Shown here piece by piece: positions 1 to 60,712 of a stretch of 60,712 bases of DNA. The position numbers and the translations under genes are program-made. How positions within the stretch are numbered: the first letter of the stretch is position 1; each line of letters starts with the position of its first letter. The notes beneath the pieces are model-generated. The model was not told the origin of the DNA. It was given only the letters and a program-made list of their open reading frames with translations, and did no database searches. This DNA comes from Candidatus Nomurabacteria bacterium (GTDB lineage: Bacteria; Patescibacteriota; Minisyncoccia; Phycocordibacterales; SBAW01). The stretch covers positions 289,900-350,611 of the forward strand of contig CALREW010000001.1 in NCBI GenBank assembly GCA_943356415.1, given 5' to 3'.

Positions 1-1
1 T

Positions 2-352
2 CCCAGGGAAATTCAGGAGCTGAAAGCTTCCACGGAGGCACTCAAGGCGGTCGACGCGCCTCTGAACTCCATGTTCCAGAGGACCGTGTCGGTCCTCCAG
101 GTACAGCAGAGGCTGCTCACCCTGCTCGCCACCCCCCAAGCGGGTGCGCCGATCAACGTGCGCCTGGAGATTGTCCAGCAGTGCATGTACGCGGCCTACG
201 CTCTCGGAACGCTGGTCGAGACGTGGATGCTCTCGGTCACGAACGTGCTGAGTGCTCAACGGGACCAACGAGTTGCCCACGAAGTCAGTGCGGAGCTCGA
301 CGCGCTGATTCAAAGTCGGCGCCAGAACCCAGGATCAGACACGCTGACCTGA
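2..352 (+). CDS. Hypothetical protein, 5'-partial (frame open to window edge), GC-rich codon usage
   Basis: Frame of ORF 71..352 has no stop back to position 2 (PREIQELKASTEALK...). It is followed by a terminator hairpin. Confidence 0.65.
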   Translation, partial: PREIQELKASTEALKAVDAPLNSMFQRTVSVLQVQQRLLTLLATPQAGAPINVRLEIVQQCMYAAYALGTLVETWMLSVTNVLSAQRDQRVAHEVSAELDALIQSRRQNPGSDTLT

Positions 353-369
353 CTCGGGTACGAATGTGC

Positions 370-410
370 GGAAAAACGGCGGCCCGCCTGTGGCCGCCCG
401 TTTTCCTTTT
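370..410 (+). terminator. Intrinsic terminator
   Basis: GGAAAAACGGCGGCC...GGCCGCCCGTTTTCC imperfect stem followed by TTTT, 18 nt after the stop codon. Confidence 0.7.
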
Positions 411-421
411 GCAAAACTTGT

Positions 422-449
422 TTGACAACTAACTCCCTCGCGCTAGGAT
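422..449 (+). promoter_or_regulatory. Sigma70-type promoter for the thrS leader
   Basis: TTGACA (422-427), 16 bp, TAGGAT (444-449); alternative -10 GATACT at 447-452. Confidence 0.7.
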
Positions 450-459
450 ACTGATTACA

Positions 460-640
460 GTGATTGTGGCGTCTACCAAACGCCAGTCCACATCGGACGC
501 TTCGGCCTAAGCTGTAACAATGAGAGCCGCGATTCTTTAAAGACAGCGCGGAAACTCGGTGGAACCACGGTCTCTGTAAGGAGAAGATCGTCCGAGTGAA
601 GATGTGACCCATGTCGTGTCTTCGCTCGGACGTTTTTATT
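460..640 (+). ncRNA. T-box riboswitch (Thr specifier ACC) with antiterminator and intrinsic terminator
   Basis: T-box sequence CTCGG-TGGAACC-ACG (555-568) pairs with CGT-CCGAG (589-596). The mutually exclusive terminator is CGTCCGAGTGAAGA...TCTTCGCTCGGACG-TTTTT (589-637). Stem III-like hairpin at 528-550 is preceded by AATGAGAG. Hairpin TGGCGT-ctACCaa-ACGCCA (467-485) displays a Thr codon. The element lies directly upstream of thrS. Confidence 0.85.
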
Positions 641-654
641 TATCTGAAATCACT

Positions 655-2388
655 ATGGCCTCACTTGAACACATCCGTCATTCCCTCGCCCACCTCCTGG
701 CCACGGCCGTGCTCGAGCACGATACTGGCGCCAAACTCGCTATTGGCCCTGTTATCGATACGGGCTTCTATTACGATATCCAATTTTCTTCAGGATTCTC
801 CGACGAGCACCTACCGAAAATTGAGGCGCGCATGCGCGAACTTGTTGGAAGCAAACTCCCTTTTGAGCGCATCGACGCAACTCCTGCGCAAGCTCGCGAA
901 CAGTTCAAAGACCAACCCTTCAAGCTTGAACTTATCGATGAGTTAGAAAAAGATGGTTCGGCCATAAGTCTCTATCAGACCGGCTCGTTCATAGATCTCT
1001 GTCGCGGCGGCCATGTAGACAACACGCAAGAAATCCCTGGCGATGCGTTCAAACTCGATAAGATTGCAGGAGCATACTGGCGCGGTGACTCTTCTCGAGA
1101 AATGCTCACTCGTATTTATGGACTCGCCTTCTCGTCTAAAGAAGAGCTCGACTGGTATATCGAAAAACGAGAAGAGGCCCTCAAGCGGGACCACCGCAAG
1201 CTTGGTCGTGAACTAGACCTCTTTACCTTCTCTGACCTTGTTGGCTCGGGTCTTCCTCTGTTTACCCCACGCGGCACGGTGTTGCGCGAAGAGATAAACA
1301 CGTTCAGTCAGAAACTGCGCGAGAAACGCGGATATCAAAAAGTGTGGATACCCCATATCACCAAAAAAGATCTCTACGAAACTTCGGGACATTGGGCAAA
1401 GTTTGGCGACGAACTCTTCTTGGTAAAAAGCCAAGAGACGAGCGACCAGTTGGTGATGAAGCCCATGAACTGCCCGCACCACCAACAGATTTACGCTTCG
1501 CAAAAGCGCAGTTACCGCGACTTGCCGATCAAGTATCTCGAGACCACGACCATTTACCGCGACGAGAAAGCAGGCGAACTACTTGGACTCTCGCGCGTAC
1601 GCTCCATCACTCAAGATGACAGCCATGTTTTCTGCACGCCCGAGCAACTCACCGAGGTATACGGAGAGGTGCTCGACGTCGTAAAAGAATTCTACGCAAC
1701 GCTCAAGATGCCCCTACGCATCCGCCTCTCCTTCTGCGACCCAAACAAGCCAGAGAATTATCTTGGTGAAGAATCACTCTGGCAGAAGGCTGAGGATATT
1801 CTGCGCGAGACTGCAACCGGTGCCGGCCTCGACTTCTACGAAGCGCCCGGTGAAGCAGCCTTCTATGGTCCAAAGATAGACTTCATGGCCACCGACTCTA
1901 TTGGTCGCGAGTGGCAGGTCGCTACCGGTCAACTGGATTTCGTACAACCTGCTCGTTTCGAAATCACCTATACCGACAAAGATGGTACGGAGAAAACTCC
2001 TATCATGATCCACTTTGCGGTGGCGGGTTCACTCGAACGTTTCCTCTCGGTGTACATTGAGCACACCGCGGGTAACTTCCCGCTCTGGCTTGCGCCACTA
2101 CAAGTTACCGTTCTTCCAGTCGGCGAAGCACATCACGCGTACGCGAAAGAAGTCACTGAAGCGCTTCGTGAAAAAGGGATGCGTGTTGAACTCTCCCTCG
2201 ATGACTCGCTCGGTAAACGCATCCGTGCTGCAAAAGTAATGAAAGTCCCTTATGTACTCGTGCTCGGCGACAAAGAGCTTGAAGCGCGCACCGTCACTCT
2301 CGAGAGCCGCGACAGAGGAAACCTTGGTGCCATTCCCCTTGCTGAAGCACTCTCACAGTTAAGAGACGAGGTAGAGACCCGAGCCTAG
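655..2388 (+). CDS. thrS: Threonyl-tRNA synthetase (no N-terminal TGS domain)
   Basis: RHSLAH editing motif, DLCRGGHV, RDHRKLG, KPMNCP, GEAAFYGPKID, QLDF, GSLERF. Start moved to ATG 655 because 604-654 lies inside the terminator. Confidence 0.98.
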   Translation: MASLEHIRHSLAHLLATAVLEHDTGAKLAIGPVIDTGFYYDIQFSSGFSDEHLPKIEARMRELVGSKLPFERIDATPAQAREQFKDQPFKLELIDELEKDGSAISLYQTGSFIDLCRGGHVDNTQEIPGDAFKLDKIAGAYWRGDSSREMLTRIYGLAFSSKEELDWYIEKREEALKRDHRKLGRELDLFTFSDLVGSGLPLFTPRGTVLREEINTFSQKLREKRGYQKVWIPHITKKDLYETSGHWAKFGDELFLVKSQETSDQLVMKPMNCPHHQQIYASQKRSYRDLPIKYLETTTIYRDEKAGELLGLSRVRSITQDDSHVFCTPEQLTEVYGEVLDVVKEFYATLKMPLRIRLSFCDPNKPENYLGEESLWQKAEDILRETATGAGLDFYEAPGEAAFYGPKIDFMATDSIGREWQVATGQLDFVQPARFEITYTDKDGTEKTPIMIHFAVAGSLERFLSVYIEHTAGNFPLWLAPLQVTVLPVGEAHHAYAKEVTEALREKGMRVELSLDDSLGKRIRAAKVMKVPYVLVLGDKELEARTVTLESRDRGNLGAIPLAEALSQLRDEVETRA

Positions 2389-2389
2389 A

Positions 2390-2423
2390 AAACAAAATCC
2401 CCGCATAAGCGGGGATTTTGTTT
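2390..2423. terminator. Bidirectional intrinsic terminator
   Basis: Perfect AAACAAAATCCCCGC-ataa-GCGGGGATTTTGTTT between convergent genes. Confidence 0.9.
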
Positions 2424-2439
2424 GGTATCTTATTTATTT

Positions 2440-4104
2440 TTACAGCATCGTTGCACGGTGTATCTGCGAGAGGATGAAATCATCCGCATGACCAACCGTA
2501 CGCTTTACCGCCGCAACTGCTGCAGTTACTGGCACTGCAACTTCATGCACTATCTCTGCAACCGTGTCTCCAACCGCGTGTTCGGTTGCAGCAATTTTCT
2601 CACTGAGCACTGAACCCTTTACGCCAAGCGCCTTAACGAGGGCGATTTTTGCAGAGGTGTATTCAGACCCATAGGAGCGATCGACTGCAGAAGCCAGCGC
2701 ATCGATAAGCTTCTCTACTTCACTGTTGCTCATCGAAGAGATGGCTGCGGCCGTGTGCTCGTTTGGCGTACCAGTATTGTCGATGCGGCAACGGTAGGCG
2801 TTATCAAGCTCACACACCGTCTTGGTCATGAAGTCTTCAGCAGATTTCTGCGTAACGCGAAGATTGCGGAGGAAGTCGAATGCTTTTTCACTCTGACCGT
2901 TTGCAATCCAGCTAATGAAAAGCGGAACTGCAGAAACATAGTCAGACGCCTCCGATGCACGCGACGCAGCAATGCTTACTGGCGTGCGGACAATTGGTTC
3001 CTCAACGCGAGGTGCAACCGGTGCAGTGCGGACAGGTGCCGTGTATGCAGGACGCTCCGTTGCAAGCGTAGAGCGCATCACCTTAATAGGAGACGGCGTC
3101 ACGCTTGAGACGTGGGTCATAGCAGATGCGTGTGTGTCGTGCTCATCTTCTGCAGCATCGAAGTGCGGCACGGTTACAGCTGAACTGCCGTTTATGTATT
3201 GCTCAACAAAACGCATCGGAAGGCGCTTTACGGCAACGAGATAGGCAACGACTGCAGAGAACGCAATGAGGAACATCCAGAAGAGTGCAACGCCAAGCGG
3301 ACCTGCTTCATACCCGGTATATGGTATTTGGCTCAGTGTCACGAATGCGAGTGGCTGCTCTCCCGGTTTATGGAAGAGAAAAACGTTTGGCGAATTGAGA
3401 CCGCCACCGCAACTAGAGCCGGAGCACGGCGGAGGGGTGCAGCTAGAGCCCGAGCACGGAGGGGTACAACTTGAACCAACGCAAGGTACCGAGCTCAGCG
3501 TAATAGTTGCAGCACAGTTAACCGTACCAGCGGGGCCAGTAAAGGTTGCAGTGTAAGTAGTCGTAGCATTTACCGTAACGGTTTGAGAACCGTTCGTTGC
3601 AATTGCTCCACCTGGTGAAAGTGTTGCACCAGTTGCACCCGTGCTCGTCCACGTAAGTGTCGCCGTTCCACCTGGAGCAACAATGCTTGCTGAAGGCGTA
3701 AGCGTACAAATAATGCCTGGAGGAGGCGGAACACAGTTACCGCTCGAGTCGATGATAAGACCTGCGGGCACCGAGGACTGCACACCTGCGATATTCGGAC
3801 AGTAGTCCGGAGGAGGAGGCGGGGGTGGGGGCGGAGGAGGCGGGGGTGGAGCGCCGCCACCACCGGAGTCACCACCACCTCCACCGCCAGTATCACCACC
3901 ACCGCAACAACCACCACCGTCACCGCCACCAGCGCCGTCGCCACCGCCGTCGCCACCAAAGGCCTGTGCGGTCGATGTTTCAAAACCAAACATGGGCGCA
4001 ACCGTGCGATCAACAACGACAAAAGCCACGAGAGCAAAAAGTGCTATCGCGAAAGTAAGGCCGAGGGCCTTAAAAATGAGTGTTGAATGGCTCTGTGCGG
4101 TCAT
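2440..4104 (-). CDS. Surface protein: signal peptide, Gly-rich and poly-Pro linkers, Cys-containing Ig-like segment, IPYTG motif + TM helix, C-terminal cytoplasmic domain
   Basis: Start at MTAQ (4104), since the promoter -10 overlaps the upstream ATG. Contains GGDGGG tract, P14 tract, DYCPNIAGVQ motif, SQIPYTG followed by a hydrophobic helix and KR. Confidence 0.8.
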   Translation of the reverse strand: MTAQSHSTLIFKALGLTFAIALFALVAFVVVDRTVAPMFGFETSTAQAFGGDGGGDGAGGGDGGGCCGGGDTGGGGGGDSGGGGAPPPPPPPPPPPPPPDYCPNIAGVQSSVPAGLIIDSSGNCVPPPPGIICTLTPSASIVAPGGTATLTWTSTGATGATLSPGGAIATNGSQTVTVNATTTYTATFTGPAGTVNCAATITLSSVPCVGSSCTPPCSGSSCTPPPCSGSSCGGGLNSPNVFLFHKPGEQPLAFVTLSQIPYTGYEAGPLGVALFWMFLIAFSAVVAYLVAVKRLPMRFVEQYINGSSAVTVPHFDAAEDEHDTHASAMTHVSSVTPSPIKVMRSTLATERPAYTAPVRTAPVAPRVEEPIVRTPVSIAASRASEASDYVSAVPLFISWIANGQSEKAFDFLRNLRVTQKSAEDFMTKTVCELDNAYRCRIDNTGTPNEHTAAAISSMSNSEVEKLIDALASAVDRSYGSEYTSAKIALVKALGVKGSVLSEKIAATEHAVGDTVAEIVHEVAVPVTAAVAAVKRTVGHADDFILSQIHRATML

Positions 4105-4129
4105 AATGCGGCGTGTGATTAACGAGACC

Positions 4130-4158
4130 ATAATATCAGGCTTAATAAGAAATGTCAA
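4130..4158 (-). promoter_or_regulatory. Sigma70-type promoter
   Basis: TTGACA-17 bp-TATTAT on minus strand, about 20 nt leader before ATG 4104. Confidence 0.8.
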
Positions 4159-4225
4159 TACCCTGCCCGGTTCATTCTTCACTACTACAAATACCACTCT
4201 GAGCATGAATTACTAGTGAAAATGG

Positions 4226-4280
4226 AAAAGGCGCCGACTCGAAAGTCGGCGCCCTTCGCCCGCGGCCCCCGAAGGGGCCG
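4226..4280 (-). terminator. Intrinsic terminator plus a second hairpin ending the lipoprotein island
   Basis: Minus strand CGGCCCC-TTCG-GGGGCCG, then GGCGCCGACT-TTCG-AGTCGGCGCC-TTTT. Both loops are UUCG tetraloops. Confidence 0.8.
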
Positions 4281-4285
4281 ATACT

Positions 4286-4912
4286 TCAACTCACGCCCAT
4301 CACCTCCTTGCGGAGCTTCAGGCATTCGCCTTGGCAGAGGATCTCATCATAGATGCAGTAGCCCTGCAGCGTGATGATCCTGAGCGACCAGTTCGAGCAC
4401 ACGTGGGGCCGGAACAGCACATAGAGTGTGCCATCCCTGTCACGGAACTCGTACCAGTCGGCCTGGCGCGTCTGGTCCGCCCGCCAGTGCTCAACGCCGG
4501 AGACAACGTTCGGCAGCACCACGCCATCCGCGTAGACCATGTTGGTCGAGCGGAAGTTCGGCGGGATGGGAGCGACGTCGTTGGGTCCAGCCTGAACCCG
4601 AGCGAGCAGGCCTGCAGTGACGCGAGCGCGCTTGGCGTCGTCCGGGATAAGCCCGCGATGGAGGAGCTTGCTCAGAGCCAGCTCCACTCCACGGTTTCCG
4701 AACGGTGCCACGTTGGCCGCATTCCAGCAGGTCTCCTTCTTGGGGTCACACTTGTCACCCGGCTTGGCAGTGTTCACCGCCAAACCGGACTCGTTCATCG
4801 AGGCGGCAGAAGGCATAGGAGCCCGCTGTCCGCCCGTCGTCTGCGATGGCAGGCATCCCGCCGCGAGCAAGCCCGCGACGAGGAGTGCCGCCAGTTGCGG
4901 TATCAAACGCAT
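4286..4912 (-). CDS. Putative lipoprotein, unknown function, Cys-rich C-terminus
   Basis: Hydrophobic leader ending LAAGC (lipobox); AGGAGG Shine-Dalgarno upstream; GC-rich. Confidence 0.75.
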   Translation of the reverse strand: MRLIPQLAALLVAGLLAAGCLPSQTTGGQRAPMPSAASMNESGLAVNTAKPGDKCDPKKETCWNAANVAPFGNRGVELALSKLLHRGLIPDDAKRARVTAGLLARVQAGPNDVAPIPPNFRSTNMVYADGVVLPNVVSGVEHWRADQTRQADWYEFRDRDGTLYVLFRPHVCSNWSLRIITLQGYCIYDEILCQGECLKLRKEVMGVS

Positions 4913-4924
4913 GTCTTGCCTCCT

Positions 4925-5749
4925 CTAGCTGGTGTACTTGCTGCCGGACGGCGGCGGAAGGACGATCGGTTTCGGCGTCTGGTGGTTCTGCTGCGGCACG
5001 GCGCCGAACAGGATCCACTTACCGCCATTCTTGATCGCCTCGCCCACTCGGGTGTAGCCCGGCCAGTTGCCCGGCAGGCCACACGAAGTGTTCTTCCAAC
5101 CGCTACGCGGACCGATGTCGAGCTTCGGAGCTTCGACATCGATACTCCAGGTGGCGCAAGCCAGGACCTGGGGGAAGCCTTCGAGAATCGCCCTCGGAAG
5201 GACGAAGCTCACCTGGCCAAGGTGTTCACCGCCGCGAAGCGGAAGACGGACGCGGATCTCGTTGGACGAGACGCGTTCGACTTTGGCATACCCGCGGCAG
5301 ATGCCGTCGCGGATGCCCGGAGGCTGGTTAGGCGCCGTGCCGGTGAGGTACGGGACCTCGTCCGGAGCGCCGGCGGCGTTAACGCCGAGAATCGTGAACA
5401 CGATCTCGGCATCGGCGCCGTCGTAGCGCGGCACGTGGCCGTCCTTCACGTCCCTGTAGAGGGGCATGAGGTAGTCGCCCGCCGGCGTACGATTGTCCAG
5501 GTGCTCGAGGGCGCGAGCGTTCCGATTCGGCGTCAGGACGTCGAAGCGGAACAAGCCGTTGATGCCTTCGAGCGAGAAGCGCTCGCCGACCCGGCAAGCC
5601 GGGACAGGCATCGGCGTCTTCATCGCCACGGCAGTGACGCCGCGGTTCGACCCAGACAGGGTCGATATCGCGTCGCCCGCTGTGGTGTTGCACGCAGAAA
5701 GCGAGCCTGCCAGCCCGAGGGCCAGCAGTAGGATTCGGATGATGTGCAT
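4925..5749 (-). CDS. Putative lipoprotein, unknown function
   Basis: Leader ending LSAC (lipobox); purine-rich RBS-like AAGAAGGG upstream; own promoter. Confidence 0.75.
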   Translation of the reverse strand: MHIIRILLLALGLAGSLSACNTTAGDAISTLSGSNRGVTAVAMKTPMPVPACRVGERFSLEGINGLFRFDVLTPNRNARALEHLDNRTPAGDYLMPLYRDVKDGHVPRYDGADAEIVFTILGVNAAGAPDEVPYLTGTAPNQPPGIRDGICRGYAKVERVSSNEIRVRLPLRGGEHLGQVSFVLPRAILEGFPQVLACATWSIDVEAPKLDIGPRSGWKNTSCGLPGNWPGYTRVGEAIKNGGKWILFGAVPQQNHQTPKPIVLPPPSGSKYTS

Positions 5750-5841
5750 CGCGCGGTTTCCCTTCTTGGAGTTGTGTGCCGCGGCGCGGCACTGGTGTGG
5801 AATGGTTGAACGTTAGAGTTGAAGTCAAAGAGTCCTTCAAA

Positions 5842-5871
5842 ATTATACACTATAAAAATACTCTTTGTCAA
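5842..5871 (-). promoter_or_regulatory. Consensus sigma70 promoter for the two-lipoprotein operon
   Basis: TTGACA (5871-5866), 18 bp, TATAAT (5847-5842), in an AT-rich patch. Confidence 0.8.
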
Positions 5872-5896
5872 GAGTAGCTAAAATCGTGACTCAGGT

Positions 5897-5930
5897 ACGA
5901 AAAACGGCCGCCCGGAGGCGGCCGTTTCGT
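5897..5930 (-). terminator. Intrinsic terminator
   Basis: ACGAAACGGCCGCC-tccg-GGCGGCCGTTTTTCGT on minus strand just after the 5953 stop. Confidence 0.8.
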
Positions 5931-5952
5931 CGAAGGTTTGCCGTGAGACCGA

Positions 5953-7011
5953 TCAGGTCTTCGGCGGCGTTGTCAGCGCCGGAGGCGGAGCAGCCGGAGT
6001 CGGCGTCGGCGCAGGCGGGGTTGCCGCAGGCGCAGGCGTCGGCGCAGGTGCCGGAGCCGTCGTGACCGGCGGTGCGGTCGGCGTCGGCGCAGGCGTCGGC
6101 GTCACCGTCGGCTGGGGAGCCGGGGTGGGAGCAGGCGCAGGTGCCGGAGCCGGAGCCGTCGTGACCGGCGGAGCAGCCGGCGTCGGCGTCGGCGCAGGCG
6201 GGGTTGCCGCAGGCGCAGGTGCCGGAACCGGAGTCGTAGCCGCCGGAGGAGGCGCAGGCGTCGGCGTCACCGTCGGCTGGGGAGCCGGGGTGGGAGCAGG
6301 CGTCTGCGGGGCGTGACCCGGATTCGGCGAAGCACCCGAGAGCTTGCCGAGGTCGGCAGCCTTGATGATGATGCCGGTGGGGTTGTTGCACCCATCGACA
6401 CCATCCGGCTGACCGTACTTCGGCACGAGGCCGATGAGTTCGGCATACTCGCCCACGATCACGACCACGTACGAGAACAGGACCTTGCGCGAGAAGGTGG
6501 CCTTGATCGGCCCCCACGCACTGCCCTTCCCGTAGCCCTGAATCGCGATGGCGTCGCCGTTGCCGATCATGGTGTGCCGGATACCACCGGCAACCCACTG
6601 ACCTTGCGCAGCAGACACCGTCGGAGCGGCGATGGCACCGCGGTTCCGCAGCAGGCCGAAGCTTTGCTGCGGCTTCGCCGGGTCGGCGAAGACGTGCGGG
6701 TCGCTGCCGACCGTACCCCAATTCTGGAGGTTGGTCGAACGGCCGATCGGGCCGGCGACGCAGTCGGGGGCGAAGGAGTCGACACCCTGGAAGGTGCCGA
6801 TCTTCTTCATCTCCCCCGTGCACTGCCACGCGGGCGCCGTCGGCGTCGGCGGAGTTGTAGCAACCGGACCACTCGTGGTCCGCTGCTCCACCGCACCCGT
6901 GCCCTGACGGGTCGGGTACGGCTCGTTGCCAGCAGGCGGCGACGGCGAACACGCCGTAACCACCAACGCGGCAGCCAACGCGGCTGTCGTCAAGATTTTG
7001 CTGAACTTCAT
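5953..7011 (-). CDS. Putative lipoprotein with repetitive Pro/Thr/Ala C-terminal tail
   Basis: MKFSKILTTAALAAALVVTAC lipobox leader (ATG 7011); about 110-aa PT/PA-repeat tail. Confidence 0.8.
   Translation of the reverse strand: MKFSKILTTAALAAALVVTACSPSPPAGNEPYPTRQGTGAVEQRTTSGPVATTPPTPTAPAWQCTGEMKKIGTFQGVDSFAPDCVAGPIGRSTNLQNWGTVGSDPHVFADPAKPQQSFGLLRNRGAIAAPTVSAAQGQWVAGGIRHTMIGNGDAIAIQGYGKGSAWGPIKATFSRKVLFSYVVVIVGEYAELIGLVPKYGQPDGVDGCNNPTGIIIKAADLGKLSGASPNPGHAPQTPAPTPAPQPTVTPTPAPPPAATTPVPAPAPAATPPAPTPTPAAPPVTTAPAPAPAPAPTPAPQPTVTPTPAPTPTAPPVTTAPAPAPTPAPAATPPAPTPTPAAPPPALTTPPKT
5975..6310 (-). repeat. Intragenic degenerate tandem repeats (Pro/Thr/Ala)
   Basis: PTPAPQPTVTPTPAP x2, PAPAATPPAPTPTPAAPP x2 and PPVTTAPAPAP x2, with matching nucleotide repeats. 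Confidence 0.85.
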
Positions 7012-7154
7012 GGAAGTATCCTGTTTTCGACGAACGTCATATCTGCAGTTACGGGCGCAGAACTCCCCGTTTGCTCCTTCCAACTTAGGAGCGTTACTCA
7101 AAACTTGTTGGCCGGTCTCGCTTTCCTTTCGCGAAGACCTATCCGACCAGGAAA

Positions 7155-7796
7155 TTAATTCCTGAGCGAATAGCTCTGCACGAACTCAGCCTCAACAACG
7201 AAGCGGTCTCCCTTGTCCGCAAACGAGTTGCAGGTGACAAGCGTAAGACGGCGCGTTCCGTTCTTTGAGAGATCAATTACGCCGTTGTCTACCTTTACGT
7301 ATTTAACGGACGTCACGCGATACTCGTACGCGGTCGTCGCCGAGTACACAGTGACTATCTCCCCCGTCTTCAGTTTCTGAATGTCATTGAACTCTTTGTA
7401 CGCCGGGTTAAGCGTCGTGCGCAGGTAGCTCGAGTGGCCGAAGAGAAGGACGTTGCCGTCTTCATTCAACATCGCCGAACCTGGATAGTGCACGGCACTC
7501 TTCATAAGAGCAGCGTCAAGCACGTGAATGTCCGAGCTCGCCGGATTACCAACGTTGTTATCAAGTTTGATACTCGACGCAACAACGCGCACAGGTTCCT
7601 CCGCAAGTGTTTGTGTCACCGACTCGCCGGCAACTTCACCCACTACGTCGGACTGTACCGAAAGCTCCGGCACTGCACCAATCGTGGCGAGCATGCCGAA
7701 GGAAACAAAAAAGACAGCAAAAAACGTCAAAGAAAATGCTCCTTTGCGCTCCGCAATCAGTCTTAGTATCGTTTTTGTGCTTCCGTTTTGAGCCAT
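7155..7796 (-). CDS. Sortase family protein
   Basis: N-terminal TM; HYPGS, LFGHSS (catalytic His), LTLVTC (catalytic Cys), downstream R in DRFVV. Confidence 0.92.
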   Translation of the reverse strand: MAQNGSTKTILRLIAERKGAFSLTFFAVFFVSFGMLATIGAVPELSVQSDVVGEVAGESVTQTLAEEPVRVVASSIKLDNNVGNPASSDIHVLDAALMKSAVHYPGSAMLNEDGNVLLFGHSSYLRTTLNPAYKEFNDIQKLKTGEIVTVYSATTAYEYRVTSVKYVKVDNGVIDLSKNGTRRLTLVTCNSFADKGDRFVVEAEFVQSYSLRN

Positions 7797-7831
7797 ATCG
7801 TAGGCACAACTGTGCCAAAGCGAACGGCCGC

Positions 7832-7918
7832 ACAGTACATGTAAATAACAGTATTGTCAAGTCTTACGTTTATCCAAATTTCTGGAGTACTTGACAAGTT
7901 TAATAGGTGTGATATTGT
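7832..7918. promoter_or_regulatory. Back-to-back divergent sigma70 promoters
   Basis: Minus: TTGACA(7860-7855)-17-TACTGT(7837-7832). Plus: TTGACA(7891-7896)-16-TATTGT(7913-7918) with TG extension, 6 nt before ATG 7925. Confidence 0.75.
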
Positions 7919-7924
7919 CTTGCC

Positions 7925-8983
7925 ATGCAAATCATGCAGCCAAAAAACCGCGATTTCCGTACGGCTTCACTTAAGGCACTCGCCGTAGTGGGTTTTATCG
8001 CCATACTTATATTTGGTATCTGGGGTGTCATCCAGGTAGGCCGCATGCTCCCAAATGTTTTCTCAGCTATTTCTTCTGCAGCTGTTTCCCTCTCTTCGAT
8101 ATTTGTTCCCGCTGAGCGCCTTGAGATTACTCTCCCCTCTGCAAATATTCCCTCAGGCGAACCGTTCACACTTACGTGGACACACGAAGGTAAGCGTGCA
8201 GACGGTACCTACAGTCTCTCGTTTGAGTGTCGCGACGGCCTCTCCGTAGAAGCTCCGGCACAAAGCGGCGTGTATCAGAAAGTTTTCTGCAACACTCCAT
8301 TCAACCTCACCAACGAAACGGCATCGATGAAGCTTATCGCTATATCGTCTGAGAGCCGTTACCTCGATGTGCCTATTAAACTCACGTTCACTCGCCTCTC
8401 AGACGCTAAAGTAACGGCGCAGACCGAAACGGCCATCACCGTTATCAACGAGAAAGTAGTAACAGGTGCCATTGCTACGACCACCACACCCGTAACAACC
8501 ACAACTACTAACCCTCGAACAACTACGACCACTACTCCTCGCCCAGGTACGTCTTCTCGCAATACGTATGTACTCACGCAGGCAGGCCGCGTCTCAGACC
8601 CGAACGGTCGTCCGGACCTCGCCGTTACCATCCTCGACACCGGCACTATCGACTCAAGCAATATCTACACGAAAGTAGGTTCTATCAATCGCAACGGTCG
8701 CGGCGCAGTACGCTTCATCGTTGAGAACCTCGGCACGAAGACCGTCGACAACTGGACGTTCAACGCAGTACTCCCGACGCTTCCGATGTACATCTTCTCC
8801 TCGCCGATGCAGCCGACACTCGGCCCTGGCGACAAGATTGAGTACACCCTCGCGTTTGACCAAGTCGACGGTGCTGCAACAGCAAACACGCTGACCATAA
8901 ACGCAGACCCAGCTAACACGCTCTGGAACGAAGTATCCGAGAACAACAACATCGCAAAAGTTATTCTCAACATTGTTCAATAA
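7925..8983 (+). CDS. Membrane-anchored protein with Thr-rich linker and C-terminal CARDB-like Ig domain
   Basis: N-terminal TM; poly-Thr; PDLAV...NLG...ADPAN...EVSENNN, typical of CARDB. Confidence 0.75.
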   Translation: MQIMQPKNRDFRTASLKALAVVGFIAILIFGIWGVIQVGRMLPNVFSAISSAAVSLSSIFVPAERLEITLPSANIPSGEPFTLTWTHEGKRADGTYSLSFECRDGLSVEAPAQSGVYQKVFCNTPFNLTNETASMKLIAISSESRYLDVPIKLTFTRLSDAKVTAQTETAITVINEKVVTGAIATTTTPVTTTTTNPRTTTTTTPRPGTSSRNTYVLTQAGRVSDPNGRPDLAVTILDTGTIDSSNIYTKVGSINRNGRGAVRFIVENLGTKTVDNWTFNAVLPTLPMYIFSSPMQPTLGPGDKIEYTLAFDQVDGAATANTLTINADPANTLWNEVSENNNIAKVILNIVQ

Positions 8984-8991
8984 GCAGTCTT

Positions 8992-9030
8992 AAACAAAAC
9001 CCCCGCCTCAAAAAGGCGGGGGTTTTGTTT
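8992..9030. terminator. Bidirectional intrinsic terminator
   Basis: AAACAAAACCCCCGCC...GGCGGGGGTTTTGTTT between convergent genes. Confidence 0.9.
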
Positions 9031-9045
9031 TTAAGCTATCAAACC

Positions 9046-11112
9046 TTATATATCGAGATTCGCGTGCTTCGCGTTTGATTGGATGAACGACTTGCGAGAG
9101 AAGACGTCCTCACCCATCAAGATATCGAACACTTTGTCTGCGTCTTGAACGTCATCGATAGTTACCTGCTTGAGCACGCGATTATTAATATCCATCGTGG
9201 TTTCACCAAGCTCATCAGCATTCATTTCACCGAGACCTTTGTAGCGCTGAATGTGTATCTTGGACTTCTTTGCTTTCGGTGTATCTTCTGCCTCGTCAAT
9301 TTCGTCACCCTCCTCTACCGGAGCTTCCTCTCCTTCTTCTGCGAGGTCTGCATCCTTACCAAGGAGCTTTGTCTTTTCTGCGTCAGAGTATGCATACATC
9401 GTTTCCTTGCCGCGTCGTATTTTATAGAGCGGCGGGTTGGCGATATAGAGAAAACCTCCATCAACAATAGGCTTGAAGTAGCGATAGAAAAGGGTAAGAA
9501 GCAGCGTGCGGATGTGCGCGCCGTCGACGTCTGCGTCGGTAGCGATAATGATCTTGTGATAGCGCAGCTTACCGATATCGAACGTGTCGCCGATGGCGGT
9601 ACCGAGTGCGAGCACCAAATTCTTCACCTGTTCAGAAGCGAGCATCTTGTCGAGGCGCGCACGCTCGACGTTCAATATCTTTCCTCGAAGTGGAAGCACT
9701 GCCTGCGTGCGACGATCACGACCCATCTTGGCCGAGCCACCTGCTGAATCTCCCTCTACGATAAAGAGTTCTGATTCTGCGGCATCTTTACTCTGGCAGT
9801 CTGCGAGTTTGCCCGGCAAGGTCATACCCTCGAGCGCACCCTTACGCAGCACGCTGTCCTTTGCAGCTTTTGCGGCTTTGCGAGCCTTAAGCGCAAGTAT
9901 CGATTTGCTTATGATGGCGCGCGCATCATCTGGGCTCTCCTCGAGAAACATCGTGAACGCTTCGCTAAATACCGTTTCCACGGCACCACGAGCTTCAACA
10001 GATCCGAGCTTTCCTTTCGTCTGACCCTCGAACTGTATCTCTCGCATCTTTACAGACACCACGCCAGTAAGGCCTTCGAGTACGTCATCGCCCGTGAAAT
10101 TCTCCTCAGAGTCCTTAACCAAGTTGTTCTTGCGGGCGTACGCATTCAGCGTGCGCGTAAGTGACGTCTTAAAACCAGTGACGTGCGTACCTCCTTCAAC
10201 GTTGTAGATATTGTTTGCAAAAGCTAGGAGTCGGCTGGAGATATCATCGGCGTATTGGAGCGCAACTTCAACAGCGACGCCCGCCTCTTCCTTCTCAACA
10301 TAGAAAATAGTCTTGTGGAGTGGCTTTTGGTGTTTGTTATAAAAACGAATAAGAGATTTCAAGCCGCCGTCAAAATAGAACGTCATGGACGGAGCGTGGG
10401 TAAGCTCCTCACGCATGTAGAACACGTCGCCCGCTTTTGGAACGCTGATATCAAGTTCGCGTGCGTCAATAACTGTGATGCGCAGACTCTTTACCAGGTA
10501 CGCCTGCTGACGCACGTGGTTCACAATGCGGTTGAAGTCATACTGCACGGTCGGAAATATCGTTGGGTCAGCCTCGAACGTTATTATTGTTCCGTTGAGT
10601 TTCGATGAACCTATTTTTTTCACCGGCCCCTTCTTTTTACCAACAGAGTACTCCTGCATGTGTACGCCGCCATCGCGGTGCACTTCTGCGCGGACAAACG
10701 TCGAAAGCGCGTTGACCACTGACGCACCTACGCCGTGAAGACCGCCTGAAACTTTGTACCCTTCACCGCCGAACTTACCTCCGGCGTGAAGTGTGGTCAT
10801 AATCGTCTCGAGTGCTGAAACTTTGGTCTGCTTGTGTACGTCAACCGGGATACCGCGGCCGTTATCTGCAACACGTATCATCTCGCCCGGCAAAAGCGTG
10901 ATCTCGATATCATTCGCAAAACCACCCATCGCTTCGTCGCGAGAGTTGTCAAAAATTTCCCAGATAAGGTGGTGCAGACCATCGGGCCCCGTGGTGCCGA
11001 TGTACATGCCCGGGCGCTTGCGAACAGGTTCAAGACCCTCAAGGACGGTGATGTCTTGCGCGCTATACGAGCCAGCTTTGGCGGACTTTTTATCTTCTTT
11101 TTCTTTGGCCAT
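9046..11112 (-). CDS. gyrB: DNA gyrase subunit B
   Basis: LEGLEPVRKRPGMYIG, DNGRGIP, SGGLHGVG, EGDSAGG, PLRGKILN, DADVDG, RYKGLGEMN; start at MAKE (11112). Confidence 0.97.
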   Translation of the reverse strand: MAKEKEDKKSAKAGSYSAQDITVLEGLEPVRKRPGMYIGTTGPDGLHHLIWEIFDNSRDEAMGGFANDIEITLLPGEMIRVADNGRGIPVDVHKQTKVSALETIMTTLHAGGKFGGEGYKVSGGLHGVGASVVNALSTFVRAEVHRDGGVHMQEYSVGKKKGPVKKIGSSKLNGTIITFEADPTIFPTVQYDFNRIVNHVRQQAYLVKSLRITVIDARELDISVPKAGDVFYMREELTHAPSMTFYFDGGLKSLIRFYNKHQKPLHKTIFYVEKEEAGVAVEVALQYADDISSRLLAFANNIYNVEGGTHVTGFKTSLTRTLNAYARKNNLVKDSEENFTGDDVLEGLTGVVSVKMREIQFEGQTKGKLGSVEARGAVETVFSEAFTMFLEESPDDARAIISKSILALKARKAAKAAKDSVLRKGALEGMTLPGKLADCQSKDAAESELFIVEGDSAGGSAKMGRDRRTQAVLPLRGKILNVERARLDKMLASEQVKNLVLALGTAIGDTFDIGKLRYHKIIIATDADVDGAHIRTLLLTLFYRYFKPIVDGGFLYIANPPLYKIRRGKETMYAYSDAEKTKLLGKDADLAEEGEEAPVEEGDEIDEAEDTPKAKKSKIHIQRYKGLGEMNADELGETTMDINNRVLKQVTIDDVQDADKVFDILMGEDVFSRKSFIQSNAKHANLDI

Positions 11113-11224
11113 GCAGCTAGATTGAACCGGGTTATACAAAAAAACACCGCCTTCTTCGGTACTCTTATTCTATCAAAATAGTCCTACTAAACCAAGCTAA
11201 AAAGGGGAAAAGTATGGCCTAAAA

Positions 11225-13120
11225 TCAACGTATTTCGTAGCCCTCCCCCGTGAGCGCTGCGTAGACTCCTTCCATTGCCGCATTTGCCTCTTCGTCCGTA
11301 AGCGTGCGGTCGTTGGCCTGAAAGATAACGCGGAAGCCATAAGAGATTTTGTCTCCCTTTTCGAAGCGATCAAACACGCCGACAAGAACCGCGAGCGGAC
11401 CTGCCGCATCGCCTATCATCTCAAACGGTTTTTCTGGCCCCGTACCTACCGGTGCCCAAAATGCGACATCGCGTGTGATGAACGGATAGCGGGAAAATGG
11501 GCGGTACCGCACATCACCGAGGGTCGGTAATTCTTTGTACGAAAGCGGATCTGGCGCTTGCATAACAAACGAATCAAAATCGAAATTTACAATCGCTGCA
11601 TCAGGAATCTCAGACGGCTGTTTTGCATCAAACTCTTTGATAAGTTCCGAGAGAAACACGCTTGCCTTTGGTGTCGTCTTGCCGCCAAGCGTGCCGAGTA
11701 CCAACACCATTTTCTCTTCCCCGTTTTTCCATACGGTTCCAATCTCAAAGAGCCGTGCATCTGGCACACCAAGCAAATCTCGGTTGCGATAATTTGTCTC
11801 AAGCGCTTCCTGTAAGTTCGGCCACACCTCTGAGCGCAGATAGGGCCTGTCGCTATCTACTTTATTGAGCACTTGGCGCTCACCGTTTAAAACGAAGACA
11901 CTCGTATATATTTCGGAAAATCCTTTGCTTGCCAACCACTCCCGTACACGGTCTATGTAGTAGAAACGTTTGTTGATGGCAGGAGCTACCGGTAAAGGTT
12001 CTGGCACAACGGTCGGTATCTTGTCATACCCGTATAGACGCCCGATATCTGCAACCACATCCTCAGGTATGGTCATGTCCAAACGTTCAAATGGAACTTC
12101 AACACTGAAGCGCCCGCCATTGTTGGTGTGGTTCCAAGCAAATCGCTTAATAAGACTTTCAACATCTCCGTCATTAAGCGACGTACCGAAAAGCCGATTG
12201 ACGTCCCCAGCTGTTACCTCAACCTGCTTTAGCTCAGGCTTGTTTGGGTATTCATCGACAAATCCAACCAACTCCCCGCCAGCCAGCTTCTGTATTAACT
12301 CGATAGCCGCAGAAGCCCCATACCCTGCAAGTTCAGGCGATATGACATTTTCATAACGCACCGAAGCGTCGGTACGTAGGTTGAGCGCTCTGCTCGTCCT
12401 GCGCGTCACCACACCGTCGAAGTTCGCGGACTCAAGGATGATGTCAGTTGTCGTTTCGGTAATGCCTGCGGGCGCGCCGCCCTTAACTCCCGCCAAACCA
12501 ATTGCCGCTCCATTGTGAGCATCGCAAATAACGAGCATCGAGTCTGCGAGTGTGTACTCCTTACCATCAAGTGCGAGCATTTTCTCACCTTCCTTTGCCT
12601 TGCGTACTGAGATGGCGTAGGTGCCATTGCGTTCGGTCATCTTGCCAGCATCGAACGCATGGAGCGGCTGTCCCATGTTGAACATCACGAAGTTCGTGGC
12701 ATCAACAACGTTGTTGACCGAGCGCTGCCCCATAGAAGCAAGGCGCTCGACCAACCACGCAGGCGACGGTCCTACTTTGACACCTCGCACATGCGCCGCA
12801 ACATAGCGCGCACAAAGCGTTGGTTCCTCAATAGTTACTTTTACGCTATCAGTCAGAGGCGAGAGGCTCGGCGGCACACCGAGCGGATCACTTGAAAGCG
12901 GCATATTCAAAATGGCCGAGACTTCTTTTGCAACACCGCGATACGAAAGGCAGTCGTGGGTGCGGTCTGGCAATACTTTGACGTCGAGTACCGAGTCGCT
13001 ACCGATCTCTTCTACCCCATCTATCTCAAATGCATGGAACGTTATGGCGCGAGAAAGTTCCTCAACCGATGGCAGCGGCGCATCAAAATACTTCTGTAAC
13101 CAAGCGTAAGAAATTTTCAT
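11225..13120 (-). CDS. pheT: Phenylalanyl-tRNA synthetase beta subunit (short, no B2 OB-fold)
   Basis: PDRTHDCLSYRG, NNVVDATN, GQPLHAFD, ILESANF, RTDASVRYE, C-terminal anticodon-binding (SRYP..RDVAF, RTLTDEE). Confidence 0.96.
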   Translation of the reverse strand: MKISYAWLQKYFDAPLPSVEELSRAITFHAFEIDGVEEIGSDSVLDVKVLPDRTHDCLSYRGVAKEVSAILNMPLSSDPLGVPPSLSPLTDSVKVTIEEPTLCARYVAAHVRGVKVGPSPAWLVERLASMGQRSVNNVVDATNFVMFNMGQPLHAFDAGKMTERNGTYAISVRKAKEGEKMLALDGKEYTLADSMLVICDAHNGAAIGLAGVKGGAPAGITETTTDIILESANFDGVVTRRTSRALNLRTDASVRYENVISPELAGYGASAAIELIQKLAGGELVGFVDEYPNKPELKQVEVTAGDVNRLFGTSLNDGDVESLIKRFAWNHTNNGGRFSVEVPFERLDMTIPEDVVADIGRLYGYDKIPTVVPEPLPVAPAINKRFYYIDRVREWLASKGFSEIYTSVFVLNGERQVLNKVDSDRPYLRSEVWPNLQEALETNYRNRDLLGVPDARLFEIGTVWKNGEEKMVLVLGTLGGKTTPKASVFLSELIKEFDAKQPSEIPDAAIVNFDFDSFVMQAPDPLSYKELPTLGDVRYRPFSRYPFITRDVAFWAPVGTGPEKPFEMIGDAAGPLAVLVGVFDRFEKGDKISYGFRVIFQANDRTLTDEEANAAMEGVYAALTGEGYEIR

Positions 13121-13122
13121 AG

Positions 13123-13872
13123 TTAAAACTGGTTGATGAAGCGCAGATCAGCCGAGTGCATCAAACGCACATCATCGATACCGAAGCGGAGCATGGCCAA
13201 GCGGTCTATGCCCATACCAAACGCAAACCCAGTGTATTTCTCTGGGTCTACACCTGCCGCACGAAGTACGTTGGGGTGTATCATGCCCGCGCCCATTATT
13301 TCTATCCAACGATCTTTCAACTTCTCAGGCACATTTGAACCCGTGAGGCGCATATCGACTTCAGCTCCCGGCTCAACAAATGGAAAGAAACTGGGGCGCA
13401 GACGTACCTCAACTGAACCTTTGAAAAGCTCGGTAAAGTACTGTGCAAGTACGCCGCGCAAATGCCCCATGTGCACGCCTTCTCCAACCATGAGTCCTTC
13501 AAGTTGGAAAAATTCTGCTTCATGTGTGATATCCGTTGCTTCATTGCGAAAGACTTTGCCAGGAACAATGATGCGATACGGCGGCTTAATCCCCGCTTTC
13601 ATCTGCGCTTCCATATAGCGCACCTGCACGTTACTGGTGTGCGTGCGCAGCACATACCCGGGAGCGTCTTTGATAAAGAACGTGTCCTGCATATCTCGCG
13701 CAGGATGGTCTTTGGGGACGTTTAGCGCATCGAAGTTATAGTGCTCGCTCTCCAAAAGTGGCCCTTCAGCAAAGGCAAAACCCATCTTGGCGAAGATCTG
13801 ATGCGTCTCGCGTATAAGCGAGGAAATAGGGTGCAAATGCCCCTTAGGAGCCTCCGTTCCGGCCACTTCCAT
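13123..13872 (-). CDS. pheS: Phenylalanyl-tRNA synthetase alpha subunit (no N-terminal coiled coil)
   Basis: GHLHP, NFDALN, HPARDMQDTF, LRTHTS, RPSFFPFVEP, GFAFGMGIDR. Confidence 0.97.
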   Translation of the reverse strand: MEVAGTEAPKGHLHPISSLIRETHQIFAKMGFAFAEGPLLESEHYNFDALNVPKDHPARDMQDTFFIKDAPGYVLRTHTSNVQVRYMEAQMKAGIKPPYRIIVPGKVFRNEATDITHEAEFFQLEGLMVGEGVHMGHLRGVLAQYFTELFKGSVEVRLRPSFFPFVEPGAEVDMRLTGSNVPEKLKDRWIEIMGAGMIHPNVLRAAGVDPEKYTGFAFGMGIDRLAMLRFGIDDVRLMHSADLRFINQF

Positions 13873-13953
13873 ATAGGGGCTATACTATCGCCCATTTCCC
13901 CCCAAAACAAACCGTATTTACCGACATCACACCTTCAAAACCTTGCATTAGAC

Positions 13954-13995
13954 CGGCACACTTAGTTGTACCTATAGGATCATTTGAGTGTGCCG
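13954..13995. repeat. Palindromic site 1 (42 bp, CCTATAGG core)
   Basis: CGGCACACTTAGTTGTA-CCTATAGG-ATCATTTGAGTGTGCCG; inverted near-copy of site 2. Confidence 0.9.
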
Positions 13996-14014
13996 TTTCT
14001 AGATCACAAAAAGA

Positions 14015-14575
14015 CTAAGGGAGGTTGAAGAGTTTTTTAAGAGGCGTGTCGTACTCGACCCTCTCTGCAACCACATACAAGAGACTCTTCCCAATCCGCT
14101 TTTCGGCTTTCAGAAGAGCCACATACTCTTCACATTCATACGGGTAAATCCAAACACTATCCTGCAATCTTATAAACCCCGCCCGTGACAATTCTCTTCG
14201 GATAGAGATTCGAATTGATCGCGCCTTCTCTGGAATATCGAAAGTGACAATGCGCCATTTCTTGTCCCACTTCTCTGGAAGTTTAAGGACTGCACCCACA
14301 TTCTCATATTCAGCAAGCTTTTTTCTACCTTCCTCCGTCAAGGATATATATTTTTGGCCATCCCGAAACTGAAATCCGATGAGTCCTTTCCGGTGGAGCC
14401 GGCTAACAGCATTCTTTATATTTGCTCTCGGATAGGGTTTCTTTTTCCCAATGCCAAAGAGTTTTAGCGCTGGTCCGATGCCAGGCGCTACGGCTGCGAT
14501 TGTAATAAGACCAACAACTGCAAGAGTGGCCAACAAAATCGATTCTATTGGGACCCGGGACGTTTCTCTCTTCAT
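14015..14575 (-). CDS. PaaX-like winged-helix regulator with Cas2-like central domain (CPR family)
   Basis: wHTH-like (IKNAVSRLHRKGLI...YISLTEEG) then WDKKWRIVTFDIPE...LQDSVWIYP; start at MKRE (14575). Confidence 0.85.
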   Translation of the reverse strand: MKRETSRVPIESILLATLAVVGLITIAAVAPGIGPALKLFGIGKKKPYPRANIKNAVSRLHRKGLIGFQFRDGQKYISLTEEGRKKLAEYENVGAVLKLPEKWDKKWRIVTFDIPEKARSIRISIRRELSRAGFIRLQDSVWIYPYECEEYVALLKAEKRIGKSLLYVVAERVEYDTPLKKLFNLP

Positions 14576-14590
14576 ATAAGTCTCTAGTAA

Positions 14591-14632
14591 AGGCACACTC
14601 AAATGATCCTATAGGTACAATTAAGTGTACCT
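14591..14632. repeat. Palindromic site 2 (42 bp)
   Basis: AGGCACACTCAAATGAT-CCTATAGG-TACAATTAAGTGTACCT, 16 bp upstream of the PaaX-like ATG. Confidence 0.9.
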
Positions 14633-14650
14633 CTTAATTATATGCGCAAC

Positions 14651-17482
14651 CTACTGTGAGACGCCCCACTTGAAACGGATAATTCCGTAACTCAGCGTCG
14701 GTGGCGCTGTTCCCGTCTGAAAGAAGTTTGTGAAAGCGGTCGTATCCTCGTCAACTGACCCAAAACGCGGCACAAAGATGACCGCAAACATATCCATCCC
14801 CTGCGTTGGACTGGTGAGTGCCGATTCAAATTCAAACTTCGATGTCGCAACACCCAAGTAATGGGACGAAACTGCAGTTGAGCTGCCAACGGTTCCAATA
14901 AACAAAGCCCCGAATCGATTCCCACCAAAGTTTGACGATTCGTACGTGCACCTGCCCTGTGTCCCATTTCCAAACTGATAATATCCACCTTCAATAAATG
15001 AAACGGTGTCTGGCTCACAGAAATACCCGATCGAGCTTAGAGACTGACTATTTTGCTTTTTAGGGCTGGCGTTTAGAGCTGCACCATTAGCATCGTTTCC
15101 ATTGCGCCAGAAACCATCATTGGGATTCCAGTTCGAAGGGGTACTTCCAAGTGTGTTTGGTTGTGTCCGCTCCATTGAGCGTCGAGCAGTGTCATTCGTT
15201 CCTCCACACCAGTTGCCACTACAGGCAGTCGCAACGGGAGTGCTATCGATGGTTGTGGTCGCTTGGCCACCAGGTGCGTACGCCAGCGCTATTGCGACTG
15301 GCATAGAGGTAAGCGCTTGGAATGGGTAGACGAAATCCGAAGCAACACTTGTGTCAGTTTCCGTTCGCTCAATGAGAAAAAAGGACTCTCCGGAGATAGT
15401 CCCGCTTAGTGATACAGGTTCTGCTGTTCCAATACTCAATGCAACACTGCTCAGCGAAATCGGATCAGAACTACGGTTATATAACTCAATCCATTGGGAA
15501 TCCGGGCTTGCGTTCGTTCCAGACCAAGCAACCTCGTTAATCGCGATTGGCATTTCCAATGATTCAACAGACACTGCAGTTGAAGTCGCAGTATTCCCTG
15601 CAGCGTCATACGCCACAACCGCGAGATTGTGCGATCCAGCTGCGAGGGATACTTGAATCTCTGAATTTGACGAGGTTGCTGTAGCGGTGCCATCAACCAA
15701 AGCGGCAAAATACCTCATGTCCAAACTGCTTGAGGCGATGCGTAAATGAGCTTGATTCATAACGGCGCATCCAGAAGTCTTAAGCGAATGACTACACTCA
15801 AATACTGAAAAGCCACTCACGTCAGGGGCAGTTCTATCTACCGAAAAAGAGCGAGTTGCGCCAACCGAGGTACGTCCATTCAAATCTACCGCTGTGACAC
15901 TTAACTGAATTTGTCCCTCTGTGGGCGTTATTGCAACAGACCAAGTACCATCGTTAGCTACTGTTGTAGTGGAAGATCTATCTGTTGCATTTTCTTGATA
16001 CGAAACACTGATGCCGAATCCAGCGTCAGAAGTTCCAGATACCAAAATTGATGCTTCATTGTGAGAACTGTCTGCGAGCGGCAAGCCGATTGTAGGAACT
16101 GTTACATCTTGTGGCTGCGTGCTTGTGCTAGCGGTAGTGGGAGCCCCGCCGCCTCCGCCTTGCGGCACTGGGAAAAGCTCTTGGTCTGTTTTCTTGGGCA
16201 GAATGACCGAAGGGGAGCTTGTTGCTGCATTTTGTACTGCTGTTCCTTTTGATGTTTCCTTAGATGGAACGTCCTTTATTTTTGACTCCTCTGTGGCTTT
16301 TTGTTTGCTTATTTGAAGCACTTTGGACGGCTCTTCCACAACAGATGGGTTTGGGAGGGCTTGGATAGCAGCAGCCGGGGATGAACCAGTTAATTCGGCC
16401 ACATCCTCTTCAGTAAGACTCGAACCATAAAGTTTTTTTACTAAGCTGAAGCCTTTAAGCGCTAAATTCTTTGCGCGACGCTCTGCCTCACTCGTATTTT
16501 TCTTCTCGATAGTGTGAGTCTTTTTCTCACGTTCCACTTCCCTAAAGAAAAAGTCGATGACGCCTACACCATTTCGTATTGCTTCGCGAGACAGGTAGGT
16601 CCAGTAGTCTTTTAGAACCAATCCTCCAGGATCATCCAAGGATTTATCGGTATAAGTAGGCTGACCGAAAGTGTCATGAGTGACTTGAACATAGGCAACC
16701 TTGTGCCCATCAATCCTGTCATATACAAAATTGTCGTCTCCTAGATTAAGGCTTGCGAGTGACGGACTCTCATAATTTTTAAAAAGAGTATCCTTGCTGA
16801 CAAAGCCCTGATTTGTATATAAAGCCATCGCTGAAATGTATTCATCCAGAGATTCATATTTTTGAATCGTCCCAAGGTTTTCTGGAACTTTTATCTGCCC
16901 GAGGCCAAACTGCCCTGAGAACTTCTCATATGAATCTGGGTCGCCAACTCCCTCATGATTCAAATGTTGATCGTTGCGCACATGCGCTGGAACTGACGAA
17001 TCCTGCAAAAGATGGAGGATATGCCCCAAACTTCTTAATCCTCGATTTTTATCACCATACACATATTCATATAAAGCCCTATCCCAGGAGTAGTCTGTTG
17101 CGGAACTAAAGTAGAGGTCGTTGTATCCGACGCGTTTTGAGCAAAAACCCCAGTCACAGTAATTAGCCTGCGCTTCTGTATTTTGCGCCCAAACACGCGA
17201 TGGTGGCCAAGTGTTAAAAAAGACTGAGAGACCTCGTCCGTTGATTGGGTCAAAAAAGTGATTCAAAGGGCGCGACCCGTCATCCTCATCAAAACTCCCC
17301 TGGACTATTTGTTCAGTTTGAAACGAATCGAAAGTCTCACCGCTTAGACTTTCATACGCTGCGACAGTTGCTTGAGAAATGCCCTTGTGAGTGTCTCTTT
17401 CATAAGCAAAAAGCAGGTGTGGTTGCAAAACTACACCTGCAATCAATGGGACAACTAATCCTATGGCTCTAGGATTTTCCAT
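14651..17482 (-). CDS. Large exported protein: Zn-dependent phospholipase C/P1-nuclease-like domain, Ig-like domains, lamin-tail domain
   Basis: Signal peptide; AY..TH, NHFFDP, LGHILHLLQD..VPAH..ND.H, DSYE metal-ligand pattern; DRTAP/YDAAGN Ig-like motifs; INEVAWSG...QWIELYN (LTD). Confidence 0.75.
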   Translation of the reverse strand: MENPRAIGLVVPLIAGVVLQPHLLFAYERDTHKGISQATVAAYESLSGETFDSFQTEQIVQGSFDEDDGSRPLNHFFDPINGRGLSVFFNTWPPSRVWAQNTEAQANYCDWGFCSKRVGYNDLYFSSATDYSWDRALYEYVYGDKNRGLRSLGHILHLLQDSSVPAHVRNDQHLNHEGVGDPDSYEKFSGQFGLGQIKVPENLGTIQKYESLDEYISAMALYTNQGFVSKDTLFKNYESPSLASLNLGDDNFVYDRIDGHKVAYVQVTHDTFGQPTYTDKSLDDPGGLVLKDYWTYLSREAIRNGVGVIDFFFREVEREKKTHTIEKKNTSEAERRAKNLALKGFSLVKKLYGSSLTEEDVAELTGSSPAAAIQALPNPSVVEEPSKVLQISKQKATEESKIKDVPSKETSKGTAVQNAATSSPSVILPKKTDQELFPVPQGGGGGAPTTASTSTQPQDVTVPTIGLPLADSSHNEASILVSGTSDAGFGISVSYQENATDRSSTTTVANDGTWSVAITPTEGQIQLSVTAVDLNGRTSVGATRSFSVDRTAPDVSGFSVFECSHSLKTSGCAVMNQAHLRIASSSLDMRYFAALVDGTATATSSNSEIQVSLAAGSHNLAVVAYDAAGNTATSTAVSVESLEMPIAINEVAWSGTNASPDSQWIELYNRSSDPISLSSVALSIGTAEPVSLSGTISGESFFLIERTETDTSVASDFVYPFQALTSMPVAIALAYAPGGQATTTIDSTPVATACSGNWCGGTNDTARRSMERTQPNTLGSTPSNWNPNDGFWRNGNDANGAALNASPKKQNSQSLSSIGYFCEPDTVSFIEGGYYQFGNGTQGRCTYESSNFGGNRFGALFIGTVGSSTAVSSHYLGVATSKFEFESALTSPTQGMDMFAVIFVPRFGSVDEDTTAFTNFFQTGTAPPTLSYGIIRFKWGVSQ

Positions 17483-17994
17483 TTATTTGTAAAAGTATTT
17501 TTAGTCAATCGAAATAAAAAAGGGATGGTGTCGCCCTTTGCATATACTCTGAGCTGGTAATTTCCTGTAGCTTTCAATTCTTCGCCTTCGACTCTTCCGC
17601 TTTTGTATGCATCAACAAGACCTTTCGTCCCGTCTATTTCCCTGCTTATTTCAAATTTTGAAAGTGCCGCCTTTTGGTCTTCAGGGATAAAGTACTTCGA
17701 AGCCAGATTAAAATCCTTTTTCTCTATCGCTTCAACAAATAGTCGGAGAGTTTCTTCAGGTGTATCACCACCGTAAGTGTCATTCTTGTATTGCTCGTCG
17801 AGTTGTTGGCTCTGGTAGTGGAGAAGCTGGGCAGCAAGACCGCGAGCGTATTCATCCGTATGCGAAAGATCGTAATCGCCGCGCCAATCAAAATACGACT
17901 TCAAGTAGAAGGTGCCCAAAATCAGAACTAGAAAGCCCAACCAAAACCACCAACGAAAATAGATGGGGCGGCGCGTGCCTGCAGCCGTTTTCAT
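17461..17994 (-). CDS. Membrane-anchored hypothetical protein, partner of the downstream PLC-like gene
   Basis: N-terminal TM; TYGGDTPEETLRLFVEA motif; 22-bp overlap with the next gene. Confidence 0.75.
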   Translation of the reverse strand: MKTAAGTRRPIYFRWWFWLGFLVLILGTFYLKSYFDWRGDYDLSHTDEYARGLAAQLLHYQSQQLDEQYKNDTYGGDTPEETLRLFVEAIEKKDFNLASKYFIPEDQKAALSKFEISREIDGTKGLVDAYKSGRVEGEELKATGNYQLRVYAKGDTIPFLFRLTKNTFTNKWKILEP

Positions 17995-18059
17995 GGAAAT
18001 AGTCTAGATCAATATTGAGCGTGCAAATCGAGATATCAACAGTTTCCGGTCGTGCCGAC

Positions 18060-18105
18060 AAAGGTACACTCATATGATCCTATAGGATCATATGAGTGTA
18101 CCTTT
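18060..18105. repeat. Palindromic site 3 (perfect 46-bp palindrome)
   Basis: AAAGGTACACTCATATGAT-CCTATAGG-ATCATATGAGTGTACCTTT. Confidence 0.92.
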
Positions 18106-18156
18106 TAGAAAAAATTTTGCGTAGAAAATTTTAGTTAAAAAATAAAAATCAGAAAC

Positions 18157-19065
18157 TTAGAGACCGGAGATCTGGTAGAGCCTGGTGCCATCTTTCACGA
18201 TAAGGTCTCCATCTATGATGCGGAAATCAACACCGCGACGAGAGAAGAGCGAAACAAGAAGCGGACGCGGGCGGATGTCACCTTCGATAAGATAGACGCC
18301 ACTTTCTTTAGTGGCATATACAATGCCACCACCATAGAAGCGTGCGGAGGTGGTCGTCTCTTTCCCCTTCTCTACCGTAATATCACGTACGCACGAAGAC
18401 GGCGTTAGGCAGAAGTTGCTCGGAATAGTCGTGGTTGAGCGGGCCCAGTGGAGGCGTACGTTACCGTTTTCGACATACAACTCCGAGCCGCCCTGCGCGT
18501 CATCTGGTAGAGGACCTAGTACCGCGAGTTCTTCATCGGTGGTCGTTGAAAGCCCGGCGCGGTCTGCAACTTTTTGGCGCGTCGTGGCAGATGTCGTCGC
18601 GACTGATTTGAACTCTTCAAGATAGCCATCGTAGGTGGTGCGCGAGACGCCGAGCGTGGTTGTCGATGTCGTAGTAGCGCCGCGCACCAGTTCAAAGGTC
18701 TCAAGCTGTTGGGGCACGAGAAGCGCGCTTGCGTCAGTTACCAGATACTTTTCAACAACGATTGTTTTGTACCACGGGTAGTATCCGTCAATTGAGACAT
18801 TCAAAACGTAGCTACCTGGAGCAAGATCTGCTTCATAAAACGCGCGATTGAAAAGACTGCTCTGTCCGAGTGCTTTGCCATTCAGTGTCACCTCAGCCCC
18901 TGAGAGTGGGACCGATACATACATTCCGCCCGTTGGTACAAGAGAAAAACCACCACCGAGGCGAAAGCCCGTAGCGTAAAGAATGGCAAGCGGAATAACG
19001 ATAATAAAAAAGACGATGAACAGCACAAAATAGCGCATGCGCGTCCTCGCTGAGAGCGGGTCCAT
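18157..19065 (-). CDS. PEGA-domain membrane protein
   Basis: N-terminal TM, GGMYVSVPLSGAEVTLNG, LAPGSYVLNVSIDGYYPW. Confidence 0.8.
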   Translation of the reverse strand: MDPLSARTRMRYFVLFIVFFIIVIPLAILYATGFRLGGGFSLVPTGGMYVSVPLSGAEVTLNGKALGQSSLFNRAFYEADLAPGSYVLNVSIDGYYPWYKTIVVEKYLVTDASALLVPQQLETFELVRGATTTSTTTLGVSRTTYDGYLEEFKSVATTSATTRQKVADRAGLSTTTDEELAVLGPLPDDAQGGSELYVENGNVRLHWARSTTTIPSNFCLTPSSCVRDITVEKGKETTTSARFYGGGIVYATKESGVYLIEGDIRPRPLLVSLFSRRGVDFRIIDGDLIVKDGTRLYQISGL

Positions 19066-19067
19066 GG

Positions 19068-19394
19068 CTATAGCTTATAGCCTTTAGCCAAGCGCTTCCA
19101 GCGAGTAGTTAGTTGCATTTCTCCAACCACATAGCGACACCCCTCAGGGCCTGCTGTCGCGTTGTGGCGTTCTCCTCGGTTTATTTCAATCTCCTGGCCT
19201 GGGTGGAGTGTGAAGTCCTCCATTTTATCGACCCTCAACACGTTAATTCTCATTTCACCCGCCACGATAACAAGCTTCGTTTCGAACGGATGTTCGTGTT
19301 CTTCTTCTATTTCGTCAGGTGGCGCATCCCACGCATACACATTGTCATAGCCCTCGAGTTTTAAATCAGCGACAATTGTTTCTTCGCTCTTCAT
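19068..19394 (-). CDS. Cupin-domain protein
   Basis: EHEHPFE...GEM and GERHNATAGPEGC cupin motifs. Confidence 0.8.
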   Translation of the reverse strand: MKSEETIVADLKLEGYDNVYAWDAPPDEIEEEHEHPFETKLVIVAGEMRINVLRVDKMEDFTLHPGQEIEINRGERHNATAGPEGCRYVVGEMQLTTRWKRLAKGYKL

Positions 19395-20932
19395 TATGAA
19401 GTTCGCGCTTTGGGTGTCACCCAGAATCCCATGTACTTTCCAATCATCAAACGCAATTGGGTTTCGAGCCCCGGTATCGCGCTAAAGGCCACCATCGTAA
19501 AGGGTACGAGTATCCACTGCCCCACCATAAGAAGGCTTCGGCGCCAGGTGTACGCTTCTGGACGCTCTGGGATAAGCGCCATACAAAACATAGCCGAGAA
19601 AATAAGACCGACCATGGCGAGCGTGAGGAATGCTTTCACCACGATAGGAAGGTTGTATGAGAGTACCGTCGAGTTAAACGCGTGCCCTCCAACGATAAGC
19701 GGCATCCACCCAACAAGAAAAAGAATGAGCGGGCTTGTTGCAAGAGACCAAAAGCCTTCGATCTGTACTCCAATGGCACGCCACTTTTTTGCACGTGGGA
19801 TGCGTGGGTTTTTGAGACAGTTGAACATGATGTATGGCACGTTCTCAACGCCCCACGTCCAGCGGCGATGTTGCTTGTAGAGATTTACCACTGTCTGCCA
19901 CCAGTTGGCACCAATGTTTGCGTCCATCGAAACTGGGTATGAGATCGGCACCACCTCGTAGTCGCCATCGTAGTGAACAAAAAGATTCCAATAGATGCGC
20001 GAATCTTCAGAGACAATGTTTTTCTGCCAATACCCTGCTTCGTGTAGTGCCTTAAAGGAGAGTGCGTGTGAGGAAAACGTAGCAAGCTTTTCAGGACGCT
20101 CCTGCTGCACCATCTGCCAGAAGGTTGAGGAGTAGGCCAAAACGCGGGAGAGCGTGGGTGCTTCCCAAATGTTGTTGTTGTAAAGAGGCACCGGCTGGAG
20201 CGACACGCGCTCGGGGCGCTCTGCGGTGAGGTAGTGCCAGGAGAGGCACGTAAAGTATTGCTCGTAGACAACGGTGTCTATATCGAACGCAGAAACCAAC
20301 ACATTTTCGTATGCGAGTTTATGTGCATCGAGTATGCGCGTGCGAGCTTCTCGAGCAGCGTAGGCAATATTGGAGCCCTTGCCAGCCAACTCTCCCGGAA
20401 CATCGGCAGGATGGATCGTAACGATAAGGTCAAGGAATTCTTTGCCAAACTCGCGACGAATGCGCTCTGCAATGGCGTGCGCTTCTTTGCCGGCACGCTC
20501 TTCTGATGCAATAACAACAGCAAGTTTCTTTTTATCCCAATCGCTCTTAACAAGTGCGCGGACACTTTCTGCAGCTACTTCGTAACTTTCTTTGTAAAAG
20601 GGGAAGATAACGAGATGCGTGAGTTGGTCGTACTTGACTGTCGCGAGCCTTTCGCGCCATTTAACCTCCATATTGTGACGAAGCCGTTTGAAGTTGTACC
20701 GCAAATGCATTGAGAGATAGAGCGTTTTGAGCAACCAATACACTGAGAATGCGATGGTGACATAGGCTGCATAGGTTGGCGCCAGAAAAGAGAGTGCGAT
20801 AAAAATACCGAGCGTTCCAAACGAAAGAACGCCTGGCAGAATCTCAAGCGCGCGATATAAAAAGCGGTCGCGTCCAACAAGGTCCCGTGCGGAACCGACG
20901 TGTATGTACGGATGCGTATTACTCGTCTGCAT
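19394..20932 (-). CDS. Processive-type family 2 glycosyltransferase (multi-TM)
   Basis: PFYKE, GKGSN, FDID, SED, QHRRW (D,D,D,QxxRW) with flanking TM helices. Confidence 0.88.
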   Translation of the reverse strand: MQTSNTHPYIHVGSARDLVGRDRFLYRALEILPGVLSFGTLGIFIALSFLAPTYAAYVTIAFSVYWLLKTLYLSMHLRYNFKRLRHNMEVKWRERLATVKYDQLTHLVIFPFYKESYEVAAESVRALVKSDWDKKKLAVVIASEERAGKEAHAIAERIRREFGKEFLDLIVTIHPADVPGELAGKGSNIAYAAREARTRILDAHKLAYENVLVSAFDIDTVVYEQYFTCLSWHYLTAERPERVSLQPVPLYNNNIWEAPTLSRVLAYSSTFWQMVQQERPEKLATFSSHALSFKALHEAGYWQKNIVSEDSRIYWNLFVHYDGDYEVVPISYPVSMDANIGANWWQTVVNLYKQHRRWTWGVENVPYIMFNCLKNPRIPRAKKWRAIGVQIEGFWSLATSPLILFLVGWMPLIVGGHAFNSTVLSYNLPIVVKAFLTLAMVGLIFSAMFCMALIPERPEAYTWRRSLLMVGQWILVPFTMVAFSAIPGLETQLRLMIGKYMGFWVTPKARTS

Positions 20933-20942
20933 GCGTTTTTAC

Positions 20943-21018
20943 TGGAGCCGCCTCTCGGGCTCGAACCGAGGACCCTCACTTTACAAAAGTGGCGCTCTAC
21001 CAACTGAGCTAAGGCGGC
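20943..21018 (-). tRNA. tRNA-Thr: tRNA-Thr (anticodon TGT), CCA encoded, discriminator U73
   Basis: 76-nt cloverleaf GCCGCCT...AGGCGGC-TCCA; D-arm AGCTCAGTTGGTAGAGC; loop TT-TGT-AA; T-arm GGTTCGAGCC. Confidence 0.97.
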
Positions 21019-21030
21019 GACTTCGCTATA

Positions 21031-21453
21031 TTACCCTTCCTGCTGTTCGACCGCTTCCCCCTCCCCTTTCTTCTCTTCTTTAGAAAGCAGGCGCTTGTAG
21101 GCTGCCACTTCACGTAAGAAGTGCGAGGCTTGGCCGCTTTGTTCAAGCTTGCGGGGTGCGCGGCGCAGGTGTTTTAACCCGCCCTCAAGCATGTTTTCAA
21201 GACCCATGAGCGCTTTGGCAATACCGAAGCTTGCATACGCACGAACGATGCGCGTCGTGAGCCGAGCAGCGCGCGCGGTCGCGTGCGGCATCGTCTTCTT
21301 TATATTTTCAAAGCGCTTATCGAGCGCTTCCCCTGCGCGTTGTCGCATGCCAGAGAAGAAAAAGCGACCAAACCGATCTTCGGCGGCTTTGAACCCAATA
21401 AGGCCGACGAGGCCTAGTATCGAGATGCCGAGGATTATTATTGCGATATACAT
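21031..21453 (-). CDS. Hypothetical membrane-anchored protein
   Basis: N-terminal TM; fits between tsf and the tRNA in the same orientation. Confidence 0.7.
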   Translation of the reverse strand: MYIAIIILGISILGLVGLIGFKAAEDRFGRFFFSGMRQRAGEALDKRFENIKKTMPHATARAARLTTRIVRAYASFGIAKALMGLENMLEGGLKHLRRAPRKLEQSGQASHFLREVAAYKRLLSKEEKKGEGEAVEQQEG

Positions 21454-21495
21454 TGCTGTGTGCGCACTATCTTCCTCTTTGGCGCAGCTTCTCTA

Positions 21496-22083
21496 CTAGC
21501 GGACCGTAAAGATGGCCAGATTGGTCACCTCGGTACGCTCGCCAAACTTCTGCACCGCCGCATCCGTGAGCGACTTGATGGTTTTCGAATCATCCTTGAT
21601 GTACGGCTGCTCGTTTAGCACAAGCATCGCAAGCTGTGCTGAAACCTTGCCTTCAAGGATTTTCTCCTGAATATCAGCGGGCTTGGTCGTATCAACCTCT
21701 TTGCGAAGCGATTCGCGTAGTTCGTTTAGCATCGACTCAGGAACATCCTCACGCTTGATATAGCGCGGTCGCATAGCAGCTGCGTGCATGGCGATGTCGT
21801 AGGCGAGGCGCGAAAACTCCTCGTTTTTCGCAACGAAATCCGTCTCACACGAAAGCGTTACCATGGCACCTATTTCTTTGTTCGAGTGGATGTACGAACC
21901 GACTACGCCAGCAGCAAGCGTGCGGTCAGTTTTCTTGCCTGCAATATCACGGCTCTTCATCGCCAAAATGGCGAGCGCCTTTTGCATGTCTCCCTGCGCT
22001 TCTTCAAGCGCCTTCTTGCACTGCATGACCGAAATGCCAGTCGAATCTCGTAGCTCCTTGATTGCTTCAGTGGTGATTTCCAT
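21496..22083 (-). CDS. tsf: Elongation factor Ts (short form)
   Basis: IKELRDSTG.SVMQCKKAL, SCETDFVAKN, QPYIKD; downstream of rpsB. Confidence 0.96.
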   Translation of the reverse strand: MEITTEAIKELRDSTGISVMQCKKALEEAQGDMQKALAILAMKSRDIAGKKTDRTLAAGVVGSYIHSNKEIGAMVTLSCETDFVAKNEEFSRLAYDIAMHAAAMRPRYIKREDVPESMLNELRESLRKEVDTTKPADIQEKILEGKVSAQLAMLVLNEQPYIKDDSKTIKSLTDAAVQKFGERTEVTNLAIFTVR

Positions 22084-22104
22084 AGGTACTTTTTTGTAAC
22101 TCAT

Positions 22105-22143
22105 TCAACGAACAAACGAAACGCCTCGATAGGCGTTCGTTGA
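22105..22143 (-). terminator. rpsB-tsf intergenic hairpin (attenuator-like)
   Basis: Minus strand AACGAACGCCT-atcg-AGGCGTTTCGTTTGTTCGTTGA, a GC stem with a U-rich tail. Confidence 0.55.
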
Positions 22144-22146
22144 GAC

Positions 22147-22887
22147 TTAAGCGCCTGTTGTCGGAAGCTCAGGGAGTGCCTCCTCGCGAAGCGGAACCTG
22201 CGCTTTCTTTCCTTCCTCCCATGCGGTCTTCAGGTGAGAGAGGAAGAACTCAATGGACTGCATCGTTGCGTCGTTTGCCGTAACTGGGTAGTCGATAATG
22301 CTTGCGTCGCAATCAGAGTTGAGGAGTGCCACAACTGGAATTTTCATTTTCTTTGCTTCAGTAACTGCAATCTTCTCGCGGCGTGGGTCGATGACAACCA
22401 TGGCTTTCGGAAGACCTGTGAGTGACTGGAGACCGCCGAACATAGACGTTAGGTCATCGATTTCGCGGTCGATAAGAAGGCGTTCAAGTTTGGTGAACTT
22501 GGCAAGCTCACCCTTCTCACGCTTGTCGGTGAGATCGCGGAGACGTTCGATGCGCTTCTTTATTTCAGACCAGTTGGTGAGAGAACCTCCGATAAAGCGG
22601 CCGGCCGAGTATGGGATATCAAGAGACTGTGCCGTGCGAACAACTGCTTCGCGTGCCTCCGCTTTACCACCTACGAGAAGGATAGTTTCACGGTCTGCGG
22701 CAACAGTACGTACAAAATTCATCGCTCGCTCGAGGAGTACGGCAGTCTGTTCAAGGTCAAAAATCTCCGAGCCTCCTTTCGCGCCGAAGAGGTACTTCGA
22801 GACGCTCGGGTGGCGGCGGGAACGGGTATAGCCGAAGTGTGCTCCGGCTTTGAAGAGATTATCTATGAGGCCCTGGTTTTCCGCCAT
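22147..22887 (-). CDS. rpsB: 30S ribosomal protein S2
   Basis: AGAHFG, IFDL, GGSLTNW, VIDP..EKIAV.EA, NDA; start at MAEN (22887). Confidence 0.97.
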   Translation of the reverse strand: MAENQGLIDNLFKAGAHFGYTRSRRHPSVSKYLFGAKGGSEIFDLEQTAVLLERAMNFVRTVAADRETILLVGGKAEAREAVVRTAQSLDIPYSAGRFIGGSLTNWSEIKKRIERLRDLTDKREKGELAKFTKLERLLIDREIDDLTSMFGGLQSLTGLPKAMVVIDPRREKIAVTEAKKMKIPVVALLNSDCDASIIDYPVTANDATMQSIEFFLSHLKTAWEEGKKAQVPLREEALPELPTTGA

Positions 22888-22950
22888 GACGCGGTCTACC
22901 GTATCACAAGGATTAGGCTTCCGCAACCTACGTAAGGCCCCAATAACGCC

Positions 22951-23925
22951 TTATTCTTCGTCTTCTGTAGGAGTTGAACCTCCGCCTTTTTCGATAAGCG
23001 CGTCGATAATGTCGCCTATCTCGCCTTTCATAATAGTCGGCAGATTGTGCCAAGACTCCTTGATGCGATGGTCGGTCACGCGATCCTGCAGCACGTTGTA
23101 CGTGCGTATTTTCTCAGAGCGGTCGCCTGCACCAAGAGACTCTTTGCGCTCTTGAGCAATTTTCCTCGCTTGCTCAGTCTCGTGCATCGTTTCGAGCTTT
23201 GCAGTAAGCACTTGCATCGCTTTCTCGCGGTTCTGCGCTTGGCTGCGTTCAGATGTGCAGCGCGCGTCGATACCCGTCGGCTTGTGAATAAGGCGCACTG
23301 CCGTTTCAACTTTGTTGACGTTCTGCCCACCCGCACCGCCCGAGCGTGAGAATTCGATCTCAATGTCTGCCGGGTTTATCTGTATCTTTGATTTCTTGCG
23401 GATGGGAAGAACGATGACGGAAGCTGCCGATGTGTGCACGCGGCCAGACTTTTCTGTCGCAGGCACCCGTTGCACGCGGTGCACGCCAGTCTCGAAGCGC
23501 AGACGCTCATAGACGCCGCGGCCACGCACCTCAAAGAGCGCTTCTTTATACCCACCAAGTGGACTCTTGGATTCATCGAGCGTTCGCACAGACCAGTCTT
23601 GCGTCGCCGCATACCCGCGATACATATTGGTGAGCTCTTCGGCAAAAAGAGCCGCTTCTTCGCCGCCGACACCTGCGCGTACTTCCAAAATTATCTCATT
23701 GGGAAAATCCTCTTCTGCCGCCTCTTTGGTAAGGATGCGTTCCATCTCATCGACGAGCACCTGCATATCGGCATTGATGCGTTTGAGTTCAGTGGCTGCA
23801 AGCTCGCCCATTTCGCCTTCCGCCATTGCCTTCACTTCATCTTCCTCGGCGACAAGACGCACCAAACTATCTGCAAGGTATGCAGTTTTTGGGTTTTCCT
23901 TATATTTGTTGAGGTCAATATCCAT
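22951..23925 (-). CDS. prfA: Peptide chain release factor 1 (N-terminally short)
   Basis: [17 protein letters not shown] (PxT), [20 protein letters not shown]. Confidence 0.96.
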
Positions 23926-23967
23926 AGACACGAACCTCGGCGAGCGCCGAGGTTCTAAAGGAGCAAT

Positions 23968-24189
23968 CTATTTACCCTGCTTTTTAGCAGAAGCGGCCTG
24001 GCGCGACTTGAAGCGCTCAACACGGCCAGCGGTATCCATAAGCTTATCGCCACCGGTGTAAAACGGGTGGCAGGCGCTGCAGATTTCAACGGAAATAGCC
24101 TCCTTCGTCGAGCCGACGACAAATGAGTTCCCACAGGCGCAAGTCACCTTGGACTCGGCTATGTATGCTGGGTGGACATCCGTTTTCAT
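23968..24189 (-). CDS. rpmE: 50S ribosomal protein L31
   Basis: [23 protein letters not shown]. Confidence 0.97.
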
Positions 24190-24231
24190 GCAGGCAAAAT
24201 ACCATCCGTTAGAAGCTTTTGCAAGAGCCGC

Positions 24232-25263
24232 CTAGGAGACTCTCTGGGAGAATGGTTGGGAGAGTGGCTGAGCCGAGGCCTCACGTTTAAGTGCTCCATA
24301 AATCTCGCGCATAGAGCCGAACACCGTTTTCTCCTCGTGGGGAATGCCGTGCGCTACACAATACGCTTTGACCACGTCTCGCGCCTGTCTAAATTTAAAA
24401 CGTGACACGCGCGTAAATACATGATGCTCTATCTGGAAGTTAAGGCCGCCGAAGAGATACGTGACGAGTCGTGACGGCCCAAGGTTTCTACTGAGAGTAA
24501 TCTGGTGCGTCCACAAAAATGGGTCTTCAGCGCTGAGGATATCCTGGCCCTTGTGGTTGGGTGCAAAAATGAGTCCCATGTATATCCCTGTTGTGGCGAT
24601 GGCGATACCAAGGAAAAGCATGACGACAGCAACCGGGAGACTCGAGAACAAAATAAAAAAGATGAGGAAGAAATGTACCGCGACGAGCAGAAGCTCGGAT
24701 ACGCGCGTCATATCCATGCGGGAAAAAATATGATCGAAGGATGCGCGCAGATAGCTTGGATACACTGCCGGCAGGACAATAAAAAAGATGATGTGCTGAT
24801 GCGAACGAAACAAACGATCGAGAAAATTCGTGCGACTACTACGCTGCTTCTCTGAAAAACAAAACGGTATATCAATATCTGGGTCGTCGCCTACTCGATT
24901 GGGATGTTTGTGGTGTGCGTTGTGCCATTCATACCACTTCTCTTGACTGAGGCCTGCAAAAAGACCCCAGGCAATGGTTCCAAAAATGGCGTTCAATCGA
25001 TCCGATGCAAATATCTGTTTATGCGAGAGGTCATGTCCGAGTGCGCCCCACTGAACCGTAAGGAATCCAAAGAAAATCGCATTCAGTGCCTGAAGTGGTA
25101 TTGAGTCACTTACCGTAAGAAAATAGAGACTTGCGCCATATCCGCAGACAAGAAGTACCGCCAGAAATCCATACCGCCATAGGGTTCTCTTGTAGAGACC
25201 AGTCTCCTCAGCTGCCGCTACAAGTTCGTCGTACGAAGGGGTGGTGAGAGACTCAGTCGTCAT
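24232..25263 (-). CDS. Membrane fatty-acid desaturase family protein
   Basis: Three His boxes HDLSH, HNAHH and QIEHH; GGLNFQIEHH; GDDPDI; multiple TM helices; start at MTTE (25263). Confidence 0.9.
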   Translation of the reverse strand: MTTESLTTPSYDELVAAAEETGLYKRTLWRYGFLAVLLVCGYGASLYFLTVSDSIPLQALNAIFFGFLTVQWGALGHDLSHKQIFASDRLNAIFGTIAWGLFAGLSQEKWYEWHNAHHKHPNRVGDDPDIDIPFCFSEKQRSSRTNFLDRLFRSHQHIIFFIVLPAVYPSYLRASFDHIFSRMDMTRVSELLLVAVHFFLIFFILFSSLPVAVVMLFLGIAIATTGIYMGLIFAPNHKGQDILSAEDPFLWTHQITLSRNLGPSRLVTYLFGGLNFQIEHHVFTRVSRFKFRQARDVVKAYCVAHGIPHEEKTVFGSMREIYGALKREASAQPLSQPFSQRVS

Positions 25264-25303
25264 TTTTGCAACCGTTGCATTGTAACTCAAAAGAGACAGC
25301 TGC

Positions 25304-26674
25304 CTAGTTATCCTTAAGGAAGTCGATGTCGCCCTGATACTTATCGGCAAAGGAAAGAACGCTCGCGGCATAATTGAGCCCGCTCTTCTGCCAGTTACCA
25401 CCAGCGTAGTAGCGCGCTGCAGCTTCACGCTCTGCGCTGTAGGTTCCTTTGTTCGCCCCAAGGTCTTTTAGATAGAGTGCGGTTGCGGTAATAGCGTCCT
25501 TAGCATTCCATGGGTCAGGCGTAGAAACGCCAAGCGCCGCCGAAAGCCGCTTCTCGTATATCTTCCACGTCGAAGGGATAAACTGCGACGGACCCATCGC
25601 ACCCCCGTACCCAACTGACTGCGGACACGAAACCACCGTCGAATACGGGTCGCGTCCCAGGCGATCGAGAAGATCGAGGAACGGTGGTATATCGCGATCT
25701 GCTTTCATTACATTGTTAAACACCGTGCCGGTATTCTTTCCTTTCCCAGCACCCGTTTCAGTATTGGTCACCAAACACTGACCAACATTCGCTCCGAGAT
25801 TAGTTTCCTGCCGTAAAATGGCGAGGATAAAAGCCGTGCGCACGCCAGTCGTCTGCGACGCAAACGATGCGTATTCAAGCGCTTTTGCAAAGGGTATTCC
25901 CTGCGCATCTCGCAGTTCGAACAATGCGTTTCGAATAGCCGCTGCACGTTTTTGCCGCTCAGCAAGCACTGCCTGGTAGGATTTCTCTTCGTTTGTGGTG
26001 ATGGTAAGGAGTTGTTTCTTTTCAGTCTCGTTTTTCTTTATCTGCGCCCGCTTTGCTTCTACTTCATACCGAGCGTCAAGTTCTTCATTCTTTTTCTCAT
26101 CGAGTGCGGCACGTTCATCTTCAGTCTCAGCTTTTACTGAACGAATTTCATTGAAGCGCTCCTGCAGGCTCTGGTTAACGGTATCTATCGCGTCAATATC
26201 AGCAAAGAATGAAGAGAGTCCTTCGCCGCCAAGCGCGATCGCCGCAAGTGGATACGTGTCGGACTCATTTTTTTGGCGCAACAATTTACCAAGCGACTCA
26301 CGCCCAGCAGAGAGACGTGACTCGAGTCCTGTAATGCGCTTCGTTTTCTCGTTTATCTCACCTGCGATGTTTGAGATGGAAATATTTTTGGCACGTATTT
26401 GTGTCTCAGCTTGCTTTATCTGAGCATTAAGTGCGGTAACGTCACCCGTGAGTGTCTTTTTCTTGGCACGCGTATCGTCGAGCACTTTCTGCCACTCGGC
26501 TATCTCTTGCTGCAGCTGGTCATACTCCGCGCGCAGTCGAGTTTTGTCTTCTTCGGTGAGCCCTTGGGCGTGAAGCGTAGGAGGTATCACCGCCGCATAC
26601 ATGCCGACCACTACAACAAGACTTGCAATCGCAAGGAAAAACAGGCGAAAAGAACTCGGGACCGAAAGCCGCAT
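25304..26674 (-). CDS. Exported coiled-coil protein with C-terminal lytic murein transglycosylase (SLT-like) domain
   Basis: Signal/TM, long heptads, AILRQET (catalytic E), GAMGPSQFIPSTW, DPWN..DAI. Confidence 0.88.
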   Translation of the reverse strand: MRLSVPSSFRLFFLAIASLVVVVGMYAAVIPPTLHAQGLTEEDKTRLRAEYDQLQQEIAEWQKVLDDTRAKKKTLTGDVTALNAQIKQAETQIRAKNISISNIAGEINEKTKRITGLESRLSAGRESLGKLLRQKNESDTYPLAAIALGGEGLSSFFADIDAIDTVNQSLQERFNEIRSVKAETEDERAALDEKKNEELDARYEVEAKRAQIKKNETEKKQLLTITTNEEKSYQAVLAERQKRAAAIRNALFELRDAQGIPFAKALEYASFASQTTGVRTAFILAILRQETNLGANVGQCLVTNTETGAGKGKNTGTVFNNVMKADRDIPPFLDLLDRLGRDPYSTVVSCPQSVGYGGAMGPSQFIPSTWKIYEKRLSAALGVSTPDPWNAKDAITATALYLKDLGANKGTYSAEREAAARYYAGGNWQKSGLNYAASVLSFADKYQGDIDFLKDN

Positions 26675-26754
26675 ATGCATCAGTATATCAAACCCGTGAG
26701 AGAGCTTTTTAATTCTGAGAGGCACTTCACACGAAGTCTCTCCTGAGGTAAACG

Positions 26755-26786
26755 AAAAAGGAGCGCATGTGCTACGCTCCTTTTTT
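26755..26786 (-). terminator. Intrinsic terminator after rplY
   Basis: AAAAAGGAGCG-loop-CGCTCCTTTTTT, symmetric. Confidence 0.8.
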
Positions 26787-26803
26787 CCCGTATCAGATTT
26801 TTC

Positions 26804-27448
26804 TTATGCCTCTTCAACAGGAGCTTCCTCCTCTTCCTTCTTACCGCGTTCAACGGACGTCTCGATGGCGCTTAGGTCAACAGGTGCGGCCGGTTCCTCA
26901 GGCTCATCCTTAGCGGTGTCTATCATCGCAACAAGTTCATCACCATCAAGCTGTAGTACTGCAGATTTCGGAAGCGTAAGGTCAGCAATCTTTACTTGAC
27001 TATCAAGCGTTGCGAGTGCAGAAATATCAACTTCAATCTCGTGAGGAAGTTCAGACGGATCAACTTCAATTTCAAGTTCGTGCATAACCTTAACCAAAAT
27101 ACCCCCGAGATCTTTCACCGCAGCAGAGACGCCAACGAAAGAAAGTGGCACCGAAACGGTCACCTTCTGACCCTTCTCAATCACATAAAAGTCGGCATGA
27201 CGGAGCGCGCCAGTTACCGGGTCCATATCAATATCATGGATGAGCGCCTGCTTGGGCTCTCCGAGACCCGAGAGCTCAATAACCGTTGACTCCCCTGCAG
27301 CCTTAAAAAGCTTGTCGAAATCCTTAAGGTTTACCTCAATCGGGGTCGAAGTTTCGCTACGGCCATAGATGACCGCAGGAAGGACGCCCTTGGCGCGAAG
27401 GGCTTGGGCTTTGCCTGTTGAGCGCTTGCGTACAGCAAGAGTAAGCAT
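26804..27448 (-). CDS. rplY: 50S ribosomal protein L25/Ctc
   Basis: LR.KG.LPAVIYG, DPVTG..RHADFY, LPHEIEVDIS; start at MLTL (27448). Confidence 0.96.
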   Translation of the reverse strand: MLTLAVRKRSTGKAQALRAKGVLPAVIYGRSETSTPIEVNLKDFDKLFKAAGESTVIELSGLGEPKQALIHDIDMDPVTGALRHADFYVIEKGQKVTVSVPLSFVGVSAAVKDLGGILVKVMHELEIEVDPSELPHEIEVDISALATLDSQVKIADLTLPKSAVLQLDGDELVAMIDTAKDEPEEPAAPVDLSAIETSVERGKKEEEEAPVEEA

Positions 27449-27493
27449 GCGGCGCATACTACAGAAAAATAGCTCAGAGGGCAAGCGCCCGCG

Positions 27494-28060
27494 CTACTGG
27501 CAAACGTACGCTGAGGTTGCGCCCGCGCTTCTAACCGGAGAAGCACCCAACTGACATCTCACGACCTGGCAGTACGTATATGCTGATGCAAAATCTGAAT
27601 TAACGACAAGCGAGCCGCTTGCACAGGATTCACCCGTTCCTTCAAGAGCGTAACGGATGTAATAACCATTACATGAGCTATCAGAGCACGCGTAGTTATA
27701 CCCGGTATACGTATCAAGCCCTCCTTCGTCTCCCGCTGGTGGTTCACCGCTGACGACTCCTCTAAACTGTGACAACAACGTATCGTCTCCGGCAATGCCG
27801 CCAAAGCACGTTTGGCTCGAGGTGCGGCCAAGACAGCGGTATGACGTGAGCGAGCCCGGGTACTGTCCGGCTGCATCAAAATAAATTTCGGCTGCTTTTG
27901 TATACGTGTTTACTTCTTGCAAACGGTTGGCGTTACGAGAGCGCACCCGCGCAATAGTAAGAGAGGAAACGACCACGGCTGATATAAGACCGATGATGGA
28001 AATAACAACAAGGAGTTCGAGGAGAGTAAAACCTGATGTCCGGGTGTGAGATGTATTCAT
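27494..28060 (-). CDS. Type IV pilin-like protein (prepilin cleavage/methylation motif)
   Basis: SG|FTLLELLVVISIIGLISAVV; ARVRSRNANRL; Cys-rich C-terminus. Confidence 0.9.
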   Translation of the reverse strand: MNTSHTRTSGFTLLELLVVISIIGLISAVVVSSLTIARVRSRNANRLQEVNTYTKAAEIYFDAAGQYPGSLTSYRCLGRTSSQTCFGGIAGDDTLLSQFRGVVSGEPPAGDEGGLDTYTGYNYACSDSSCNGYYIRYALEGTGESCASGSLVVNSDFASAYTYCQVVRCQLGASPVRSAGATSAYVCQ

Positions 28061-28070
28061 GGCGTACCTA

Positions 28071-28325
28071 TTATCGCCCACGCATGATTTCAAGCTGTAT
28101 TTCATCACGCTGCGCTGGAGTAAGTTTTGGCGGTGCTTTGGTTATATTCAAATAGAGATACGCAGTAAGTCCTAGCGCAATAAGTATTGCAAGAACCATC
28201 ACCCACTGAACCGTTGCCTGAGTCTTTCCGAGACCCAACTTCATAAAATAACTCGTCACCGCACCTACTTGCTGCGGGCGTTGTGTCGCCTTTATTGACC
28301 GACCCTCTTCAAATTCAACTCCCAT
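28071..28325 (-). CDS. Small single-TM hypothetical protein
   Basis: 84 aa with one hydrophobic helix, co-oriented with neighbours. Confidence 0.65.
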   Translation of the reverse strand: MGVEFEEGRSIKATQRPQQVGAVTSYFMKLGLGKTQATVQWVMVLAILIALGLTAYLYLNITKAPPKLTPAQRDEIQLEIMRGR

Positions 28326-28374
28326 AGGCTTTAATCAAAGCACGCCCTTCTCTTTAACGACAGCTCGCAATCCC

Positions 28375-29241
28375 CTAGAGCGAAACACGGTTGCTAAAAA
28401 GCATGATGCGACGATAGGCCACCTCCTCAACTGCATCGGCACCTGCTTTCAAAAACCTGTACGGCGCGACTTCTTCCGCATCGGCAGCAAGCCCCGCGTC
28501 GAGACCTTTGCGATATGCAACACGCAATTCTGTGTTGATATGCACCATACGGATACCTGCTTTGATAGCTGCGACAAAGTCTTCATCCAGTGTTCCTGAG
28601 CCACCGTGCAGCACGAGCGGCACCGAAGAGGCTGCGGCAAGTGCTTCAATACGACGTATGGAGAGTCGCGGCTCACCGCTCGCGATAATGCCGTGCACAT
28701 TCCCAACCGAAGGCGCAATGAGGTTCACCTGCGTTTCAGCAATAAAGCGTGAGAGTTCTTCAGGCGATGTCATGGCCTCTTCAGTGATAGCAACCCCCTC
28801 TGGCAGGGTCGCGTGAATCTTCGACGACGTACCGATGTAGCCAAGCTCTCCTTCTACTAACACTTCTTTTTCAGACCCCTTTGCATACGCTGCAAGTGCG
28901 CGCGTCATTGCGATATTTTCATCAAAACTGAGTTTTGCTCCATCGATGATGACTGAATCGAATCCGAGATCAATAGCGTGCTTTGCTCGTTCAATGCTGT
29001 AACTGTGATCGGCGTTAAGGTATACCCGCGCTCCTTCGTCGCGCGCCGCTTTAACCATGCCCGCCAAAACACCCATACCTATGAACTCGCCTTCTCCTTC
29101 AGAAACACCAATCGCAACCGGTTCATCTGCTCGTTTTGCTGCTCTCAGTACCGCATTAAATTGCGTCGAATCGGATACATTGAAATGTGCGATAGCCGAG
29201 CCATTGTCGCGTGCGCGTGCGAATTCATCTTTAAGCGTCAT
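28375..29241 (-). CDS. fba: Class II fructose-bisphosphate aldolase
   Basis: AHFN, NADH, DSV.ID, EGELG, GNVHG, VLHGGSG. Confidence 0.95.
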   Translation of the reverse strand: MTLKDEFARARDNGSAIAHFNVSDSTQFNAVLRAAKRADEPVAIGVSEGEGEFIGMGVLAGMVKAARDEGARVYLNADHSYSIERAKHAIDLGFDSVIIDGAKLSFDENIAMTRALAAYAKGSEKEVLVEGELGYIGTSSKIHATLPEGVAITEEAMTSPEELSRFIAETQVNLIAPSVGNVHGIIASGEPRLSIRRIEALAAASSVPLVLHGGSGTLDEDFVAAIKAGIRMVHINTELRVAYRKGLDAGLAADAEEVAPYRFLKAGADAVEEVAYRRIMLFSNRVSL

Positions 29242-29260
29242 AGGACTATTTTATCACGCA

Positions 29261-29289
29261 AAGAGGCGGGCCGCGCAGGCCCGCCTCTT
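29261..29289 (-). terminator. Intrinsic terminator
   Basis: Perfect 12-bp stem AAGAGGCGGGCC/GGCCCGCCTCTT after the 29302 stop. Confidence 0.75.
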
Positions 29290-29301
29290 CGAACCAGGAG
29301 T

Positions 29302-29679
29302 TCACCACTCGTGATCATCAACCTTCTTGAGGTCATACAAGAGACCCAAGGTCCCATTGTACTGATCGCGATACCGCACCACTTCCTTCGGCATTCCCAG
29401 AGATGCCGGATCAGTGATGACAATGCCGAGACTCCCACTCAATTTCTCGCGACGCTTTGCGCCGCCGACACGCACCGCCTCAAGACCCGCGTGCCTGCCA
29501 TGCAGCACGGCGGATGCAACGTGGCAGAGGATTCTTCGATTTTCCTTGTTCGGAACCCCTTTCACAAAAGGTGGCCGAACCCAGACGAAACATCCGCTTC
29601 TTGCCACAATGAATGGCAGCCCGTCTGCAATTTTGGCGACTGGAAGCGCCGGGTAGTCGACCGTTTCGTTGTCGGCCAT
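29302..29679 (-). CDS. Hypothetical protein (GC-richer orphan)
   Basis: 125-aa ORF with its own terminator, inserted between fba and the kinase. Confidence 0.55.
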   Translation of the reverse strand: MADNETVDYPALPVAKIADGLPFIVARSGCFVWVRPPFVKGVPNKENRRILCHVASAVLHGRHAGLEAVRVGGAKRREKLSGSLGIVITDPASLGMPKEVVRYRDQYNGTLGLLYDLKKVDDHEW

Positions 29680-29726
29680 TACATGTCACCCCAAAAAAAC
29701 TCAACCGTCCGTAGTATACTTTCAGC

Positions 29727-30725
29727 ATGTTTTGGAGCAAGAAAATTGACATCCTTGCCATTGGCGACACGACCGTTGACGCATTCATCCGTATCAAAGA
29801 CGCGCACCTCAATTGCAACGTTAACCGTGAATCCTGTGAGATTTGTTTCCGGTTTGCAGACAAAGTGCCGTACGAATCGGTAACCGTCGTAGCGGGCGTT
29901 GGTAACGCTGCCAATGCATCCGTCTCTGCAGCCCGTTTAGGCCTCAAAAGTGCTTTTCTTGGTGTGGTTGGTGAAGACAGAAACGGCCGAGAATGCATCG
30001 ATGCGCTAAAGAAAAGCGGCGTCGACGTGCGCTATATGACGGTCGAGAAAGGTAAGGAGACCAACTATCACTATGTGCTGTGGTACGAAGCAGATCGCAC
30101 CATTCTCATCAAACACCAGGAGTACACGTACACCATTCCTCGCGGCATTGCCCCATCATGGGTATATCTCTCTTCGCTCGGTGAAAATTCGCTTCCCTAC
30201 CACCGGGAACTTGCAACCTATCTCCGCGATAACCAAGAAGTGAAGCTGGCATTTCAGCCTGGCACGTTTCAAATGAAGCTCGGCACCGAGGCGCTAAAAG
30301 ATATTTATGCGCGCACTGAAGTTTTTTTCTGCAACGTTGAAGAGGCGCAGCGGATTCTTAAAACAGAATCTCGCGATATTCAGGAGCTACTCTCAGGTGT
30401 ACGCACGCTCGGGCCTCGTATCGCCGTTATTACTGACGGACGCAACGGTGCCTACGCAAGCGACGGCACGCTACGCATCCAGCAACCAATGTATCCCGAC
30501 CGCAAAGAGCCAGTGGAGCGCACCGGAGCAGGCGACGCGCTTGCCTCCACCGTTGTCTCGGCGCTCTGTCTTGGTAAACCTCTTGAAGAAGCGCTTGCCT
30601 GGGGTCCCATTAACTCAATGGCGGTCGTTGAAGAGATAGGCGCCCAAAAAGGATTGCTGGATCGCCCTGCGTTATTGAAACTTCTCGCGGCAGCGCCTAG
30701 CGATTATCGCGGCTCACGGCTATAA
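29727..30725 (+). CDS. PfkB/ribokinase-family carbohydrate kinase
   Basis: GG-like AGVGNAAN, RLGL, ITDGRNGA, ERTGAGD. Confidence 0.92.
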   Translation: MFWSKKIDILAIGDTTVDAFIRIKDAHLNCNVNRESCEICFRFADKVPYESVTVVAGVGNAANASVSAARLGLKSAFLGVVGEDRNGRECIDALKKSGVDVRYMTVEKGKETNYHYVLWYEADRTILIKHQEYTYTIPRGIAPSWVYLSSLGENSLPYHRELATYLRDNQEVKLAFQPGTFQMKLGTEALKDIYARTEVFFCNVEEAQRILKTESRDIQELLSGVRTLGPRIAVITDGRNGAYASDGTLRIQQPMYPDRKEPVERTGAGDALASTVVSALCLGKPLEEALAWGPINSMAVVEEIGAQKGLLDRPALLKLLAAAPSDYRGSRL

Positions 30726-30733
30726 TCTTCGCG

Positions 30734-31312
30734 ATGCTTCTTACGATTACCGGTCCCTCTGCCTCTGGCAAAACATCTCTTGCGCGCGCACTGATGACTC
30801 GAGTGCCGGCTATGACTATGCTACGTTCGGTTACCACTCGCGCATCCCGCCCTTCTGATTTGTTAGGTGAGTACCACTACGCGTCTGGAGTCGAGTTTGA
30901 CCAGCTCTTAACTGACCACGAATTTCTCTGGATGGTTGAGGTGCATGGCAACCGCTACGGTACACGCAAAGAAGATGTACGCGGAGCCGTCGAGCATGGC
31001 GGCATTATTTTGGGCATCCTTACGGTTGAAGCCACAAAACAACTACGCGAGTATTTAACGTCACTCGGCAAAGAAGACGAGTTGACGAGTGTCTACCTCG
31101 ATATATCCGATGAAGAATTGCTCCTCAAGCGCCTAATGAAGCGCGGGGACAGTCGTGAAGATATCGAATTGCGCATCAAACAGTGCCGCAGTTGGGCACA
31201 GGAACGCGACCGCTCCGGCGTTCCCTATATTATTTATGACGCCTCAGAGACGAGCGACGCACTCTCGGAGCGCGTGCTTTCTTTACTTGAAACCGAACAT
31301 CGTAAGGCGTGA
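30734..31312 (+). CDS. gmk: Guanylate kinase
   Basis: GPSASGKT P-loop, SVTTRASRP, V.VHGNRYGT. Confidence 0.85.
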   Translation: MLLTITGPSASGKTSLARALMTRVPAMTMLRSVTTRASRPSDLLGEYHYASGVEFDQLLTDHEFLWMVEVHGNRYGTRKEDVRGAVEHGGIILGILTVEATKQLREYLTSLGKEDELTSVYLDISDEELLLKRLMKRGDSREDIELRIKQCRSWAQERDRSGVPYIIYDASETSDALSERVLSLLETEHRKA

Positions 31313-31315
31313 ATC

Positions 31316-31555
31316 CTAATTCCCCGCCTCCTCTTCACGCACAAATCGCGGATGAAGCGTTCCTTCTGGACTCTTTGCTTCTCCAAGAAATGACTCTTTG
31401 GAGCGCACCCACATTTTTGAAACAGGATTATCGTAGAGCGCTTCGTACATAACAAACTCTTCAAGCGTCTTTACGTGCTTACCAACGGCAACAAGGCGGT
31501 ACCGCGTATTTGTTTTTACATGGCGGTACACCGCACCAACAACAAGGGGCATCAT
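31316..31555 (-). CDS. DUF1653-like protein
   Basis: G.VYRH.K...Y......H..T.EE.V.Y.ALY....MWVR....F pattern. Confidence 0.85.
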   Translation of the reverse strand: MMPLVVGAVYRHVKTNTRYRLVAVGKHVKTLEEFVMYEALYDNPVSKMWVRSKESFLGEAKSPEGTLHPRFVREEEAGN

Positions 31556-31740
31556 TTTTGTTCCGTTACCGTGGCGCGACCATACGCCTGTTCAAACGCC
31601 TCATCAACTCTGTCAGCAAGTGTTTTGAAATAACCTATTCGTTCGTCGACAAAATTGCTCGTAAAGTACACTACCGCAAGCGTCATAGCGGCAAGCAATG
31701 CGACGGCATAACGTGGATTTAAATATCGATCCCTAGGCAT
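31552..31740 (-). CDS. Small single-TM hypothetical protein
   Basis: Overlaps both neighbours by 4-8 bp (coupling-like); one TM. Confidence 0.55.
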   Translation of the reverse strand: MPRDRYLNPRYAVALLAAMTLAVVYFTSNFVDERIGYFKTLADRVDEAFEQAYGRATVTEQK

Positions 31741-32719
31741 CGCGTTTACGATGATACGCCTTTCGCGCCGCTGCCGCTATATAGGCAGCACTAAGACCGT
31801 ATTCGGTCAAAAGTTCCGACGGCGTGCCTGATTGTCCAAACCGATCCGACACTCCCACTAACTCAAGTGGCATCGGCGCAAAGGTGCCGAGACATTGGGC
31901 CACAGCAGAGCCAAATCCTCCGCGCAACTGGTGCTCTTCAACCGTGACAACTGCACCTGCCCGTTCAGCTTGTTTGAGTATCCCCGGTATATCAAGCGGT
32001 TTCAGGGTGTGGACATTTAAAACCGTAACAGCAAAATCATTTGCGAGTGCTTTTGCGGCAATAAGCGCTTGAGACACCAACGTACCCGTTGCAACAATAG
32101 CCACGTCTGGCTTTGCTGCATCAAGAAGCAAGTTTGCCTTCCCGAGAACAAACGGGGTGCGTTCAGTCGTTACGTTTGGCGACGTTTCGCGGGAGAAACG
32201 TAGGTACACGGGGCCATCATGCATTGCTGCTGCAAGTGTCGCTTTGCGCGCTTCAAGTGCGTCGGCAGGATTTATAACGGTCATATTCGGTAGCATGCAC
32301 ATAAGACCCAAGTCTTCGAGCATCTGATGGGTAGCGCCATCAGGACCGACGGAAATACCTGCATGCATACCAGCGATAATGACCTTCTGTCGATTGAGGG
32401 CGATCGTGGTTCGTATCTGTTCGTAGTTTCGCCCAGGAGAAAACGCAGCATACGATGCGACAAACGGAACTTTTCCCATCGCGGCAAACCCAGATGCCAG
32501 TGCGGCAAGATTCTGTTCAGCCACCCCAACTTCGATATAGCGGTCAGGATATTTTTCTTTAAAGGCAAGGGTGCGTGTTGACTCTGCCAAGTCAGCACAC
32601 AGTACAATTACGCGCGGATCGCTCTCACCAAGCGAAAGAAGTGCATCACCGAACCCGTCGCGCGTTGCGCGTTCTTTTTCATCTTTATGTTTTCTAAGTG
32701 GGACGTTTCTCTGAGGCAT
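31733..32719 (-). CDS. tkt: Transketolase, C-terminal subunit
   Basis: ATRDGFG, GVAEQN, GPDGATHQ, EEHQ..GGFG. Confidence 0.95.
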   Translation of the reverse strand: MPQRNVPLRKHKDEKERATRDGFGDALLSLGESDPRVIVLCADLAESTRTLAFKEKYPDRYIEVGVAEQNLAALASGFAAMGKVPFVASYAAFSPGRNYEQIRTTIALNRQKVIIAGMHAGISVGPDGATHQMLEDLGLMCMLPNMTVINPADALEARKATLAAAMHDGPVYLRFSRETSPNVTTERTPFVLGKANLLLDAAKPDVAIVATGTLVSQALIAAKALANDFAVTVLNVHTLKPLDIPGILKQAERAGAVVTVEEHQLRGGFGSAVAQCLGTFAPMPLELVGVSDRFGQSGTPSELLTEYGLSAAYIAAAARKAYHRKRDA

Positions 32720-32721
32720 AG

Positions 32722-33579
32722 CTATTCGTGTTCACCGCGCACCTTACCTCGCAAGCTTCTCAATTCTCGCAAAAATACCGCGGCCTCCTGTGCACTCGGC
32801 GGTTTTCCGTGCCAGCGGTAATCGAATTCTATTTCCGAAACACCCTTACCTGGTATGGTGTGGGCAATGATAACCGTTGGTTTTTCATAAATCGCTTTCG
32901 CCTCATCCACCGCATCGCATATCGCTTCAATATTGTGACCATCAACATCAAGGACGTGCCAGCCGAACGCTTGATATTTTGAACGGAGCGGCTCAAGAGG
33001 CATGACCGATTCGGTCATGCCGTTTATCTGGATATTGTTTCTATCAATAATGGCCGTAAGGTTCGAGAGGCGATTTGCACCCACGAACATCGCTGCCTCC
33101 CAAATATTGCCCGCGTCTTGTTCCCCATCAGACATGAAGCAATAAACTCTCATTTTTTGGTTATCCATCCGTGCGGCATACGCCATACCCGCCGCTTGCG
33201 AGAGGCCCGAGCCAAGCGGACCCGATGTTGTCTCAAGTCCGGGCAGACGGGTTCTCTCCGGATGTCCCTGGAGACGACTGCCAAATTTCCTCAGCGTGAG
33301 AAGTTCTTTGACAGGAAAATAGCCGGCGTGAGCCATAGTGGCATACCTCACCGGGACAATGTGTCCATTTGAAAGGACAAGCCTATCTCTATCTTTCCAT
33401 TCAGGTTTCTTCGGATTGTGATTGAGGATATGAAAATAAAAGGCAGCAAATACATCGGCCATACCTAAAGGACCTGCGGTATGCCCCGAACCCGCGGCAA
33501 CAAGCATCTCAATGATGCTCGCGCGGATTTTTGCGGCCATTGTTTCAATACGCAGGACCTGCGCATCAGTAACGCTCAT
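32722..33579 (-). CDS. tkt: Transketolase, N-terminal (ThDP-binding) subunit
   Basis: SGH, RDRLVLSNGH, LQGHP, TSGPLGSG, SDGE...WEA...N..IDRN. Confidence 0.95.
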   Translation of the reverse strand: MSVTDAQVLRIETMAAKIRASIIEMLVAAGSGHTAGPLGMADVFAAFYFHILNHNPKKPEWKDRDRLVLSNGHIVPVRYATMAHAGYFPVKELLTLRKFGSRLQGHPERTRLPGLETTSGPLGSGLSQAAGMAYAARMDNQKMRVYCFMSDGEQDAGNIWEAAMFVGANRLSNLTAIIDRNNIQINGMTESVMPLEPLRSKYQAFGWHVLDVDGHNIEAICDAVDEAKAIYEKPTVIIAHTIPGKGVSEIEFDYRWHGKPPSAQEAAVFLRELRSLRGKVRGEHE

Positions 33580-33633
33580 AGCACTAGTATAGGCGATGCC
33601 AGCATGCTCGCGGATACGCGCTGTGCATTGAGA

Positions 33634-34326
33634 TTACTGCGTGTGAGCGTTTACCGTCGTTCGCAGTATTCGATAGTTTTCTTTAGCGTCACCCTCAAAT
33701 ATAAAAGAGCCAGCAACCAATCTCGATGCGCCAGCCTCGACAAGCGCAGGACCCGTTATATCGTCAACGCCACCATCGACTGAAATGATATGTGAAGGAA
33801 ACCGGTCGCGCATCTCACGGACGCGTGCGAGTGTGCGGGAATCAAATGGTTCACCTTGTTTGCCGATATGTGAAATGCCCATAACTTGAATGAAACTTCC
33901 AAGGTGGGCGAGGCTGTCGAGTTTCTCTATTGGGGTGTCGAGTGAAATGGCGAGTCCAACTTCGACACTCGCCTCGCCTTCACGATATATCTGGAGTGCT
34001 TCAAGTGCGCCGCGATCATCAGGACTTTCTATATGGATGACGATACGCGAAGCCCCGGCGCGCACCCACTCGAGCGCTGCTTCTTTTGATGCCTCAACCA
34101 TCAAATCGACTTCAAATTCAAAGTCTTCCCACTGCGGCATTCCCTCTTCTTCGCGCAAGATCCGCTCAAACGAATCTCGATCACGATATGGCCAGGTCGC
34201 CATAGGAGCAAATACTCCGTCGACGACATCTATTTGCACCGCACGCGCAAATCCTTTCACGCGCTCAAGATGCGATACAAGTTCGTCGAAGGTCGCAGGC
34301 AATATCGCAGGGATGATTTCTCTCAT
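33634..34326 (-). CDS. rpe: Ribulose-phosphate 3-epimerase
   Basis: IPAIL, QIDVVDG.F, DLMV, ISVDGG, LVAGS. Confidence 0.9.
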   Translation of the reverse strand: MREIIPAILPATFDELVSHLERVKGFARAVQIDVVDGVFAPMATWPYRDRDSFERILREEEGMPQWEDFEFEVDLMVEASKEAALEWVRAGASRIVIHIESPDDRGALEALQIYREGEASVEVGLAISLDTPIEKLDSLAHLGSFIQVMGISHIGKQGEPFDSRTLARVREMRDRFPSHIISVDGGVDDITGPALVEAGASRLVAGSFIFEGDAKENYRILRTTVNAHTQ

Positions 34327-34760
34327 TGCTCCAGTTTTCCTAGTCGACGCATATGCCGTTCATCGTGACCAAATGGGGTGTCAATAAACATCCGAATTGC
34401 TTCTTCAGCCTCACCGCTCTCAATAAAACGTGCGCCGAGACTCAAAATATTTGCGTTGTTATGTTCGCGTGCAAGTCGTACGACGTCCAGATTGCCGCCG
34501 TAATACACTGCAGCGCGTGCGCCAAGTACTCGGTTGGCCGCGATTGCTTCCCCTTGCCCTGATCCTCCAATAACAATGCCGAGACTCCCTCCTTTGGCCA
34601 CCTCGCGCGCCAGCGGAAAAATAAAGTCAGGGTAATCGTCCTGCGGGTCAAGCGTGTGAGCACCTAAATCTACCGCTTGGTGCCCCAGAAGATTGAGATA
34701 CGGCACCAATGCGTGCTTGAGTTCAAAACCCGCATGATCCGAGGCTACATAGACTTTCAT
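34323..34760 (-). CDS. rpiB: Ribose-5-phosphate isomerase B
   Basis: ASDHAG, DDYPD, GGSGQG, REHNNAN, RH.RR. Confidence 0.95.
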   Translation of the reverse strand: MKVYVASDHAGFELKHALVPYLNLLGHQAVDLGAHTLDPQDDYPDFIFPLAREVAKGGSLGIVIGGSGQGEAIAANRVLGARAAVYYGGNLDVVRLAREHNNANILSLGARFIESGEAEEAIRMFIDTPFGHDERHMRRLGKLEQ

Positions 34761-34779
34761 AGCCTTAGTTTAGCGCTTT

Positions 34780-34989
34780 TTATTGAAAGAGGTAGGAGAG
34801 GAGCAGACACAACGCAGCACCCCAAAAGAGCGTCCAAAATGCCTGGTACTTTAAACCATGCCATTCAGGCCAAAAATGTAACTTCCGTTTGAGGAAAAAA
34901 TGTTCCCATCCGAACAAGTAAATAATGTGAATAAGTAGGTCGTACGCAACCATACCTACCAGAAAATACAGCAGGAATTCTTTACTCAT
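34780..34989 (-). CDS. Small two-TM hypothetical protein
   Basis: 69 aa, tightly packed between gap and rpiB. Confidence 0.6.
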   Translation of the reverse strand: MSKEFLLYFLVGMVAYDLLIHIIYLFGWEHFFLKRKLHFWPEWHGLKYQAFWTLFWGAALCLLLSYLFQ

Positions 34990-34992
34990 CGC

Positions 34993-36045
34993 CTACGTCA
35001 AACGCCTGGCCGCTGAGCGCACATGCCGAAGCAGTGTATGCGCGTACCCCATTTCGTTGTCATACCAGGCAAGCACTTTTACCAAATTTCCTCCCACCAC
35101 ACGTGTAAAGGCGAGGTCAGCGATAGCTGCATGTGGTTCACCAATAATATCCCCCGATACGAGGTCTTCTTTTGTAACCGCAAATATTCCCTTCCAACGC
35201 TCTTCAGTTGCCGCCTGCTCAAGCATTAAATTCACCTCTTCCGCCGTTGTGTCTCGCGAGCTTACAAACGTGATGTCGACGAGCGATCCAGTTATTACCG
35301 GCACGCGAATGGAGATGCCGTCAAACTTTGAGACAAGCGAAGGGTAGGCTTTCGTTACTGCAACAGCAGCACCCGTTGATGACGGGACGATATTCTGCGC
35401 TGCTGCGCGACCGCGTCTGAAATCGCTTCCTTTTACTGGAGAATCGACAATCGACTGCGTCGCCGTATAGGCATGCACTGTTGAAAGTAGTGCCTTCTCA
35501 ACACCGAGACGATCGCCCAGTATTGCGATAAGGGGACTCGCAGCGTTGGTGGTGCACGAAGCGTTTGAACTTACTTCGCATGTGGAAAGACGCTCTTCGT
35601 TGAGGCCTACAAGTACGGTCGCGCCGTTTTGCGCCTCGTCTTTTACCGGAGCTGTAATGACCACATGAGACGCGCCACCGCGCAAATGCCCGCTCGCTTT
35701 TTCATAGCTTTCAAAAACACCCGTTGATTCCACAACTACTGAAACGCCTAAGCTTTTCCACGGTATAGCCGCTGGATCTTTTTCTGATATCACCTGAACT
35801 TTCTTGCGCCCTGCCATAAGAAATCCTTCACCGTGTGTCACCGCAAAGTCTGCTTTGCGGTACGCAGAGTCATACTGCAATAGATACGCGAGGTTCTTTA
35901 CGTCGCCCAAATCGTTGATTGCAACGATATCGATATCTTTTTGTGTTTGTGCTGCGCGAAAAAACGCACGCCCGATACGTCCAAATCCGTTTATACCTAC
36001 GGTTACTTTTTCTCCAGCCCCGAACGCGGTGAGCAGACTTTTCAT
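34993..36045 (-). CDS. gap: Glyceraldehyde-3-phosphate dehydrogenase (type I)
   Basis: GINGFGRIGR, ESTG, SNASCTTN, TVHAYTATQ, WYDNEMGY; start at MKSL (36045). Confidence 0.97.
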   Translation of the reverse strand: MKSLLTAFGAGEKVTVGINGFGRIGRAFFRAAQTQKDIDIVAINDLGDVKNLAYLLQYDSAYRKADFAVTHGEGFLMAGRKKVQVISEKDPAAIPWKSLGVSVVVESTGVFESYEKASGHLRGGASHVVITAPVKDEAQNGATVLVGLNEERLSTCEVSSNASCTTNAASPLIAILGDRLGVEKALLSTVHAYTATQSIVDSPVKGSDFRRGRAAAQNIVPSSTGAAVAVTKAYPSLVSKFDGISIRVPVITGSLVDITFVSSRDTTAEEVNLMLEQAATEERWKGIFAVTKEDLVSGDIIGEPHAAIADLAFTRVVGGNLVKVLAWYDNEMGYAHTLLRHVRSAARRLT

Positions 36046-36096
36046 ACCTTTATTGTACTGCCTCAAAGGTCAGCACGAGCACAATCTCCACACGCA

Positions 36097-36996
36097 CTAT
36101 TGCGCAGGAGTAGTTGACGCTTCAACCGTCGTACCACTTCCAACAATCACCGTACGAGTAGCCGTACCGACATGTCCCGCGCCGTCAGTAGCCTTATAGG
36201 TGATGACGTAGGTAGCATCGCTCGTAGTAGGTATTTTAATTTGCGAAACTTCTACCCCATCAAGGAGCGTCTTATACCCTAAATCTGCCCCAGAATCATC
36301 GGTCACCAGTACGCCGAGGTCAGCGTATACCTCTCCGAAACTGAGGCGTGCAGGGTTGTTTCCAAGCACTTGTAATTGCGGAGCGCCCGCACCTCCAGTT
36401 GCTTGAATACCCGTATGAGGCTCTTCTTGGGACGCAACGCCTCCTGCAGAATCTGCTGGTGGTGGAACGTATTCCGGTACGACTTCAGTACGATCGTCGA
36501 TAAAGGTACCAATAAGACCGCTATACGTTACGGCAACAGTCTTTTGTGTCACTTCCTTGCGTTCTATCCCCTGAACTTCAACAAGGAGTGCCATCTCACG
36601 GTCAACGCGCTGCTTGAGTTCGCGGGTTACATAAAAACCGAGGCTCCCTCCTTCAAGTGCATCTTTCCCGACTTTCAATGTCTCTTCCTTTTCTACATCT
36701 TGCCAAACCGAATCTTTCAAATCGATGGTGCGTAGCAGGTAGTCAACATAATACGTGTCGACGTCTTCTGTTACTGCACGTATTTCAACACGTGGCGTGT
36801 ATGATGCTAAATCTTTCCCAACAATATAGGTATTGTCGATGGATTGTACCGTCTGCTGAGAGGAAAGGAGCGAGTCCGCAACGTCGCTTCGTATCTCAGG
36901 GCTCGCGGCAAGGGTCGTGCCGAAAGAAAGGAGCACGAGCGATATCACAATAGGAACCGCATTGTTGTACTTGAGGAACTTCCAAAAAGACGACAT
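36097..36996 (-). CDS. Membrane-anchored protein with C-terminal DUF5011-like Ig domain
   Basis: N-terminal TM; LGNNP..L..GEVYADLG...TY.ITY.ATD..G....ATRTV. Confidence 0.75.
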   Translation of the reverse strand: MSSFWKFLKYNNAVPIVISLVLLSFGTTLAASPEIRSDVADSLLSSQQTVQSIDNTYIVGKDLASYTPRVEIRAVTEDVDTYYVDYLLRTIDLKDSVWQDVEKEETLKVGKDALEGGSLGFYVTRELKQRVDREMALLVEVQGIERKEVTQKTVAVTYSGLIGTFIDDRTEVVPEYVPPPADSAGGVASQEEPHTGIQATGGAGAPQLQVLGNNPARLSFGEVYADLGVLVTDDSGADLGYKTLLDGVEVSQIKIPTTSDATYVITYKATDGAGHVGTATRTVIVGSGTTVEASTTPAQ

Positions 36997-37002
36997 ACCC
37001 TT

Positions 37003-37530
37003 CTACGATACCATGCGACTTCCCTTGCGACGGCGGTACGTATAGGAAAGTCCCAACGCAAAAGCTGCACCGATAAGCGCTGCGGCAATATAGGGCAACC
37101 ATTTATAAAGCACCCCGCTACCCTGCTTTTCAAGTACGGTGACTTCAAACGTCGTTTCTGCACGTGTTTCGGCGGCGGCCTCGTAGCGGGCATATACCGT
37201 ATACGTTCCCGGCGTTTCAAAGGTATACAGAAGGCCCGTATTCCCAATTTCTGCATGATGTATGCCCGTTGCAAAGAGGGTGCTCGAAGCACTCACGATG
37301 CGAAGCCACACGTCAGAGTATTCCGCAGCGCCTGCTGGTGTCTTTTTCCAAAGTTTAAAATCGAGATACGCAGGCTCCCCCGCAACGATAGGGTCAGACA
37401 AGCCAACATCAATAAGATAGGCTCCGGCATCGCGTTCGACGCTGCGACCGGTGACGTGACCTGATGCTATAAACGGTGAAATTGCAGCTAAAAGTAAAGT
37501 CAGCGCAACAATACTTCGGGGAGCTCTCAT
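37003..37530 (-). CDS. Exported Ig-like protein with C-terminal TM anchor
   Basis: Signal peptide ending ASG-H; FETPGTY.V motif; C-terminal TM followed by RRRK. Confidence 0.75.
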   Translation of the reverse strand: MRAPRSIVALTLLLAAISPFIASGHVTGRSVERDAGAYLIDVGLSDPIVAGEPAYLDFKLWKKTPAGAAEYSDVWLRIVSASSTLFATGIHHAEIGNTGLLYTFETPGTYTVYARYEAAAETRAETTFEVTVLEKQGSGVLYKWLPYIAAALIGAAFALGLSYTYRRRKGSRMVS

Positions 37531-37548
37531 AATTTTACTGTATCAGAG

Positions 37549-39060
37549 TTAGAGACCTCTCCGTGGATCTTCGCAGTAAGGACGGTATTTCTCATCAATG
37601 GTAGGACACACGTTTTGGTACTTCTCAGGTGCATACACAGATTTTGCCGTAGCAAACACCGCACGCACACATCCTATACGCTCATCCTCGGTAAGGGAGG
37701 CTTGCGAGCAGAATCGAAGTGCGATGCGGTACTCATTCCCCACGGTTAATCGCTCAAGAATGCCGGTGGGGATTCCGGTGATGCACGGGTCGACAAGATC
37801 CGACCGAGCACCGTGGCATGCATTAACAATCGATGCAAAAGCATCGGTCGAAAAATCCCTCATTGTAACGCCAAGGACGCGGGAGATCCCCTCCATGGCC
37901 AATCTTGAGTCAATTCGATTTTCGATACGTTCAACAAGGATTATCGACTTAGTGAAATCCGACCCGGTCTGCCTGAACACAGGCAGATTCATCTCGGAGA
38001 GGCATGGGGTTCGTATCCTACTCTCCTTCCAAGATGCACATACGCCATACAGATCGGCAACTGCAAGACGTAGACCGTATGCGTTGTTTATGTACAACAG
38101 GGCAAGAGAATCGAACGCGCCTGAAGCGCATCTGAAGAAATGTGGTTCAGTCGGATCAACACGTTCGCACAGCGCAAGTCCAGGTGCGATAAGTTTCTTT
38201 GGATCTTCCCAATCTCGTGGGTCAGCACCATCGACCGCGCCATGGCCGATTCCGTGATAACAGGCGCCTTCCACATTTCCTGCACCACCAGAGAGCGAAC
38301 GTGCCGCTTCAGCGCAAAAGCGCTTTGCTGCAGCGACATCGCCTGACTCCTGCAACATCGTTTCCATGAACCCATGATAGAACCCGAATCCGCAGTATGA
38401 AGCCTTATCCAAAAGCGGCATTGTCCCCTCCCGTGCAAATATCCGATACGCCGCTTCGCCAAGTGTATGGGCCGATGCGTGACACCAATCAGCGAACGCT
38501 GGATTTGTCTCATAGAGGCGCGACATTTCATTGAGCGCGGCTTCAAGCCCACGGTCAGCGAGTACGCCATTGATATGCTCCGCAAAACATTCGCCCGTGG
38601 GAGCATCCTTGTCCGTACACGTTTTTTGTACAACCGCCCCTCGTTGGTCAAGAACGATTATTTCTCCAACACGGCCAGGAACGAGGTGGTCATGGTATTG
38701 CCACAGACCGGGCGTAATAAACGTAAATGTCCAAGTGTCTCCAGGCGGTACCGGCCTCCTTGGATCAAAAGCGGCATAAATATTGTGCGTGGGATGGGGA
38801 TCAGATGCAGGCCACGCTTCTTTTCCTGTCGCATTCACAAACTGAACAGTGTCTCCCTGCTTTACGACGAGGCGTTGCGGGGAAAAGCCTTCTTCGGTGA
38901 GCGTAACGGTCCTGCCCTCAGAGAGCGTGTACTGGTCACCCGCTGAGAAAAGCGAGCTCCTGATGCCAGAAGCAAAGTAGAGAAGCGCGATGAGGACCGC
39001 TAGTGCACAAATGGAAACTGGGAGAGTCTTTTGCTTCCATATGGAGGAAATCAAGGTCAT
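37549..39060 (-). CDS. Cupredoxin-like domain + Cys/His-motif domain protein (paralogue 1)
   Basis: TM; FSP..L.V..GD.V.F.N, WPASDPHPTH, G.WQYHDH; WCHASAH.LG, CGFGFYHG, CYHGIGHG, CASGAF. Confidence 0.8.
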   Translation of the reverse strand: MTLISSIWKQKTLPVSICALAVLIALLYFASGIRSSLFSAGDQYTLSEGRTVTLTEEGFSPQRLVVKQGDTVQFVNATGKEAWPASDPHPTHNIYAAFDPRRPVPPGDTWTFTFITPGLWQYHDHLVPGRVGEIIVLDQRGAVVQKTCTDKDAPTGECFAEHINGVLADRGLEAALNEMSRLYETNPAFADWCHASAHTLGEAAYRIFAREGTMPLLDKASYCGFGFYHGFMETMLQESGDVAAAKRFCAEAARSLSGGAGNVEGACYHGIGHGAVDGADPRDWEDPKKLIAPGLALCERVDPTEPHFFRCASGAFDSLALLYINNAYGLRLAVADLYGVCASWKESRIRTPCLSEMNLPVFRQTGSDFTKSIILVERIENRIDSRLAMEGISRVLGVTMRDFSTDAFASIVNACHGARSDLVDPCITGIPTGILERLTVGNEYRIALRFCSQASLTEDERIGCVRAVFATAKSVYAPEKYQNVCPTIDEKYRPYCEDPRRGL

Positions 39061-39069
39061 ACAAAATTT

Positions 39070-40284
39070 TCAATTCGACAAGAGCGTACATTTCTTCGCA
39101 TACTCCGGAGGGAGCGCAGCGCACAGTGCTTGTCTACTGGGACTCCCCTCGACGAGATTGAACCGCATCATAGAAAGCAGGTAGGTATAGCAGCCATCTT
39201 GATACTCCGGAGACGCCAGCGCGCAGGCTGCTGACGCATCGGCTCCTTTTGTTCTATCTTCTTCAATAAACGCATTGGCAAGTATGCCGATACACTCAGG
39301 CACTCGTCCTTTCGGCATTTGCTCGCAAAGAGAAACTCGCGCTGAAGGATTACTGATACCGAAACGCGCACCGATACTAAAGACCGTTCGATAGCAGATT
39401 TCTTGTATCTTTGAATCTTTGCTCGATTGGCAGAATGCCTGTGTACCTGTAGCAGTTTGAAGTTCGTCTCTAAAAAGAGGCCAGCCTTCACTGAAGCATT
39501 GCCCTCGCTTTTGTTCAGTGTTGTAGGCAGCACAAAATGTCAGAAGCGTCTCTTTGGTCGGCTTAACGGGCAGTCGTTCGATGAGAGCGTAATCTTCAGG
39601 CTCAAGAGGCTGAAAAATCTGCATAAACACACCCGAGACACACGTTGGCACATACGCTTCTCTTCCCCGTCGTTGTGCGATTGCCCCACAATAATCCGCC
39701 GCCAAAGAGAGGTCTGCGTTCGTTAAGTGGGTCAATACGTGTCCAAGTGCGTGATAACACATAGCGCGATCGAGGTCCGACGGCTCCCACCCTGGAGCTC
39801 GCTCGCACGCTTCTGCGAAGTCGGGAACAATAGCGTCAATCTGCTCCTCGGAGAGGACCGCGTAGTTGAAACGCCCTACGATGATTCCATGAAGAAAACC
39901 ATTTGAGCAGAGACCGTCGGGCGGGTTTCTATGCATCAGGTCAACCCATTGATCCGGATTCTGCTTTACCAAAGCGGCTCCAAGCTCGTGACCGAGCACA
40001 TGGCAAAAACGGTACGAAGTATCTTCACGCTGTAGTGCCCGCACTACTGAAAACACTCCTTCGATAGGACTCACATAGAGGAGAAGCGGCACGTTCTCTT
40101 CGTAACAAAGCGGTTTGTCATTCCTCTCCGCACAATGCGTAACAATGACATGAGCCGCTGCGCGCGCAACACGCGAAGAGAGTCCTGGGAAAGAAGCAAC
40201 GACGACGTACAGAAACGCGCACACACCAAACAAAATGGCGAGTATGGTTCCTATCGTGCGAAGTACAGTGCGAGGTGTTTTCAT
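39070..40284 (-). CDS. Cys/His-motif exported protein (paralogue 2)
   Basis: TM; FCHVLGHELG, CSNGFLHG, CYHALGH, CVSGVFM. Confidence 0.8.
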   Translation of the reverse strand: MKTPRTVLRTIGTILAILFGVCAFLYVVVASFPGLSSRVARAAAHVIVTHCAERNDKPLCYEENVPLLLYVSPIEGVFSVVRALQREDTSYRFCHVLGHELGAALVKQNPDQWVDLMHRNPPDGLCSNGFLHGIIVGRFNYAVLSEEQIDAIVPDFAEACERAPGWEPSDLDRAMCYHALGHVLTHLTNADLSLAADYCGAIAQRRGREAYVPTCVSGVFMQIFQPLEPEDYALIERLPVKPTKETLLTFCAAYNTEQKRGQCFSEGWPLFRDELQTATGTQAFCQSSKDSKIQEICYRTVFSIGARFGISNPSARVSLCEQMPKGRVPECIGILANAFIEEDRTKGADASAACALASPEYQDGCYTYLLSMMRFNLVEGSPSRQALCAALPPEYAKKCTLLSN

Positions 40285-40290
40285 GTGCGT

Positions 40291-41793
40291 CTATTTGGAA
40301 GGGTCAATGCACATAGCTTTCAAATCAGATTCAACCCGGCTACAAATGGCCGCGTGTTTGTCCGCAGAATAAAATGCCTTTTCAGTTGCAAACGCAGCAC
40401 GCATACAAGCTACATGCTCATCATGCGTGAGAGACGACGTGGAACAAAACTCGAATGCTTTTTTGTATTCCTCCCCCGGTACCCCACCCTCATACATACC
40501 TCCAGGGATTCCACTGAGACACGGCACAACAAGGTCACGGCGAGCACTGTGACAGGCAGCAACCGCTGACACAAAGGCGTCTGGAGATGCCGATACTAAT
40601 TGTGCACCAACCACTCCAGCAAGGCTCTGCATAGCCATCGCTGCGTGGGGCATGCCATCAATACGCTCAATAGTCTGTATCGCTTTCTGTAAATCTCGAC
40701 CACTCTGTCGGAATACCGGTATATTCATCTCGTAGTAACACGGGATGCGTATTCGGTCCTCCGACCAACGCTCGCAAATACCGTACAGATCTGCCGTATC
40801 CAGTCGCAGTCCATAGGTATTGCTTATATACATGAGTGCCAGGGAGTTGAATGCCCCCGAAGCACATCTGAAGAAATGCGGTTCAGTTGGGTCAACACGC
40901 TCGCATAGCGCAAGTCCAGGTTCGATAAGTTTCTTTGGATCCTCCCAATCTCGAGGATCGGCTCCATCGACTGCACCGTGCCCAATGCCGTGGAAACACG
41001 CACCTTCGGCATTTTGTGTCTCATTACCGAGTATCTCTTGTGCGTGGGCACAGAAATCACGAGCCTTCCCCACATCTCCCGTTGACTGAAGCATGGCTTC
41101 CATAAATCCGTGATAGAAACCGAATCCGCAATACGACGTCTTCCCGGTAAGCTCCAAAGTGCCATCCTTCTCGTAGATGCGATACGCCTCTTCTCCAAGC
41201 GTGTGACTTACCGAATGGCACGAGTCCTTAAATCCTGGAACTTTCTCATACAGACGCGCCATTTCATTTAACGCAGCTTCAAGCCCCCTTTCTTTAAGAA
41301 CGTCTTTTACATCAGCTTCAAAACAACTGGCAGACTCTCTGTTAGCACTCGTGCATGCAGTTTTTACAACTGCACCTCGATAATCGAGAACGATAATCTC
41401 ACCTGTTTTATCTGATGCAAGATGATCGTGATATTGCCACACGCCGGGATTAGTAAATGTAAACTCCCAAGAACCTCCAGGCGCTATCGGCGCTCTGGGA
41501 TCAAACGCTGGATAAATAGTGTGGTTTGGATGCGAATCGGATGCTGGCCAAAACTCATGCGTCGTCGCGTTGTCGAAGTGAACCGTATCTCCTTGTCTGA
41601 CAACAAGTCGTGCCGGAGAAAAGCCCTCGTCAGTGCGCGTGATAGTTCTCTCTTCAGAAAGCTCGAACCGCTCGTCTGCAACGAAAAGTGAACGAGCCGC
41701 ACCGGAGGTAGCAACAAAAGACAGGAAGAAGGTACATGCAATAATGACCGATGCGATCGTGAGGGGCTTTAGTTTTGAAAATAAATTTTTCAT
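40291..41793 (-). CDS. Cupredoxin-like domain + Cys/His-motif domain protein (paralogue 3)
   Basis: Co-linear with 37549..39060; WPASDSHPNH, YHDH; SCHSVSH.LG, CGFGFYHG, CFHGIGHG. Confidence 0.8.
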   Translation of the reverse strand: MKNLFSKLKPLTIASVIIACTFFLSFVATSGAARSLFVADERFELSEERTITRTDEGFSPARLVVRQGDTVHFDNATTHEFWPASDSHPNHTIYPAFDPRAPIAPGGSWEFTFTNPGVWQYHDHLASDKTGEIIVLDYRGAVVKTACTSANRESASCFEADVKDVLKERGLEAALNEMARLYEKVPGFKDSCHSVSHTLGEEAYRIYEKDGTLELTGKTSYCGFGFYHGFMEAMLQSTGDVGKARDFCAHAQEILGNETQNAEGACFHGIGHGAVDGADPRDWEDPKKLIEPGLALCERVDPTEPHFFRCASGAFNSLALMYISNTYGLRLDTADLYGICERWSEDRIRIPCYYEMNIPVFRQSGRDLQKAIQTIERIDGMPHAAMAMQSLAGVVGAQLVSASPDAFVSAVAACHSARRDLVVPCLSGIPGGMYEGGVPGEEYKKAFEFCSTSSLTHDEHVACMRAAFATEKAFYSADKHAAICSRVESDLKAMCIDPSK

Positions 41794-42869
41794 AACGCAG
41801 GAGGGCGCGCGCCCTTAGGCGAAATGACCACTGCGGCGTGTATATAGAATGCACAATAGTCCTTATCCGCCTGAGGGAGTCCTTCGCATATTGCCATCGC
41901 CTTTGTACGGATGGTGCTCTCGGCAAACGCGCTACTTGCAGCGGCTGCGCGGCATAGCGTTTCTTCGTATTGGCGCGATGCAGCATCCTGACAGAGCGCA
42001 ATAGTCTTCTGCATGTCGTATGCGACCAACATCGGTGCCACGTAGCCAATACCTTCAAAACAAGGTTCTCTCAGCGCTGAGGGTGCGCTCCGACACCACC
42101 TACCCATTTGCGTAAAAATCACCGAGAACGTGACGCCGGGATAGTGCGTCGGTTGCGCCCACCACTGAGGCTGCCAAAATAAACAGACACGCGAATCTTC
42201 CTTAGAGAGCTCGAGACAAGGGAAAAAAGGATCATCTCCAAGCGGTCGGAGTCCTTCGTCACCTGGACCTCGCATCGTGTGCAAGTTGTATTCCATGATG
42301 GCCCCATTGATACAGTCTCCAAGTGGATCGTGGCTAAGTTCTTTGCACGTTGTAAGCGCCTTCTTTAGTCCTTCGACGTTGTAGCCTAGGTACAACTGTA
42401 TCCCGTGGCCAATACCATGGTTGCATCCCACGACATTAACGGCATCGAATGTCTCAAAACATTTTTGACCAAGCGCGGCGATCCCTGAAAGTCCTTGCGC
42501 TTGTATCACATATCCAAAAAGAGAGTGGAAACAGCCATATTGAAACGACGAGTCGCAGACTGCCAACCCATCGATACCCACACGCTCCGAGAGTGCTTCA
42601 CCGAAGAGATGTCCGGCTGCGTGTTGTTGGGGCAGCGTTAAGTTTGCGTAGGCTTGAAGAAATTCTGCGTAGGCTTCAGTGCCACCGAGCCGCTCTATTT
42701 CCCCCATCCAAAATTGATGGCCTCTCGACACTCCCTCTGGCGTTGTTATGTCAGGTGCCACAAAGTGAACGTTGGGAGAACCAATGTAGGGAATCAAAAA
42801 GAATCCAGCTGCGAGCGCTGCAAGTATAAGCGCAGCTACTATCTGTCTTTTCACTTCGCGCCGCGACAT
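41790..42869 (-). CDS. Cys/His-motif exported protein (paralogue 4)
   Basis: TM; QHAAGHLFG, CFHS, CNHGIGHG, CINGAIM. Confidence 0.78.
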   Translation of the reverse strand: MSRREVKRQIVAALILAALAAGFFLIPYIGSPNVHFVAPDITTPEGVSRGHQFWMGEIERLGGTEAYAEFLQAYANLTLPQQHAAGHLFGEALSERVGIDGLAVCDSSFQYGCFHSLFGYVIQAQGLSGIAALGQKCFETFDAVNVVGCNHGIGHGIQLYLGYNVEGLKKALTTCKELSHDPLGDCINGAIMEYNLHTMRGPGDEGLRPLGDDPFFPCLELSKEDSRVCLFWQPQWWAQPTHYPGVTFSVIFTQMGRWCRSAPSALREPCFEGIGYVAPMLVAYDMQKTIALCQDAASRQYEETLCRAAAASSAFAESTIRTKAMAICEGLPQADKDYCAFYIHAAVVISPKGARPPAL

Positions 42870-44101
42870 ATGGTTTGTGCGTCCTCAGGCAAGAGTTTGC
42901 AGAGTGGTTCGCGCTCCTCGCTTTTCGGCGCATATCGAGCCATAAGATGAGCGAGGTCATCGACGCACGCGTCGCCGTATTCTTTATTTTTGTTTGCGAG
43001 TACGTGGCAGTACCTAACCGACACCTGGGGCTCATTCTCTCCACCCCAATAGATGGAATGGAGCACGCTGAGAAGACAAAGCGTGGTGTCATGTTCGTTC
43101 CCTGAAAGGGCACACCACTGCCCCATCCGCTCAAATTCTTCATCGGTGATGGTCACAACGGTTCGCCTATCACTTTGGCGTGCGTAATTGAGTATTTCTT
43201 TTCCAAACGACGCAACACACGTATTTCGATCGGGGTCGTTGGGCGCAAGCACACGGCAGTACGAAAATGCTTTCGGATATACCGCTGGATTTGGACTATT
43301 CATGTCACCACCAGCAACTTCGATAAGGTGCGGAGTTATGTAGCTGTAGCAATAGGTTTTAACTTCAGCAGGCATAAATGCGGCGTCACACGGATAGAGC
43401 GGGTCTGCAGCATACAAATAATGTGGCCGCATCGATGCCCAAATACCAGGATTGTGACCCCCGCCAGAAATGGTCTCCATAACCGCCCCTCCAACACATT
43501 GTCCAAATTCCTGTCGATCATATTCGGCCGTCGCCGTTTTCTTGCACAGAGCGATGGTTTTCTCGAGATTGTAATCGGTGAACGCTAATATGCCGTGACC
43601 AAGCCCATGGAAACACATGGTGTACGCGCCGAGCCCTCCAGGCGCTTTCTTGCATGCGGCCTGTATGTCGTTGGTTGCCGCTTCGCCGTAATCGAGCATG
43701 AGACCGACAACAACGGTGTGCGAACAGGCATTTCGAAATTCGCTCGTACAGTAGGAAATCGCGTCCTTGCCATATTCTTTGTATAGCTGGTCGCCGATAA
43801 CGTGTCCGAGCAAGTGAACATCAGTTTTTGGCGGCAAGTCCACACGTCTCAATATTTCGTAGGCATAGAGCGCCCCTTTTTTTTCTGCGATATCTTGAAA
43901 ATAATCTCTCAGCTCGTTGAAGTCGCGCTGGTGCGATGCGATATCTCGCAATTCCGGATACGCAGTGGCTTTCTTCGTATATGCCACATATCCGTAACTG
44001 AGAAATGCTGCAAGTACTACCAACGTCGCAATAGCCACCACGCGATTATTCGTCACTCGCGCGGTACACGTTAAAAGAAAGTTACTGTATTTCTTCAGCA
44101 T
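42851..44101 (-). CDS. Cys/His-motif exported protein (paralogue 5)
   Basis: Start at MLKK (44101); TM; VHLLGHVIG, CSH, CFHGLGHG, CVGGAVM. Confidence 0.78.
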   Translation of the reverse strand: MLKKYSNFLLTCTARVTNNRVVAIATLVVLAAFLSYGYVAYTKKATAYPELRDIASHQRDFNELRDYFQDIAEKKGALYAYEILRRVDLPPKTDVHLLGHVIGDQLYKEYGKDAISYCTSEFRNACSHTVVVGLMLDYGEAATNDIQAACKKAPGGLGAYTMCFHGLGHGILAFTDYNLEKTIALCKKTATAEYDRQEFGQCVGGAVMETISGGGHNPGIWASMRPHYLYAADPLYPCDAAFMPAEVKTYCYSYITPHLIEVAGGDMNSPNPAVYPKAFSYCRVLAPNDPDRNTCVASFGKEILNYARQSDRRTVVTITDEEFERMGQWCALSGNEHDTTLCLLSVLHSIYWGGENEPQVSVRYCHVLANKNKEYGDACVDDLAHLMARYAPKSEEREPLCKLLPEDAQTICRGAK

Positions 44102-44168
44102 AAAAGGCAGACGGGATTTAGTATGCCAGAGGCACAACGCCCCGCCTACGTATCGTATACTAAGATAC

Positions 44169-44573
44169 ATGCCAGCCGCGCTTGCGCTACTTGTCACGAT
44201 TGGGTTTGCTGCAGGTGCAGGGGCAGCGCTCTACGCATCACCCCTTATCGAGGAAGGAAGCAGCTACTCAACGTGGGTCCTCGGGTCACGTTCAAATCTC
44301 CTGTCCCTAGGCGGAAGTGTGGAAGCAATCGGGGATAATTTTTTTGTACTGAAAGAAGAAGGTGGCGATATGCGCATCCATATGGCCTATGACGCGCAAA
44401 CGCTCTCCCTTGCCTTATCTGAAAAAGAGGAATCCGGCGTCATAACCGGCACGCGACTCTTGGTTGTCCCGCCGCAAGAATACTTACAAACAGGAGCGCT
44501 TGTGCGAATCGTACTGCGCTCGACACCAGAGACGAGCGCACCGTACGCGGCACTTATTACCCTAACACCCTGA
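44169..44573 (+). CDS. Small exported beta-rich protein (DUF5666/OB-like, tentative)
   Basis: Signal/TM; G.V..IGDNFF.L...T...G..V.I pattern; TATACT 7 nt upstream. Confidence 0.65.
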   Translation: MPAALALLVTIGFAAGAGAALYASPLIEEGSSYSTWVLGSRSNLLSLGGSVEAIGDNFFVLKEEGGDMRIHMAYDAQTLSLALSEKEESGVITGTRLLVVPPQEYLQTGALVRIVLRSTPETSAPYAALITLTP

Positions 44574-44574
44574 T

Positions 44575-45042
44575 ATGTTCTCTGTACCAAAAGAAACATA
44601 CATATACGTTGGTTGCATCGCTATCCTTGCCATACTCTTGGGTGCAAGCGTTGTTTGGAATATCTTTCAATTGCGCGCTGCTCAGCTGGCCTCACTGCAG
44701 CAAGACAAAGCAGTGATAGCGGCTCTCAATGAAAACTTGCGACGCCGCGGCACCGTTATTGGAAACGACCCGATTACAAAAAAAATACGCATTGCGTACG
44801 TGGCAGCCGGCACCACGGTTAAGAAACGCATGGAAATCACTCTTAGTCCTGCCGCGAACATCCAACGCACCAGTGCAATAAAAAATAGTGAAGGTGTTAT
44901 TGTCGGCGTGAAAGCAGCGCGAATACTTCAGGAAAATGTACGTATCGGAGAGGATATCTATCTCATCACGAAGCCTACGACTGTCGGCGAATCATTTGAA
45001 ACATCGACCGTTTTTGTTGGAGATATTCTTCAGCGTCAGTAA
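44575..45042 (+). CDS. Small membrane-anchored protein (OB-like, tentative)
   Basis: N-terminal TM; RGTVIG...IGEDIYL pattern; 1 nt after the previous stop. Confidence 0.65.
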   Translation: MFSVPKETYIYVGCIAILAILLGASVVWNIFQLRAAQLASLQQDKAVIAALNENLRRRGTVIGNDPITKKIRIAYVAAGTTVKKRMEITLSPAANIQRTSAIKNSEGVIVGVKAARILQENVRIGEDIYLITKPTTVGESFETSTVFVGDILQRQ

Positions 45043-45047
45043 GTGAC

Positions 45048-46328
45048 TTATCGTGCGATATGCAGACGCTTTCGTTTGTTGAAATTCGGCATTCGCGTTT
45101 GCGCCTCAGAAAGTAGCTCAACGGTAAGCGGTGCAACGAGTCCTTTTTCGACAAGATCAGCGTAGGTATGTATGGAACTTACCTTGAGCGCAGCCGCGAG
45201 CGTAGAAGCGCTGTTGTGAATTGAAGCGTCGGTATACAGCGTGATACTAAGAGAAGGCAATGTTCCATTGTCCTGCCACAGCGCACTGAAATCGAAAACT
45301 GGGTGAGGTAACGAGTAAACCGCCTCTTCTAAAGCAGCAACGCTTATCCCTCCGAGCGGCACCTTGACCTTATCGAGCGTAGCCCGCCCGAGTATTTCCA
45401 TAAGTGGCTCTGTGCTTCCGCAGACACACGGTACAACCTGGTGGACAACCGCATAGTCACCAGTCCGGTAGCGAATAAGCGGAAATCCCATAGGCACAAG
45501 CGCAGTGAGTACCATCTCGCCTTCCACCCCTGCATCAATTTCAAGCAACGCTCCAGTCTCAGGATCAATAAGTTCGATGGCGTACGTTGAGAATGGGTGG
45601 ATATGGTTGGGAGCCTCCCTCAAGCGCTTCGGGCACGTATGCGCGGCCATACCTTGCGATTCAGTAGAGGCGTACATGGTGGCTATTTGCGCTCGCGGAA
45701 ACGCGTCCGCTATCTTATTGCGCTGCAGAGCCGTAAGACGTTCCCCCAGCAGAAGGATGAACCGTATGTTCTCCCGCAAGGACGAGGCTTCAAAGTGTGG
45801 CAATATGCTTACCAAAGGCGACGGGAATGAAAAGATGGAGTCAGTCTTAGCCTCTTCACCTAGGCGGACAGAAAGTTCTGGATCATGAAAATCACCGACG
45901 ACAACCGGCATGCCGTCTGTTGCTTGCAAATGCGCCTCGTGGATAACGCTCGCAGCGGAAAACATGAGCAACGAGTAAGGATCTTCTTTCTTAAAATACG
46001 GACCAAAATAGCGACCGGCGAGGTCCGAGTCCTCGTTAAATCCGACCGATTGCCGATAGCGCATAAGTTCGGGTTCCTCAAGGACCGGAAAACCTATCAC
46101 GCGTCTTCCTGACGACCCAGACGTTGCTCGAACAAAACGCATCATTTCTCGCGGGACAAACACACGATCGAAGAATGGCGTGGCGTCAATCTCCTCTCGC
46201 GTGAGAAGTGGTATGGAAGGAAGTGGTCTTTCAATGATCCTCGCATAATCCGTGCCGTACTTGCGTCGGTAAAAATCCGAATACGGATTATTGATCGCAA
46301 AGGAAAGTATCTGCGAAAGCTTTCTCAT
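45048..46328 (-). CDS. PaaK/coenzyme F390 synthetase-like adenylate-forming (ANL) enzyme, copy A
   Basis: FYRRKY, TSGSSG P-loop, YASTE, GEMVLT, LIRYRTGD, GR hinge. Confidence 0.88.
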   Translation of the reverse strand: MRKLSQILSFAINNPYSDFYRRKYGTDYARIIERPLPSIPLLTREEIDATPFFDRVFVPREMMRFVRATSGSSGRRVIGFPVLEEPELMRYRQSVGFNEDSDLAGRYFGPYFKKEDPYSLLMFSAASVIHEAHLQATDGMPVVVGDFHDPELSVRLGEEAKTDSIFSFPSPLVSILPHFEASSLRENIRFILLLGERLTALQRNKIADAFPRAQIATMYASTESQGMAAHTCPKRLREAPNHIHPFSTYAIELIDPETGALLEIDAGVEGEMVLTALVPMGFPLIRYRTGDYAVVHQVVPCVCGSTEPLMEILGRATLDKVKVPLGGISVAALEEAVYSLPHPVFDFSALWQDNGTLPSLSITLYTDASIHNSASTLAAALKVSSIHTYADLVEKGLVAPLTVELLSEAQTRMPNFNKRKRLHIAR

Positions 46329-46777
46329 AGCGCTTCATCGTAGTACGTCTCCCCCGACGGTGCGACAAATGAAGGGCGCGCGCCTTTTGGATGAACGACA
46401 AGCCACCCGCGTACACGCGACTCCAATCCCATGCGCACAACATCGCGCGCAAAATCCTGCAGCGCTTCTTCTGTACCAACCACCGCTTCGATCGGCACTT
46501 CTTCCATAAGGCCCGTAAGAGCAGCGGCATGTGTGGTTAGTGCCAGACCGGTCACAATAGAACGAGTGCGGGCCTCGAGATATGCCGTTCGATGCAATTG
46601 CGTTATAAACGGCAAGAGTAGGCCGAGCGCTCGTGGACGCACCTCATCGAGCATGCGTCCGAGAACTTTCCATGAAGCATCCACGGGTCGTAGGTCAATA
46701 CGAACAGATCCATCGGAGTGACGCACTGGCGTCGGACGCAGCATGGGTGCTGCTGCAGCAGATCTTACATCCATCAA
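46325..46777 (-). CDS. 150-aa hypothetical protein, copy A
   Basis: Homologous to 58696..59148 (W.VLG..L.E, LG..LPF, AY.EA, ALTGLM..V.I.AV); 4-bp overlap with the ligase gene. Confidence 0.8.
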   Translation of the reverse strand: MMDVRSAAAAPMLRPTPVRHSDGSVRIDLRPVDASWKVLGRMLDEVRPRALGLLLPFITQLHRTAYLEARTRSIVTGLALTTHAAALTGLMEEVPIEAVVGTEEALQDFARDVVRMGLESRVRGWLVVHPKGARPSFVAPSGETYYDEAL

Positions 46778-46793
46778 TCTCTCTATCTATGTG

Positions 46794-46982
46794 CTAATAG
46801 ATTCCTCCGCACCAGATCTGATATACCCTATTAAATTTTTCTGCGTGCACTTCTTCTCCACTCGTCATTACTCCAAGCTCTGGATCGGTACAGTTAAGAA
46901 GCTGTTCTTGTTTTGTGGGAAAAGAACCCAATCCAACAATCGAAAAAAGGAGAGCAACTGCCGTGAGTACTTTCTTTTGCAT
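46794..46982 (-). CDS. Small exported peptide, copy A (62 aa, ends RVYQIWCGGIY)
   Basis: Hydrophobic N-terminus, LGSF, L.CT.PE and C-terminal CGGIY are conserved with 59174..59371; TATACT 9 nt upstream. Confidence 0.8.
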   Translation of the reverse strand: MQKKVLTAVALLFSIVGLGSFPTKQEQLLNCTDPELGVMTSGEEVHAEKFNRVYQIWCGGIY

Positions 46983-47067
46983 GTGTATTTCTAGTATACA
47001 GAAAGTGCTCACTCCTATCTACTTACCGATTCTTTCCGCCAGGACAGAGCATCGGTATACTTCGCTC

Positions 47068-48669
47068 ATGGACAACGCATGGCCTTTCTGGCTTCGCACC
47101 GCTCTGATTCTTGCCGCAGCGGCGCTCTTCTTCTATCTACTCCACGGACACACGCCTCTGCAGCAACCTGGATTGGAAGGGTATATCGGCATACACGAGC
47201 ACAATCCGATGCTCGCATTCCCTGGAACTTCACTTCCTGACATGCAACTCGCCGTGGATGAACTCTCGATTAGCGCTAAAGCGGCGGTCTTGCCTTTTCG
47301 GGACGATCCGAGCGGGATTCTCCATACGGAGACCTACCCGGTCGCTTTCCTGATGGCGATACCAAATACCGAGAGAGCTCGGCGGACGATGCTTTCAACG
47401 CGTACAGAGCAGAGCGCAGAGACATACCACAAAACACTGCTCTCTCTCATCGAAGCTTACGAGGAGGCACTTTCGCAGGCGATCACCTTGCTTTCAACCG
47501 GGACGCCCACCGTGCTTTCTTCTTTTATGGGCACGAGTGATTCAGCACATATCGCGAAAATCTTGCGCGAGGGTCAAAACACGCTCACGCAAATGAAGAT
47601 GGAGGAGATGCGCAGGCACTCGTGCGCAACAGGAGGAGGTACGGCCTGCAGTGATCGACCATACTGGGACAATGTGCCGATGTACGCGACTAAATCTACG
47701 CTGACGCCTGCAACGCCATTACCAGACGACATTGTTTTGAAACGTGATGCCCTAAGAAAGTACGCATCGCACTCTGGCGTATCAATGGAGGACGTACACA
47801 CCTTCGAACTATCCGATTCCTCCTGTTATCCTTCCTACGCTCCAATCTACTACGACGTATCCACAAATCGATCGACTCTCTCCTCCGCTACCATGGCCCA
47901 TATCACCTTGTTGAGCGATGTTTTCTTCTACGATCTCGAGAAGATCCGTGGGGCATTCAGCCGCGCACTGTATCAAGCTGGTAGCCCGTATTCCTATCAG
48001 CCATTTAATGCATATATCTGCCAGGATTCAGGAGAAGAGTTCGGCGACTTGCTCGCCATGCGTTATGCCCGCAATGAGCTGGCGGCGCATCCTATAACAG
48101 CGGCAAGCAATGACACAAAGTTATTGGACGAGCTCCTCGCCGCACAAAAAGAATTCCTGGCTGAAAATCCGACACGCGAAGTGTCCTACCGACATCTTAT
48201 GTCAGAGGCGGAACGCCTCTTGCGTATCAAAGACGCCAAGCTCGTCGAGCTTCTCGGATCACAAGAGCGTGTTACGGCCTTACGAGAGCTTGCACTTAGT
48301 GCTCGAACACGCAGCGCAGGACTCGAGCTTGTTGTAGGTTATTTTGACGATATGCAGGCAGGCTCATATATGACCGCCCGCTTTGACGCGTATCGGACTA
48401 ACGTTTTTGCGCTGCTCCGATCAGGCATATCCCCACTCTTACTTGTAGCCAACGAGACCGGACCATTCAAAAAGAGTACGTCTCTCTTATCCAACGTTTC
48501 CAAAGAAGAGCTTGCACCAACTGATTATTCCCTGCTCTCATACAATCGCGATTTACGCGAACGCTATACACTCGAAAAATTGCTTTCGTTCCATCTCATC
48601 GCTCGCGAACAAGTCATAGAACCAATCGTCAAAGATCTTACCGCCCGTCGGGCGGCACTTTCTCACTGA
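47068..48669 (+). CDS. Large membrane-anchored hypothetical protein (paralogue X1)
   Basis: Start at MDNA (47068) after TATACT; shares AFPG, ELS.S.CYPS, FYDL and YSYQPFNAY.C.D.GE with 49932..51668. Confidence 0.8.
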   Translation: MDNAWPFWLRTALILAAAALFFYLLHGHTPLQQPGLEGYIGIHEHNPMLAFPGTSLPDMQLAVDELSISAKAAVLPFRDDPSGILHTETYPVAFLMAIPNTERARRTMLSTRTEQSAETYHKTLLSLIEAYEEALSQAITLLSTGTPTVLSSFMGTSDSAHIAKILREGQNTLTQMKMEEMRRHSCATGGGTACSDRPYWDNVPMYATKSTLTPATPLPDDIVLKRDALRKYASHSGVSMEDVHTFELSDSSCYPSYAPIYYDVSTNRSTLSSATMAHITLLSDVFFYDLEKIRGAFSRALYQAGSPYSYQPFNAYICQDSGEEFGDLLAMRYARNELAAHPITAASNDTKLLDELLAAQKEFLAENPTREVSYRHLMSEAERLLRIKDAKLVELLGSQERVTALRELALSARTRSAGLELVVGYFDDMQAGSYMTARFDAYRTNVFALLRSGISPLLLVANETGPFKKSTSLLSNVSKEELAPTDYSLLSYNRDLRERYTLEKLLSFHLIAREQVIEPIVKDLTARRAALSH

Positions 48670-49874
48670 CTATTTGGAGATCGCACCGAAGCACATTTTA
48701 GAGCGTACGGTGGCGGAAGCTTGGCACACAATTCAAGGCGTAGATGTTCTTCCTGCATAAAGGAGTATGGAATCATAATTGAAAGCGCCTGATAGCACTG
48801 GTCACCAACGCCCGCTGTTGCGGCACGTCCGCAGTAGGTAAACGATTGATCATAGTCGTGTCCGGCCATGAACGCATAGGAACCGGCAGATGCGTAGCAC
48901 CAGCCTCGTTTCTCCTGCGGGTAGGTAGCGCAATAGGCATCCGCAGCGTCCATATTGAAATAGGTGTCGCGAGCAAAGAGACGAAGTTGGGTGCCTCGAC
49001 ACAAATCTCGGCGCGAAACATCAAGCACGCCACAATCAAGCGGATGCGGCGGGCCCTTGCTTAATTCTTTGTAGAACAAGGATGCGCTTCGCGCGACACA
49101 CGCGGCCTCTACTGCTCCAGAAAATGTTTTGCAAAATGCTCCAACCGTTTCCTTTGTCTGTCCATTGTTTCCAATAAGCGCATAATCTTCCGGTTCATGC
49201 GGTTCAAAAAGTTGCATAAATATTCCGTCGTAACAGGAAAGTTCTTGACCATCCCGCGTAACCCCACCAGCGTCTTTAAAGCGAACTGCTGCACATAGAC
49301 CGATCGACCGCTCAAGCGCTCCGTCGGTGATGAACATGAATAAATGACCCAGTCCGTGGGAACACATAAATAAAACGGCAGGAGAAGACGGCGCCTGCGG
49401 GTCAAAATCACAAAATCCTTGTACCTCCTCTAAGAACGCGGGAACCTTCTCAAGTGCTAAAAAGTCGGTCTTGAAGCGTTCTTGAAATGCTCCATGCAAT
49501 CCTCCGCTTAAGCACACCCCTTGCGGCGTGCGCCGGGCAACCTCTTTCCACTTAGACGGATCCTTTGCAACTTCGGTTGCCCCTAAACGATGTCCAATGT
49601 TGTGACAATATTCGCCGCTGGTATCAAGGCGCTGTATCTCTTCAGCTATCGCAAAAGTGTCTTCAAATGAGACTCCGCGGTCAAGCAACTTTGGAACTTC
49701 ATTCTCGTAACAGAGCGACCGGTTTTGCGCCTGTGCACATTGATCAACCACCGCATGCGCATACCTCTCTAAGGACACCGGAGCGGCACTGTAGACACGC
49801 AACGCCACCATGACTAGTGCCACAATCAAAAAACCTCCCAAAAATGACATCGTTCGTCGTGGATTCACCTTCAT
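48663..49874 (-). CDS. Cys/His-motif exported protein (paralogue 6)
   Basis: Start at MKVN (49874) after TATACT; YCHNIGHRLG, CLSGGLHG, CSHGLGH, CYDGIFM. Confidence 0.8.
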   Translation of the reverse strand: MKVNPRRTMSFLGGFLIVALVMVALRVYSAAPVSLERYAHAVVDQCAQAQNRSLCYENEVPKLLDRGVSFEDTFAIAEEIQRLDTSGEYCHNIGHRLGATEVAKDPSKWKEVARRTPQGVCLSGGLHGAFQERFKTDFLALEKVPAFLEEVQGFCDFDPQAPSSPAVLFMCSHGLGHLFMFITDGALERSIGLCAAVRFKDAGGVTRDGQELSCYDGIFMQLFEPHEPEDYALIGNNGQTKETVGAFCKTFSGAVEAACVARSASLFYKELSKGPPHPLDCGVLDVSRRDLCRGTQLRLFARDTYFNMDAADAYCATYPQEKRGWCYASAGSYAFMAGHDYDQSFTYCGRAATAGVGDQCYQALSIMIPYSFMQEEHLRLELCAKLPPPYALKCASVRSPNSQ

Positions 49875-49931
49875 GTCGACAGTATATCCCTCAGACACAG
49901 CAGCGGGCTCTTTAGTATACTCAGGGACGAA

Positions 49932-51668
49932 ATGAAGGCGACGTACGCCATGCTGGGGTTTCTTGCGATTGTCAGCTTTGCCGTTGCAACGTACGGAATA
50001 GTGAGCCAAGCGCGTTTTTTTCCTTCTGCAATCACATCCAATCCAAAGGATCGTCTTGCTCAGTATGTCGAAGCACATCGACTTGACCCAATATTTGCAT
50101 TCCCGGGCATTGATGTCGAAGCAATGCGACAAGTGGTAAAAGAATTCACGATAAGTGCCCGCGTCGCCATGCCGCCGTACAATAATCAGGAGGCGATACG
50201 GGAATCGCTTTTCCCTTTTCAATTTCTTGCAGCCGTAGCAGACGCAGAGGAAGCCCGCGTCAAGCTTTTTGCGGAGCCTAGTCGTGAACATGCTGATGTC
50301 TATCACCGCTCACTTATGCATCTCATGGAAAACTACAAGGAGGATAGCTCCCACGCGCGCGATATCTTAGAACACGCAAGCACGACAACTCGCATATTCT
50401 TTTTCATCGGAGAGACGAGCCCCGCGCGCATCAAAACCGTACTCGCCGAGGCGGAGGTGCACGCGAATGCCCTTATGGAAAAAGAGGAGCGGCGTTTTGA
50501 TTGTCTTTTGGGTTTAGCCGCACAATGCGAGTCAATCGATTCTCTTATCCTTCAATTTGGCGATATGAGCACCGGGACACGTTTGGATACTTTGCCGACT
50601 GAGAAACTCACTAAAGTCGCCGAGGAAAATTTCAGCACCCTTGCCGCACTCAACTCACAACTTGCGTCAAGCACCCTCGTCGAACTCTCTCATTCTGCCT
50701 GCTATCCGAGCGCGCCTACCTACTACGCAGTAACAACAAAGATATCGAGGCTCTCCGGTCTTCCCTCTGCTGATATCACGTACCTCAACGATCTGTACTT
50801 CTACGATCTCAAGCGTACAAGCAAGCAACCGTACTTTGACGAGCTACAAAAGGCAGGGGCGCAGTACTCATACCAACCATTTAACGCGTATCTTTGTCTT
50901 GATGCTGGGGAAGATATGGGACGTTTAATGACCATTATCCATACGCGCATATCTCTCGCTCACACTCCTTTGAAGGCCCGAGGCGGTTACATTCCACCGT
51001 TGATTAAAGAGGTACTAGAAGCGCAAGAACAATTCCTCGCAGGGACTACCGTGCGCTCAGATGCCTACGATAGGTTGATACGCAACGCATCCCTTGCCGT
51101 ACGAACGTATGGAATGACCGGTGTGTCTTCATATTTTTCTGATGCCACCGCAGGGGAACAACTCGTCGACTTGGTTATACTCTCGAGAACTCAAAGTGCT
51201 GATTTCGAGAAAATAGTCGCCTATTTTGACGACCTGCAAGTAGGAACATTCCTCCCCTATCATTTCAATCCCTCTCCTCTGTATGCGTTCCTCATGACGC
51301 GCGGTGGCCTCTCTCCGCTGCTTGCACTTGAAAACCGAACCGGCGCTCTACCCCAGGCGCTCTCACTTTTGGAGACCAATGTGCCACACAAGAACCCGTA
51401 TGCCTATATGCACATAAGCCTACGCTCTTATGAAAACGACCTTCACGCGACACGTGCGCGTGGCACGCTGATACAGACCCTCCTTGACGAACGTCGCGCG
51501 CACGACAAAGCATTCGGGTTGCTCATAAGCGATCTACAAATTGCACGACAATCGTATAAAAAAATGCTTGAAACATGCGGCGGGTCCGTGGCACTACATA
51601 CTGAAGAATCACCTATCCGACGAATCTGGAATATGACATGCACTCCAGCTCCCACACCTGGCTCTTAG
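49932..51668 (+). CDS. Large membrane-anchored hypothetical protein (paralogue X2)
   Basis: Co-linear homology with 47068..48669; N-terminal TM. Confidence 0.8.
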   Translation: MKATYAMLGFLAIVSFAVATYGIVSQARFFPSAITSNPKDRLAQYVEAHRLDPIFAFPGIDVEAMRQVVKEFTISARVAMPPYNNQEAIRESLFPFQFLAAVADAEEARVKLFAEPSREHADVYHRSLMHLMENYKEDSSHARDILEHASTTTRIFFFIGETSPARIKTVLAEAEVHANALMEKEERRFDCLLGLAAQCESIDSLILQFGDMSTGTRLDTLPTEKLTKVAEENFSTLAALNSQLASSTLVELSHSACYPSAPTYYAVTTKISRLSGLPSADITYLNDLYFYDLKRTSKQPYFDELQKAGAQYSYQPFNAYLCLDAGEDMGRLMTIIHTRISLAHTPLKARGGYIPPLIKEVLEAQEQFLAGTTVRSDAYDRLIRNASLAVRTYGMTGVSSYFSDATAGEQLVDLVILSRTQSADFEKIVAYFDDLQVGTFLPYHFNPSPLYAFLMTRGGLSPLLALENRTGALPQALSLLETNVPHKNPYAYMHISLRSYENDLHATRARGTLIQTLLDERRAHDKAFGLLISDLQIARQSYKKMLETCGGSVALHTEESPIRRIWNMTCTPAPTPGS

Positions 51669-52876
51669 TTCAGAATCTCTTTTGTGCCCGCACAATACTG
51701 GTATTCTTCCGAATCTGACTTTGTAAACATAAGACACTTCTCTGCGCGTTTGCCTGGGTACCACCGCGCTAAATCTTCTCCAGAAAGAGCGAGACATACT
51801 GCTTTATCTTTCTCCGGAGCGGCATTGCAAAGGTCGGCATATCCCTGCACGTCTCCTCCCGTTGCAAATCCTTTGAATATGGTCGCTTGCTCAAAGCACG
51901 ACTCGCGGTCTTCAGCTCTCTCAATGCCGGAGCACACCGATGCAACGTACGTCATATCATCTGAGAGCAGCACCGCCTGCGCTCCAAATGTTCCATAACA
52001 ATCTGTCCTGAACGCAGGCGGTATACGGTTGCAAAAGAGACTCGTCTTCGCATAGTCAGCTCGCGATTGCTGCAGCACGAATGTGGAGCGCGACGCGTAG
52101 CATTGATGCTGGTACTTTGCCGCAAGTTCCGTACACGGATATTCAGGGTTGTCTTTGTCGACCGTTGAGTTTCCCTTACCTCCGTTAAATGAAAACGTGT
52201 CCTCCATAAAAACCCCCGTATAGCAAATACCCTGGTCGTGCGTATCGGCAATGTAATCGCAAAAAGGGAGCGCCTTAGCAATGTCATTATTGGTTTGAAG
52301 CATGGCGGCGTGACCAAGCCCATGGATGCACGCATCGTACGTGACACGATTCCCCGCTTCCTCTTCCTTGCACGCATTTTGAATCACCTCCTTAGTCACC
52401 GCTCCCCCATGCGCTTGAAGATATCCTTCGAGCGTCCCGTGGAAGCACCCCTCACCGCAGGCAATGTCGGTCGAGCACGCAAGGAAACTCTGAGAGATAC
52501 TGCCTGTCTTTTTAAACTCACGCTGTCCGAGTACATGCCCAAACGCATGACACCAACCGCGTATTTGCGGTTCATCTTGTATCTCAGCGAGGCCTTTAAG
52601 TGCAGCGGGCAATTCAAAATGGGCAGTCACCCGATTTCCTAATTCCTGATAACAATCACTGCGCCATACATTGTCACGGTATTCCTCGGTGCCGTAACAC
52701 GTAAGAAATTCAGTACGCAGATATGACGCAACACTTTCAAATGGAAACGGGTTCCGTAAACCATATTTGCCAAACAGTTGGCTGTAGAGAAAAAATGGAC
52801 CAAGGATACAAAGAAAAATTCCCGCGAGAATAAGATTCCTTTTCTGTGTTCGCACAAACAAACGCAGCGTGTGCAT
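51665..52876 (-). CDS. Cys/His-motif exported protein (paralogue 7)
   Basis: TM; WCHAFGHVLG, CGEGCFHG, CIHGLGH, CYTGVFM. Confidence 0.8.
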   Translation of the reverse strand: MHTLRLFVRTQKRNLILAGIFLCILGPFFLYSQLFGKYGLRNPFPFESVASYLRTEFLTCYGTEEYRDNVWRSDCYQELGNRVTAHFELPAALKGLAEIQDEPQIRGWCHAFGHVLGQREFKKTGSISQSFLACSTDIACGEGCFHGTLEGYLQAHGGAVTKEVIQNACKEEEAGNRVTYDACIHGLGHAAMLQTNNDIAKALPFCDYIADTHDQGICYTGVFMEDTFSFNGGKGNSTVDKDNPEYPCTELAAKYQHQCYASRSTFVLQQSRADYAKTSLFCNRIPPAFRTDCYGTFGAQAVLLSDDMTYVASVCSGIERAEDRESCFEQATIFKGFATGGDVQGYADLCNAAPEKDKAVCLALSGEDLARWYPGKRAEKCLMFTKSDSEEYQYCAGTKEILN

Positions 52877-52885
52877 GGCTTAGCA

Positions 52886-53641
52886 CTATCTACCGAACAA
52901 ACCATTGATAAGACTGACAAACGGCAGTCCGAAAGAACCGGTGCCCACATCTGCGACGGGCGCGTAGAGGTACGACCCCCTATCAACAAGCGCGTCCTTG
53001 CCTTTAGCAACCTCAACAACAATTGGATGTGCCAAAATGTAAGGGTCATGGCGTGTGCCAGTTACTTGCCACGAAACCGTGCCGCCTGCTACTCCACCTG
53101 CAACGCGGAAGCGATTATCTTTCACGCCATCGCGAATATAGAGATTCGGCATGGGCTGACCTATCGGTTTTAATTGATAGCGAAAATCTTTATTGAGCGC
53201 TTCAAAGTATGCCGGCAGCTGCACTACTGCTTCACCAGCGTTATCGAGCTTCGCCACACCATCGTACATATTTTTTACATCAGGACTCTCCACGAACGAG
53301 TGATACAGCAGTTTGTTTGCAGGGTCGAGTGGATGGTCGATGACGAACGTTCCGCTACCTTTAGAAATATTTCCAGTGACGTTAAAGTTGAGCGCCGCGG
53401 TCGCATTTTGTGTAAACGTAAGTTGATACGACGGCTGATAATAGCTCTGGTAATACCCCTGGTAGTAGCCTTGGTAGTACCCCTGGTAATACCCCTGGTA
53501 ATAGCCTTCGTAATACCCTTGGCCATAACAAGTGCCACCTCCTCCACCGGCAAATGCCGCCACCGGAAGCAAGAGCCCGCCTGAAAGCATCGCAGCCAAA
53601 AGGCGTAGCACGTGTCGCTTAGTGTTTTTCATAGCCTTCAT
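52886..53641 (-). CDS. Exported FVIDHPLDP-domain protein with N-terminal Gly5 and (YYQG)n tract
   Basis: Signal peptide ending AFA|GGGGG; seven YYx[G/S/P] units; FVIDHPLDPANKLLYHSFVESPDVKN.YDG; start may be 53632. Confidence 0.8.
   Translation of the reverse strand: MKAMKNTKRHVLRLLAAMLSGGLLLPVAAFAGGGGGTCYGQGYYEGYYQGYYQGYYQGYYQGYYQSYYQPSYQLTFTQNATAALNFNVTGNISKGSGTFVIDHPLDPANKLLYHSFVESPDVKNMYDGVAKLDNAGEAVVQLPAYFEALNKDFRYQLKPIGQPMPNLYIRDGVKDNRFRVAGGVAGGTVSWQVTGTRHDPYILAHPIVVEVAKGKDALVDRGSYLYAPVADVGTGSFGLPFVSLINGLFGR
53252..53353. repeat. 102-bp exact direct repeat, copy 1 (copy 2 at 53934..54035; 51-bp core also at 54549..54599)
   Basis: Base-by-base identity checked by eye; encodes GTFVIDHPLDPANKLLYHSFVESPDVKNMYDGVA. 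Confidence 0.9.
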
Positions 53642-54179
53642 AGAGGTACGCTCCTTTTTTCACGAGTGCATCTTCACCTTTATCGACTTCCACACGAGTA
53701 TCAATTTGCAGAATAGCAGGGTCGTGACGATTGCCCGTTATCTGCCACGATACACGGTTTCCTGGTGTACCGCCGGCAATAACAAAACGATTTTTCGTAA
53801 CATCTGCACCTTCCTTCAGATACAAGTTCGGATCTGCGCTATCGAGCGGAAAAAATTGATACCTGAAATCTTTGTTAAGTGCATCGAAGTATGGTGGCAG
53901 CGAAATAATTACTTCGCCTTTCGCATCAACAAGCGCCACACCATCGTACATATTTTTTACATCAGGACTCTCCACGAACGAGTGATACAGCAGTTTGTTT
54001 GCAGGGTCGAGTGGATGGTCGATGACGAACGTTCCTGTGGTTTTCGTCAACGTCCCAGATATGGAAAGGCTCCCACTAAAGCGTGTTCCTACGGTGATGG
54101 TGACCGCAGTCACGGCCACCGGCGTAATAAGAAGCGCGAAAGTGGCAAGCCCGGTGATAATCTGTTGTTTATTTACCAT
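53619..54179 (-). CDS. Exported FVIDHPLDP-domain protein (paralogue 2)
   Basis: Signal peptide; same domain (SWQITG.RHD). Confidence 0.82.
   Translation of the reverse strand: MVNKQQIITGLATFALLITPVAVTAVTITVGTRFSGSLSISGTLTKTTGTFVIDHPLDPANKLLYHSFVESPDVKNMYDGVALVDAKGEVIISLPPYFDALNKDFRYQFFPLDSADPNLYLKEGADVTKNRFVIAGGTPGNRVSWQITGNRHDPAILQIDTRVEVDKGEDALVKKGAYLYEGYEKH
53934..54035. repeat. 102-bp exact direct repeat, copy 2
   Basis: Identical to 53252..53353. Confidence 0.9.
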
Positions 54180-54744
54180 AGGCTTCAGGCGTCAGATATT
54201 CTCCCTTCTTTACCGGCGTTGAATCGTCCTTGGTCACTTCAGTCACGATAGGGTTATCCATAATGAACTTGTCATGGCGGATTCCCGTTATCTGCCAGGA
54301 GACCGAACCCCCTGCCACTCCACCGGTAATTGTAAATCGTATGGGTCCAAACAACCCGAACCAGCGACGATGCACTTCTTTTTTAAGATGGAGATTCGGC
54401 ATGGGCTGCCCGATAGGCGTCGCGAGGTAACGGAAATCTTTGTTAAGTGCTAAAAAATATGATGGGAGCGGTATCTCTGCCTCGCCGTTTTCATCAAGCT
54501 CAATAATCCCATCGTAAATATTTTTAACGTCAGGGCTTTCTACAAAAAAGTGATACAGCAGTTTGTTTGCAGGGTCGAGTGGATGGTCGATGACGAACGA
54601 TCCGGCAACCTTTGAGAGAGCCCCGACGACGTTGGTGCCCTGTATAGCGACCGTTGAGTTAAAGGTAACCGCGTCTACCACCGTTGCCGACACCCCCCAC
54701 AAGAGGAGTGCCCCGAACGCCGCCACAAACCCTCGCTTCAACAT
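54169..54744 (-). CDS. Exported FVIDHPLDP-domain protein (paralogue 3)
   Basis: Signal peptide; same domain; TG-extended TATCCT 6 nt upstream. Confidence 0.82.
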   Translation of the reverse strand: MLKRGFVAAFGALLLWGVSATVVDAVTFNSTVAIQGTNVVGALSKVAGSFVIDHPLDPANKLLYHFFVESPDVKNIYDGIIELDENGEAEIPLPSYFLALNKDFRYLATPIGQPMPNLHLKKEVHRRWFGLFGPIRFTITGGVAGGSVSWQITGIRHDKFIMDNPIVTEVTKDDSTPVKKGEYLTPEAYGK

Positions 54745-54766
54745 ACCTGCAGGATACCACAGCGTC

Positions 54767-56245
54767 TTATTTCCTTTCTAGACCGACTCGTAAATCCTTT
54801 GCTTCAGCATACGCGGGCCTCAATTGAAGCGCCTCGTCAAGCATCTTCTTCGCTTCGGGACGCTTCCGAGCCAAGATGTACAGCTGGGCTGCAAAAAAAC
54901 GAGCTGACGGATCACTTGGAGATCGTGCAATCGCTTGATTGAACGCTTCGACACCCGACTGGAGAAGTTCCTTGTCTGGCTTCATGGCGTATCTCTCTGC
55001 AATGGTAATACCTAGCATTTTCCAGTTCTGCGCGTTGTATGGGTCGCGAGCGGCAATATCTTTTGCAACAAGAAAGGCGTCATGGAAGAGCGGTGAGACC
55101 GCATCGACCGTAGCGTTATGTTGGGACAGCTCGCGCGCTTCAGCGCGGAGAATCTGAGCGTACAATCGCCCCGCTCGGGAGTTGGCATCCATTCCGTACG
55201 AGAGCTGCATTCTGACCCGAGCGTTTGGAAGATCGCCAGTTGCCGCCGTTGAAAATGCACTGACGTACAGAATCGTCGCAAAAAGAAAGTACACAGTGCC
55301 CGCTGCACCTATGTAGAAGAAGATAGTTGCGCCTCGCGCTACGTATGGATGTGGTACGAGGGTGTGAGAAGAAATTCGTTTGCATGTGCCGAGTACGACA
55401 AAAGAAAGGAGAACGACGGCTACTGAAGGTTCTGCAAATGCGAGGGATGCTACCGACACCAGAAGGAGTACGGGCCCCAGCAAAGCCGAGAGGCGATGCA
55501 TGTGTGTAGACGTGCGCCAACGAGTAATACCATCCACGGTCGTCTCAGCAAACACGGCGAAGAATGCAACGACCAGTAGAAAGGTGCCAAGCAACCCTAT
55601 TTCAATAACGAGCGTCGGTAGTATGCCGGAGCCGGTGGTAAAATCTTCACTCCAGAAAGGCGTGAGATTCACGCTCTGCGGCCGATACTGCTGCCACGCG
55701 CGCACAAACGCGCCCGGACTCTCACCGACCAACAACGCGCGTGTGCCGTGTTCAAAAAAGAAACTCGACGCAATAGACGTCGTCATCGACAACGAAGGAC
55801 GGACGTGTGGAATCGTTCGTAAATATGGAACGGAAACGATACCGATAAGGAGCGTGCCCGCTACAACAAGAAGTGCGCGTCGTGGGATATCCGGGAGCGC
55901 ACTACACACCCAGGAGAGCGCCGCGCATAGTAGGAGCATGAACGCTGAAGTCATATCAAAAGCGAGACTTGAAAATACTTCCGCAATACTGCCGGAACAT
56001 GCCGCGGAGACAACAACAATCACACAAAACAGAAAGAGGCTCGCCTGTGCAAACGACGTCTTTCTCACGTCAGGCACGTATCCACGACGTATTGACCAGA
56101 TAAAAAGAGAAATACCGCACAAAAAAAGAGCTGCCGCGGCAACGCTCTCAGCTGCCGGACCCTCCACAAAAAGAGAAACGGCCACGTAGACGGCGGCCGG
56201 AACAAGACATATACCAAGTGCAGCGTATGGAACAACCTTGCTCAT
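54767..56245 (-). CDS. Multi-TM protein with C-terminal TPR-like repeats (O-antigen-ligase-like, tentative)
   Basis: About 10 TM helices; G.SPG.F...W..Y.P..VN.T.FW and E.G.LG motifs; TPR-like tail; start at MSKV (56245). Confidence 0.7.
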   Translation of the reverse strand: MSKVVPYAALGICLVPAAVYVAVSLFVEGPAAESVAAAALFLCGISLFIWSIRRGYVPDVRKTSFAQASLFLFCVIVVVSAACSGSIAEVFSSLAFDMTSAFMLLLCAALSWVCSALPDIPRRALLVVAGTLLIGIVSVPYLRTIPHVRPSLSMTTSIASSFFFEHGTRALLVGESPGAFVRAWQQYRPQSVNLTPFWSEDFTTGSGILPTLVIEIGLLGTFLLVVAFFAVFAETTVDGITRWRTSTHMHRLSALLGPVLLLVSVASLAFAEPSVAVVLLSFVVLGTCKRISSHTLVPHPYVARGATIFFYIGAAGTVYFLFATILYVSAFSTAATGDLPNARVRMQLSYGMDANSRAGRLYAQILRAEARELSQHNATVDAVSPLFHDAFLVAKDIAARDPYNAQNWKMLGITIAERYAMKPDKELLQSGVEAFNQAIARSPSDPSARFFAAQLYILARKRPEAKKMLDEALQLRPAYAEAKDLRVGLERK

Positions 56246-56287
56246 TGCCTTCACAGTATACGGTACTGAAAAACTCTCGGAGGCCGT

Positions 56288-57397
56288 TTAGTGTTGAACG
56301 TTGATAGCTTCGCAACGCTTGGTGAGTTCCTTTTGCAGCGTCTTACAAAAATCCTTTTTTTGAGCCGCCTTCCCCGCAAATCCTCGCTTTACCGCAGTAG
56401 CTACATTGAGGAGGCATTGTTCTTCAAACGGTCCCGCCGTCGCGCATCGTTTATGCATTGTATCGAAATCGGTTCCACTATCGGTGATAGAAATAGATGC
56501 GACTTGTTCTCGACACGAGAAGGCATTCTCTGCTACATCGAGTTTGGCGCACGCTGCAAAGGCGCCGGCAAAATCCCCTCGGTGAGTGTTGAGGTAAGAG
56601 CGTCCAACAAAAAGTGAACATTCGGTCTTAAAAACCGTAAGTCCATTGCACAGCGAGAGCATGCTGTCCCCTTCCTGCTGTTTCGGCAATTTCAGTGAAT
56701 TGATGTAATCAACGCTATAGAGATAGCTCTTCTCCATGAGTGCTCCGTACGCACATCGACCACGCATCCATTCGTATGGCAGCCGCGAACAGATAGGAAG
56801 CACATCACTTACCTTGTTCTCATAGGCATACATAAGGCCGTGACCTACCGCATGGAAACACTGCATATTTGCCGTCCAGGAAAAATCTTCCGTCATCGGG
56901 TTCGTCGGCACCCAGTGGTCGGCACAACTTTCATGAATGAGTTGGTCAATCGGCGTACGACTTCTCTCTACTTTGAAATATTCCATCAGGAGCCCGTGCT
57001 GAAAACCTTCGTAGGTAAGGTAGTTGGCATACGTTGGCGCTTCAGGCGGCAACGTGTCCATCGCCGCTTTGCGAGAACCAAGCTGGTCATAGGCTTGCAT
57101 GCCGACCATGTGCATCGCGAGATGCGCGGTGTTGCGGTTGTATGGAGCTACTACTTCAGCGGTATAGCGAATTGCGCCAATAACATCACCGCTCATCGCG
57201 ATATAGTGCGCTTTATCACGCATACACACGCGAACATTCTCCTCTGAAAAACACGAGTCTTTGGGACTCAGGTAGAACACGACGTCCGCGCGATACACGT
57301 ACAGCACGATGGCACCAAGTACACCAAACGCGACGAGTGCAGCGCGTACATCACGCTTTGCCAACATAGAGAGGAGCCATTGCTTGGCGTGTTTCAT
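56288..57397 (-). CDS. Cys/His-motif exported protein (paralogue 8)
   Basis: TM; AHLAMHMVG, EGFQHG, CFHAVGHG, CAYGALM. Confidence 0.78.
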   Translation of the reverse strand: MKHAKQWLLSMLAKRDVRAALVAFGVLGAIVLYVYRADVVFYLSPKDSCFSEENVRVCMRDKAHYIAMSGDVIGAIRYTAEVVAPYNRNTAHLAMHMVGMQAYDQLGSRKAAMDTLPPEAPTYANYLTYEGFQHGLLMEYFKVERSRTPIDQLIHESCADHWVPTNPMTEDFSWTANMQCFHAVGHGLMYAYENKVSDVLPICSRLPYEWMRGRCAYGALMEKSYLYSVDYINSLKLPKQQEGDSMLSLCNGLTVFKTECSLFVGRSYLNTHRGDFAGAFAACAKLDVAENAFSCREQVASISITDSGTDFDTMHKRCATAGPFEEQCLLNVATAVKRGFAGKAAQKKDFCKTLQKELTKRCEAINVQH

Positions 57398-57406
57398 TAT
57401 TCAAGA

Positions 57407-58699
57407 CTATAGCAAACGTTTCTTTTTGCTCCATCCAATCCACGCTTCAACCGGGCGACACTCAATCACAATGGGACGCACCGACCCTTCTGCGACAATA
57501 TCAGCGTACGAAAGCGCCGGGGCTATTTTGATCCCCTCACTGAGGGTTTTTGCAATCGCTTCATCAAGTTCCCCATCTCCTTCATCCATATAGAGCGTGA
57601 TTGAAAGCCCTGGCACTTCTCCCGCGGCGTCCCAAGAGGCAGCAAACTCTTTTATCTCAATAGAAAGGCCCGCAACCGCCTGATCAACTGCAGCGATGGT
57701 AAGCACCCCGCGCGGCACACGTATGCGATCGAGCGTGAGTCTGCCCATACATTCAAACAAGAGCGGGCTACCCTCGCACGAACATGTCTCGGAGCGAATG
57801 CGGGCAAAATCGCCGGTACGATAACGAATAAGTGGAAATGCCTGGGGCTCATGTGTGGTGATGACGAGCTCTCCTTCCGTACCGGCCGTAAGCGGCAGAC
57901 TCTCCCCTGTCTCTGGACTAATAAGCTCAATGAATAAGGAGCCTTCAGCAACATGGAACGCTTTCGGGTCACTGCTCATTTTCTCTGGGCACGTATAGCC
58001 GACAAAGCCTTGCGATTCAGTGAGTCCGTACTGAGATGCAATCTTAGCGTTCGGAAAAAACTCTTGTAATTTCGTAAACTGCAATGTGGTAGCTAACTCC
58101 CCCACAGCGACCACAAGACGCACCGCTCTGCATCCATCCAGTGCTTTCAAAAAAGGAGCAAAAGAGACGAGACCGCTAGGACTTCCCACTACGGCATCAA
58201 CTTGTGCTTCTGCGGCAAGTCGTGCGGTAAGCTTCGGTTGCGTAAAATCACCAGATATAAACATTCGCCCCTCCATGCCTCGCACACGCACTTCATGTAC
58301 AAATGACCCTGCAGAGAAAAGCAACTGCGACTTAATGTTCATTGACGAGAAGTATGGCTCGAAATAGCGAGACAATTGCCCCGACACGGGCACGTGGCCA
58401 ATGCTTTTCAAATATTCTTGGTACAGTCCCTCCTCAAGCATCGGAAAGCCAATGACATTTTTCCCCGTTGAACCGGATGTCGAGCGTATAAAGCGCACCA
58501 TAGTTTGTGGCACAAATACGCGTGAGCGTAACGGCACTGCTTCAATCTCAGGCCTTGTGAGAAACGGTACCGCAGCGACAGACTGTGAGAGAAGCGCTTC
58601 GAACTCTGCGCCGTACTTGCGGCGATAGAAATCGGAGTGGGGATTATGGAGCGCAAACGTAAGCGCCCGATGCATGAGCGTCTCTATCTTTTCTTTCAT
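57407..58699 (-). CDS. PaaK/coenzyme F390 synthetase-like adenylate-forming (ANL) enzyme, copy B
   Basis: DFYRRKYG, TSGSTG, YGLTE, GELVIT, LIRYRTGD; co-linear with 45048..46328. Confidence 0.88.
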   Translation of the reverse strand: MKEKIETLMHRALTFALHNPHSDFYRRKYGAEFEALLSQSVAAVPFLTRPEIEAVPLRSRVFVPQTMVRFIRSTSGSTGKNVIGFPMLEEGLYQEYLKSIGHVPVSGQLSRYFEPYFSSMNIKSQLLFSAGSFVHEVRVRGMEGRMFISGDFTQPKLTARLAAEAQVDAVVGSPSGLVSFAPFLKALDGCRAVRLVVAVGELATTLQFTKLQEFFPNAKIASQYGLTESQGFVGYTCPEKMSSDPKAFHVAEGSLFIELISPETGESLPLTAGTEGELVITTHEPQAFPLIRYRTGDFARIRSETCSCEGSPLLFECMGRLTLDRIRVPRGVLTIAAVDQAVAGLSIEIKEFAASWDAAGEVPGLSITLYMDEGDGELDEAIAKTLSEGIKIAPALSYADIVAEGSVRPIVIECRPVEAWIGWSKKKRLL

Positions 58700-59148
58700 G
58701 GCAATAGGTCGTGCACAACGATGGCGCCGGGGACGTCAAAAGAACTTTGCTCTTCCTTTGTAGAGAGAACGACCCAAAGTCGTATACGCTCAAGCATGCG
58801 AACCTCAGTTAAATCTGCCAGGAGATTGCGGGCGCCCACATCGTTCGTAATCACCGCATCTATTTCAACGTTGCGCATGAGACCCGTGAGTGCTGAGACA
58901 TTGGTCGGCATGGCCACCGCAGTGATGACGCCGCGTTTATTTGCTTCCTGGTACGCAGCAAAGTGTTGCTGCCATGCAAACGGCAACACAATGCCGAGAC
59001 CTTGTATGTTTGCTTCTTCAAGCGCCTTCCCAAGTACTGGCCACGTGAGGCTCACTTCCGCTGTCTGCGCAACAGGAACAGCAAACGTTTCCCCGTAGGC
59101 GCGCGGAACGATGCGCCATAGTTTTGGGTCATGCTCCGGCACGCGCAT
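58696..59148 (-). CDS. 150-aa hypothetical protein, copy B
   Basis: ATG 59148 gives exactly the length of copy A and avoids overlap with the peptide gene; shared motifs. Confidence 0.78.
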   Translation of the reverse strand: MRVPEHDPKLWRIVPRAYGETFAVPVAQTAEVSLTWPVLGKALEEANIQGLGIVLPFAWQQHFAAYQEANKRGVITAVAMPTNVSALTGLMRNVEIDAVITNDVGARNLLADLTEVRMLERIRLWVVLSTKEEQSSFDVPGAIVVHDLLP

Positions 59149-59173
59149 AGCAAACTGCTTCAAAATAATCGGT

Positions 59174-59371
59174 CTAGAAAAGCCCCCCGCATCCGACGTA
59201 ATACACCCGTTCATCTGAGTCCTTTTGAGCCTGCGTATCGCCATTCTGTTCAGGAGACGTACACTGGAGCGCCGAAACATCTCCAGACGCGTGCCAAAGG
59301 CCAAACGAGCCAAGAACCGCAACGGCCGCAAGTGACATAAGTGAGAAAGCTCCTTTTAAAAACCGCTTCAT
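59174..59371 (-). CDS. Small exported peptide, copy B (65 aa, ends RVYYVGCGGLF)
   Basis: TG-C-TATACT 7 nt before ATG 59371; LGSF, L.CT.PE and CGGLF motifs. Confidence 0.8.
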   Translation of the reverse strand: MKRFLKGAFSLMSLAAVAVLGSFGLWHASGDVSALQCTSPEQNGDTQAQKDSDERVYYVGCGGLF

Positions 59372-59416
59372 ACAGAGAAGTATAGCAAACCATGGCCAAG
59401 CGCCTACCTTGGACAT

Positions 59417-60712
59417 TTAGAACGAGGCGCTATTGAACGGCTGCTCTTTCTTCACTGAGGAGACTGGTACCCCCTGCCCATCTTCAGTGGTCTTCAACTC
59501 ATGGCCAAGATACTCGGTGTCGTCTTGGTCAGGACGTAGGTTAGGCCATTTGGCGGCATCATAGCGGTTAGCGATGAAGCGTGCCGAGACTTCGCCTGCC
59601 TTAGTTGCCGACACGATAACTGCAGCCTCGTTCGGCATTTTCTTGTAGAAGACACGGCCGTCAAATGATGCGGTGAGATTGATGACGAGATTCTTCCAAT
59701 CTGCACCGAAGTCGGTCACTTGGTAGAAGAGCCATAGGTCGCTTCCCTCCTCCAAATCGTTGAAAGAGAGTTTCTTTTCGTAGTAACCCGTCTTCGCGTT
59801 GTACTGCTCAAGTTCAAGCGCAGCAACGGCCTCTTCTTTAATGCCGATGGTCGAATGACCGTATGTCGCATATTTCACTCCGTCGATGGTGTAAACCGGG
59901 TCGATGGTTGAGACGTCAAGTTTACCGACAATCTTTATGTCGCCCTGGAAGGTTGACGTTGCGGTTCCAAGACCTGTTGCGCCACCTGCACCAACGAAGA
60001 GGCGGTCAGAGATGGAAAGTTGTTGCGTTGGAGTCGACGTACCGATGCCGACCTTACCGTTGTTGTCGACGATAAATACTTTTTGGTTCGAGGTCGTCGC
60101 AATCTGGAAGAGGTTATCGGTCGTGTTAGTAGAATTGATGGTGAGGAGGTATTGCGGTGTTGTGGTACCGATGCCAATCTTATTCTCAACAATAATGTTG
60201 CCGTTGCCAGTTGGCGTGCCCGACGGGCAGGAACCACCGGTGCAGATCCAGAGGTTGGTATCGTTAGAGAAAATATCAGAGCCTTGCGGGGTGATGGTAA
60301 GATCTCCGACTGAACTCGTGAGGAAGTCCGTGTAGCGCGTCGTGTCATATGCGATGGTGACTTGCGCGGTTGAAACAGCATCTTGTACCGATATTTTGCG
60401 CGCAGGAGTGGTACTACCGATACCGACGTTTCCACCATTGTCGATGACGAAGCGAGTGAGTGTTGATGAGCCCACCACAAACGCTGGGCCCGTTATACCG
60501 TTTGGATTAACTGACAAGAGTCCCCATGGGGTGGACGTTCCAACGCCAAGGCTTCCCGTGGTATTAAGCGCTGCAGCAGTGATAGTACCGGTGAAGGTAG
60601 GAGACGCAGAGAGCACCATGTTCCCTGTTCCGGTCACGGCATTAGAGAGGGTTACACCACCGTATGTGAGTGCGCCTGAGAGTGTGGTGGCGCCAGTGAC
60701 GGAGAGGGTTGA
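59417..60712 (-). CDS. C-terminal part of a large fibre/adhesin-like surface protein (5'-partial)
   Basis: Frame open to window edge; repeated G(N/K)VGIG(T/S)(T/S)TP units; C-terminal IDPVYTIDG.KYATY domain. Confidence 0.8.
   Translation of the reverse strand, partial: STLSVTGATTLSGALTYGGVTLSNAVTGTGNMVLSASPTFTGTITAAALNTTGSLGVGTSTPWGLLSVNPNGITGPAFVVGSSTLTRFVIDNGGNVGIGSTTPARKISVQDAVSTAQVTIAYDTTRYTDFLTSSVGDLTITPQGSDIFSNDTNLWICTGGSCPSGTPTGNGNIIVENKIGIGTTTPQYLLTINSTNTTDNLFQIATTSNQKVFIVDNNGKVGIGTSTPTQQLSISDRLFVGAGGATGLGTATSTFQGDIKIVGKLDVSTIDPVYTIDGVKYATYGHSTIGIKEEAVAALELEQYNAKTGYYEKKLSFNDLEEGSDLWLFYQVTDFGADWKNLVINLTASFDGRVFYKKMPNEAAVIVSATKAGEVSARFIANRYDAAKWPNLRPDQDDTEYLGHELKTTEDGQGVPVSSVKKEQPFNSASF

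Follow-up and report, generated by a model that had tools for sequence, protein, structure and literature searches.

Type-3 copper proteins, such as tyrosinase, catechol oxidase, and hemocyanin, have helical, all-histidine sites built from an HxxxH motif and a histidine of a neighboring helix. The cysteine-rich Sel1-like repeat (Hcp) proteins of Helicobacter are extracytoplasmic and made of disulfide-stapled helical hairpins, whereas EfeO combines a cupredoxin domain with a helical, M75-like metal-binding domain. Deoxyhypusine hydroxylase (DOHH) consists of HEAT repeats with His-Glu motifs (PMC9117371, PMC3306375). The mono-histidine-brace copper protein YcnI (DUF1775) has a signal peptide, an N-terminal histidine, a beta-sandwich, and a C-terminal membrane helix (PMC8424229) and exchanges Cu(II) with YcnJ (PMC8424229, PMC12362106). 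An N-terminal histidine is a known metal chelator, and some N-terminal-His proteins, termed "anglerases," are attached to permeases (PMC12537917).

The window analyzed here, a stretch of 60,712 nucleotides from Candidatus Nomurabacteria bacterium, encodes eight paralogous proteins (A to H) that can be compared with all of these systems. The best explanation, which has roughly an even chance of being correct as a whole, is that they belong to a membrane-anchored set of solenoids with a putative metal site formed by a histidine cluster, copper being the best guess for the metal. Patescibacteria account for a sizable part of bacterial diversity, grow attached to other microbial cells, and are regarded as nearly devoid of redox metabolism; the majority of their surface proteins have, to our knowledge, no assigned function.

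Eight paralogues of a family apparently limited to Patescibacteria

The paralogues are encoded by eight minus-strand open reading frames that match the family profile HMM with E values of 9e-103 to 2e-124 (Table 1), bearing out the number given in an earlier, sequence-only reading of the locus. No other open reading frame in the window matches the profile, and this set of eight is not due to chance. Two starts were overcalled mechanically: the open reading frame of E runs to 44197 (the likely start gives MLKKYS...) and that of F to 50306 (the likely start gives MKVNPRR...). Unrelated genes are interspersed among the paralogues over the 19.8-kb span, and a promoter scan of the locus gave scores no higher than those for shuffled sequence. 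A search of RNA sequencing runs found none that contained the locus. Each protein has one N-terminal hydrophobic helix preceded by basic residues. The description of the proteins as exported needs correction: they are predicted to be membrane anchored by this single helix and would face the cell exterior, but cleavage and export are not obvious.

Table 1. Features of the locus, in window coordinates
Feature	Position	Strand	Description
Partner p	37003-37530	minus	175 aa; signal peptide, beta-sandwich, C-terminal membrane helix, basic tail
Paralogue A	37549-39060	minus	Anchor, cupredoxin domain, then His5 helical domain; Asp at position 221
Cupredoxin domain of A	~38641-38928	minus	Invariant H89, H92, H123, D124, H125
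Paralogue B	39070-40284	minus	Reference protein for AF2 model; 460 homologues
His/Met cluster of B	~39622-40005	minus	H95, H99, H132, H178, H182, M221
Paralogue C	40291-41793	minus	Anchor, cupredoxin domain, then His5 helical domain; Asn at position 221
Cupredoxin domain of C	~41377-41664	minus	PF13473, E 1.3e-4
Paralogue D	41790-42869	minus	Second in array; 19-nt overlap with E
Paralogue E	42851-44101	minus	First in conserved array; Met class; likely start 44101
Gene convergent with F	46915-48669
Paralogue F	48663-49904	minus	B-like; outside core array; likely start 49904
Gene convergent with G	49932-51668
Paralogue G	51665-52876	minus	Outside core array
Tyr-rich secreted protein gene	52886-53641		251 aa; N-terminal low-complexity Tyr-rich segment
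Paralogue H	56288-57397	minus	Most divergent of the eight

Scans of all eight proteins against Pfam and NCBIfam returned nothing beyond weak Cupredoxin_1 matches on A and C, a PHROGs scan returned no match, and PDB sequences matched the family profile only by chance (e.g., Vpr, with an E value of 0.16). When the B model was compared by Foldseek with PDB and BFVD, only generic ARM/HEAT-type solenoids were recovered, with E values of at least 1e-2 and TM scores of at most 0.28. The family is thus without a relative in Pfam, NCBIfam, PDB sequences, or Foldseek results, in agreement with its proposed novelty, and the publications searched on cupredoxins, copper, or cysteine-rich families of Patescibacteria contained nothing on this His5 family. 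Candidate relatives that were considered and dropped were tyrosinase, hemocyanin, DOHH, Hcp, and EfeO, which were absent among the Foldseek matches and have different ligand sets, and lipoxygenase, zinc phospholipase C/P1 nuclease, and HD domains, which gave no Foldseek match and use other ligand sets.

The His5 family is one of the large Patescibacteria expansions, although the copies of Pfam and NCBIfam that were searched have no entry for it. Clustering at 50% identity divides it into 7,673 clusters, and as many as 14 copies lie within 21 kb; its named matches are nearly all from Patescibacteria, to which it is apparently limited. One family member, P0241, has 3,580 aa with 7 matched stretches and is probably the product of neighboring genes fused or read through and not a genuine giant protein.

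Conserved gene order

Related loci were gathered with a B-type alignment, giving 84 sources (83 fetched loci, three duplicates among them, and the window) and 80 de-duplicated loci. The array order E-D-(A/C)-B-p, in which p is a small partner protein, is conserved across these 80 loci from many Patescibacteria lineages. The E orthogroup is present at 59 of the 80 loci, where it usually heads the array, and D comes immediately after 37 of 62 E genes. Judged by these sequence comparisons, the paralogues are ancient orthogroups kept in fixed gene order, a point overlooked by the idea that they are paralogues differing in substrate; part of the conserved order may reflect shared ancestry of the sampled lineages. 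In the proposed mechanism, orthogroups E, D, A/C, and B would work as a set.

DsbA-like genes recur near the arrays, and the neighbors are envelope genes that encode an Ig-like surface protein, a tail-fibre-like protein, a multi-TM/TPR protein, and glycosyltransferases; one Wzy_C fusion was found among the envelope-type genes. The window revealed no gene for a copper transporter, chaperone, or regulator.

A disulfide-stapled solenoid carrying five histidines

Structure prediction, which the sequence-only reading had named as a check, confirms that the proteins are helical: the AF2 model of B is all-helical (pLDDT 94.8, pTM 0.90), and A was also modeled (pLDDT 87.5). In these models the domain is a solenoid of tandem Cys-pair helix-loop-helix repeats stapled by disulfides. 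The second helices of repeats 1 to 4 share a recurring C-x2-G-x2-[H/M] motif, and these four repeats carry H95, H99, H132, H178, H182, and Met/Asn221 (B numbering). The C-terminal repeats are mutually homologous (R7-R9, hhalign probability 95.9%), and repeats R4-R9 have homology to one another only; they may serve as a scaffold or as a surface binding a substrate or partner.

Cysteine pairing was assessed in 725 unique, diverse domains. C94 and C126 are both present in 608, both absent from 100, and single in 17, whereas the corresponding numbers for C285 and C297 are 434, 284, and 7; the equivalent of the C94/C126 pair is missing from paralogues E and H. Direct coupling analysis (DCA) of the same domains returned the cysteine couplings C94-C126, C51-C60, C320-C331, and C285-C297. 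The counts and couplings support the pairs expected of a disulfide-stapled protein, as had been proposed, and cysteines paired in this way are unlikely metal ligands. DCA also couples helices B1-B2, B2-B3, and B3-B4 in parallel register (pairs 103-137, 106-134, 127-175, 136-179, 171/174/175-214, and 186-222), which supports helix adjacency and says nothing on invariant columns, that is, on the histidines themselves; the couplings 130-221, 133-220, and 98-217 near the cluster may be subfamily signatures instead of contacts. In the AF2 secondary structure the five histidines lie at equivalent depths on neighboring parallel helices, which is the arrangement that a metal site would need.

A MAFFT alignment of the eight paralogues has invariant residues at H194, H198, G201, H229, C249, C267, H269, G272, and H273 and at C298, C311, G314, C341, C415, C426, C464, C485, and C496 (A numbering). 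By regular expression, (C)HxxxHxxG and CxH[GA][ILV]GH are present in all eight proteins and the motifs keep the order first described. Two other motifs were drawn too strictly: the histidine of CxxGxxH(G) is invariant in all eight but its cysteine is missing from D, E, and H, and CxxG[AVI][FIVL]M occurs in six of the eight but A and C have Asp or Asn in place of the methionine. The c-type cytochrome heme-attachment motif CxxCH was found in none of the eight proteins, as the earlier reading had said. Across the 725 domains, H95, H99, H132, H178, and H182 are each at least 99% conserved, and at position 221 Met accounts for 61% and Asn for 31%; 422 cupredoxin-less domains have Met at this position, and the A/C clade has Asn, Thr, or Asp. 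The five histidines are not accompanied by an invariant carboxylate, and no conserved Glu stands beside them in either the paralogue alignment or the 725 domains. Mean column identity in a family alignment of 42 sequences is 26%.

It is possible, although unlikely, that the proteins have no catalytic role and act as surface scaffolds or adhesins of the envelope or of host attachment, in which the histidine cluster is structural (a hydrogen-bond ladder, a Zn site, or a pH sensor). Consistent with such a role, the fold matches solely protein-binding solenoids of the ARM, HEAT, TPR, or Sel1 type, the great expansion of the family is typical of episymbiont surface proteins, and the neighboring genes are of the envelope type. 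However, the conservation of the five histidines and their flanking glycines among paralogues that are only 17 to 20% identical is much stricter than would be expected of a scaffold; the copies are stable orthogroups in fixed order and not fast-diverging variants; and the cupredoxin fusion and the partner p, with its predicted His-1, point to metal chemistry. Even as scaffolds, the proteins would be a defining envelope component deserving a family entry.

A cupredoxin domain in A and C

The N-terminal domain of A matched dozens of plastocyanins and amicyanins by Foldseek, with TM scores to cupredoxins of 0.6 to 0.78; the matches include the Nitrosopumilus purple cupredoxin 5fc9 (E 3e-5, TM 0.78) and the Bacillus anthracis Cupredoxin_1 protein 4hcf. 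Sequence likeness is weak (PF13473; plastocyanin at an E value of 7e-4), and PF13473 is precomputed in many homologues. As modeled, A and C begin, after the anchor, with a domain of genuine cupredoxin fold, a Greek-key beta-sandwich shared with all of these proteins. The domain differs from them in its ligands: the type-1 blue copper set His-Cys-His-Met is absent from the domain of A and C, and when A is aligned to plastocyanin the type-1 Cys is deleted and Arg occupies the position of the Met ligand. In place of the type-1 Cys and Met, the A/C homologues have an invariant His4Asp set (Table 1), which may give the domain a site of its own.

The partner protein p

The predicted signal peptide of p ends ...A-S-G|H, a cleavage site assigned by eye, and is followed by a beta-sandwich of about 110 aa. 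The invariant residues of p are H25, which would be residue 1 of the mature protein and is preceded by a conserved Ala or Gly at -1, and S30, D41, G43, W75, and G96. The protein was found in 39 of the 84 sources (the 83 fetched loci, including three duplicates, and the window), and 24 of 36 copies at the 80 de-duplicated loci lie directly after a B-type gene. It has at most weak Ig, filamin, or PKD similarity, and one homologue search with p returned p itself as the sole match.

The layout of p, with a predicted His-1 and a C-terminal membrane tether, is that of YcnI, and its invariant His/Asp/Trp trio is reminiscent of His27/Glu50/Trp137 of YcnI (PMC8424229). In contrast to YcnI, p is smaller, has its conserved residues at different spacing, and gave no DUF1775 match in a scan of 29 members of its family at E values up to 0.5. 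The likeness is one of architecture only, and metal binding by p is putative.

A putative metal site

Taken together, sequence conservation and the predicted models make the histidine cluster a plausible metal center. In the proposed mechanism, the repeat motif places H95 and H99, H132, H178 and H182, and Met/Asn221 side by side, and the resulting cluster would bind one or two transition-metal ions; a plausible division is a 3-His site (H95, H99, H132) beside a 2-His-plus-Met site (H178, H182, M221). Circumstantial support for copper comes from the cupredoxin fusion and from the invariant predicted N-terminal histidine of p, which could capture or deliver the metal. Sites of the Fe or Zn kind that lack an invariant carboxylate are unusual, and the lack of one here counts against a proposed site of that kind. 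The proposal is also weakened by position 221, which is not conserved as a ligand, and by the lack, noted above, of copper-handling genes in the window. The dinuclear oxidase originally suggested may be one option among several. If the metal center is real, the family would add both a metalloprotein fold and an extracellular metal or redox system that are new, the latter in Patescibacteria, and the small ectodomains, predicted with high confidence, make the hypothesis directly testable.

Metal handling instead of catalysis, with the solenoids and p capturing Cu, Ni, Zn, or Fe at the surface and relaying it, appears quite unlikely. It would fit the order of domains in A and C (Cupredoxin_1, then a helical His-motif domain), which parallels that of EfeO, and the layout that p shares with YcnI, a protein known to pass Cu(II) to and from YcnJ (PMC8424229, PMC12362106), as well as the N-terminal-His anglerases known to be attached to permeases (PMC12537917). 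However, no permease or ATPase was conserved beside the array among the loci examined, the His5 proteins have no Peptidase_M75 match, and uptake gives no clear need for four or more distinct orthogroups.

The tyrosine-rich neighbor

The sequence-only reading had seen neighboring Tyr-containing peptides as possible substrates of a dinuclear oxidase, by analogy with copper-dependent cyclases of ribosomally made peptides (RiPPs). The Tyr-rich sequence is actually the N-terminal part of a secreted protein of 251 aa whose C-terminal domain, about 150 aa long, is conserved. Genes of the size of short precursors were not seen, and among the neighbors scanned against Pfam none belonged to a family of RiPP maturation. 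The analogy to BURP and DUF3328 cyclases likewise fell away, with no Pfam match at an E value of 1 or below for any of the eight proteins.

Tyrosinase-like or other copper oxidases acting on protein tyrosines, which would convert the YYQG segment to DOPA, quinone, or dityrosine and yield cross-linked adhesive or envelope material and not a RiPP, are improbable. Such an activity would be in keeping with the HxxxH motif and third histidine on the next helix, as the ligands are arranged in the CuB half of type-3 sites, and with the set of three histidines and two histidines plus Met, the ligand inventory of peptidylglycine alpha-hydroxylating monooxygenase (PHM). The Tyr-rich gene family occurs within 10 kb of the array at 19 of 81 loci, and 16 of its 44 members conserve a YYQ/YYSQ-rich segment; the sample came from lake water, and the genome carries a gene for an O2-dependent fatty-acid desaturase. 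However, the family has no sequence or fold likeness to tyrosinase, hemocyanin, BURP, or DUF3328 and has five histidines, not six; the linkage to the Tyr-rich gene, present at a minority of the loci, may reflect synteny between related lineages; and 250-aa proteins with a folded domain are not RiPP precursors. A strictly O2-dependent oxidase would also fit poorly with the anaerobic life of many Patescibacteria. A broader version, in which E, D, A/C, B, and p form a new extracellular copper redox system of Patescibacteria, is a long shot: a new fold would carry PHM-like ligands, with electrons or copper coming from the cupredoxin class and p, and the system would oxidize tyrosines of YYQG-repeat secreted proteins or host surface polymers, thereby building or breaching the host attachment interface.

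Comparison with known systems

Type-3 copper proteins have six histidines, three each for CuA and CuB, in a four-helix bundle, whereas the His5 proteins have five histidines and Met/Asn on a solenoid; none of the eight proteins matches the Pfam Tyrosinase or Hemocyanin families, and Foldseek recovered no type-3 protein. Disulfide-stapled hairpin repeats are common to the His5 family and Hcp, but Hcp has no histidine cluster, the eight proteins have no Pfam Sel1 match, and Hcp is not among the PDB matches by Foldseek. A and C have the same domain order as EfeO and, like it, lie outside the cytoplasm; they differ in having neither the M75 match noted above nor an HxxE motif, and no EfeU or EfeB partners were found. 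DOHH is absent among the Foldseek matches of B, and no Pfam HEAT match was found in the eight proteins. DOHH, a di-iron enzyme, is also cytosolic and free of disulfides and has four His-Glu pairs on its HEAT repeats, whereas the His5 family is disulfide-stapled, is predicted to face away from the cytoplasm, and has no conserved carboxylate. As a helical-hairpin solenoid whose metal center is drawn from equivalent positions of successive repeats, DOHH is nevertheless the best precedent for a solenoid metalloenzyme of the kind proposed here.

Eight membrane-tethered paralogues with five conserved histidines

The family is most likely a Patescibacteria-specific group of membrane-tethered, disulfide-stapled solenoids with a candidate metal center of five histidines plus a methionine. 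All eight minus-strand open reading frames (ORFs) proposed by the sequence-only reading are present, and their paralogy was upheld by a family HMM, which matched exactly paralogues A to H over the 60.7-kb window (E values from 9e-103 to 2e-124); for E and F, the mechanically called ORF overshoots the likely start. Identity among A to H is only 17 to 22% over ~370 aligned columns, except between A and C (59%), with invariant positions (A numbering) at H194, H198, G201, H229, C249, C267, H269, G272, H273, C298, C311, and G314 and at six more cysteines. A regular-expression check of the eight proteins bore out the reported motifs, their order, and the absence of CxxCH (0/8), but the Met of CxxGxxM is replaced by D or N in A and C, and in D, E, and H the first two motifs are without their Cys. 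In each paralogue (8/8), basic residues lead into a single hydrophobic helix at the N terminus, which predicts type II anchoring with the domain outside the cell and no obvious cleavage; the proteins had been called exported, and the N-terminal anchor corrects this. The original observation proved far stronger than a reader of the sequence alone could know.

Coordinates of the His5 paralogues (five-histidine family), the partner gene p, and other features of the window
Feature	Position	Strand	Description
Paralogue A	37549-39060	minus	503 aa
Paralogue B	39070-40284	minus	404 aa
Paralogue C	40291-41793	minus	500 aa
Paralogue D	41790-42869	minus	359 aa
Paralogue E	42851-44197	minus	448 aa, mechanical ORF; likely start 44101
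Paralogue F	48663-50306	minus	547 aa, mechanical ORF; likely start 49904
Paralogue G	51665-52876	minus	403 aa
Paralogue H	56288-57397	minus	369 aa
Partner p	37003-37530	minus	175 aa, gene after array
561-aa family	46915-48669, 49932-51668	plus	21/81 loci; convergent with F and G
190- to 250-aa secreted family	52886-54744 (three copies)	minus	conserved IDHPLDP domain; 19/81 loci
Tyr-rich member of the secreted family	52886-53641	minus	251 aa
PaaK-like AMP ligases	45048-46328, 57407-58699	minus	18/81 loci
Tail-fiber-like protein	59417-60637	minus	14/81 loci
Genes downstream of array	36097-36996, 34993-36066	minus	follow after just 6 and 30 nt
Multipass membrane protein	54767-56254	minus	C-terminal TPR; adjoins H
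Fatty acid desaturase	24232-25461	minus	PF00487, E 2e-33

Distribution

Homologues of B (460) and A (172) are all unnamed or annotated as hypothetical, except for a few A-type entries labeled plastocyanin or cupredoxin domain-containing. Their named sources are Patescibacteria (Adler-, Kaiser-, Nomura-, Taylor-, Sung-, Giovannoni-, Doudna-, and Spechtbacteria and Minisyncoccia). An exhaustive profile search found 7,673 representative clusters at an E value of ≤1e-3 and 2,559 at ≤1e-30, and a genome scan yielded 79 distinct loci, nearly all labeled Patescibacteria; the other labels, on a few MAG contigs, are suspected to be binning or labeling errors. The window sequence was found in lake and freshwater metagenomes and is syntenic with Adlerbacteria contigs. 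Proteins P0241 to P0247, P0254, and P0264 (1,200 to 3,580 aa, with three to seven complete domain copies each) are probably not genuine giant proteins but neighboring paralogues whose gene calls ran through stop codons.

A disulfide-stapled helical solenoid

The helical domain matched no Pfam or NCBIfam model, and the family profile matched no PDB sequence. The AlphaFold2 model of B (51-sequence input; pLDDT, 94.8; pTM, 0.90) is all-helical, with ~22 helices, as had been anticipated. Foldseek searches with this model retrieved nothing more specific from the PDB than generic solenoids of the ARM, HEAT, or importin type (best E value, 1e-2; TM, ≤0.28) and nothing at all from BFVD. The family has no annotated or structural relative, in agreement with the novelty claimed for it.

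The sequence repeats as a hairpin unit consisting of a Cys at the end of helix A, a 10- to 15-residue loop, and a Cys at the start of helix B. Mutual homology of repeats R4 to R9 was detectable with hhalign (R7-R9, 95.9%; R7-R8, 91.9%; R6-R7, 89.6%), and the His-bearing repeats, R1 to R3, have diverged past detection. Conservation and couplings (DCA) were computed over 725 unique, near-full-length domains from the window, 83 fetched loci, and ~380 database proteins. C94 and C126 (B numbering) were both present in 608 of these, both absent in 100, and single in 17; the corresponding numbers for C285 and C297 were 434, 284, and 7. Both pairs, together with C51-C60 and C320-C331, were among the strongest DCA couplings. 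This joint presence and absence, with the couplings, indicates that the cysteines are probably disulfide staples, as the sequence-only reading had suggested, and unlikely to be metal ligands; such staples fit an extracytoplasmic location and the DsbA-like genes near several arrays.

The five-histidine cluster

In B numbering, H95 and H99 lie on helix B1, H132 on B2, H178 and H182 on B3, and position 221 on B4. Each of the five histidines is 99.0 to 99.3% conserved across the 725 domains, and G181 and G218 are conserved at ≥99%. At position 221, 61% of the domains have Met and 31% Asn; the A/C clade is the one in which Met gives way to Asn, Thr, or Asp. Helices B2, B3, and B4 have in common the motif C-x2-G-x2-[H/M], which places ligand-type residues at equivalent positions of consecutive repeats. 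Couplings join B1 to B2 (103-137, 106-134, and C94-C126), B2 to B3 (127-175 and 136-179), and B3 to B4 (171/174/175-214 and 186-222), all in parallel register. By the AlphaFold2 helix boundaries, H99, H132, H182, and residue 221 lie at the same depth, with H95 and H178 one turn above. Such a predicted geometry would suit either a single extended site or a pair of neighboring three-ligand sites (H95/H99/H132 and H178/H182/M221). Couplings such as 130-221 and 98-217, if they are not subfamily signals, suggest that the bundle is tighter. We put the chances that these proteins bind metal at about even.

A cupredoxin domain in the A/C class

Between the membrane anchor and the helical domain, A and C carry an additional domain whose model matched the Nitrosopumilus purple cupredoxin 5fc9 (Foldseek E value, 3e-5; TM, 0.78), many plastocyanins and amicyanins, and the copper-bound Bacillus Cupredoxin_1 protein 4hcf. 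The predicted structure thus identifies it as a true cupredoxin, although the sequence-level match is weak. Residues P84, A85, S86, H89, P90, H92, D99, H123, D124, and H125 are invariant in 37 diverse A/C homologues, and the HPTH loop of A is uncertain in the AlphaFold2 model (pLDDT of <50 at residues 89 to 96). In the alignment to plastocyanin, the type 1 Cys is deleted and an Arg of paralogue A aligns with the Met ligand, so that the site, if any, would be His rich and type 2-like.

Partner protein p

Of 84 sources, made up of the window and 83 fetched loci (including three duplicates), 39 have a member of the p family. In the 80 deduplicated loci, 24 of 36 p copies directly follow a B-type gene and 8 follow a C-type gene. 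The layout of p comprises a signal peptide, a ~110-aa beta-rich domain that faintly resembles Ig, filamin, or PKD domains, a C-terminal membrane helix, and a basic tail; the p family had no match to DUF1775. H25, S30, D41, G43, W75, and G96 are invariant, and A24, at position -1, is nearly so; mature p is therefore predicted to begin with His. An N-terminal His is a transition metal chelator whatever the fold (PMC12537917).

A conserved multicomponent array

Around the B-type gene there are 1 to 14 family members per ~20 kb. Typing of 422 members by best-matching window paralogue revealed distinct, old orthogroups; E-type members, for example, match E with a median of 340 bits and the next paralogue with 64. 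The conserved order is E and D, followed by A/C (and F) in varying numbers and then by B. Of 80 loci, 76 have B, 59 have E, 59 have A/C, and 54 have D; with so many short contigs, these counts are minimum values. D directly follows 37 of 62 E genes. The core array of the window is E-D-C-B-A-p (junctions of -19, -4, +6, +9, and +18 nt), with F, G, and H as extra copies elsewhere in the locus. This kept order argues for components that may work together, and it speaks against the earlier suggestion of interchangeable variants differing in substrate. The His5 solenoids would act as a multicomponent extracellular system with the cupredoxin-bearing class and the N-terminal-His protein. We infer a metalloprotein, a plausible reading for which the support for copper is circumstantial; copper as the bound metal is a tentative assignment, and a defined oxidase activity is less likely still.

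Tyrosine-rich neighbors and the gene neighborhood

The Tyr-containing peptides that had been proposed as substrates, by analogy with RiPP cyclases, are actually a YYQGYYQG run in a secreted protein of 251 aa, within its low-complexity N-terminal part; the C-terminal domain of this protein is common to two adjacent paralogues without the run. The protein is no RiPP precursor, and the cyclase analogy is unsupported. The conserved domain of the triplet (FVIDHPLDPxNKLLYH...VESPDVKN.YDG) had no match in Pfam, PHROG, or the PDB, and of the three window copies only the third contains (YYQG)n repeats. Other Patescibacteria have this triplet too, again with a Tyr-rich third member. An oxidase that targets tyrosines in a protein, with the YYQGYYQGYYQG peptide and the 251-aa protein as candidate substrates, is possible; the weak support for it comes from a YYQ/YYSQ-rich segment that recurs across several lineages (16 of 44 family members), typically in the triplet's third gene. 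The window also encodes a fatty acid desaturase, which implies that the organism meets oxygen and bears on the plausibility of an O2-dependent activity.

The theme of the array neighborhood is the cell envelope; in a Doudnabacteria locus, the array lies amid carbamoyltransferase, GDSL-like, and glycosyltransferase genes. Neighbor families were counted over 81 loci. The two members of the 561-aa family in the window are paralogous proteins of ~580 aa that have a membrane helix at the N terminus and contain no known domain, and each gene slightly overlaps the stop of its convergent paralogue. The ligases are PaaK/CapK-like AMP-binding proteins with weak PF00501 matches, and a truncated 263-aa relative occurs in 7 loci. 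The tail-fiber-like protein has repeated GNVGIGTxTP motifs and a weak match to phrog_9942 (tail fiber) and runs past the window end. The His5 domain has single candidate fusions, which may instead be read-through gene calls, to an O-antigen ligase (Wzy_C) domain in the 813-aa P0365 and to an esterase domain in P0379. After the array come a gene for an Ig-like surface protein and, beyond it, genes for GAPDH, ribulose-phosphate epimerase, and a split transketolase, a synteny in common with an Adlerbacteria locus. Positions 4000 to 8000 have a GC content of ~0.61, versus ~0.51 elsewhere in the window, which contained no copper pump, chaperone, or regulator.

Comparison with known copper proteins

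The A/C N-terminal domain has its fold in common with 5fc9, plastocyanins, and amicyanins but differs from them in the absence of the type 1 Cys. Partner p has its layout in common with YcnI, a copper protein of B. subtilis that uses His27, Glu50, and Trp137 (PMC8424229), a likeness that we take as resemblance only.

What the first reader, a model, noticed from the sequence alone, without database searches (positions are those of the whole stretch)
45048..46982. Peptide-partner-ANL ligase operon, copy A: candidate new RiPP / AIP-like thiolactone pathway
Seen: a 62-aa ORF (hydrophobic N-terminus, LGSF, LNCTDPE, RVYQIW-CGGIY-stop), then a 150-aa protein, then a PaaK-like enzyme. The same order and motifs recur at 57407-59371, so the short ORF is very unlikely to be chance. 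In both peptides Cys is exactly fifth from the C-terminus and the last residue is aromatic. Established: staphylococcal AIPs are five-residue thiolactones (AIP-II ring CSSLF), made by AgrB from a precursor with a C-terminal tail. PaaK-type enzymes adenylate aryl-acid carboxylates and transfer them to a thiol. Inference: the ligase adenylates the native C-terminal Tyr/Phe and closes a thiolactone onto the Cys without AgrB, with the 150-aa protein as peptide-recognition partner. Alternatives are a Cys31-Cys58 disulfide with acylation or ligation elsewhere.
Basis: partly seen in the sequence, partly recalled or inferred. Interest (0 to 1): 0.9.

Follow-up and report, generated by a model that had tools for sequence, protein, structure and literature searches.

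The report
Cys-tailed secreted peptide with PaaK-like ligase
Two gene sets in this lake-water CPR bacterium pair a small secreted peptide, ending in an invariant Cys-x-x-hydrophobic-hydrophobic tail, with an ATP-dependent PaaK-like ligase, and the pairing recurs across many related uncultured bacteria, so it is probably an undescribed peptide-modification system whose chemistry is untested.

Summary
On the minus strand there are two paralogous operons, each with a peptide, a ~150-aa partner and a PaaK-like ANL ligase. Copy A is 45048-46982 and copy B is 57407-59371.

The short ORFs are real genes.
- Every close ligase homologue carries the same trio.
- Distant ligase homologues (24-32% identity) in Kaiserbacteria, Paceibacterota and Minisyncoccia also sit next to a signal-peptide-bearing small ORF ending C-[GNA]-[GNSTV]-Φ-Φ-stop.
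- In 26 distinct peptides the Cys is invariant. It lies exactly fifth from the end in 24.
- The strict tail motif occurs twice in the whole window, both times at the ligases.
- It occurs about once by chance in 349 kb of other PaaK-like loci.
- The ligase tree tracks the tail class.

The "recognition partner" is a truncated paralogue of the ligase N-domain that lacks the P-loop. It is absent from many loci. A ~540-aa membrane-anchored protein or an Lnt-like enzyme are the commoner companions.

The ligase has a PaaK fold with intact adenylation motifs. Its nearest solved relatives include CoA-independent ligases.

A C-terminal, AgrB-independent thiolactone is the best-fitting mechanism (about 0.4) but is untested. 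S-acylation of the Cys or C-terminal ligation to another acceptor remain open. I found no prior description.

The parts
46794..46982 (-). Precursor peptide A, 62 aa. Positively charged n-region (MQKK), 19-residue uncharged h-region, mid-peptide Cys31, variable acidic linker, and conserved tail FNRVYQIW-C-G-G-I-Y-stop.
   Evidence: The ATG start is supported by loss of the upstream GTG in the close relative L168.
46993..47021 (-). Promoter-like site, TAGATA-17 nt-TATACT, ending 11 nt before the peptide A ATG. This implies a very short leader. Consensus match only.
   Evidence: The sequence is conserved in L168. A TATACT also lies 8 nt upstream of the peptide B ATG.
46325..46777 (-). Partner A, 149-150 aa. 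A remnant of an ANL N-terminal domain: a paralogue of the ligase N-domain with no P-loop, no C-terminal domain and no A10 Lys. It overlaps the ligase start by 4 nt.
45048..46328 (-). Ligase A, 426 aa. PaaK-fold ANL adenylate-forming enzyme. P-loop T69-S-G-S-S-G74, RYRTGD hinge and C-terminal Lys418 are all conserved.
47068..48669 (+). 533-aa protein with an N-terminal membrane anchor, divergent from peptide A. It belongs to a ~540-aa family that accompanies the system in CGG-type and some CN-type loci. Fold and function are unknown.
49932..51668 (+). Second paralogue of the ~540-aa family, 578 aa.
59174..59371 (-). Precursor peptide B, 65 aa. MKRFLK n-region, 20-residue h-region, mid Cys37, tail DERVYYVG-C-G-G-L-F-stop.
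58696..59148 (-). Partner B, 150 aa from M61 of the listed 211-aa ORF. It overlaps the ligase B start by 4 nt.
57407..58699 (-). Ligase B, 430 aa, 42% identical to ligase A.
44169..45042 (+). Possible accessory pair of small N-terminally anchored proteins (134 aa and 155 aa), convergent with ligase A. Homologous pairs lie next to ligases in L012, L013, L168 and probably L004, L006 and L169. Their role is unknown.
   Evidence: No Pfam or NCBIfam match.

Best explanation
This is a conserved peptide-modification system of CPR (Patescibacteria) bacteria.

A small precursor is made with an N-terminal Sec-type signal or anchor and a C-terminal tail [FY]-x-[GWST]-C-[GN]-[GS]-Φ-Φ-COOH.

Proposed mechanism:
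1. Before export, the cytoplasmic PaaK-like ligase binds the free hydrophobic or aromatic C-terminus as it would an aryl acid.
2. It adenylates the C-terminal carboxylate with ATP.
3. The thiol of the Cys four residues upstream captures the acyl-AMP in place of CoA. This gives a five-residue C-terminal thiolactone, the ring size of staphylococcal AIPs, made without AgrB.
4. In the window's lineage the ligase probably works as a heteromer with a catalytically dead fragment of its own N-domain (the 150-aa partner).
5. The charged peptide is then exported. Outside, it acts as a signal, or as an activated acyl donor for the co-conserved ~540-aa membrane-anchored protein. In another clade an Lnt-like Cys enzyme takes that place.

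Shown: the gene family, its conservation, the tail motif, the ligase fold and motifs, and the origin of the partner.

Inferred: that the peptide is the ligase's substrate, that the carboxylate is adenylated, that the ring closes, and everything that happens after export.
For: Genomic link:
- The peptide-partner-ligase trio is present at all close homologues.
- Distant ligases (24-32% identity) in other CPR classes also have a neighbouring signal-bearing ORF with the same kind of tail. Tails seen: CGGIF, CGGIY, CNNMF, CAVIF, CNTVI, CNGFF, CNSIL, CNSII. The ORF lies upstream, downstream or on the opposite strand.
- The motif is strongly enriched at these loci compared with controls.
- The ligase tree splits into clades that match tail class and accessory gene.

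Tail properties:
- Cys is invariant in 26 of 26 peptides, with exactly four residues after it in 24 of 26.
- Positions +3 and +4 are always hydrophobic or aromatic. Positions +1 and +2 are small.
- Three peptides have only this one Cys, so it cannot serve only as a disulfide partner.

Enzyme:
- PaaK fold: Foldseek E 1e-24, TM 0.66-0.70 to ClxA, PaaK1 and BT_0428.
- The P-loop, the hinge motif and the terminal Lys are invariant in the close family.
- Solved neighbours include NatL2, AjiA1 and ClxA. In NatL2, the one I checked in the literature, the acyl-AMP is captured by a substrate nucleophile without CoA (PMC7204872).
- LuxE, a PaaK relative, transfers acyl-AMP to a Cys thiol in a flexible C-terminal peptide motif (PMC9157457).

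Chemistry precedent:
- ATP-dependent thiolactone formation in a RiPP is known for the ThiF-like enzyme GrcB (PMC12250964).
- The ring sequences resemble AIP rings such as CDFIM, CSSLF and CNAYF (my own knowledge).

All peptides tested have a positive n-region and a 16-23-residue (one of 28) h-region. Like AgrD, they would therefore be processed at the cytoplasmic face and then exported.
Against: - No biochemical or mass-spectrometric evidence exists.
- Nothing computed here places the peptide in the active site.
- A fixed Cys-to-C-terminus distance is equally expected for a CaaX-like recognition box in which the Cys is modified by something else.
- The peptide is Sec-targeted while the ligase is cytoplasmic, so modification must precede export.
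- Two family members carry an extra C-terminal Glu (CGGFLE, CGGFFE). That would change the ring size or require trimming.
- No Cys-to-Ser (lactone) variants were found, so that independent support for a nucleophile role is missing.
- Some family ligases have no detectable peptide within 3-4 kb.
- No receptor kinase or regulator is nearby, so a quorum-sensing role has no support.
- The function of the conserved upstream Cys (23 of 26 peptides) is not explained by the simple ring model.
Confidence: 0.4

Rival explanations
1. Cys S-acylation (LuxE-like or CaaX-like reading). The ligase adenylates a small carboxylic acid, aryl or fatty. It then transfers the acyl group to the thiol of the tail Cys, using the peptide in place of CoA. 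The fixed distance to the C-terminus and the hydrophobic last residues form a recognition box. The product is an S-acylated, possibly lipidated, secreted or membrane peptide.
For: - PaaK-type enzymes normally activate small aryl acids.
- LuxE, a relative, passes acyl-AMP to a Cys in a C-terminal peptide motif, KGCxLS (PMC9157457).
- One clade pairs the ligase with an Lnt-like acyltransferase, whose family handles lipid acyl groups on Cys-bearing proteins.
- The invariant Cys and fixed spacing fit this reading as well as they fit ring closure.
Against: - No gene supplying or tailoring an acid is conserved in the neighbourhood.
- The last residue is always hydrophobic or aromatic and the stop codon position is fixed. 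A reaction at the terminal carboxylate explains this more directly.
- A thioester-linked acyl group is labile for an exported product.
Confidence: 0.2
2. C-terminal ligation to an external nucleophile. The ligase adenylates the peptide C-terminus but passes it to CoA, an amine, a lipid head group or a cell-envelope acceptor. The Cys pair serves structure (a disulfide after export) or metal binding.
For: - ANL and PaaK-type amide or ester ligases exist, for example ClxA and NatL2.
- 23 of 26 peptides have a second Cys upstream.
- The co-conserved extracytoplasmic ~540-aa protein and the Cys-rich neighbours suggest an envelope function.
Against: - Three peptides have only the tail Cys, yet it is invariant and fixed in position.
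- The upstream Cys varies in distance from 5 to 31 residues.
- No acceptor-making genes are conserved.
- An intramolecular thiol four residues away would compete efficiently for the acyl-AMP.
Confidence: 0.15
3. Unrelated neighbours. The ligase is an ordinary small-molecule aryl- or acyl-CoA ligase. The small secreted Cys-tailed proteins are independent envelope proteins that happen to be syntenic in a gene-dense lineage.
For: - The ligase is PaaK-like by fold and motifs.
- Some family ligases lack a detectable peptide nearby.
- The region is full of lineage-specific secreted proteins with no annotation.
Against: - The association persists across ligases only 24-32% identical, in different CPR classes, with rearranged gene order and strand.
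- The motif is essentially absent from control PaaK-like loci.
- Ligase clades co-vary with the tail class.
- CPR genomes lack aromatic catabolism pathways that would use PaaK (my own knowledge).
- All NCBIfam PaaK-type equivalog cut-offs are missed by a wide margin, for example 37 bits against 646.
Confidence: 0.1

Closest known systems
Agr autoinducing-peptide system (AgrD precursor, AgrB cyclase) of Firmicutes
   Same: - Small ribosomal precursor with an N-terminal membrane-targeting segment.
- A Cys placed so that Cys plus four residues reach the C-terminus of the mature peptide.
- Hydrophobic last residues.
- The proposed product is a 5-residue thiolactone.
   Different: - There is no C-terminal tail after the ring residues. 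The stop codon follows directly.
- No AgrB, AgrC or AgrA is present in the window.
- Energy would come from ATP through an ANL ligase, not from cleavage of a peptide bond.
- The host is CPR, not Firmicutes.
- A signalling role is not supported by any nearby receptor.
ThiF-like (E1-like) adenylyltransferase RiPPs: GrcB thiolactone, MccB, EnfB macrocyclic imide
   Same: ATP-dependent adenylation of a carboxylate on a ribosomal peptide, followed by intramolecular capture. GrcB makes a thiolactone (PMC12250964, PMC11256085).
   Different: - The enzyme fold is ANL/PaaK, not E1/ThiF.
- There is no RRE domain.
- The review describes the GrcB link as reversed relative to AIPs (internal Glu side chain joined to a C-terminal Cys), although one passage there speaks of the C-terminal carboxylate. 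Here the main-chain C-terminal carboxylate would join an upstream Cys.
- The precursor carries a Sec-type signal.
PaaK phenylacetate-CoA ligase and the CoA-independent PaaK-type ligases NatL2, AjiA1 and ClxA
   Same: - Same two-domain fold and adenylation motifs. These are the best sequence and structure matches.
- NatL2 shows that a PaaK-type acyl-AMP can be captured directly by a substrate nucleophile (PMC7204872).
   Different: - About 20% identity.
- All curated PaaK, F390 and DVU_1553 cut-offs are missed.
- The N-terminal ~150 residues are divergent.
- The known members act on small aryl acids, not peptides.
- None has a dead N-domain paralogue as a partner.
LuxE acyl-protein synthetase
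   Same: A PaaK-related adenylating enzyme whose acyl-AMP is attacked by a Cys thiol in a flexible C-terminal peptide segment (PMC9157457).
   Different: - LuxE acylates its own tail with a fatty acid and lacks the ANL C-terminal domain.
- Here the Cys is on a separate secreted peptide, and the ligase keeps the C-terminal domain and the Lys.

Membership tests
ANL superfamily, PaaK-type subfamily (fold level) | Two-domain adenylate-forming fold resembling PaaK. | tested here: met
   AF2 model, pLDDT 78. Foldseek against PDB: ClxA 9s3l E 1.3e-24 (TM 0.66 on the query, 0.70 on the target), PaaK1 2y27, BT_0428, NatL2, AjiA1. Profile search of PDB sequences gives the same set.
ANL superfamily, PaaK-type subfamily (fold level) | Adenylation motifs: P-loop T/S-G-x-x-G, the hinge motif RYRTGD, and the catalytic C-terminal Lys. 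| tested here: met
   Invariant T69, S70, G71, S72, G74, R286, R288, T289, G290, D291 and K418 in 14 close homologues. G71, R286 and Y287 stay invariant, and R288, T289, G290 and D291 nearly invariant (90% or more), across 21 CPR-wide sequences.
Phenylacetate-CoA ligase PaaK (orthologue, TIGR02155 / NF041878) | Score above the curated equivalog cut-off. | tested here: not met
   TIGR02155: 36.9 and 46.1 bits against a cut-off of 646. NF041878: 49 and 62 bits against 700. DVU_1553 family: 77 and 102 bits against 300.
Phenylacetate-CoA ligase PaaK (orthologue, TIGR02155 / NF041878) | Uses phenylacetate and CoA; lies in a paa catabolic context. | tested here: not met
   There are no paa genes around either copy. 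The neighbours are unannotated secreted or membrane proteins. Substrate use itself cannot be tested with these tools.
Agr-type AIP system | AgrB membrane peptidase/cyclase encoded with the precursor. | tested here: not met
   No AgrB-family match in any of the roughly 55 window ORFs scanned against Pfam.
Agr-type AIP system | AgrD architecture: N-terminal amphipathic leader, core with Cys, and a C-terminal charged recognition tail that is removed during cyclisation. | tested here: not met
   An N-terminal hydrophobic leader is present. The ORF stops immediately after Cys+4 in 24 of 26 peptides, so there is no tail.
Agr-type AIP system | Five-residue thiolactone ring in the mature product. | not testable with these tools
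   Needs mass spectrometry. The spacing of Cys to the C-terminus is compatible.
Agr-type AIP system | Cognate AgrC histidine kinase and AgrA regulator. | tested here: not met
   No histidine kinase or response regulator was found in the window. The only HATPase_c hit is GyrB.
RiPP (general definition) | Genetically encoded precursor peptide co-located with a modifying enzyme. | tested here: met
   Conserved adjacency in about 20 independent loci, with co-variation of ligase clade and tail class.
RiPP (general definition) | Demonstrated post-translational modification of the peptide. | not testable with these tools
   No expression or MS data. Only DNA runs from lake-water metagenomes hold the sequence.
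RiPP recognition element (PqqD-like RRE) as the partner | The partner protein has the RRE/PqqD fold or sequence family. | tested here: not met
   No Pfam or NCBIfam match. hhalign shows the partner family aligns to ligase N-domain residues 12-297 (probability 99.2%, E 2.7e-19), with the P-loop replaced.
ThiF-like adenylyltransferase (TLAT) RiPPs | E1/ThiF-fold adenylating enzyme. | tested here: not met
   The enzyme has an ANL fold.

The most novel reading that the evidence does not exclude
The thiolactone is not an end product but a way to carry ATP-derived acyl-transfer energy across the membrane. The peptide is charged in the cytoplasm and exported through Sec. Outside the cell, where there is no ATP, its thioester is spent in one of two ways. 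Either the co-conserved ~540-aa protein (or the Lnt-like Cys enzyme) ligates the peptide's C-terminus to an envelope, lipid or host acceptor. Or the conserved upstream Cys drives a native-chemical-ligation-type closure of a large ring of 19-36 residues. This would be a new logic for extracellular protein ligation, specific to the host-dependent CPR bacteria.
Probability: 0.12. Interest if true: 0.95.

Novelty: new variant of a known kind. Interest (0 to 1): 0.78.

Why it matters
- If the ligase acts on the peptide's C-terminus, it would be the first ANL/PaaK-type enzyme shown to modify a ribosomal peptide, as far as my searches found. It would also be a second, ATP-driven and AgrB-independent route to AIP-like thiolactones.
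- The system sits in CPR/Patescibacteria. These are tiny, uncultured, host-attached bacteria whose cell-cell and cell-host chemistry is almost unknown and which have very few annotated biosynthetic systems.
- The family is not small. There are 344 representative clusters (50% identity) at E ≤ 1e-30 to the ligase profile.
- It comes with further conserved proteins of unknown fold, so it offers a defined entry point into CPR surface biology.
- The hypothesis can be tested directly with three small genes in E. coli and one LC-MS run.
- A peptide-C-terminus-activating PaaK-type ligase would also be a useful biocatalyst.

Tried and rejected
- **Chance ORF.** Rejected by conservation, the motif statistics and pN/pS.
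- **Longer GTG/ATG starts for the peptides (47012, 59416).** Rejected. The GTG is lost in L168 and overlaps the promoter-like site.
- **The 211-aa reading of partner B.** Rejected in favour of the M61 start, which matches the homologues and avoids overlap with the peptide.
- **Partner as an RRE or other known domain.** No family hits. It is a ligase N-domain remnant.
- **Lipoprotein reading of the mid-peptide Cys.** The residues before it do not form a lipobox, and it lies 10-30 residues beyond the h-region (reading of the sequences).
- **The ~540-aa neighbour.** The AF2 model has pLDDT 76 and pTM 0.78. Foldseek against PDB gives nothing (best E 0.14), so no function was obtained. Pfam and NCBIfam are empty.
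- **Cys-to-Ser/Thr tail variants**, which would support a nucleophile role. None found.
- **RNA evidence.** Only DNA metagenome runs hold the locus.
- **Literature.** Searches for an ANL or PaaK enzyme acting on RiPP precursors, or for CPR peptide signalling, found no description of this system.
- **A docked ligase-peptide model.** Not attempted. The structure tool folds single chains and returns no coordinates.
- **Possible CENMF-ending ORF in L031 and L108.** Set aside as probably spurious. It has no signal peptide and overlaps a larger ORF on the opposite strand.
Full report
**What is there**

Both gene sets lie on the minus strand.

| | Peptide | Partner | Ligase |
|---|---|---|---|
| Copy A | 46794-46982 (62 aa) | 46325-46777 (150 aa; ATG at 46774) | 45048-46328 (426 aa) |
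| Copy B | 59174-59371 (65 aa) | 58696-59148 (150 aa) | 57407-58699 (430 aa) |

- In both copies the partner stop overlaps the ligase start by 4 nt.
- For partner B, the mechanical 211-aa ORF overlaps the peptide. The start that matches the homologues is M61.
- The copies are old paralogues. Ligases are 42% identical (E 2e-117), partners 36% (E 8e-26) and peptides 33% (E 3e-6).
- The window is a chromosomal stretch of a CPR/Patescibacteria genome of the Adlerbacteria type, from lake water. It carries ThrRS, GyrB, PheST, the translation genes for S2, EF-Ts and RF, aldolase, transketolase and GAPDH.

**The short ORFs are genes**

- Every close ligase homologue I could place on a contig has the same order: peptide, then partner, then ligase.
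- Each of three genomes carries both an A-type copy (tail WCGG[VI][YF]) and a B-type copy (tail GCGGL[FY]).
- Against the closest relative (L168), the peptide gene has pN/pS 0.21 at pS 0.55. Substitutions are confined to the middle, and the last 14 residues are identical.
- The upstream GTG is lost in L168. A promoter-like TAGATA-17-TATACT just before ATG 46982 is conserved there.
- The promoter-like site is a consensus match only.

**The family is much wider than the window's lineage**

I scanned GTDB genomes and JGI metagenomes with ligase alignments.

- Ligases only 24-32% identical turned up in Kaiserbacteria, Minisyncoccia, Paceibacterota and other Parcubacteria.
- They too have a neighbouring ORF of 59-88 aa. 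It has a positively charged n-region and an uncharged h-region of 16-23 residues, with one of 28.
- Its tails are ...FFLSCGGIF, ...FFLTCGGIY, ...YFVSCGGIY, ...RFIGCNNMF, ...LFAGCAVIF, ...HFSGCNTVI, ...LYVGCNGFF, ...LFIGCNGFF and ...HFSGCNSI[IL].
- The small ORF may lie upstream, downstream or on the other strand.

Across 26 distinct peptides:

| Position relative to Cys | Residues |
|---|---|
| -3 | F or Y in 22 of 26 |
| -1 | G, W, S or T |
| 0 | Cys, invariant |
| +1 | G, N or A |
| +2 | G, S, N, T or V |
| +3 | I, V, L, F or M |
| +4 | F, Y, L or I |

- Exactly four residues follow the Cys in 24 of 26. Two peptides add a terminal Glu.
- A second, upstream Cys is present in 23 of 26, at a variable distance of 5-31 residues.

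The strict tail pattern gave these counts among stop-to-stop segments of at least 25 aa:

| Sequence set | Segments ending in the tail |
|---|---|
| 24 CPR ligase loci | 18 of 3769 (17 are family members) |
| 56 more distant PaaK-like loci | 2 of 7045 (one is itself a clear member) |
| The window | 2 of 1420 (both are the reported peptides) |

A neighbour-joining tree of the ligases has three clades:
- CGG tails with a partner, often with a ~540-aa protein.
- CN[ST][IV][IL] tails with an Lnt-like gene.
- CN[GN]xF or CAVIF tails without a partner.

So the ligase co-diversifies with the tail.

A minority of family loci show no such ORF within the 3-4 kb fetched: L014, L024, L026, L031 and relatives, and the multi-ligase array L169. 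The remote P0020 sits by an ABC transporter.

**The ligase**

- Pfam gives only a weak AMP-binding match. The NCBIfam PaaK, DVU_1553, F390 and FlxY models all hit far below their cut-offs.
- A profile search of PDB sequences and a Foldseek search of an AF2 model (pLDDT 78) both return the PaaK family. The hits are ClxA, PaaK1/2, BT_0428, NatL2 and AjiA1, with E about 1e-24 and TM 0.66-0.70.
- The P-loop (T69-G74), the RYRTGD hinge motif and the C-terminal Lys418 are invariant in the close family. This fits an active adenylating enzyme.
- NatL2 is a PaaK-type ligase whose acyl-AMP is taken by a substrate hydroxyl without CoA (PMC7204872).
- LuxE, another PaaK relative, passes its acyl-AMP to a Cys in a flexible C-terminal peptide motif (PMC9157457).
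- Both show that this active site can use nucleophiles other than CoA, including a peptide thiol.
- At 50% clustering, 344 representatives match the ligase profile at E ≤ 1e-30, and 14134 at E ≤ 1e-3. The latter figure covers the general PaaK family.

**The partner**

- It has no family match and only three database relatives by word-indexed search.
- All-against-all comparison of locus ORFs links it to 240-308-aa proteins that stand upstream of the ligase in Kaiserbacteria-type loci.
- hhalign of this partner family against the ligase family gives probability 99.2% and E 2.7e-19. Partner columns 14-268 align with ligase residues 12-297. The P-loop TSGSSG is replaced by S-F-D-P, and the whole C-terminal domain is missing.
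- The window's 150-aa version keeps only the middle of that domain.
- It is therefore a catalytically dead remnant of a ligase paralogue.
- PaaK-type enzymes are dimers, shown for NatL2. A heteromer with the ligase is thus a reasonable inference, but only an inference.
- It is not universal, so it cannot be the general recognition device of the system.

**Other companions**

- A ~540-aa protein with one N-terminal anchor accompanies the CGG-type loci. In the window it is 47068-48669 and 49932-51668.
- In Kaiserbacteria-type loci it follows the peptide gene directly or overlaps it. A remote member stands between peptide and ligase in L021.
- It has no Pfam or NCBIfam match. Its AF2 model (pLDDT 76, pTM 0.78, mostly helical) finds nothing in the PDB.
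- The CNS-type clade instead has an Lnt-like gene directly after the ligase. It matches LNT_N plus CN_hydrolase, and TIGR00546 at 124 bits against a cut-off of 133.
- Its alignment keeps an invariant Cys (CSE) and Lys.
- Cys-rich ~400-aa anchored proteins and a 134/155-aa pair are further lineage-specific neighbours.
- No AgrB, histidine kinase or response regulator is in the window.

**Mechanism**

The data establish a peptide family defined by a free C-terminus. That C-terminus lies four residues after an invariant Cys and ends in hydrophobic or aromatic residues. The family is coupled genetically and phylogenetically to an ATP-dependent carboxylate-activating enzyme whose normal second substrate is a thiol.

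The simplest chemistry connecting all three facts has two steps:
1. The ligase adenylates the terminal carboxylate. A C-terminal Phe, Tyr, Leu or Ile resembles an aryl- or alkyl-acetate.
2. The Cys thiol then attacks intramolecularly, giving a five-residue thiolactone.

- It parallels AgrD/AgrB, where processing happens at the cytoplasmic face and export follows. Here ATP replaces cleavage of a C-terminal tail.
- It parallels the ThiF-like thiolactone former GrcB (PMC12250964), with a different enzyme superfamily.
- It is not demonstrated.
- The fixed spacing fits a CaaX-like box for S-acylation of the Cys equally well (rival, 0.2).
- The activated C-terminus could go to another acceptor (rival, 0.15).
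- Independence of ligase and peptide (0.1) is hard to reconcile.
- The conserved upstream Cys, the extracytoplasmic ~540-aa or Lnt-like companions, and the Sec-type leader suggest the thioester may be used after export. It could drive ligation or closure of a larger ring. This is the most novel reading and remains speculative.

**Known or new**

- The peptides are annotated only as hypothetical proteins.
- No NCBIfam or Pfam model covers the peptide, the partner or the ~540-aa protein.
- Full-text searches found no ANL or PaaK enzyme described as acting on a ribosomal precursor, and no peptide signalling system described in CPR.
- The system resembles known kinds (RiPP-like precursor plus C-terminus-activating enzyme; AIP-like tail) but fails the membership tests for Agr, for ThiF-type RiPPs and for PaaK proper.
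- I class it as a new variant of a known kind, with high interest because it is widespread in CPR, sharply defined and directly testable.

Noticed in passing
window 40291-44197, 48663-50306, 51665-52876, 56288-57397 (all minus strand): At least six paralogous Cys-rich proteins of ~360-550 aa, each with an N-terminal anchor and repeated C...HG.GH-like motifs. They have no Pfam or NCBIfam family, apart from one weak cupredoxin-like hit. The family co-occurs with the ligase system in 7 loci.
   Followed up: partly
window 52886-54744 (minus strand): Three tandem paralogues (251, 186 and 191 aa) share the block FVIDHPLDPANKLLYHSFVESPDVKN[MI]YDG. The first also has a GYYEGYYQGYYQGYYQGYYQGYYQSYYQ repeat. 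No family match. The same triplet occurs in L009 and L011.
   Followed up: partly
window 47068-48669 and 49932-51668 (plus strand): A ~540-aa anchored protein family with a confident AF2 model (pTM 0.78) and no structural match in the PDB (best E 0.14). Possibly a new fold.
   Followed up: yes
L022:3870-5462, L024:4227-7213, L025:4193-5782, L029:4193-5836, L031:4164-5645: In one ligase clade an Lnt-like gene (LNT_N plus CN_hydrolase) follows the ligase directly. The five sequences keep an invariant Cys (CSE) and Lys. Where I remember the first catalytic Glu of E. coli Lnt, they seem to have Gln. That comparison is from memory and was not tested.
   Followed up: partly
L015 and L017 (one contig, JABMNX010000033) and L169:1904-6460: Arrays of three or four tandem ligase paralogues, interleaved with long (~290-aa) dead-ligase partners. 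In L169 no Cys-tailed peptide lies within 4 kb.
   Followed up: partly
L001/L009:2670-3004 versus L002:327-722: The partner gene is split by a frameshift in the NCBI MAG assembly (products of 50-60 aa) but is intact (131 aa) in an independent Logan assembly of the same sequence. This is probably an assembly error.
   Followed up: no
window 14015-14602 (minus strand): A 195-aa protein with a PaaX central (Cas2-like) domain, E 1e-21. It lies 30 kb from the PaaK-like ligases. No link to them was examined.
   Followed up: no
window 4001-8000: G+C rises to 0.60-0.61, against about 0.50-0.52 in the rest of the window. The stretch holds unannotated ORFs (4286-6952) and a sortase (7155-7796). It may be an acquired segment.
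   Followed up: no
window 27494-28108 (minus strand): A 204-aa protein with a type IV pilin N-terminal methylation motif. Nearby are a lytic transglycosylase (25304-26725) and a fatty-acid desaturase-family protein (24232-25461).
   Followed up: no
window 44169-45042 (plus strand): A pair of small anchored proteins (134 and 155 aa), convergent with ligase A. The pair recurs next to ligases in L012, L013, L168 and probably L004, L006 and L169. Function unknown.
   Followed up: partly

What the first reader, a model, noticed from the sequence alone, without database searches (positions are those of the whole stretch)
57407..59371. Peptide-partner-ANL ligase operon, copy B (ring CGGLF), with own leaderless promoter and a Cys/His gene in tow
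Seen: a 65-aa peptide (LGSF, LQCTSPE, RVYYVG-CGGLF-stop) hidden under a longer overlapping ORF call, with a TG-extended TATACT 7 nt before its ATG. The 150-aa partner, ligase and Cys/His paralogue 8 follow with gaps of 7-25 nt or overlaps. The inter-Cys segment is unrelated to copy A (24 vs 27 residue spacing) while both ends are conserved. CGGLF matches the AIP-II ring CSSLF at three of five positions. Inference: two diverged cognate peptide/enzyme pairs, i.e. two specificity groups as in signalling or antagonism systems.
Basis: partly seen in the sequence, partly recalled or inferred. Interest (0 to 1): 0.85.

Follow-up and report, generated by a model that had tools for sequence, protein, structure and literature searches.

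The report
Conserved Cys-tailed peptide with adenylating ligase
A tiny, previously undescribed membrane-targeted peptide ending in ...GCGGLF sits next to an ATP-using ligase and a dead copy of that ligase in many ultra-small (Patescibacteria) bacteria; this looks like an uncharacterised peptide-modification system, probably one that makes a reactive thioester at the peptide's tail.

Summary
On the minus strand, a leaderless 65-aa gene (59371-59174, ...ERVYYVGCGGLF-stop) is followed by a 150-aa partner, a 430-aa PaaK-type ANL ligase and a Cys/His gene. A diverged second cassette lies at 46982-45048.

The peptide is a real gene:
- It lies beside the ligase in every adequately covered related locus I could fetch. 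There are 28 distinct peptides, with the last Cys at -5 in 20 and at -6 in 7.
- It is absent from 148 control sources.
- Its Cys-Gly-Gly codons vary only synonymously.
- TATACT 6-10 nt before ATG is this organism's general leaderless promoter.

The partner is a truncated, motif-less paralogue of the ligase. One natural partner-ligase fusion exists. In sister lineages the ligase is instead coupled to an Lnt-like membrane acyltransferase that lacks the catalytic Glu.

The chemistry is inferred. My best guess (about 0.35) is that the ligase adenylates the peptide's C-terminal carboxylate and Cys-5 captures it as a thiolactone. The main rival is acylation of that Cys with a small acid.

The reading of two AIP-like specificity groups is only partly supported. 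The tail is nearly invariant, the two cassettes are old paralogues, and no AgrB, kinase or regulator is nearby. I found no description of the module in the literature.

The parts
59379..59387 (-). Extended -10 box TGcTATACT, 7 nt upstream of the peptide B ATG. Promoter of a leaderless transcript.
   Evidence: Sequence. A TATACT-like box lies 6-10 nt before the peptide ATG in most related loci (weaker variants in a few). In the window, 11 of 16 TATACT sites sit 6-10 nt before the ATG of a long ORF.
59174..59371 (-). Peptide B, 65 aa. It has an N-terminal K/R-rich segment plus a hydrophobic signal or anchor, Cys37, an acidic linker and the tail ERVYYVGCGGLF-stop.
   Evidence: Purifying selection on the tail codons is shown.
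58696..59148 (-). Partner B, 150 aa. A truncated paralogue of the ligase N-domain without ANL motifs (pseudo-subunit).
   Evidence: No Pfam or NCBIfam hit. hhalign against the ligase family gives 87% probability, E 3.7e-6. It matches the N-part of 257-306-aa ligase-like proteins. The model is a Rossmann-like fold. A natural fusion, P0168, exists.
57407..58699 (-). Ligase B, 430 aa. A PaaK-type ANL adenylating enzyme, translationally coupled to the partner by an ATGA overlap.
   Evidence: The family profile matches PaaK-type structures at E 5e-37. The P-loop TSGSTGK, YGLTE, YRTGD, GR..D and the C-terminal Lys motif are conserved (sequence).
57830..58230 (-). Hyper-divergent patch inside ligase B (about aa 156-290) compared with the otherwise ~99% identical strain contig L169.
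   Evidence: Nucleotide identity is 57-73% in the patch and 96-100% on both sides. Protein identity is 66% against 97-98% in the flanks, and copy A is not the donor.
56288..57397 (-). Cys/His-rich protein, 369 aa, membrane-anchored, all-alpha solenoid. Last gene of operon B and a lineage-specific passenger.
   Evidence: It starts 9 nt after the ligase stop with no TATACT box in between. Paralogue alignment gives 18 invariant columns: 5 His, 3 Gly, 10 Cys. Model pLDDT is 79 with no significant PDB match. It is absent from most related loci.
56255..56260 (-). The next TATACT box, 9 nt before the ATG (56245) of the 492-aa TPR membrane protein gene. It marks the end of operon B.
   Evidence: TPR domains are shown.
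46993..46998 (-). TATACT box of copy A, 10 nt before the peptide A ATG.
46794..46982 (-). Peptide A, 62 aa, ending ...NRVYQIWCGGIY-stop.
   Evidence: Orthologues are L168 and P0134.
46325..46777 (-). Partner A, 150 aa, 31% identical to partner B.
45048..46328 (-). Ligase A, 426 aa, 42% identical to ligase B. ATGA overlap with partner A.

Best explanation
This is a conserved Patescibacteria cassette for making a modified small peptide.

Components:
- A leaderless mRNA (TATACT box 7 nt before the ATG) encodes a 65-aa peptide. The peptide has a Sec-type N-terminal anchor, an acidic linker and an invariant free C-terminal tail, Y-x-V-G-C-G-G-L-F.
- Next comes a 150-aa catalytically dead fragment-paralogue of the ligase.
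- Last, translationally coupled, comes an intact PaaK-type adenylating ligase.

Proposed mechanism:
1. The ligase pairs with the pseudo-subunit through the N-domain interface that PaaK-type enzymes use to dimerise, and binds the peptide tail.
2. It adenylates the peptide's own C-terminal carboxylate. The terminal Phe, Tyr or Leu side chain occupies the pocket that holds phenylacetate in PaaK.
3. The thiol of the Cys four residues upstream displaces AMP. This gives a 5-residue thiolactone with the same ring size as staphylococcal AIPs, but made with ATP instead of by AgrB proteolysis.
4. The N-terminal anchor then takes the thioester-bearing tail to or across the membrane.

Shown here: the genes, their order and coupling, the promoter, conservation and co-occurrence, purifying selection, intact ligase motifs, the partner's ancestry and a natural fusion.

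Inferred: that the peptide is the ligase's substrate, which carboxylate is activated, that a thiolactone forms, and the topology.
For: Co-occurrence:
- The peptide gene lies beside the ligase, usually directly upstream on the same strand, in 22 of 26 family sources. This covers every type-1 locus that has upstream DNA. It lies beside none of the 148 other sources, which are almost all ordinary PaaK-like loci.
- The association survives to 25-30% ligase identity in Adler-, Kaiser-, Nomura- and Saccharibacteria records.

The free C-terminus looks important:
- The ORF stops 4 residues after the Cys in 20 of 28 distinct peptides and 5 residues after it in 7 of 28.
- In the last 12 codons of ten type-1 genes, all 12 third positions vary, against 7 first and 3 second positions. 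The Cys, Gly and Gly codons change only synonymously.
- Small residues flank the Cys and two hydrophobic residues end the chain, which suits ring closure and an aryl-acid pocket.

Pairing of ligase and tail:
- Tail class tracks ligase subfamily. Type 1B goes with CGG[LM][FY], type 1A with WCGGI[YF], Lnt-linked ligases with C[NS]SI[LI], and short second ligases with CG[GN]F[IL][QED].
- Clusters with several ligases carry several peptides (L004, L081, L175).

The enzyme:
- The ligase keeps the P-loop, YGxTE, YRTGD, GR..D and the C-terminal Lys motif. Its profile matches PaaK-type structures at E 5e-37.
- Family members normally form thioesters. Some work without CoA: NatL2 (PDB 6siw, a hit) makes an ester directly from the adenylate (PMC7204872).
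- PaaK-type enzymes need N-domain dimerisation (PMC8388817). The partner is homologous to that N-domain and is fused to the ligase in P0168.

Precedents:
- ATP-driven thiolactone formation in a ribosomal peptide is known for the ThiF-like enzyme GrcB (PMC12596934).
- Signal-peptide-bearing RiPP precursors are known (bioRxiv 10.1101/2025.10.31.685832).
Against: - There is no biochemical, mass-spectrometric or RNA evidence. No RNA run holds the locus.
- To my knowledge, no PaaK-type or other ANL enzyme is known to activate a peptide's alpha-carboxylate. Family norms favour a small acid plus a thiol acceptor.
- Seven peptides carry one extra polar residue after the motif (Q, E or D). The 46-aa ORF next to the fused ligase in L174 has 8 extra residues and no anchor, so the Cys-to-end distance is not absolute.
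- The peptide's charge distribution predicts that the tail ends up outside the cell. The ATP-dependent step would then have to precede export.
- The role of the conserved upstream Cys is unexplained, and it could simply form a disulfide with the tail Cys.
- The partner-to-ANL link rests on profile matches of 87-95% probability and non-significant Foldseek hits (E >= 4e-3).
Confidence: 0.35

Rival explanations
1. Peptide as thiol acceptor. The ligase adenylates a small free carboxylic acid (aryl or fatty) and loads it on the thiol of the tail Cys. The membrane-tethered peptide would act as a CoA or carrier-protein surrogate, or become an S-acylated lipopeptide. In sister lineages the acyl group would be passed on by the Lnt-like enzyme.
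For: - This is the normal ANL logic: a small acid plus a thiol of CoA or a carrier.
- The nearest solved relatives act on phenylacetate, 2-hydroxyisobutyrate and 3-hydroxyanthranilate (PMC8388817, PMC7204872).
- The Cys is the only invariant residue of the peptide family and is flanked by Gly, Ser or Asn, so it could reach into a pantetheine-type tunnel.
- It tolerates the variants with one or eight residues after the motif.
- Ligases are tightly coupled to Lnt-like acyltransferases in five loci.
Against: - It does not explain why 27 of 28 ORFs stop 4-5 residues after the Cys, nor why the last two residues are always hydrophobic.
- No gene for making or importing an acid lies in the conserved core.
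- A predicted outside location of the tail in most type-1 peptides sits badly with a recycling cytoplasmic carrier.
Confidence: 0.25
2. No covalent link. The peptide is a small exported or membrane-anchored, disulfide-bonded protein, or a non-covalent membrane tether for the ligase complex. It is merely co-transcribed with a ligase that acts on an unrelated small molecule.
For: - 26 of 28 peptides have two Cys that could form one disulfide, and 27 have a hydrophobic N-terminal anchor.
- The surrounding 23 kb is rich in secreted Cys/His proteins.
- There is no RRE or other known peptide-recognition domain.
Against: - One-to-one pairing of peptide and ligase genes persists through deep divergence, rearrangement and duplication.
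- Tail class co-varies with ligase subfamily.
- The strongest constraint is at the extreme C-terminus, not on a fold.
Confidence: 0.15
3. Two AIP-like quorum-sensing or antagonism pheromones of different specificity groups, each made by its own ligase.
For: - The ring size and the hydrophobic last two residues resemble AIP rings. AIP-II is GVNACSSLF (PMC5007282).
- There are two diverged cassettes in one genome.
- An N-terminal membrane-targeting segment recalls AgrD (from general knowledge).
Against: - The tail is almost invariant within and between the two types, whereas agr specificity lies in variable ring residues.
- A and B are conserved paralogues with orthologues elsewhere, not alleles.
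- No AgrB or AgrD family hits, and no sensor kinase, regulator or exporter, occur between 37.5 and 60.7 kb.
- The mature region is about 40 aa with a second conserved Cys, unlike 7-12-aa AIPs.
Confidence: 0.07
4. Lipobox reading. The tail [FY]-[VIAS]-[GS]-C is a lipobox. Lgt, Lsp and Lnt-type enzymes would turn the last five residues into a lipidated pentapeptide.
For: - The tail fits a relaxed lipobox in most members.
- Type-2 loci carry an Lnt-like gene next to the ligase and peptide.
- RiPP-lipoprotein hybrids exist (bioRxiv 10.1101/2025.10.31.685832).
Against: - The box is 25-40 hydrophilic, often acidic residues away from the hydrophobic segment, not directly after it.
- Type-1A has Trp at -1.
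- A cytoplasmic ATP-dependent ligase has no role in this scheme.
- The Lnt-like proteins lack the catalytic Glu267.
Confidence: 0.05

Closest known systems
agr autoinducing peptides (AgrD precursor, AgrB membrane peptidase) of Staphylococcus and other Firmicutes
   Same: - A small ribosomal precursor with an N-terminal membrane-targeting segment.
- A Cys followed by four residues, the last two hydrophobic. This is the ring size of the AIP thiolactone, and AIP-II is GVNACSSLF (PMC5007282).
   Different: - Here the precursor ends with the would-be ring, so no C-terminal tail can be cleaved for energy.
- The candidate enzyme is a cytoplasmic ATP-dependent ANL ligase, not AgrB.
- No AgrC or AgrA is present.
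- The tail is conserved rather than hypervariable.
- The mature part is about 40 aa with a second Cys.
- No sequence homology was detected.
ThiF/E1-like RiPP enzymes: GrcB (thiolactone), MccB, PaaA, EnfB
   Same: ATP-dependent adenylation of a peptide carboxylate, followed by intramolecular capture. GrcB makes a thiolactone (PMC12596934) and EnfB activates a precursor's C-terminus (bioRxiv 10.1101/2024.05.13.593846).
   Different: - A different enzyme superfamily: ANL/PaaK rather than E1-like.
- No RRE domain; a dead ligase paralogue stands in its place.
- GrcB joins a Glu side chain to a C-terminal Cys, the opposite polarity.
- The precursors here carry Sec-type anchors.
PaaK-type ANL ligases that work without CoA (NatL2, AjiA1, BagE/FevW)
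   Same: - The same fold family.
- The acyl-adenylate is captured directly by a substrate nucleophile instead of CoA (PMC7204872, PMC8388817).
   Different: - Those enzymes act on small aryl acids in antibiotic pathways of Actinobacteria or Clostridia.
- They have no peptide gene and no pseudo-subunit.
- Scores are far below every curated family cut-off.
Signal-peptide-bearing RiPPs (DAG-RiPPs)
   Same: The precursor carries an N-terminal signal and is apparently modified in the cytoplasm before export (bioRxiv 10.1101/2025.10.31.685832).
   Different: - Those use ChrH-type enzymes and a canonical lipobox directly after the signal peptide.
- Here there is no canonical lipobox after the anchor, and the modifying enzyme is of a different kind.
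ANL ligase plus small carrier protein pairs (for example DltA/DltC); from general knowledge
   Same: A stand-alone adenylating enzyme encoded next to a small protein that could carry the activated acyl group as a thioester.
   Different: Carrier proteins are about 80-aa four-helix bundles with a phosphopantetheinyl-Ser. Here the thiol would be a Cys in an unstructured C-terminal tail of a membrane-anchored peptide.

Membership tests
ANL superfamily, PaaK-type clade (ligase) | Core motifs: P-loop [ST][ST]G[ST][ST]G.K, YGxTE, YRTGD, GR.D..K, and the C-terminal catalytic Lys. Also profile similarity to solved PaaK-type enzymes. | tested here: met
   TSGSTGK, YGLTE, YRTGD, GRLTLDRIR and GWSKKKRLL are present. 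Y224, E228, Y293-D297 and R320 are invariant in 19 relatives. PDB profile hits are 9s3l at E 5e-37, 4r1l at 4e-35 and 2y27 at 2e-28. Pfam AMP-binding is borderline: 27.4 and 30.2 bits against a cut-off of 29.9.
Phenylacetate-CoA ligase PaaK proper (TIGR02155 equivalog) | Whole-protein score above the curated cut-off. | tested here: not met
   46.1 bits against a cut-off of 646.3.
DVU_1553 family AMP-dependent CoA ligase (NF045666) | Whole-protein score above the curated cut-off. | tested here: not met
   This is the best NCBIfam hit, but it scores 102.4 bits against a cut-off of 300 and covers only residues 141-309.
agr quorum-sensing system | An AgrB-type membrane peptidase next to the precursor. 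| tested here: not met
   No such Pfam or NCBIfam hit in any protein scanned between 37.5 and 60.7 kb.
agr quorum-sensing system | An AgrD-family precursor with a C-terminal recognition tail after the ring residues. | tested here: not met
   The peptide has no Pfam hit. The ORF stops directly after C-G-G-L-F.
agr quorum-sensing system | A cognate sensor kinase and response regulator. | tested here: not met
   None found in the scanned 23 kb. The rest of the genome was not available.
agr quorum-sensing system | A thiolactone ring formed by Cys and the C-terminal carboxylate. | not testable with these tools
   This needs mass spectrometry of the product.
RiPP biosynthetic cassette (generic) | A short precursor gene adjacent to, and co-inherited with, a modifying enzyme. 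| tested here: met
   Present in 22 of 26 family sources and 0 of 148 others.
RiPP biosynthetic cassette (generic) | A recognition element (RRE) or leader-binding domain. | tested here: inconclusive
   No RRE-type hit. The partner is an ANL-derived domain of unknown binding function.
RiPP biosynthetic cassette (generic) | A demonstrated post-translational modification. | not testable with these tools
   No proteomic or RNA data. No RNA run holds the locus.
ThiF/E1-like peptide adenylyltransferases | An E1-like adenylation domain. | tested here: not met
   The enzyme is ANL/PaaK-type. There are no ThiF hits.
Bacterial lipoprotein precursor | A lipobox [LVI][ASTVI][GAS]C directly after the hydrophobic core of the signal peptide. 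| tested here: not met
   The first Cys is preceded by Q, N, M, T, R or V. It lies 8-25 residues after the hydrophobic segment. The lipobox-like tail is at the far C-terminus.
Apolipoprotein N-acyltransferase Lnt (sister loci only, not in the window) | LNT_N plus CN_hydrolase domains and the catalytic triad E267-K335-C387. The triad is stated from general knowledge of E. coli Lnt. | tested here: not met
   The domains are present. K335 and C387 are conserved, but E267 is Phe in all five proteins when aligned to E. coli Lnt.

The most novel reading that the evidence does not exclude
An exported thioester. The cell spends ATP in the cytoplasm to close a C-terminal thiolactone on a signal-anchored peptide, or to load an acyl thioester on its Cys. 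It carries this energy-rich bond across the membrane. It then spends the bond outside, where there is no ATP, for peptidyl or acyl transfer to an amine. In sister lineages that transfer would be catalysed by the Lnt-like Cys enzymes, which have lost the Glu needed for ordinary ester donors. This would be a new way for Patescibacteria to do extracytoplasmic ligation or surface attachment.
Probability: 0.12. Interest if true: 0.9.

Novelty: new variant of a known kind. Interest (0 to 1): 0.72.

Why it matters
Patescibacteria (CPR) genomes are small and mostly unannotated, and very little peptide chemistry is known from them. This finding defines a recurrent, strongly constrained module with a clear, cheap test.

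The module has three parts:
- a leaderless small peptide with an invariant Cys tail
- a pseudo-ligase
- an active PaaK-type ligase

The test is to co-express the three genes and measure one mass.

If the ligase activates the peptide's own C-terminus, it would be the first ANL-family peptide macrocyclase. It would also be an AgrB-independent route to AIP-sized thiolactones.

If instead the Cys is acylated, it would be a peptide surrogate for CoA or a carrier protein, in organisms that are poor in cofactor biosynthesis.

Either way it annotates about 30 'hypothetical' small genes and about 50 ligase and partner genes. It also explains why gene callers give inconsistent starts for these peptides (80, 65 or 54 aa).

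Tried and rejected
- RNA evidence. Two run searches found only lake, freshwater, sediment and groundwater DNA runs and no RNA run. Transcription and leaderless starts therefore rest on comparative evidence.
- Generic sigma-70 and terminator scan. Uninformative: 3 promoter-like sites against 4.1 expected. The organism's signal is a lone TATACT box.
- Genome and metagenome scans with the ligase profile. These were swamped by ordinary PaaK genes because the seed pattern was the universal P[LH][IV]RYRTGD. They served as negative controls. Close relatives had to be fetched one by one.
- Foldseek of the partner and of the Cys/His protein. No significant PDB match: best E 3.9e-3 and 4.6e-2.
- Literature searches. 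The tail sequences, 9s3l, and PaaK-like enzymes acting on peptides all returned nothing relevant.
- Gene conversion from copy A as the source of the divergent patch in ligase B. Rejected, because the L169 patch is closer to Adlerbacteria-type ligases (76%) than to copy A (40%).
- Upstream Cys becoming an N-terminal Cys after signal-peptidase cleavage, giving native-chemical-ligation-like head-to-tail cyclisation. Not supported, because residues at -1 and -3 before that Cys do not fit A-x-A rules.
- Upstream Cys as a lipobox. Rejected for the same reason.
- Anti-phage defence membership. No PADLOC hits.
- Lnt in the window. None.
Full report
**1. What is in the window**

All features lie on the minus strand.
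- A 65-aa ORF runs 59371->59174: MKRFLKGAFSLMSLAAVAVLGSFGLWHASGDVSALQCTSPEQNGDTQAQKDSDERVYYVGCGGLF-stop.
- After 25 nt comes a 150-aa ORF (59148->58696).
- That ORF overlaps by ATGA a 430-aa ORF (58699->57407).
- After 9 nt comes a 369-aa Cys/His-rich ORF (57397->56288).
- The peptide ORF is overlapped out of frame by a mechanical 211-aa ORF. It can be extended in frame to 80 aa.
- A second cassette with the same order lies at 46982->45048: peptide A of 62 aa ending ...NRVYQIWCGGIY, a 150-aa partner and a 426-aa ligase.
- Cys-Cys spacing is 24 in B and 27 in A.
- Between the two Cys, only T-x-P-E and RVY align.

**2. Promoter and start codon**

- TGcTATACT lies 7 nt before the peptide B ATG, and TATACT lies 10 nt before the peptide A ATG.
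- The same box, or TACACT and TATAAT-like variants, sits 6-10 nt before the peptide ATG in the related loci.
- It is not special to this gene. Of the 16 TATACT sites in the window, 11 lie 6-10 nt before the ATG of a long ORF. It is therefore the organism's general -10 box, and many of its mRNAs are probably leaderless.
- This fixes the 65-aa start. So do relatives in which a stop codon lies 1-3 codons upstream of the equivalent Met.
- The next TATACT on this strand is at 56260, in front of the 492-aa TPR membrane protein gene. Operon B is therefore peptide, partner, ligase and Cys/His gene.

**3. The peptide is a real, conserved gene tied to the ligase**

- The ligase family is rare. About 20 proteins scored E < 1e-20 among 5.8 billion. 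The few that are named come from Kaiserbacteria and Adlerbacteria.
- I fetched their contigs and found a homologous small ORF directly upstream of partner and ligase in every type-1 locus that has upstream DNA. Tails include DERVYFVGCGGLF, EDRIYFVGCGGLF, DERIYYIGCGGLY, DERVYHVGCGGLF, DERIYYVGCGGMF and QERVYQVWCGGIF.
- The pattern C[GSA]G[LIMVF][FYW]-stop occurs at 18 of 93,115 stops in 1.48 Mb read in six frames. Sixteen of those lie next to the ligase on the same strand.
- With HMMs of peptide, partner, ligase and Lnt, 22 of 26 family sources carry the peptide and 0 of 148 other sources do. Four of the five family-ligase sources without a peptide hit (L082 carries only the ligase and is counted among the 148) are cut-off contigs; only L088 is a full locus lacking one.
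- Further members came from a profile search of the protein collection and from partner-based look-ups.
- In all there are 28 distinct peptides:
  - 27 have an N-terminal hydrophobic 17-mer after 1-4 Lys or Arg.
  - 26 have a second, upstream Cys, at a spacing of 12-30.
  - The last Cys is at -5 in 20, at -6 in 7 and at -13 in one weak outlier (L174).
- In the last 12 codons of ten type-1 genes, all 12 third positions vary, against 7 first and 3 second positions. The Cys-Gly-Gly codons change only synonymously. This is purifying selection on the protein.

**4. The ligase**

- It is a PaaK-type ANL adenylating enzyme. The family profile hits solved phenylacetate-CoA ligases (9s3l at E 5e-37, 4r1l, 2y27), AjiA1, NatL2-type ligases and 2-hydroxyisobutyryl-CoA synthetase.
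- It scores far below the cut-offs of every curated family. The best is DVU_1553 at 102 bits against 300, and PaaK scores 46 against 646.
- The P-loop TSGSTGK, YGLTE, YRTGD, GR..D and the C-terminal GWSKKKR are present and conserved, so it should adenylate.
- It has no signal peptide and is presumably cytoplasmic.

**5. The partner**

- It has no family hit.
- An exhaustive HMM search found only 34 representatives among 1.84 billion proteins. One is a false positive. The rest fall into a short form (107-158 aa) and a long form (212-314 aa).
- Profile comparison aligns partner residues 71-130 with ligase residues 142-201 (87% probability, E 3.7e-6).
- It also aligns the partner with the N-part of 257-306-aa proteins encoded just upstream of the ligase in L081 and L004 (94-95% probability). 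Those longer proteins end in ligase-like ...PLLKYRLP...CPCGK but lack the P-loop.
- The AlphaFold model (pLDDT 81) is a Rossmann-like alpha/beta domain. Its weak Foldseek neighbours include many ANL N-domains.
- P0168 (590 aa) is a natural fusion of the partner and a full ligase.
- The partner is therefore a truncated, catalytically dead paralogue of the ligase.
- PaaK-type enzymes must dimerise through their N-domains (PMC8388817). A pseudo-subunit role is a reasonable inference from that.

**6. Sister architectures (outside the window)**

- Type 2 (L002, L005, L084-L088; Saccharibacteria and other Patescibacteria). The ligase is directly coupled to an Lnt-like membrane protein with LNT_N and CN_hydrolase domains. 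Peptides end HF-x-G-C-[NS]-S-I-[LI](D).
- Aligned to E. coli Lnt, these proteins keep K335 and C387 but have Phe in place of E267.
- Type 3 (L004, L081, L175). These have a long partner, two or more ligase paralogues and two peptides, one ending CGG[IF][YF] and one ending CG[GN]F[IL][QED].
- L083 has a peptide (CSGLF) followed directly by the ligase.
- Tail class thus follows ligase subfamily.

**7. The Cys/His gene**

- It is one of eight paralogues in the window.
- The eight-paralogue alignment has 18 invariant columns: 5 His, 3 Gly and 10 Cys.
- Two paralogues have a weak cupredoxin-like N-domain.
- The model is an all-alpha solenoid behind a membrane anchor, with no significant PDB neighbour.
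- It follows the ligase only in the window and in the near-identical L169-171 contigs. Elsewhere the ligase is followed by two small convergent genes and the TPR membrane protein.
- It is a passenger, not part of the module.

**8. How it most likely works**

Established: the peptide's extreme C-terminus is under the strongest constraint, and the peptide is inherited one-to-one with an active adenylating enzyme and its pseudo-subunit.

Best single reading (0.35): the ligase adenylates the peptide's own C-terminal carboxylate, and Cys-5 captures it as a thiolactone. This reading explains four things:
- why the ORFs end 4-5 residues after the Cys
- why the Cys is flanked by Gly, Ser or Asn
- why the chain ends in two hydrophobic residues, often aromatic, that could fill the aryl-acid pocket
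- why an ATP enzyme is needed when there is no C-terminal extension to cleave

Precedents:
- Thioester formation is the family's native chemistry.
- CoA-independent capture is known for NatL2 (PMC7204872).
- ATP-driven peptide thiolactones are known for the unrelated GrcB (PMC12596934).

Main rival (0.25): the family-typical reaction, in which a small acid is loaded on the Cys thiol. This reading copes better with the +1 and +8 variants and with the Lnt link.

Neither reading explains the upstream Cys.

Charge distribution predicts that the tail ends up outside the cell in most type-1 peptides, so modification would precede export. Signal-bearing RiPP precursors are a precedent (bioRxiv 10.1101/2025.10.31.685832).

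**9.

- The 'two specificity groups' idea does not fit a nearly invariant tail.
- It does not fit old paralogy, with A-type orthologues in L168 and P0134.
- It does not fit the absence of AgrB, AgrD, a kinase, a regulator or an exporter between 37.5 and 60.7 kb or of defence-system hits.
- The 3-of-5 match to AIP-II (GVNACSSLF, PMC5007282) is a resemblance only.

**10. Novelty**

No paper in the searchable library mentions these tails or a PaaK-type enzyme acting on a ribosomal peptide. I file it as a new variant of a known kind: a RiPP-like precursor-plus-enzyme cassette with an unprecedented enzyme type, a pseudo-enzyme partner and a Sec-type precursor.

All sequences come from metagenome assemblies, and all chemistry is inferred.

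Noticed in passing
window, whole; for example 29715(+), 44156(+), 47056(+), 49916(+), 56260(-), 49886(-), 33591(-), 26687(-): TATACT is this organism's general -10 box. Of 16 sites, 11 lie 6-10 nt before the ATG of a long ORF, which implies widespread leaderless mRNAs. It also corrects several mechanical ORF starts: 48663-50306 really starts at MKVNPRR, 46915-48669 at MDNAWPF and 54767-56254 at MSKVVPY.
   Followed up: partly
window 57830-58230 (ligase B, about aa 156-290) compared with L169: The strain contig L169 is ~99% identical from 60626 to 58230 and again from 57826 to 57430. A 400-nt patch in the ligase core is only 57-73% identical, and everything downstream of 57430 is 75-90% identical. 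This is a recombination mosaic, or an assembly chimera, in the part of the enzyme that lines the acyl pocket. Copy A is not the donor.
   Followed up: partly
window 37549-44197, 48663-49871, 51665-52876, 56288-57397: Eight paralogues of a membrane-anchored Cys/His-rich all-alpha solenoid protein with no Pfam family. Motifs include CH..GH.LG and C.HG.GHG. Two paralogues (37549-39060 and 40291-41793) have a weak cupredoxin-like N-domain, which hints at extracytoplasmic metal binding.
   Followed up: partly
window 52886-53641, 53619-54179, 54169-54744 (minus strand): Three tandem paralogous secreted proteins share the block FVIDHPLDPANKLLYH.FVESPDVKN.YDG. One of them has a (GYYQ)n repeat. None has a Pfam hit.
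   Followed up: no
window 59417-60712 (minus strand, runs off the window); L001:25-5325: Directly upstream of the peptide lies the C-terminal part of a giant surface protein (more than 1,766 aa in L001). It is full of GNVGIGT-type repeats. This synteny is conserved in most type-1 loci.
   Followed up: no
window 46915-48669(+) and 49932-51668(+): Two paralogous proteins of about 530-580 aa with an N-terminal anchor and no family hit. One is divergently transcribed from peptide A. A 520-aa counterpart flanks the A-type cassette in L168.
   Followed up: no
L002:7248-8924, L005:2798-4363, L084:5217-6821, L086:3739-5247, L088:5144-6607: Patescibacteria Lnt-like proteins are coupled to the distant ligase relatives. 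They keep K335 and C387 of E. coli Lnt but have Phe in place of the catalytic Glu267 in all five.
   Followed up: yes
L175/L176:1343-8795: A larger cluster on a 463-kb contig holds a long partner, at least three ligase paralogues and two further proteins of about 437 aa and unknown family. It also has two peptides (...EVYFVGCGGFF and ...HLFVGCGNFLE). The second peptide has a strongly basic segment after its anchor, which predicts a cytoplasmic tail.
   Followed up: partly
L174:4001-5933: A natural partner-ligase fusion (590 aa) on a 58% GC contig. It is followed by a 46-aa ORF with ...EEIYFATCGEFISDRPGKTS. That ORF has no hydrophobic anchor and 8 residues after the motif, so it may be a follower-bearing variant.
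   Followed up: partly
L164:3613-4272, L172:3143-3847: In two loci an IS200-type Y1 transposase gene is inserted between the giant surface protein gene and the peptide gene.
   Followed up: no
window 4001-8000: GC content rises to 0.60-0.61 against about 0.50-0.52 elsewhere. This may be foreign or otherwise distinct DNA.
   Followed up: no
window 44169-45042 (+): Two small anchored proteins (134 and 155 aa) lie convergent to ligase A. They are conserved downstream of the ligase in L001, L161, L165 and L173 but are missing from cassette B. The ancestral locus seems to have been split between the two copies.
   Followed up: partly
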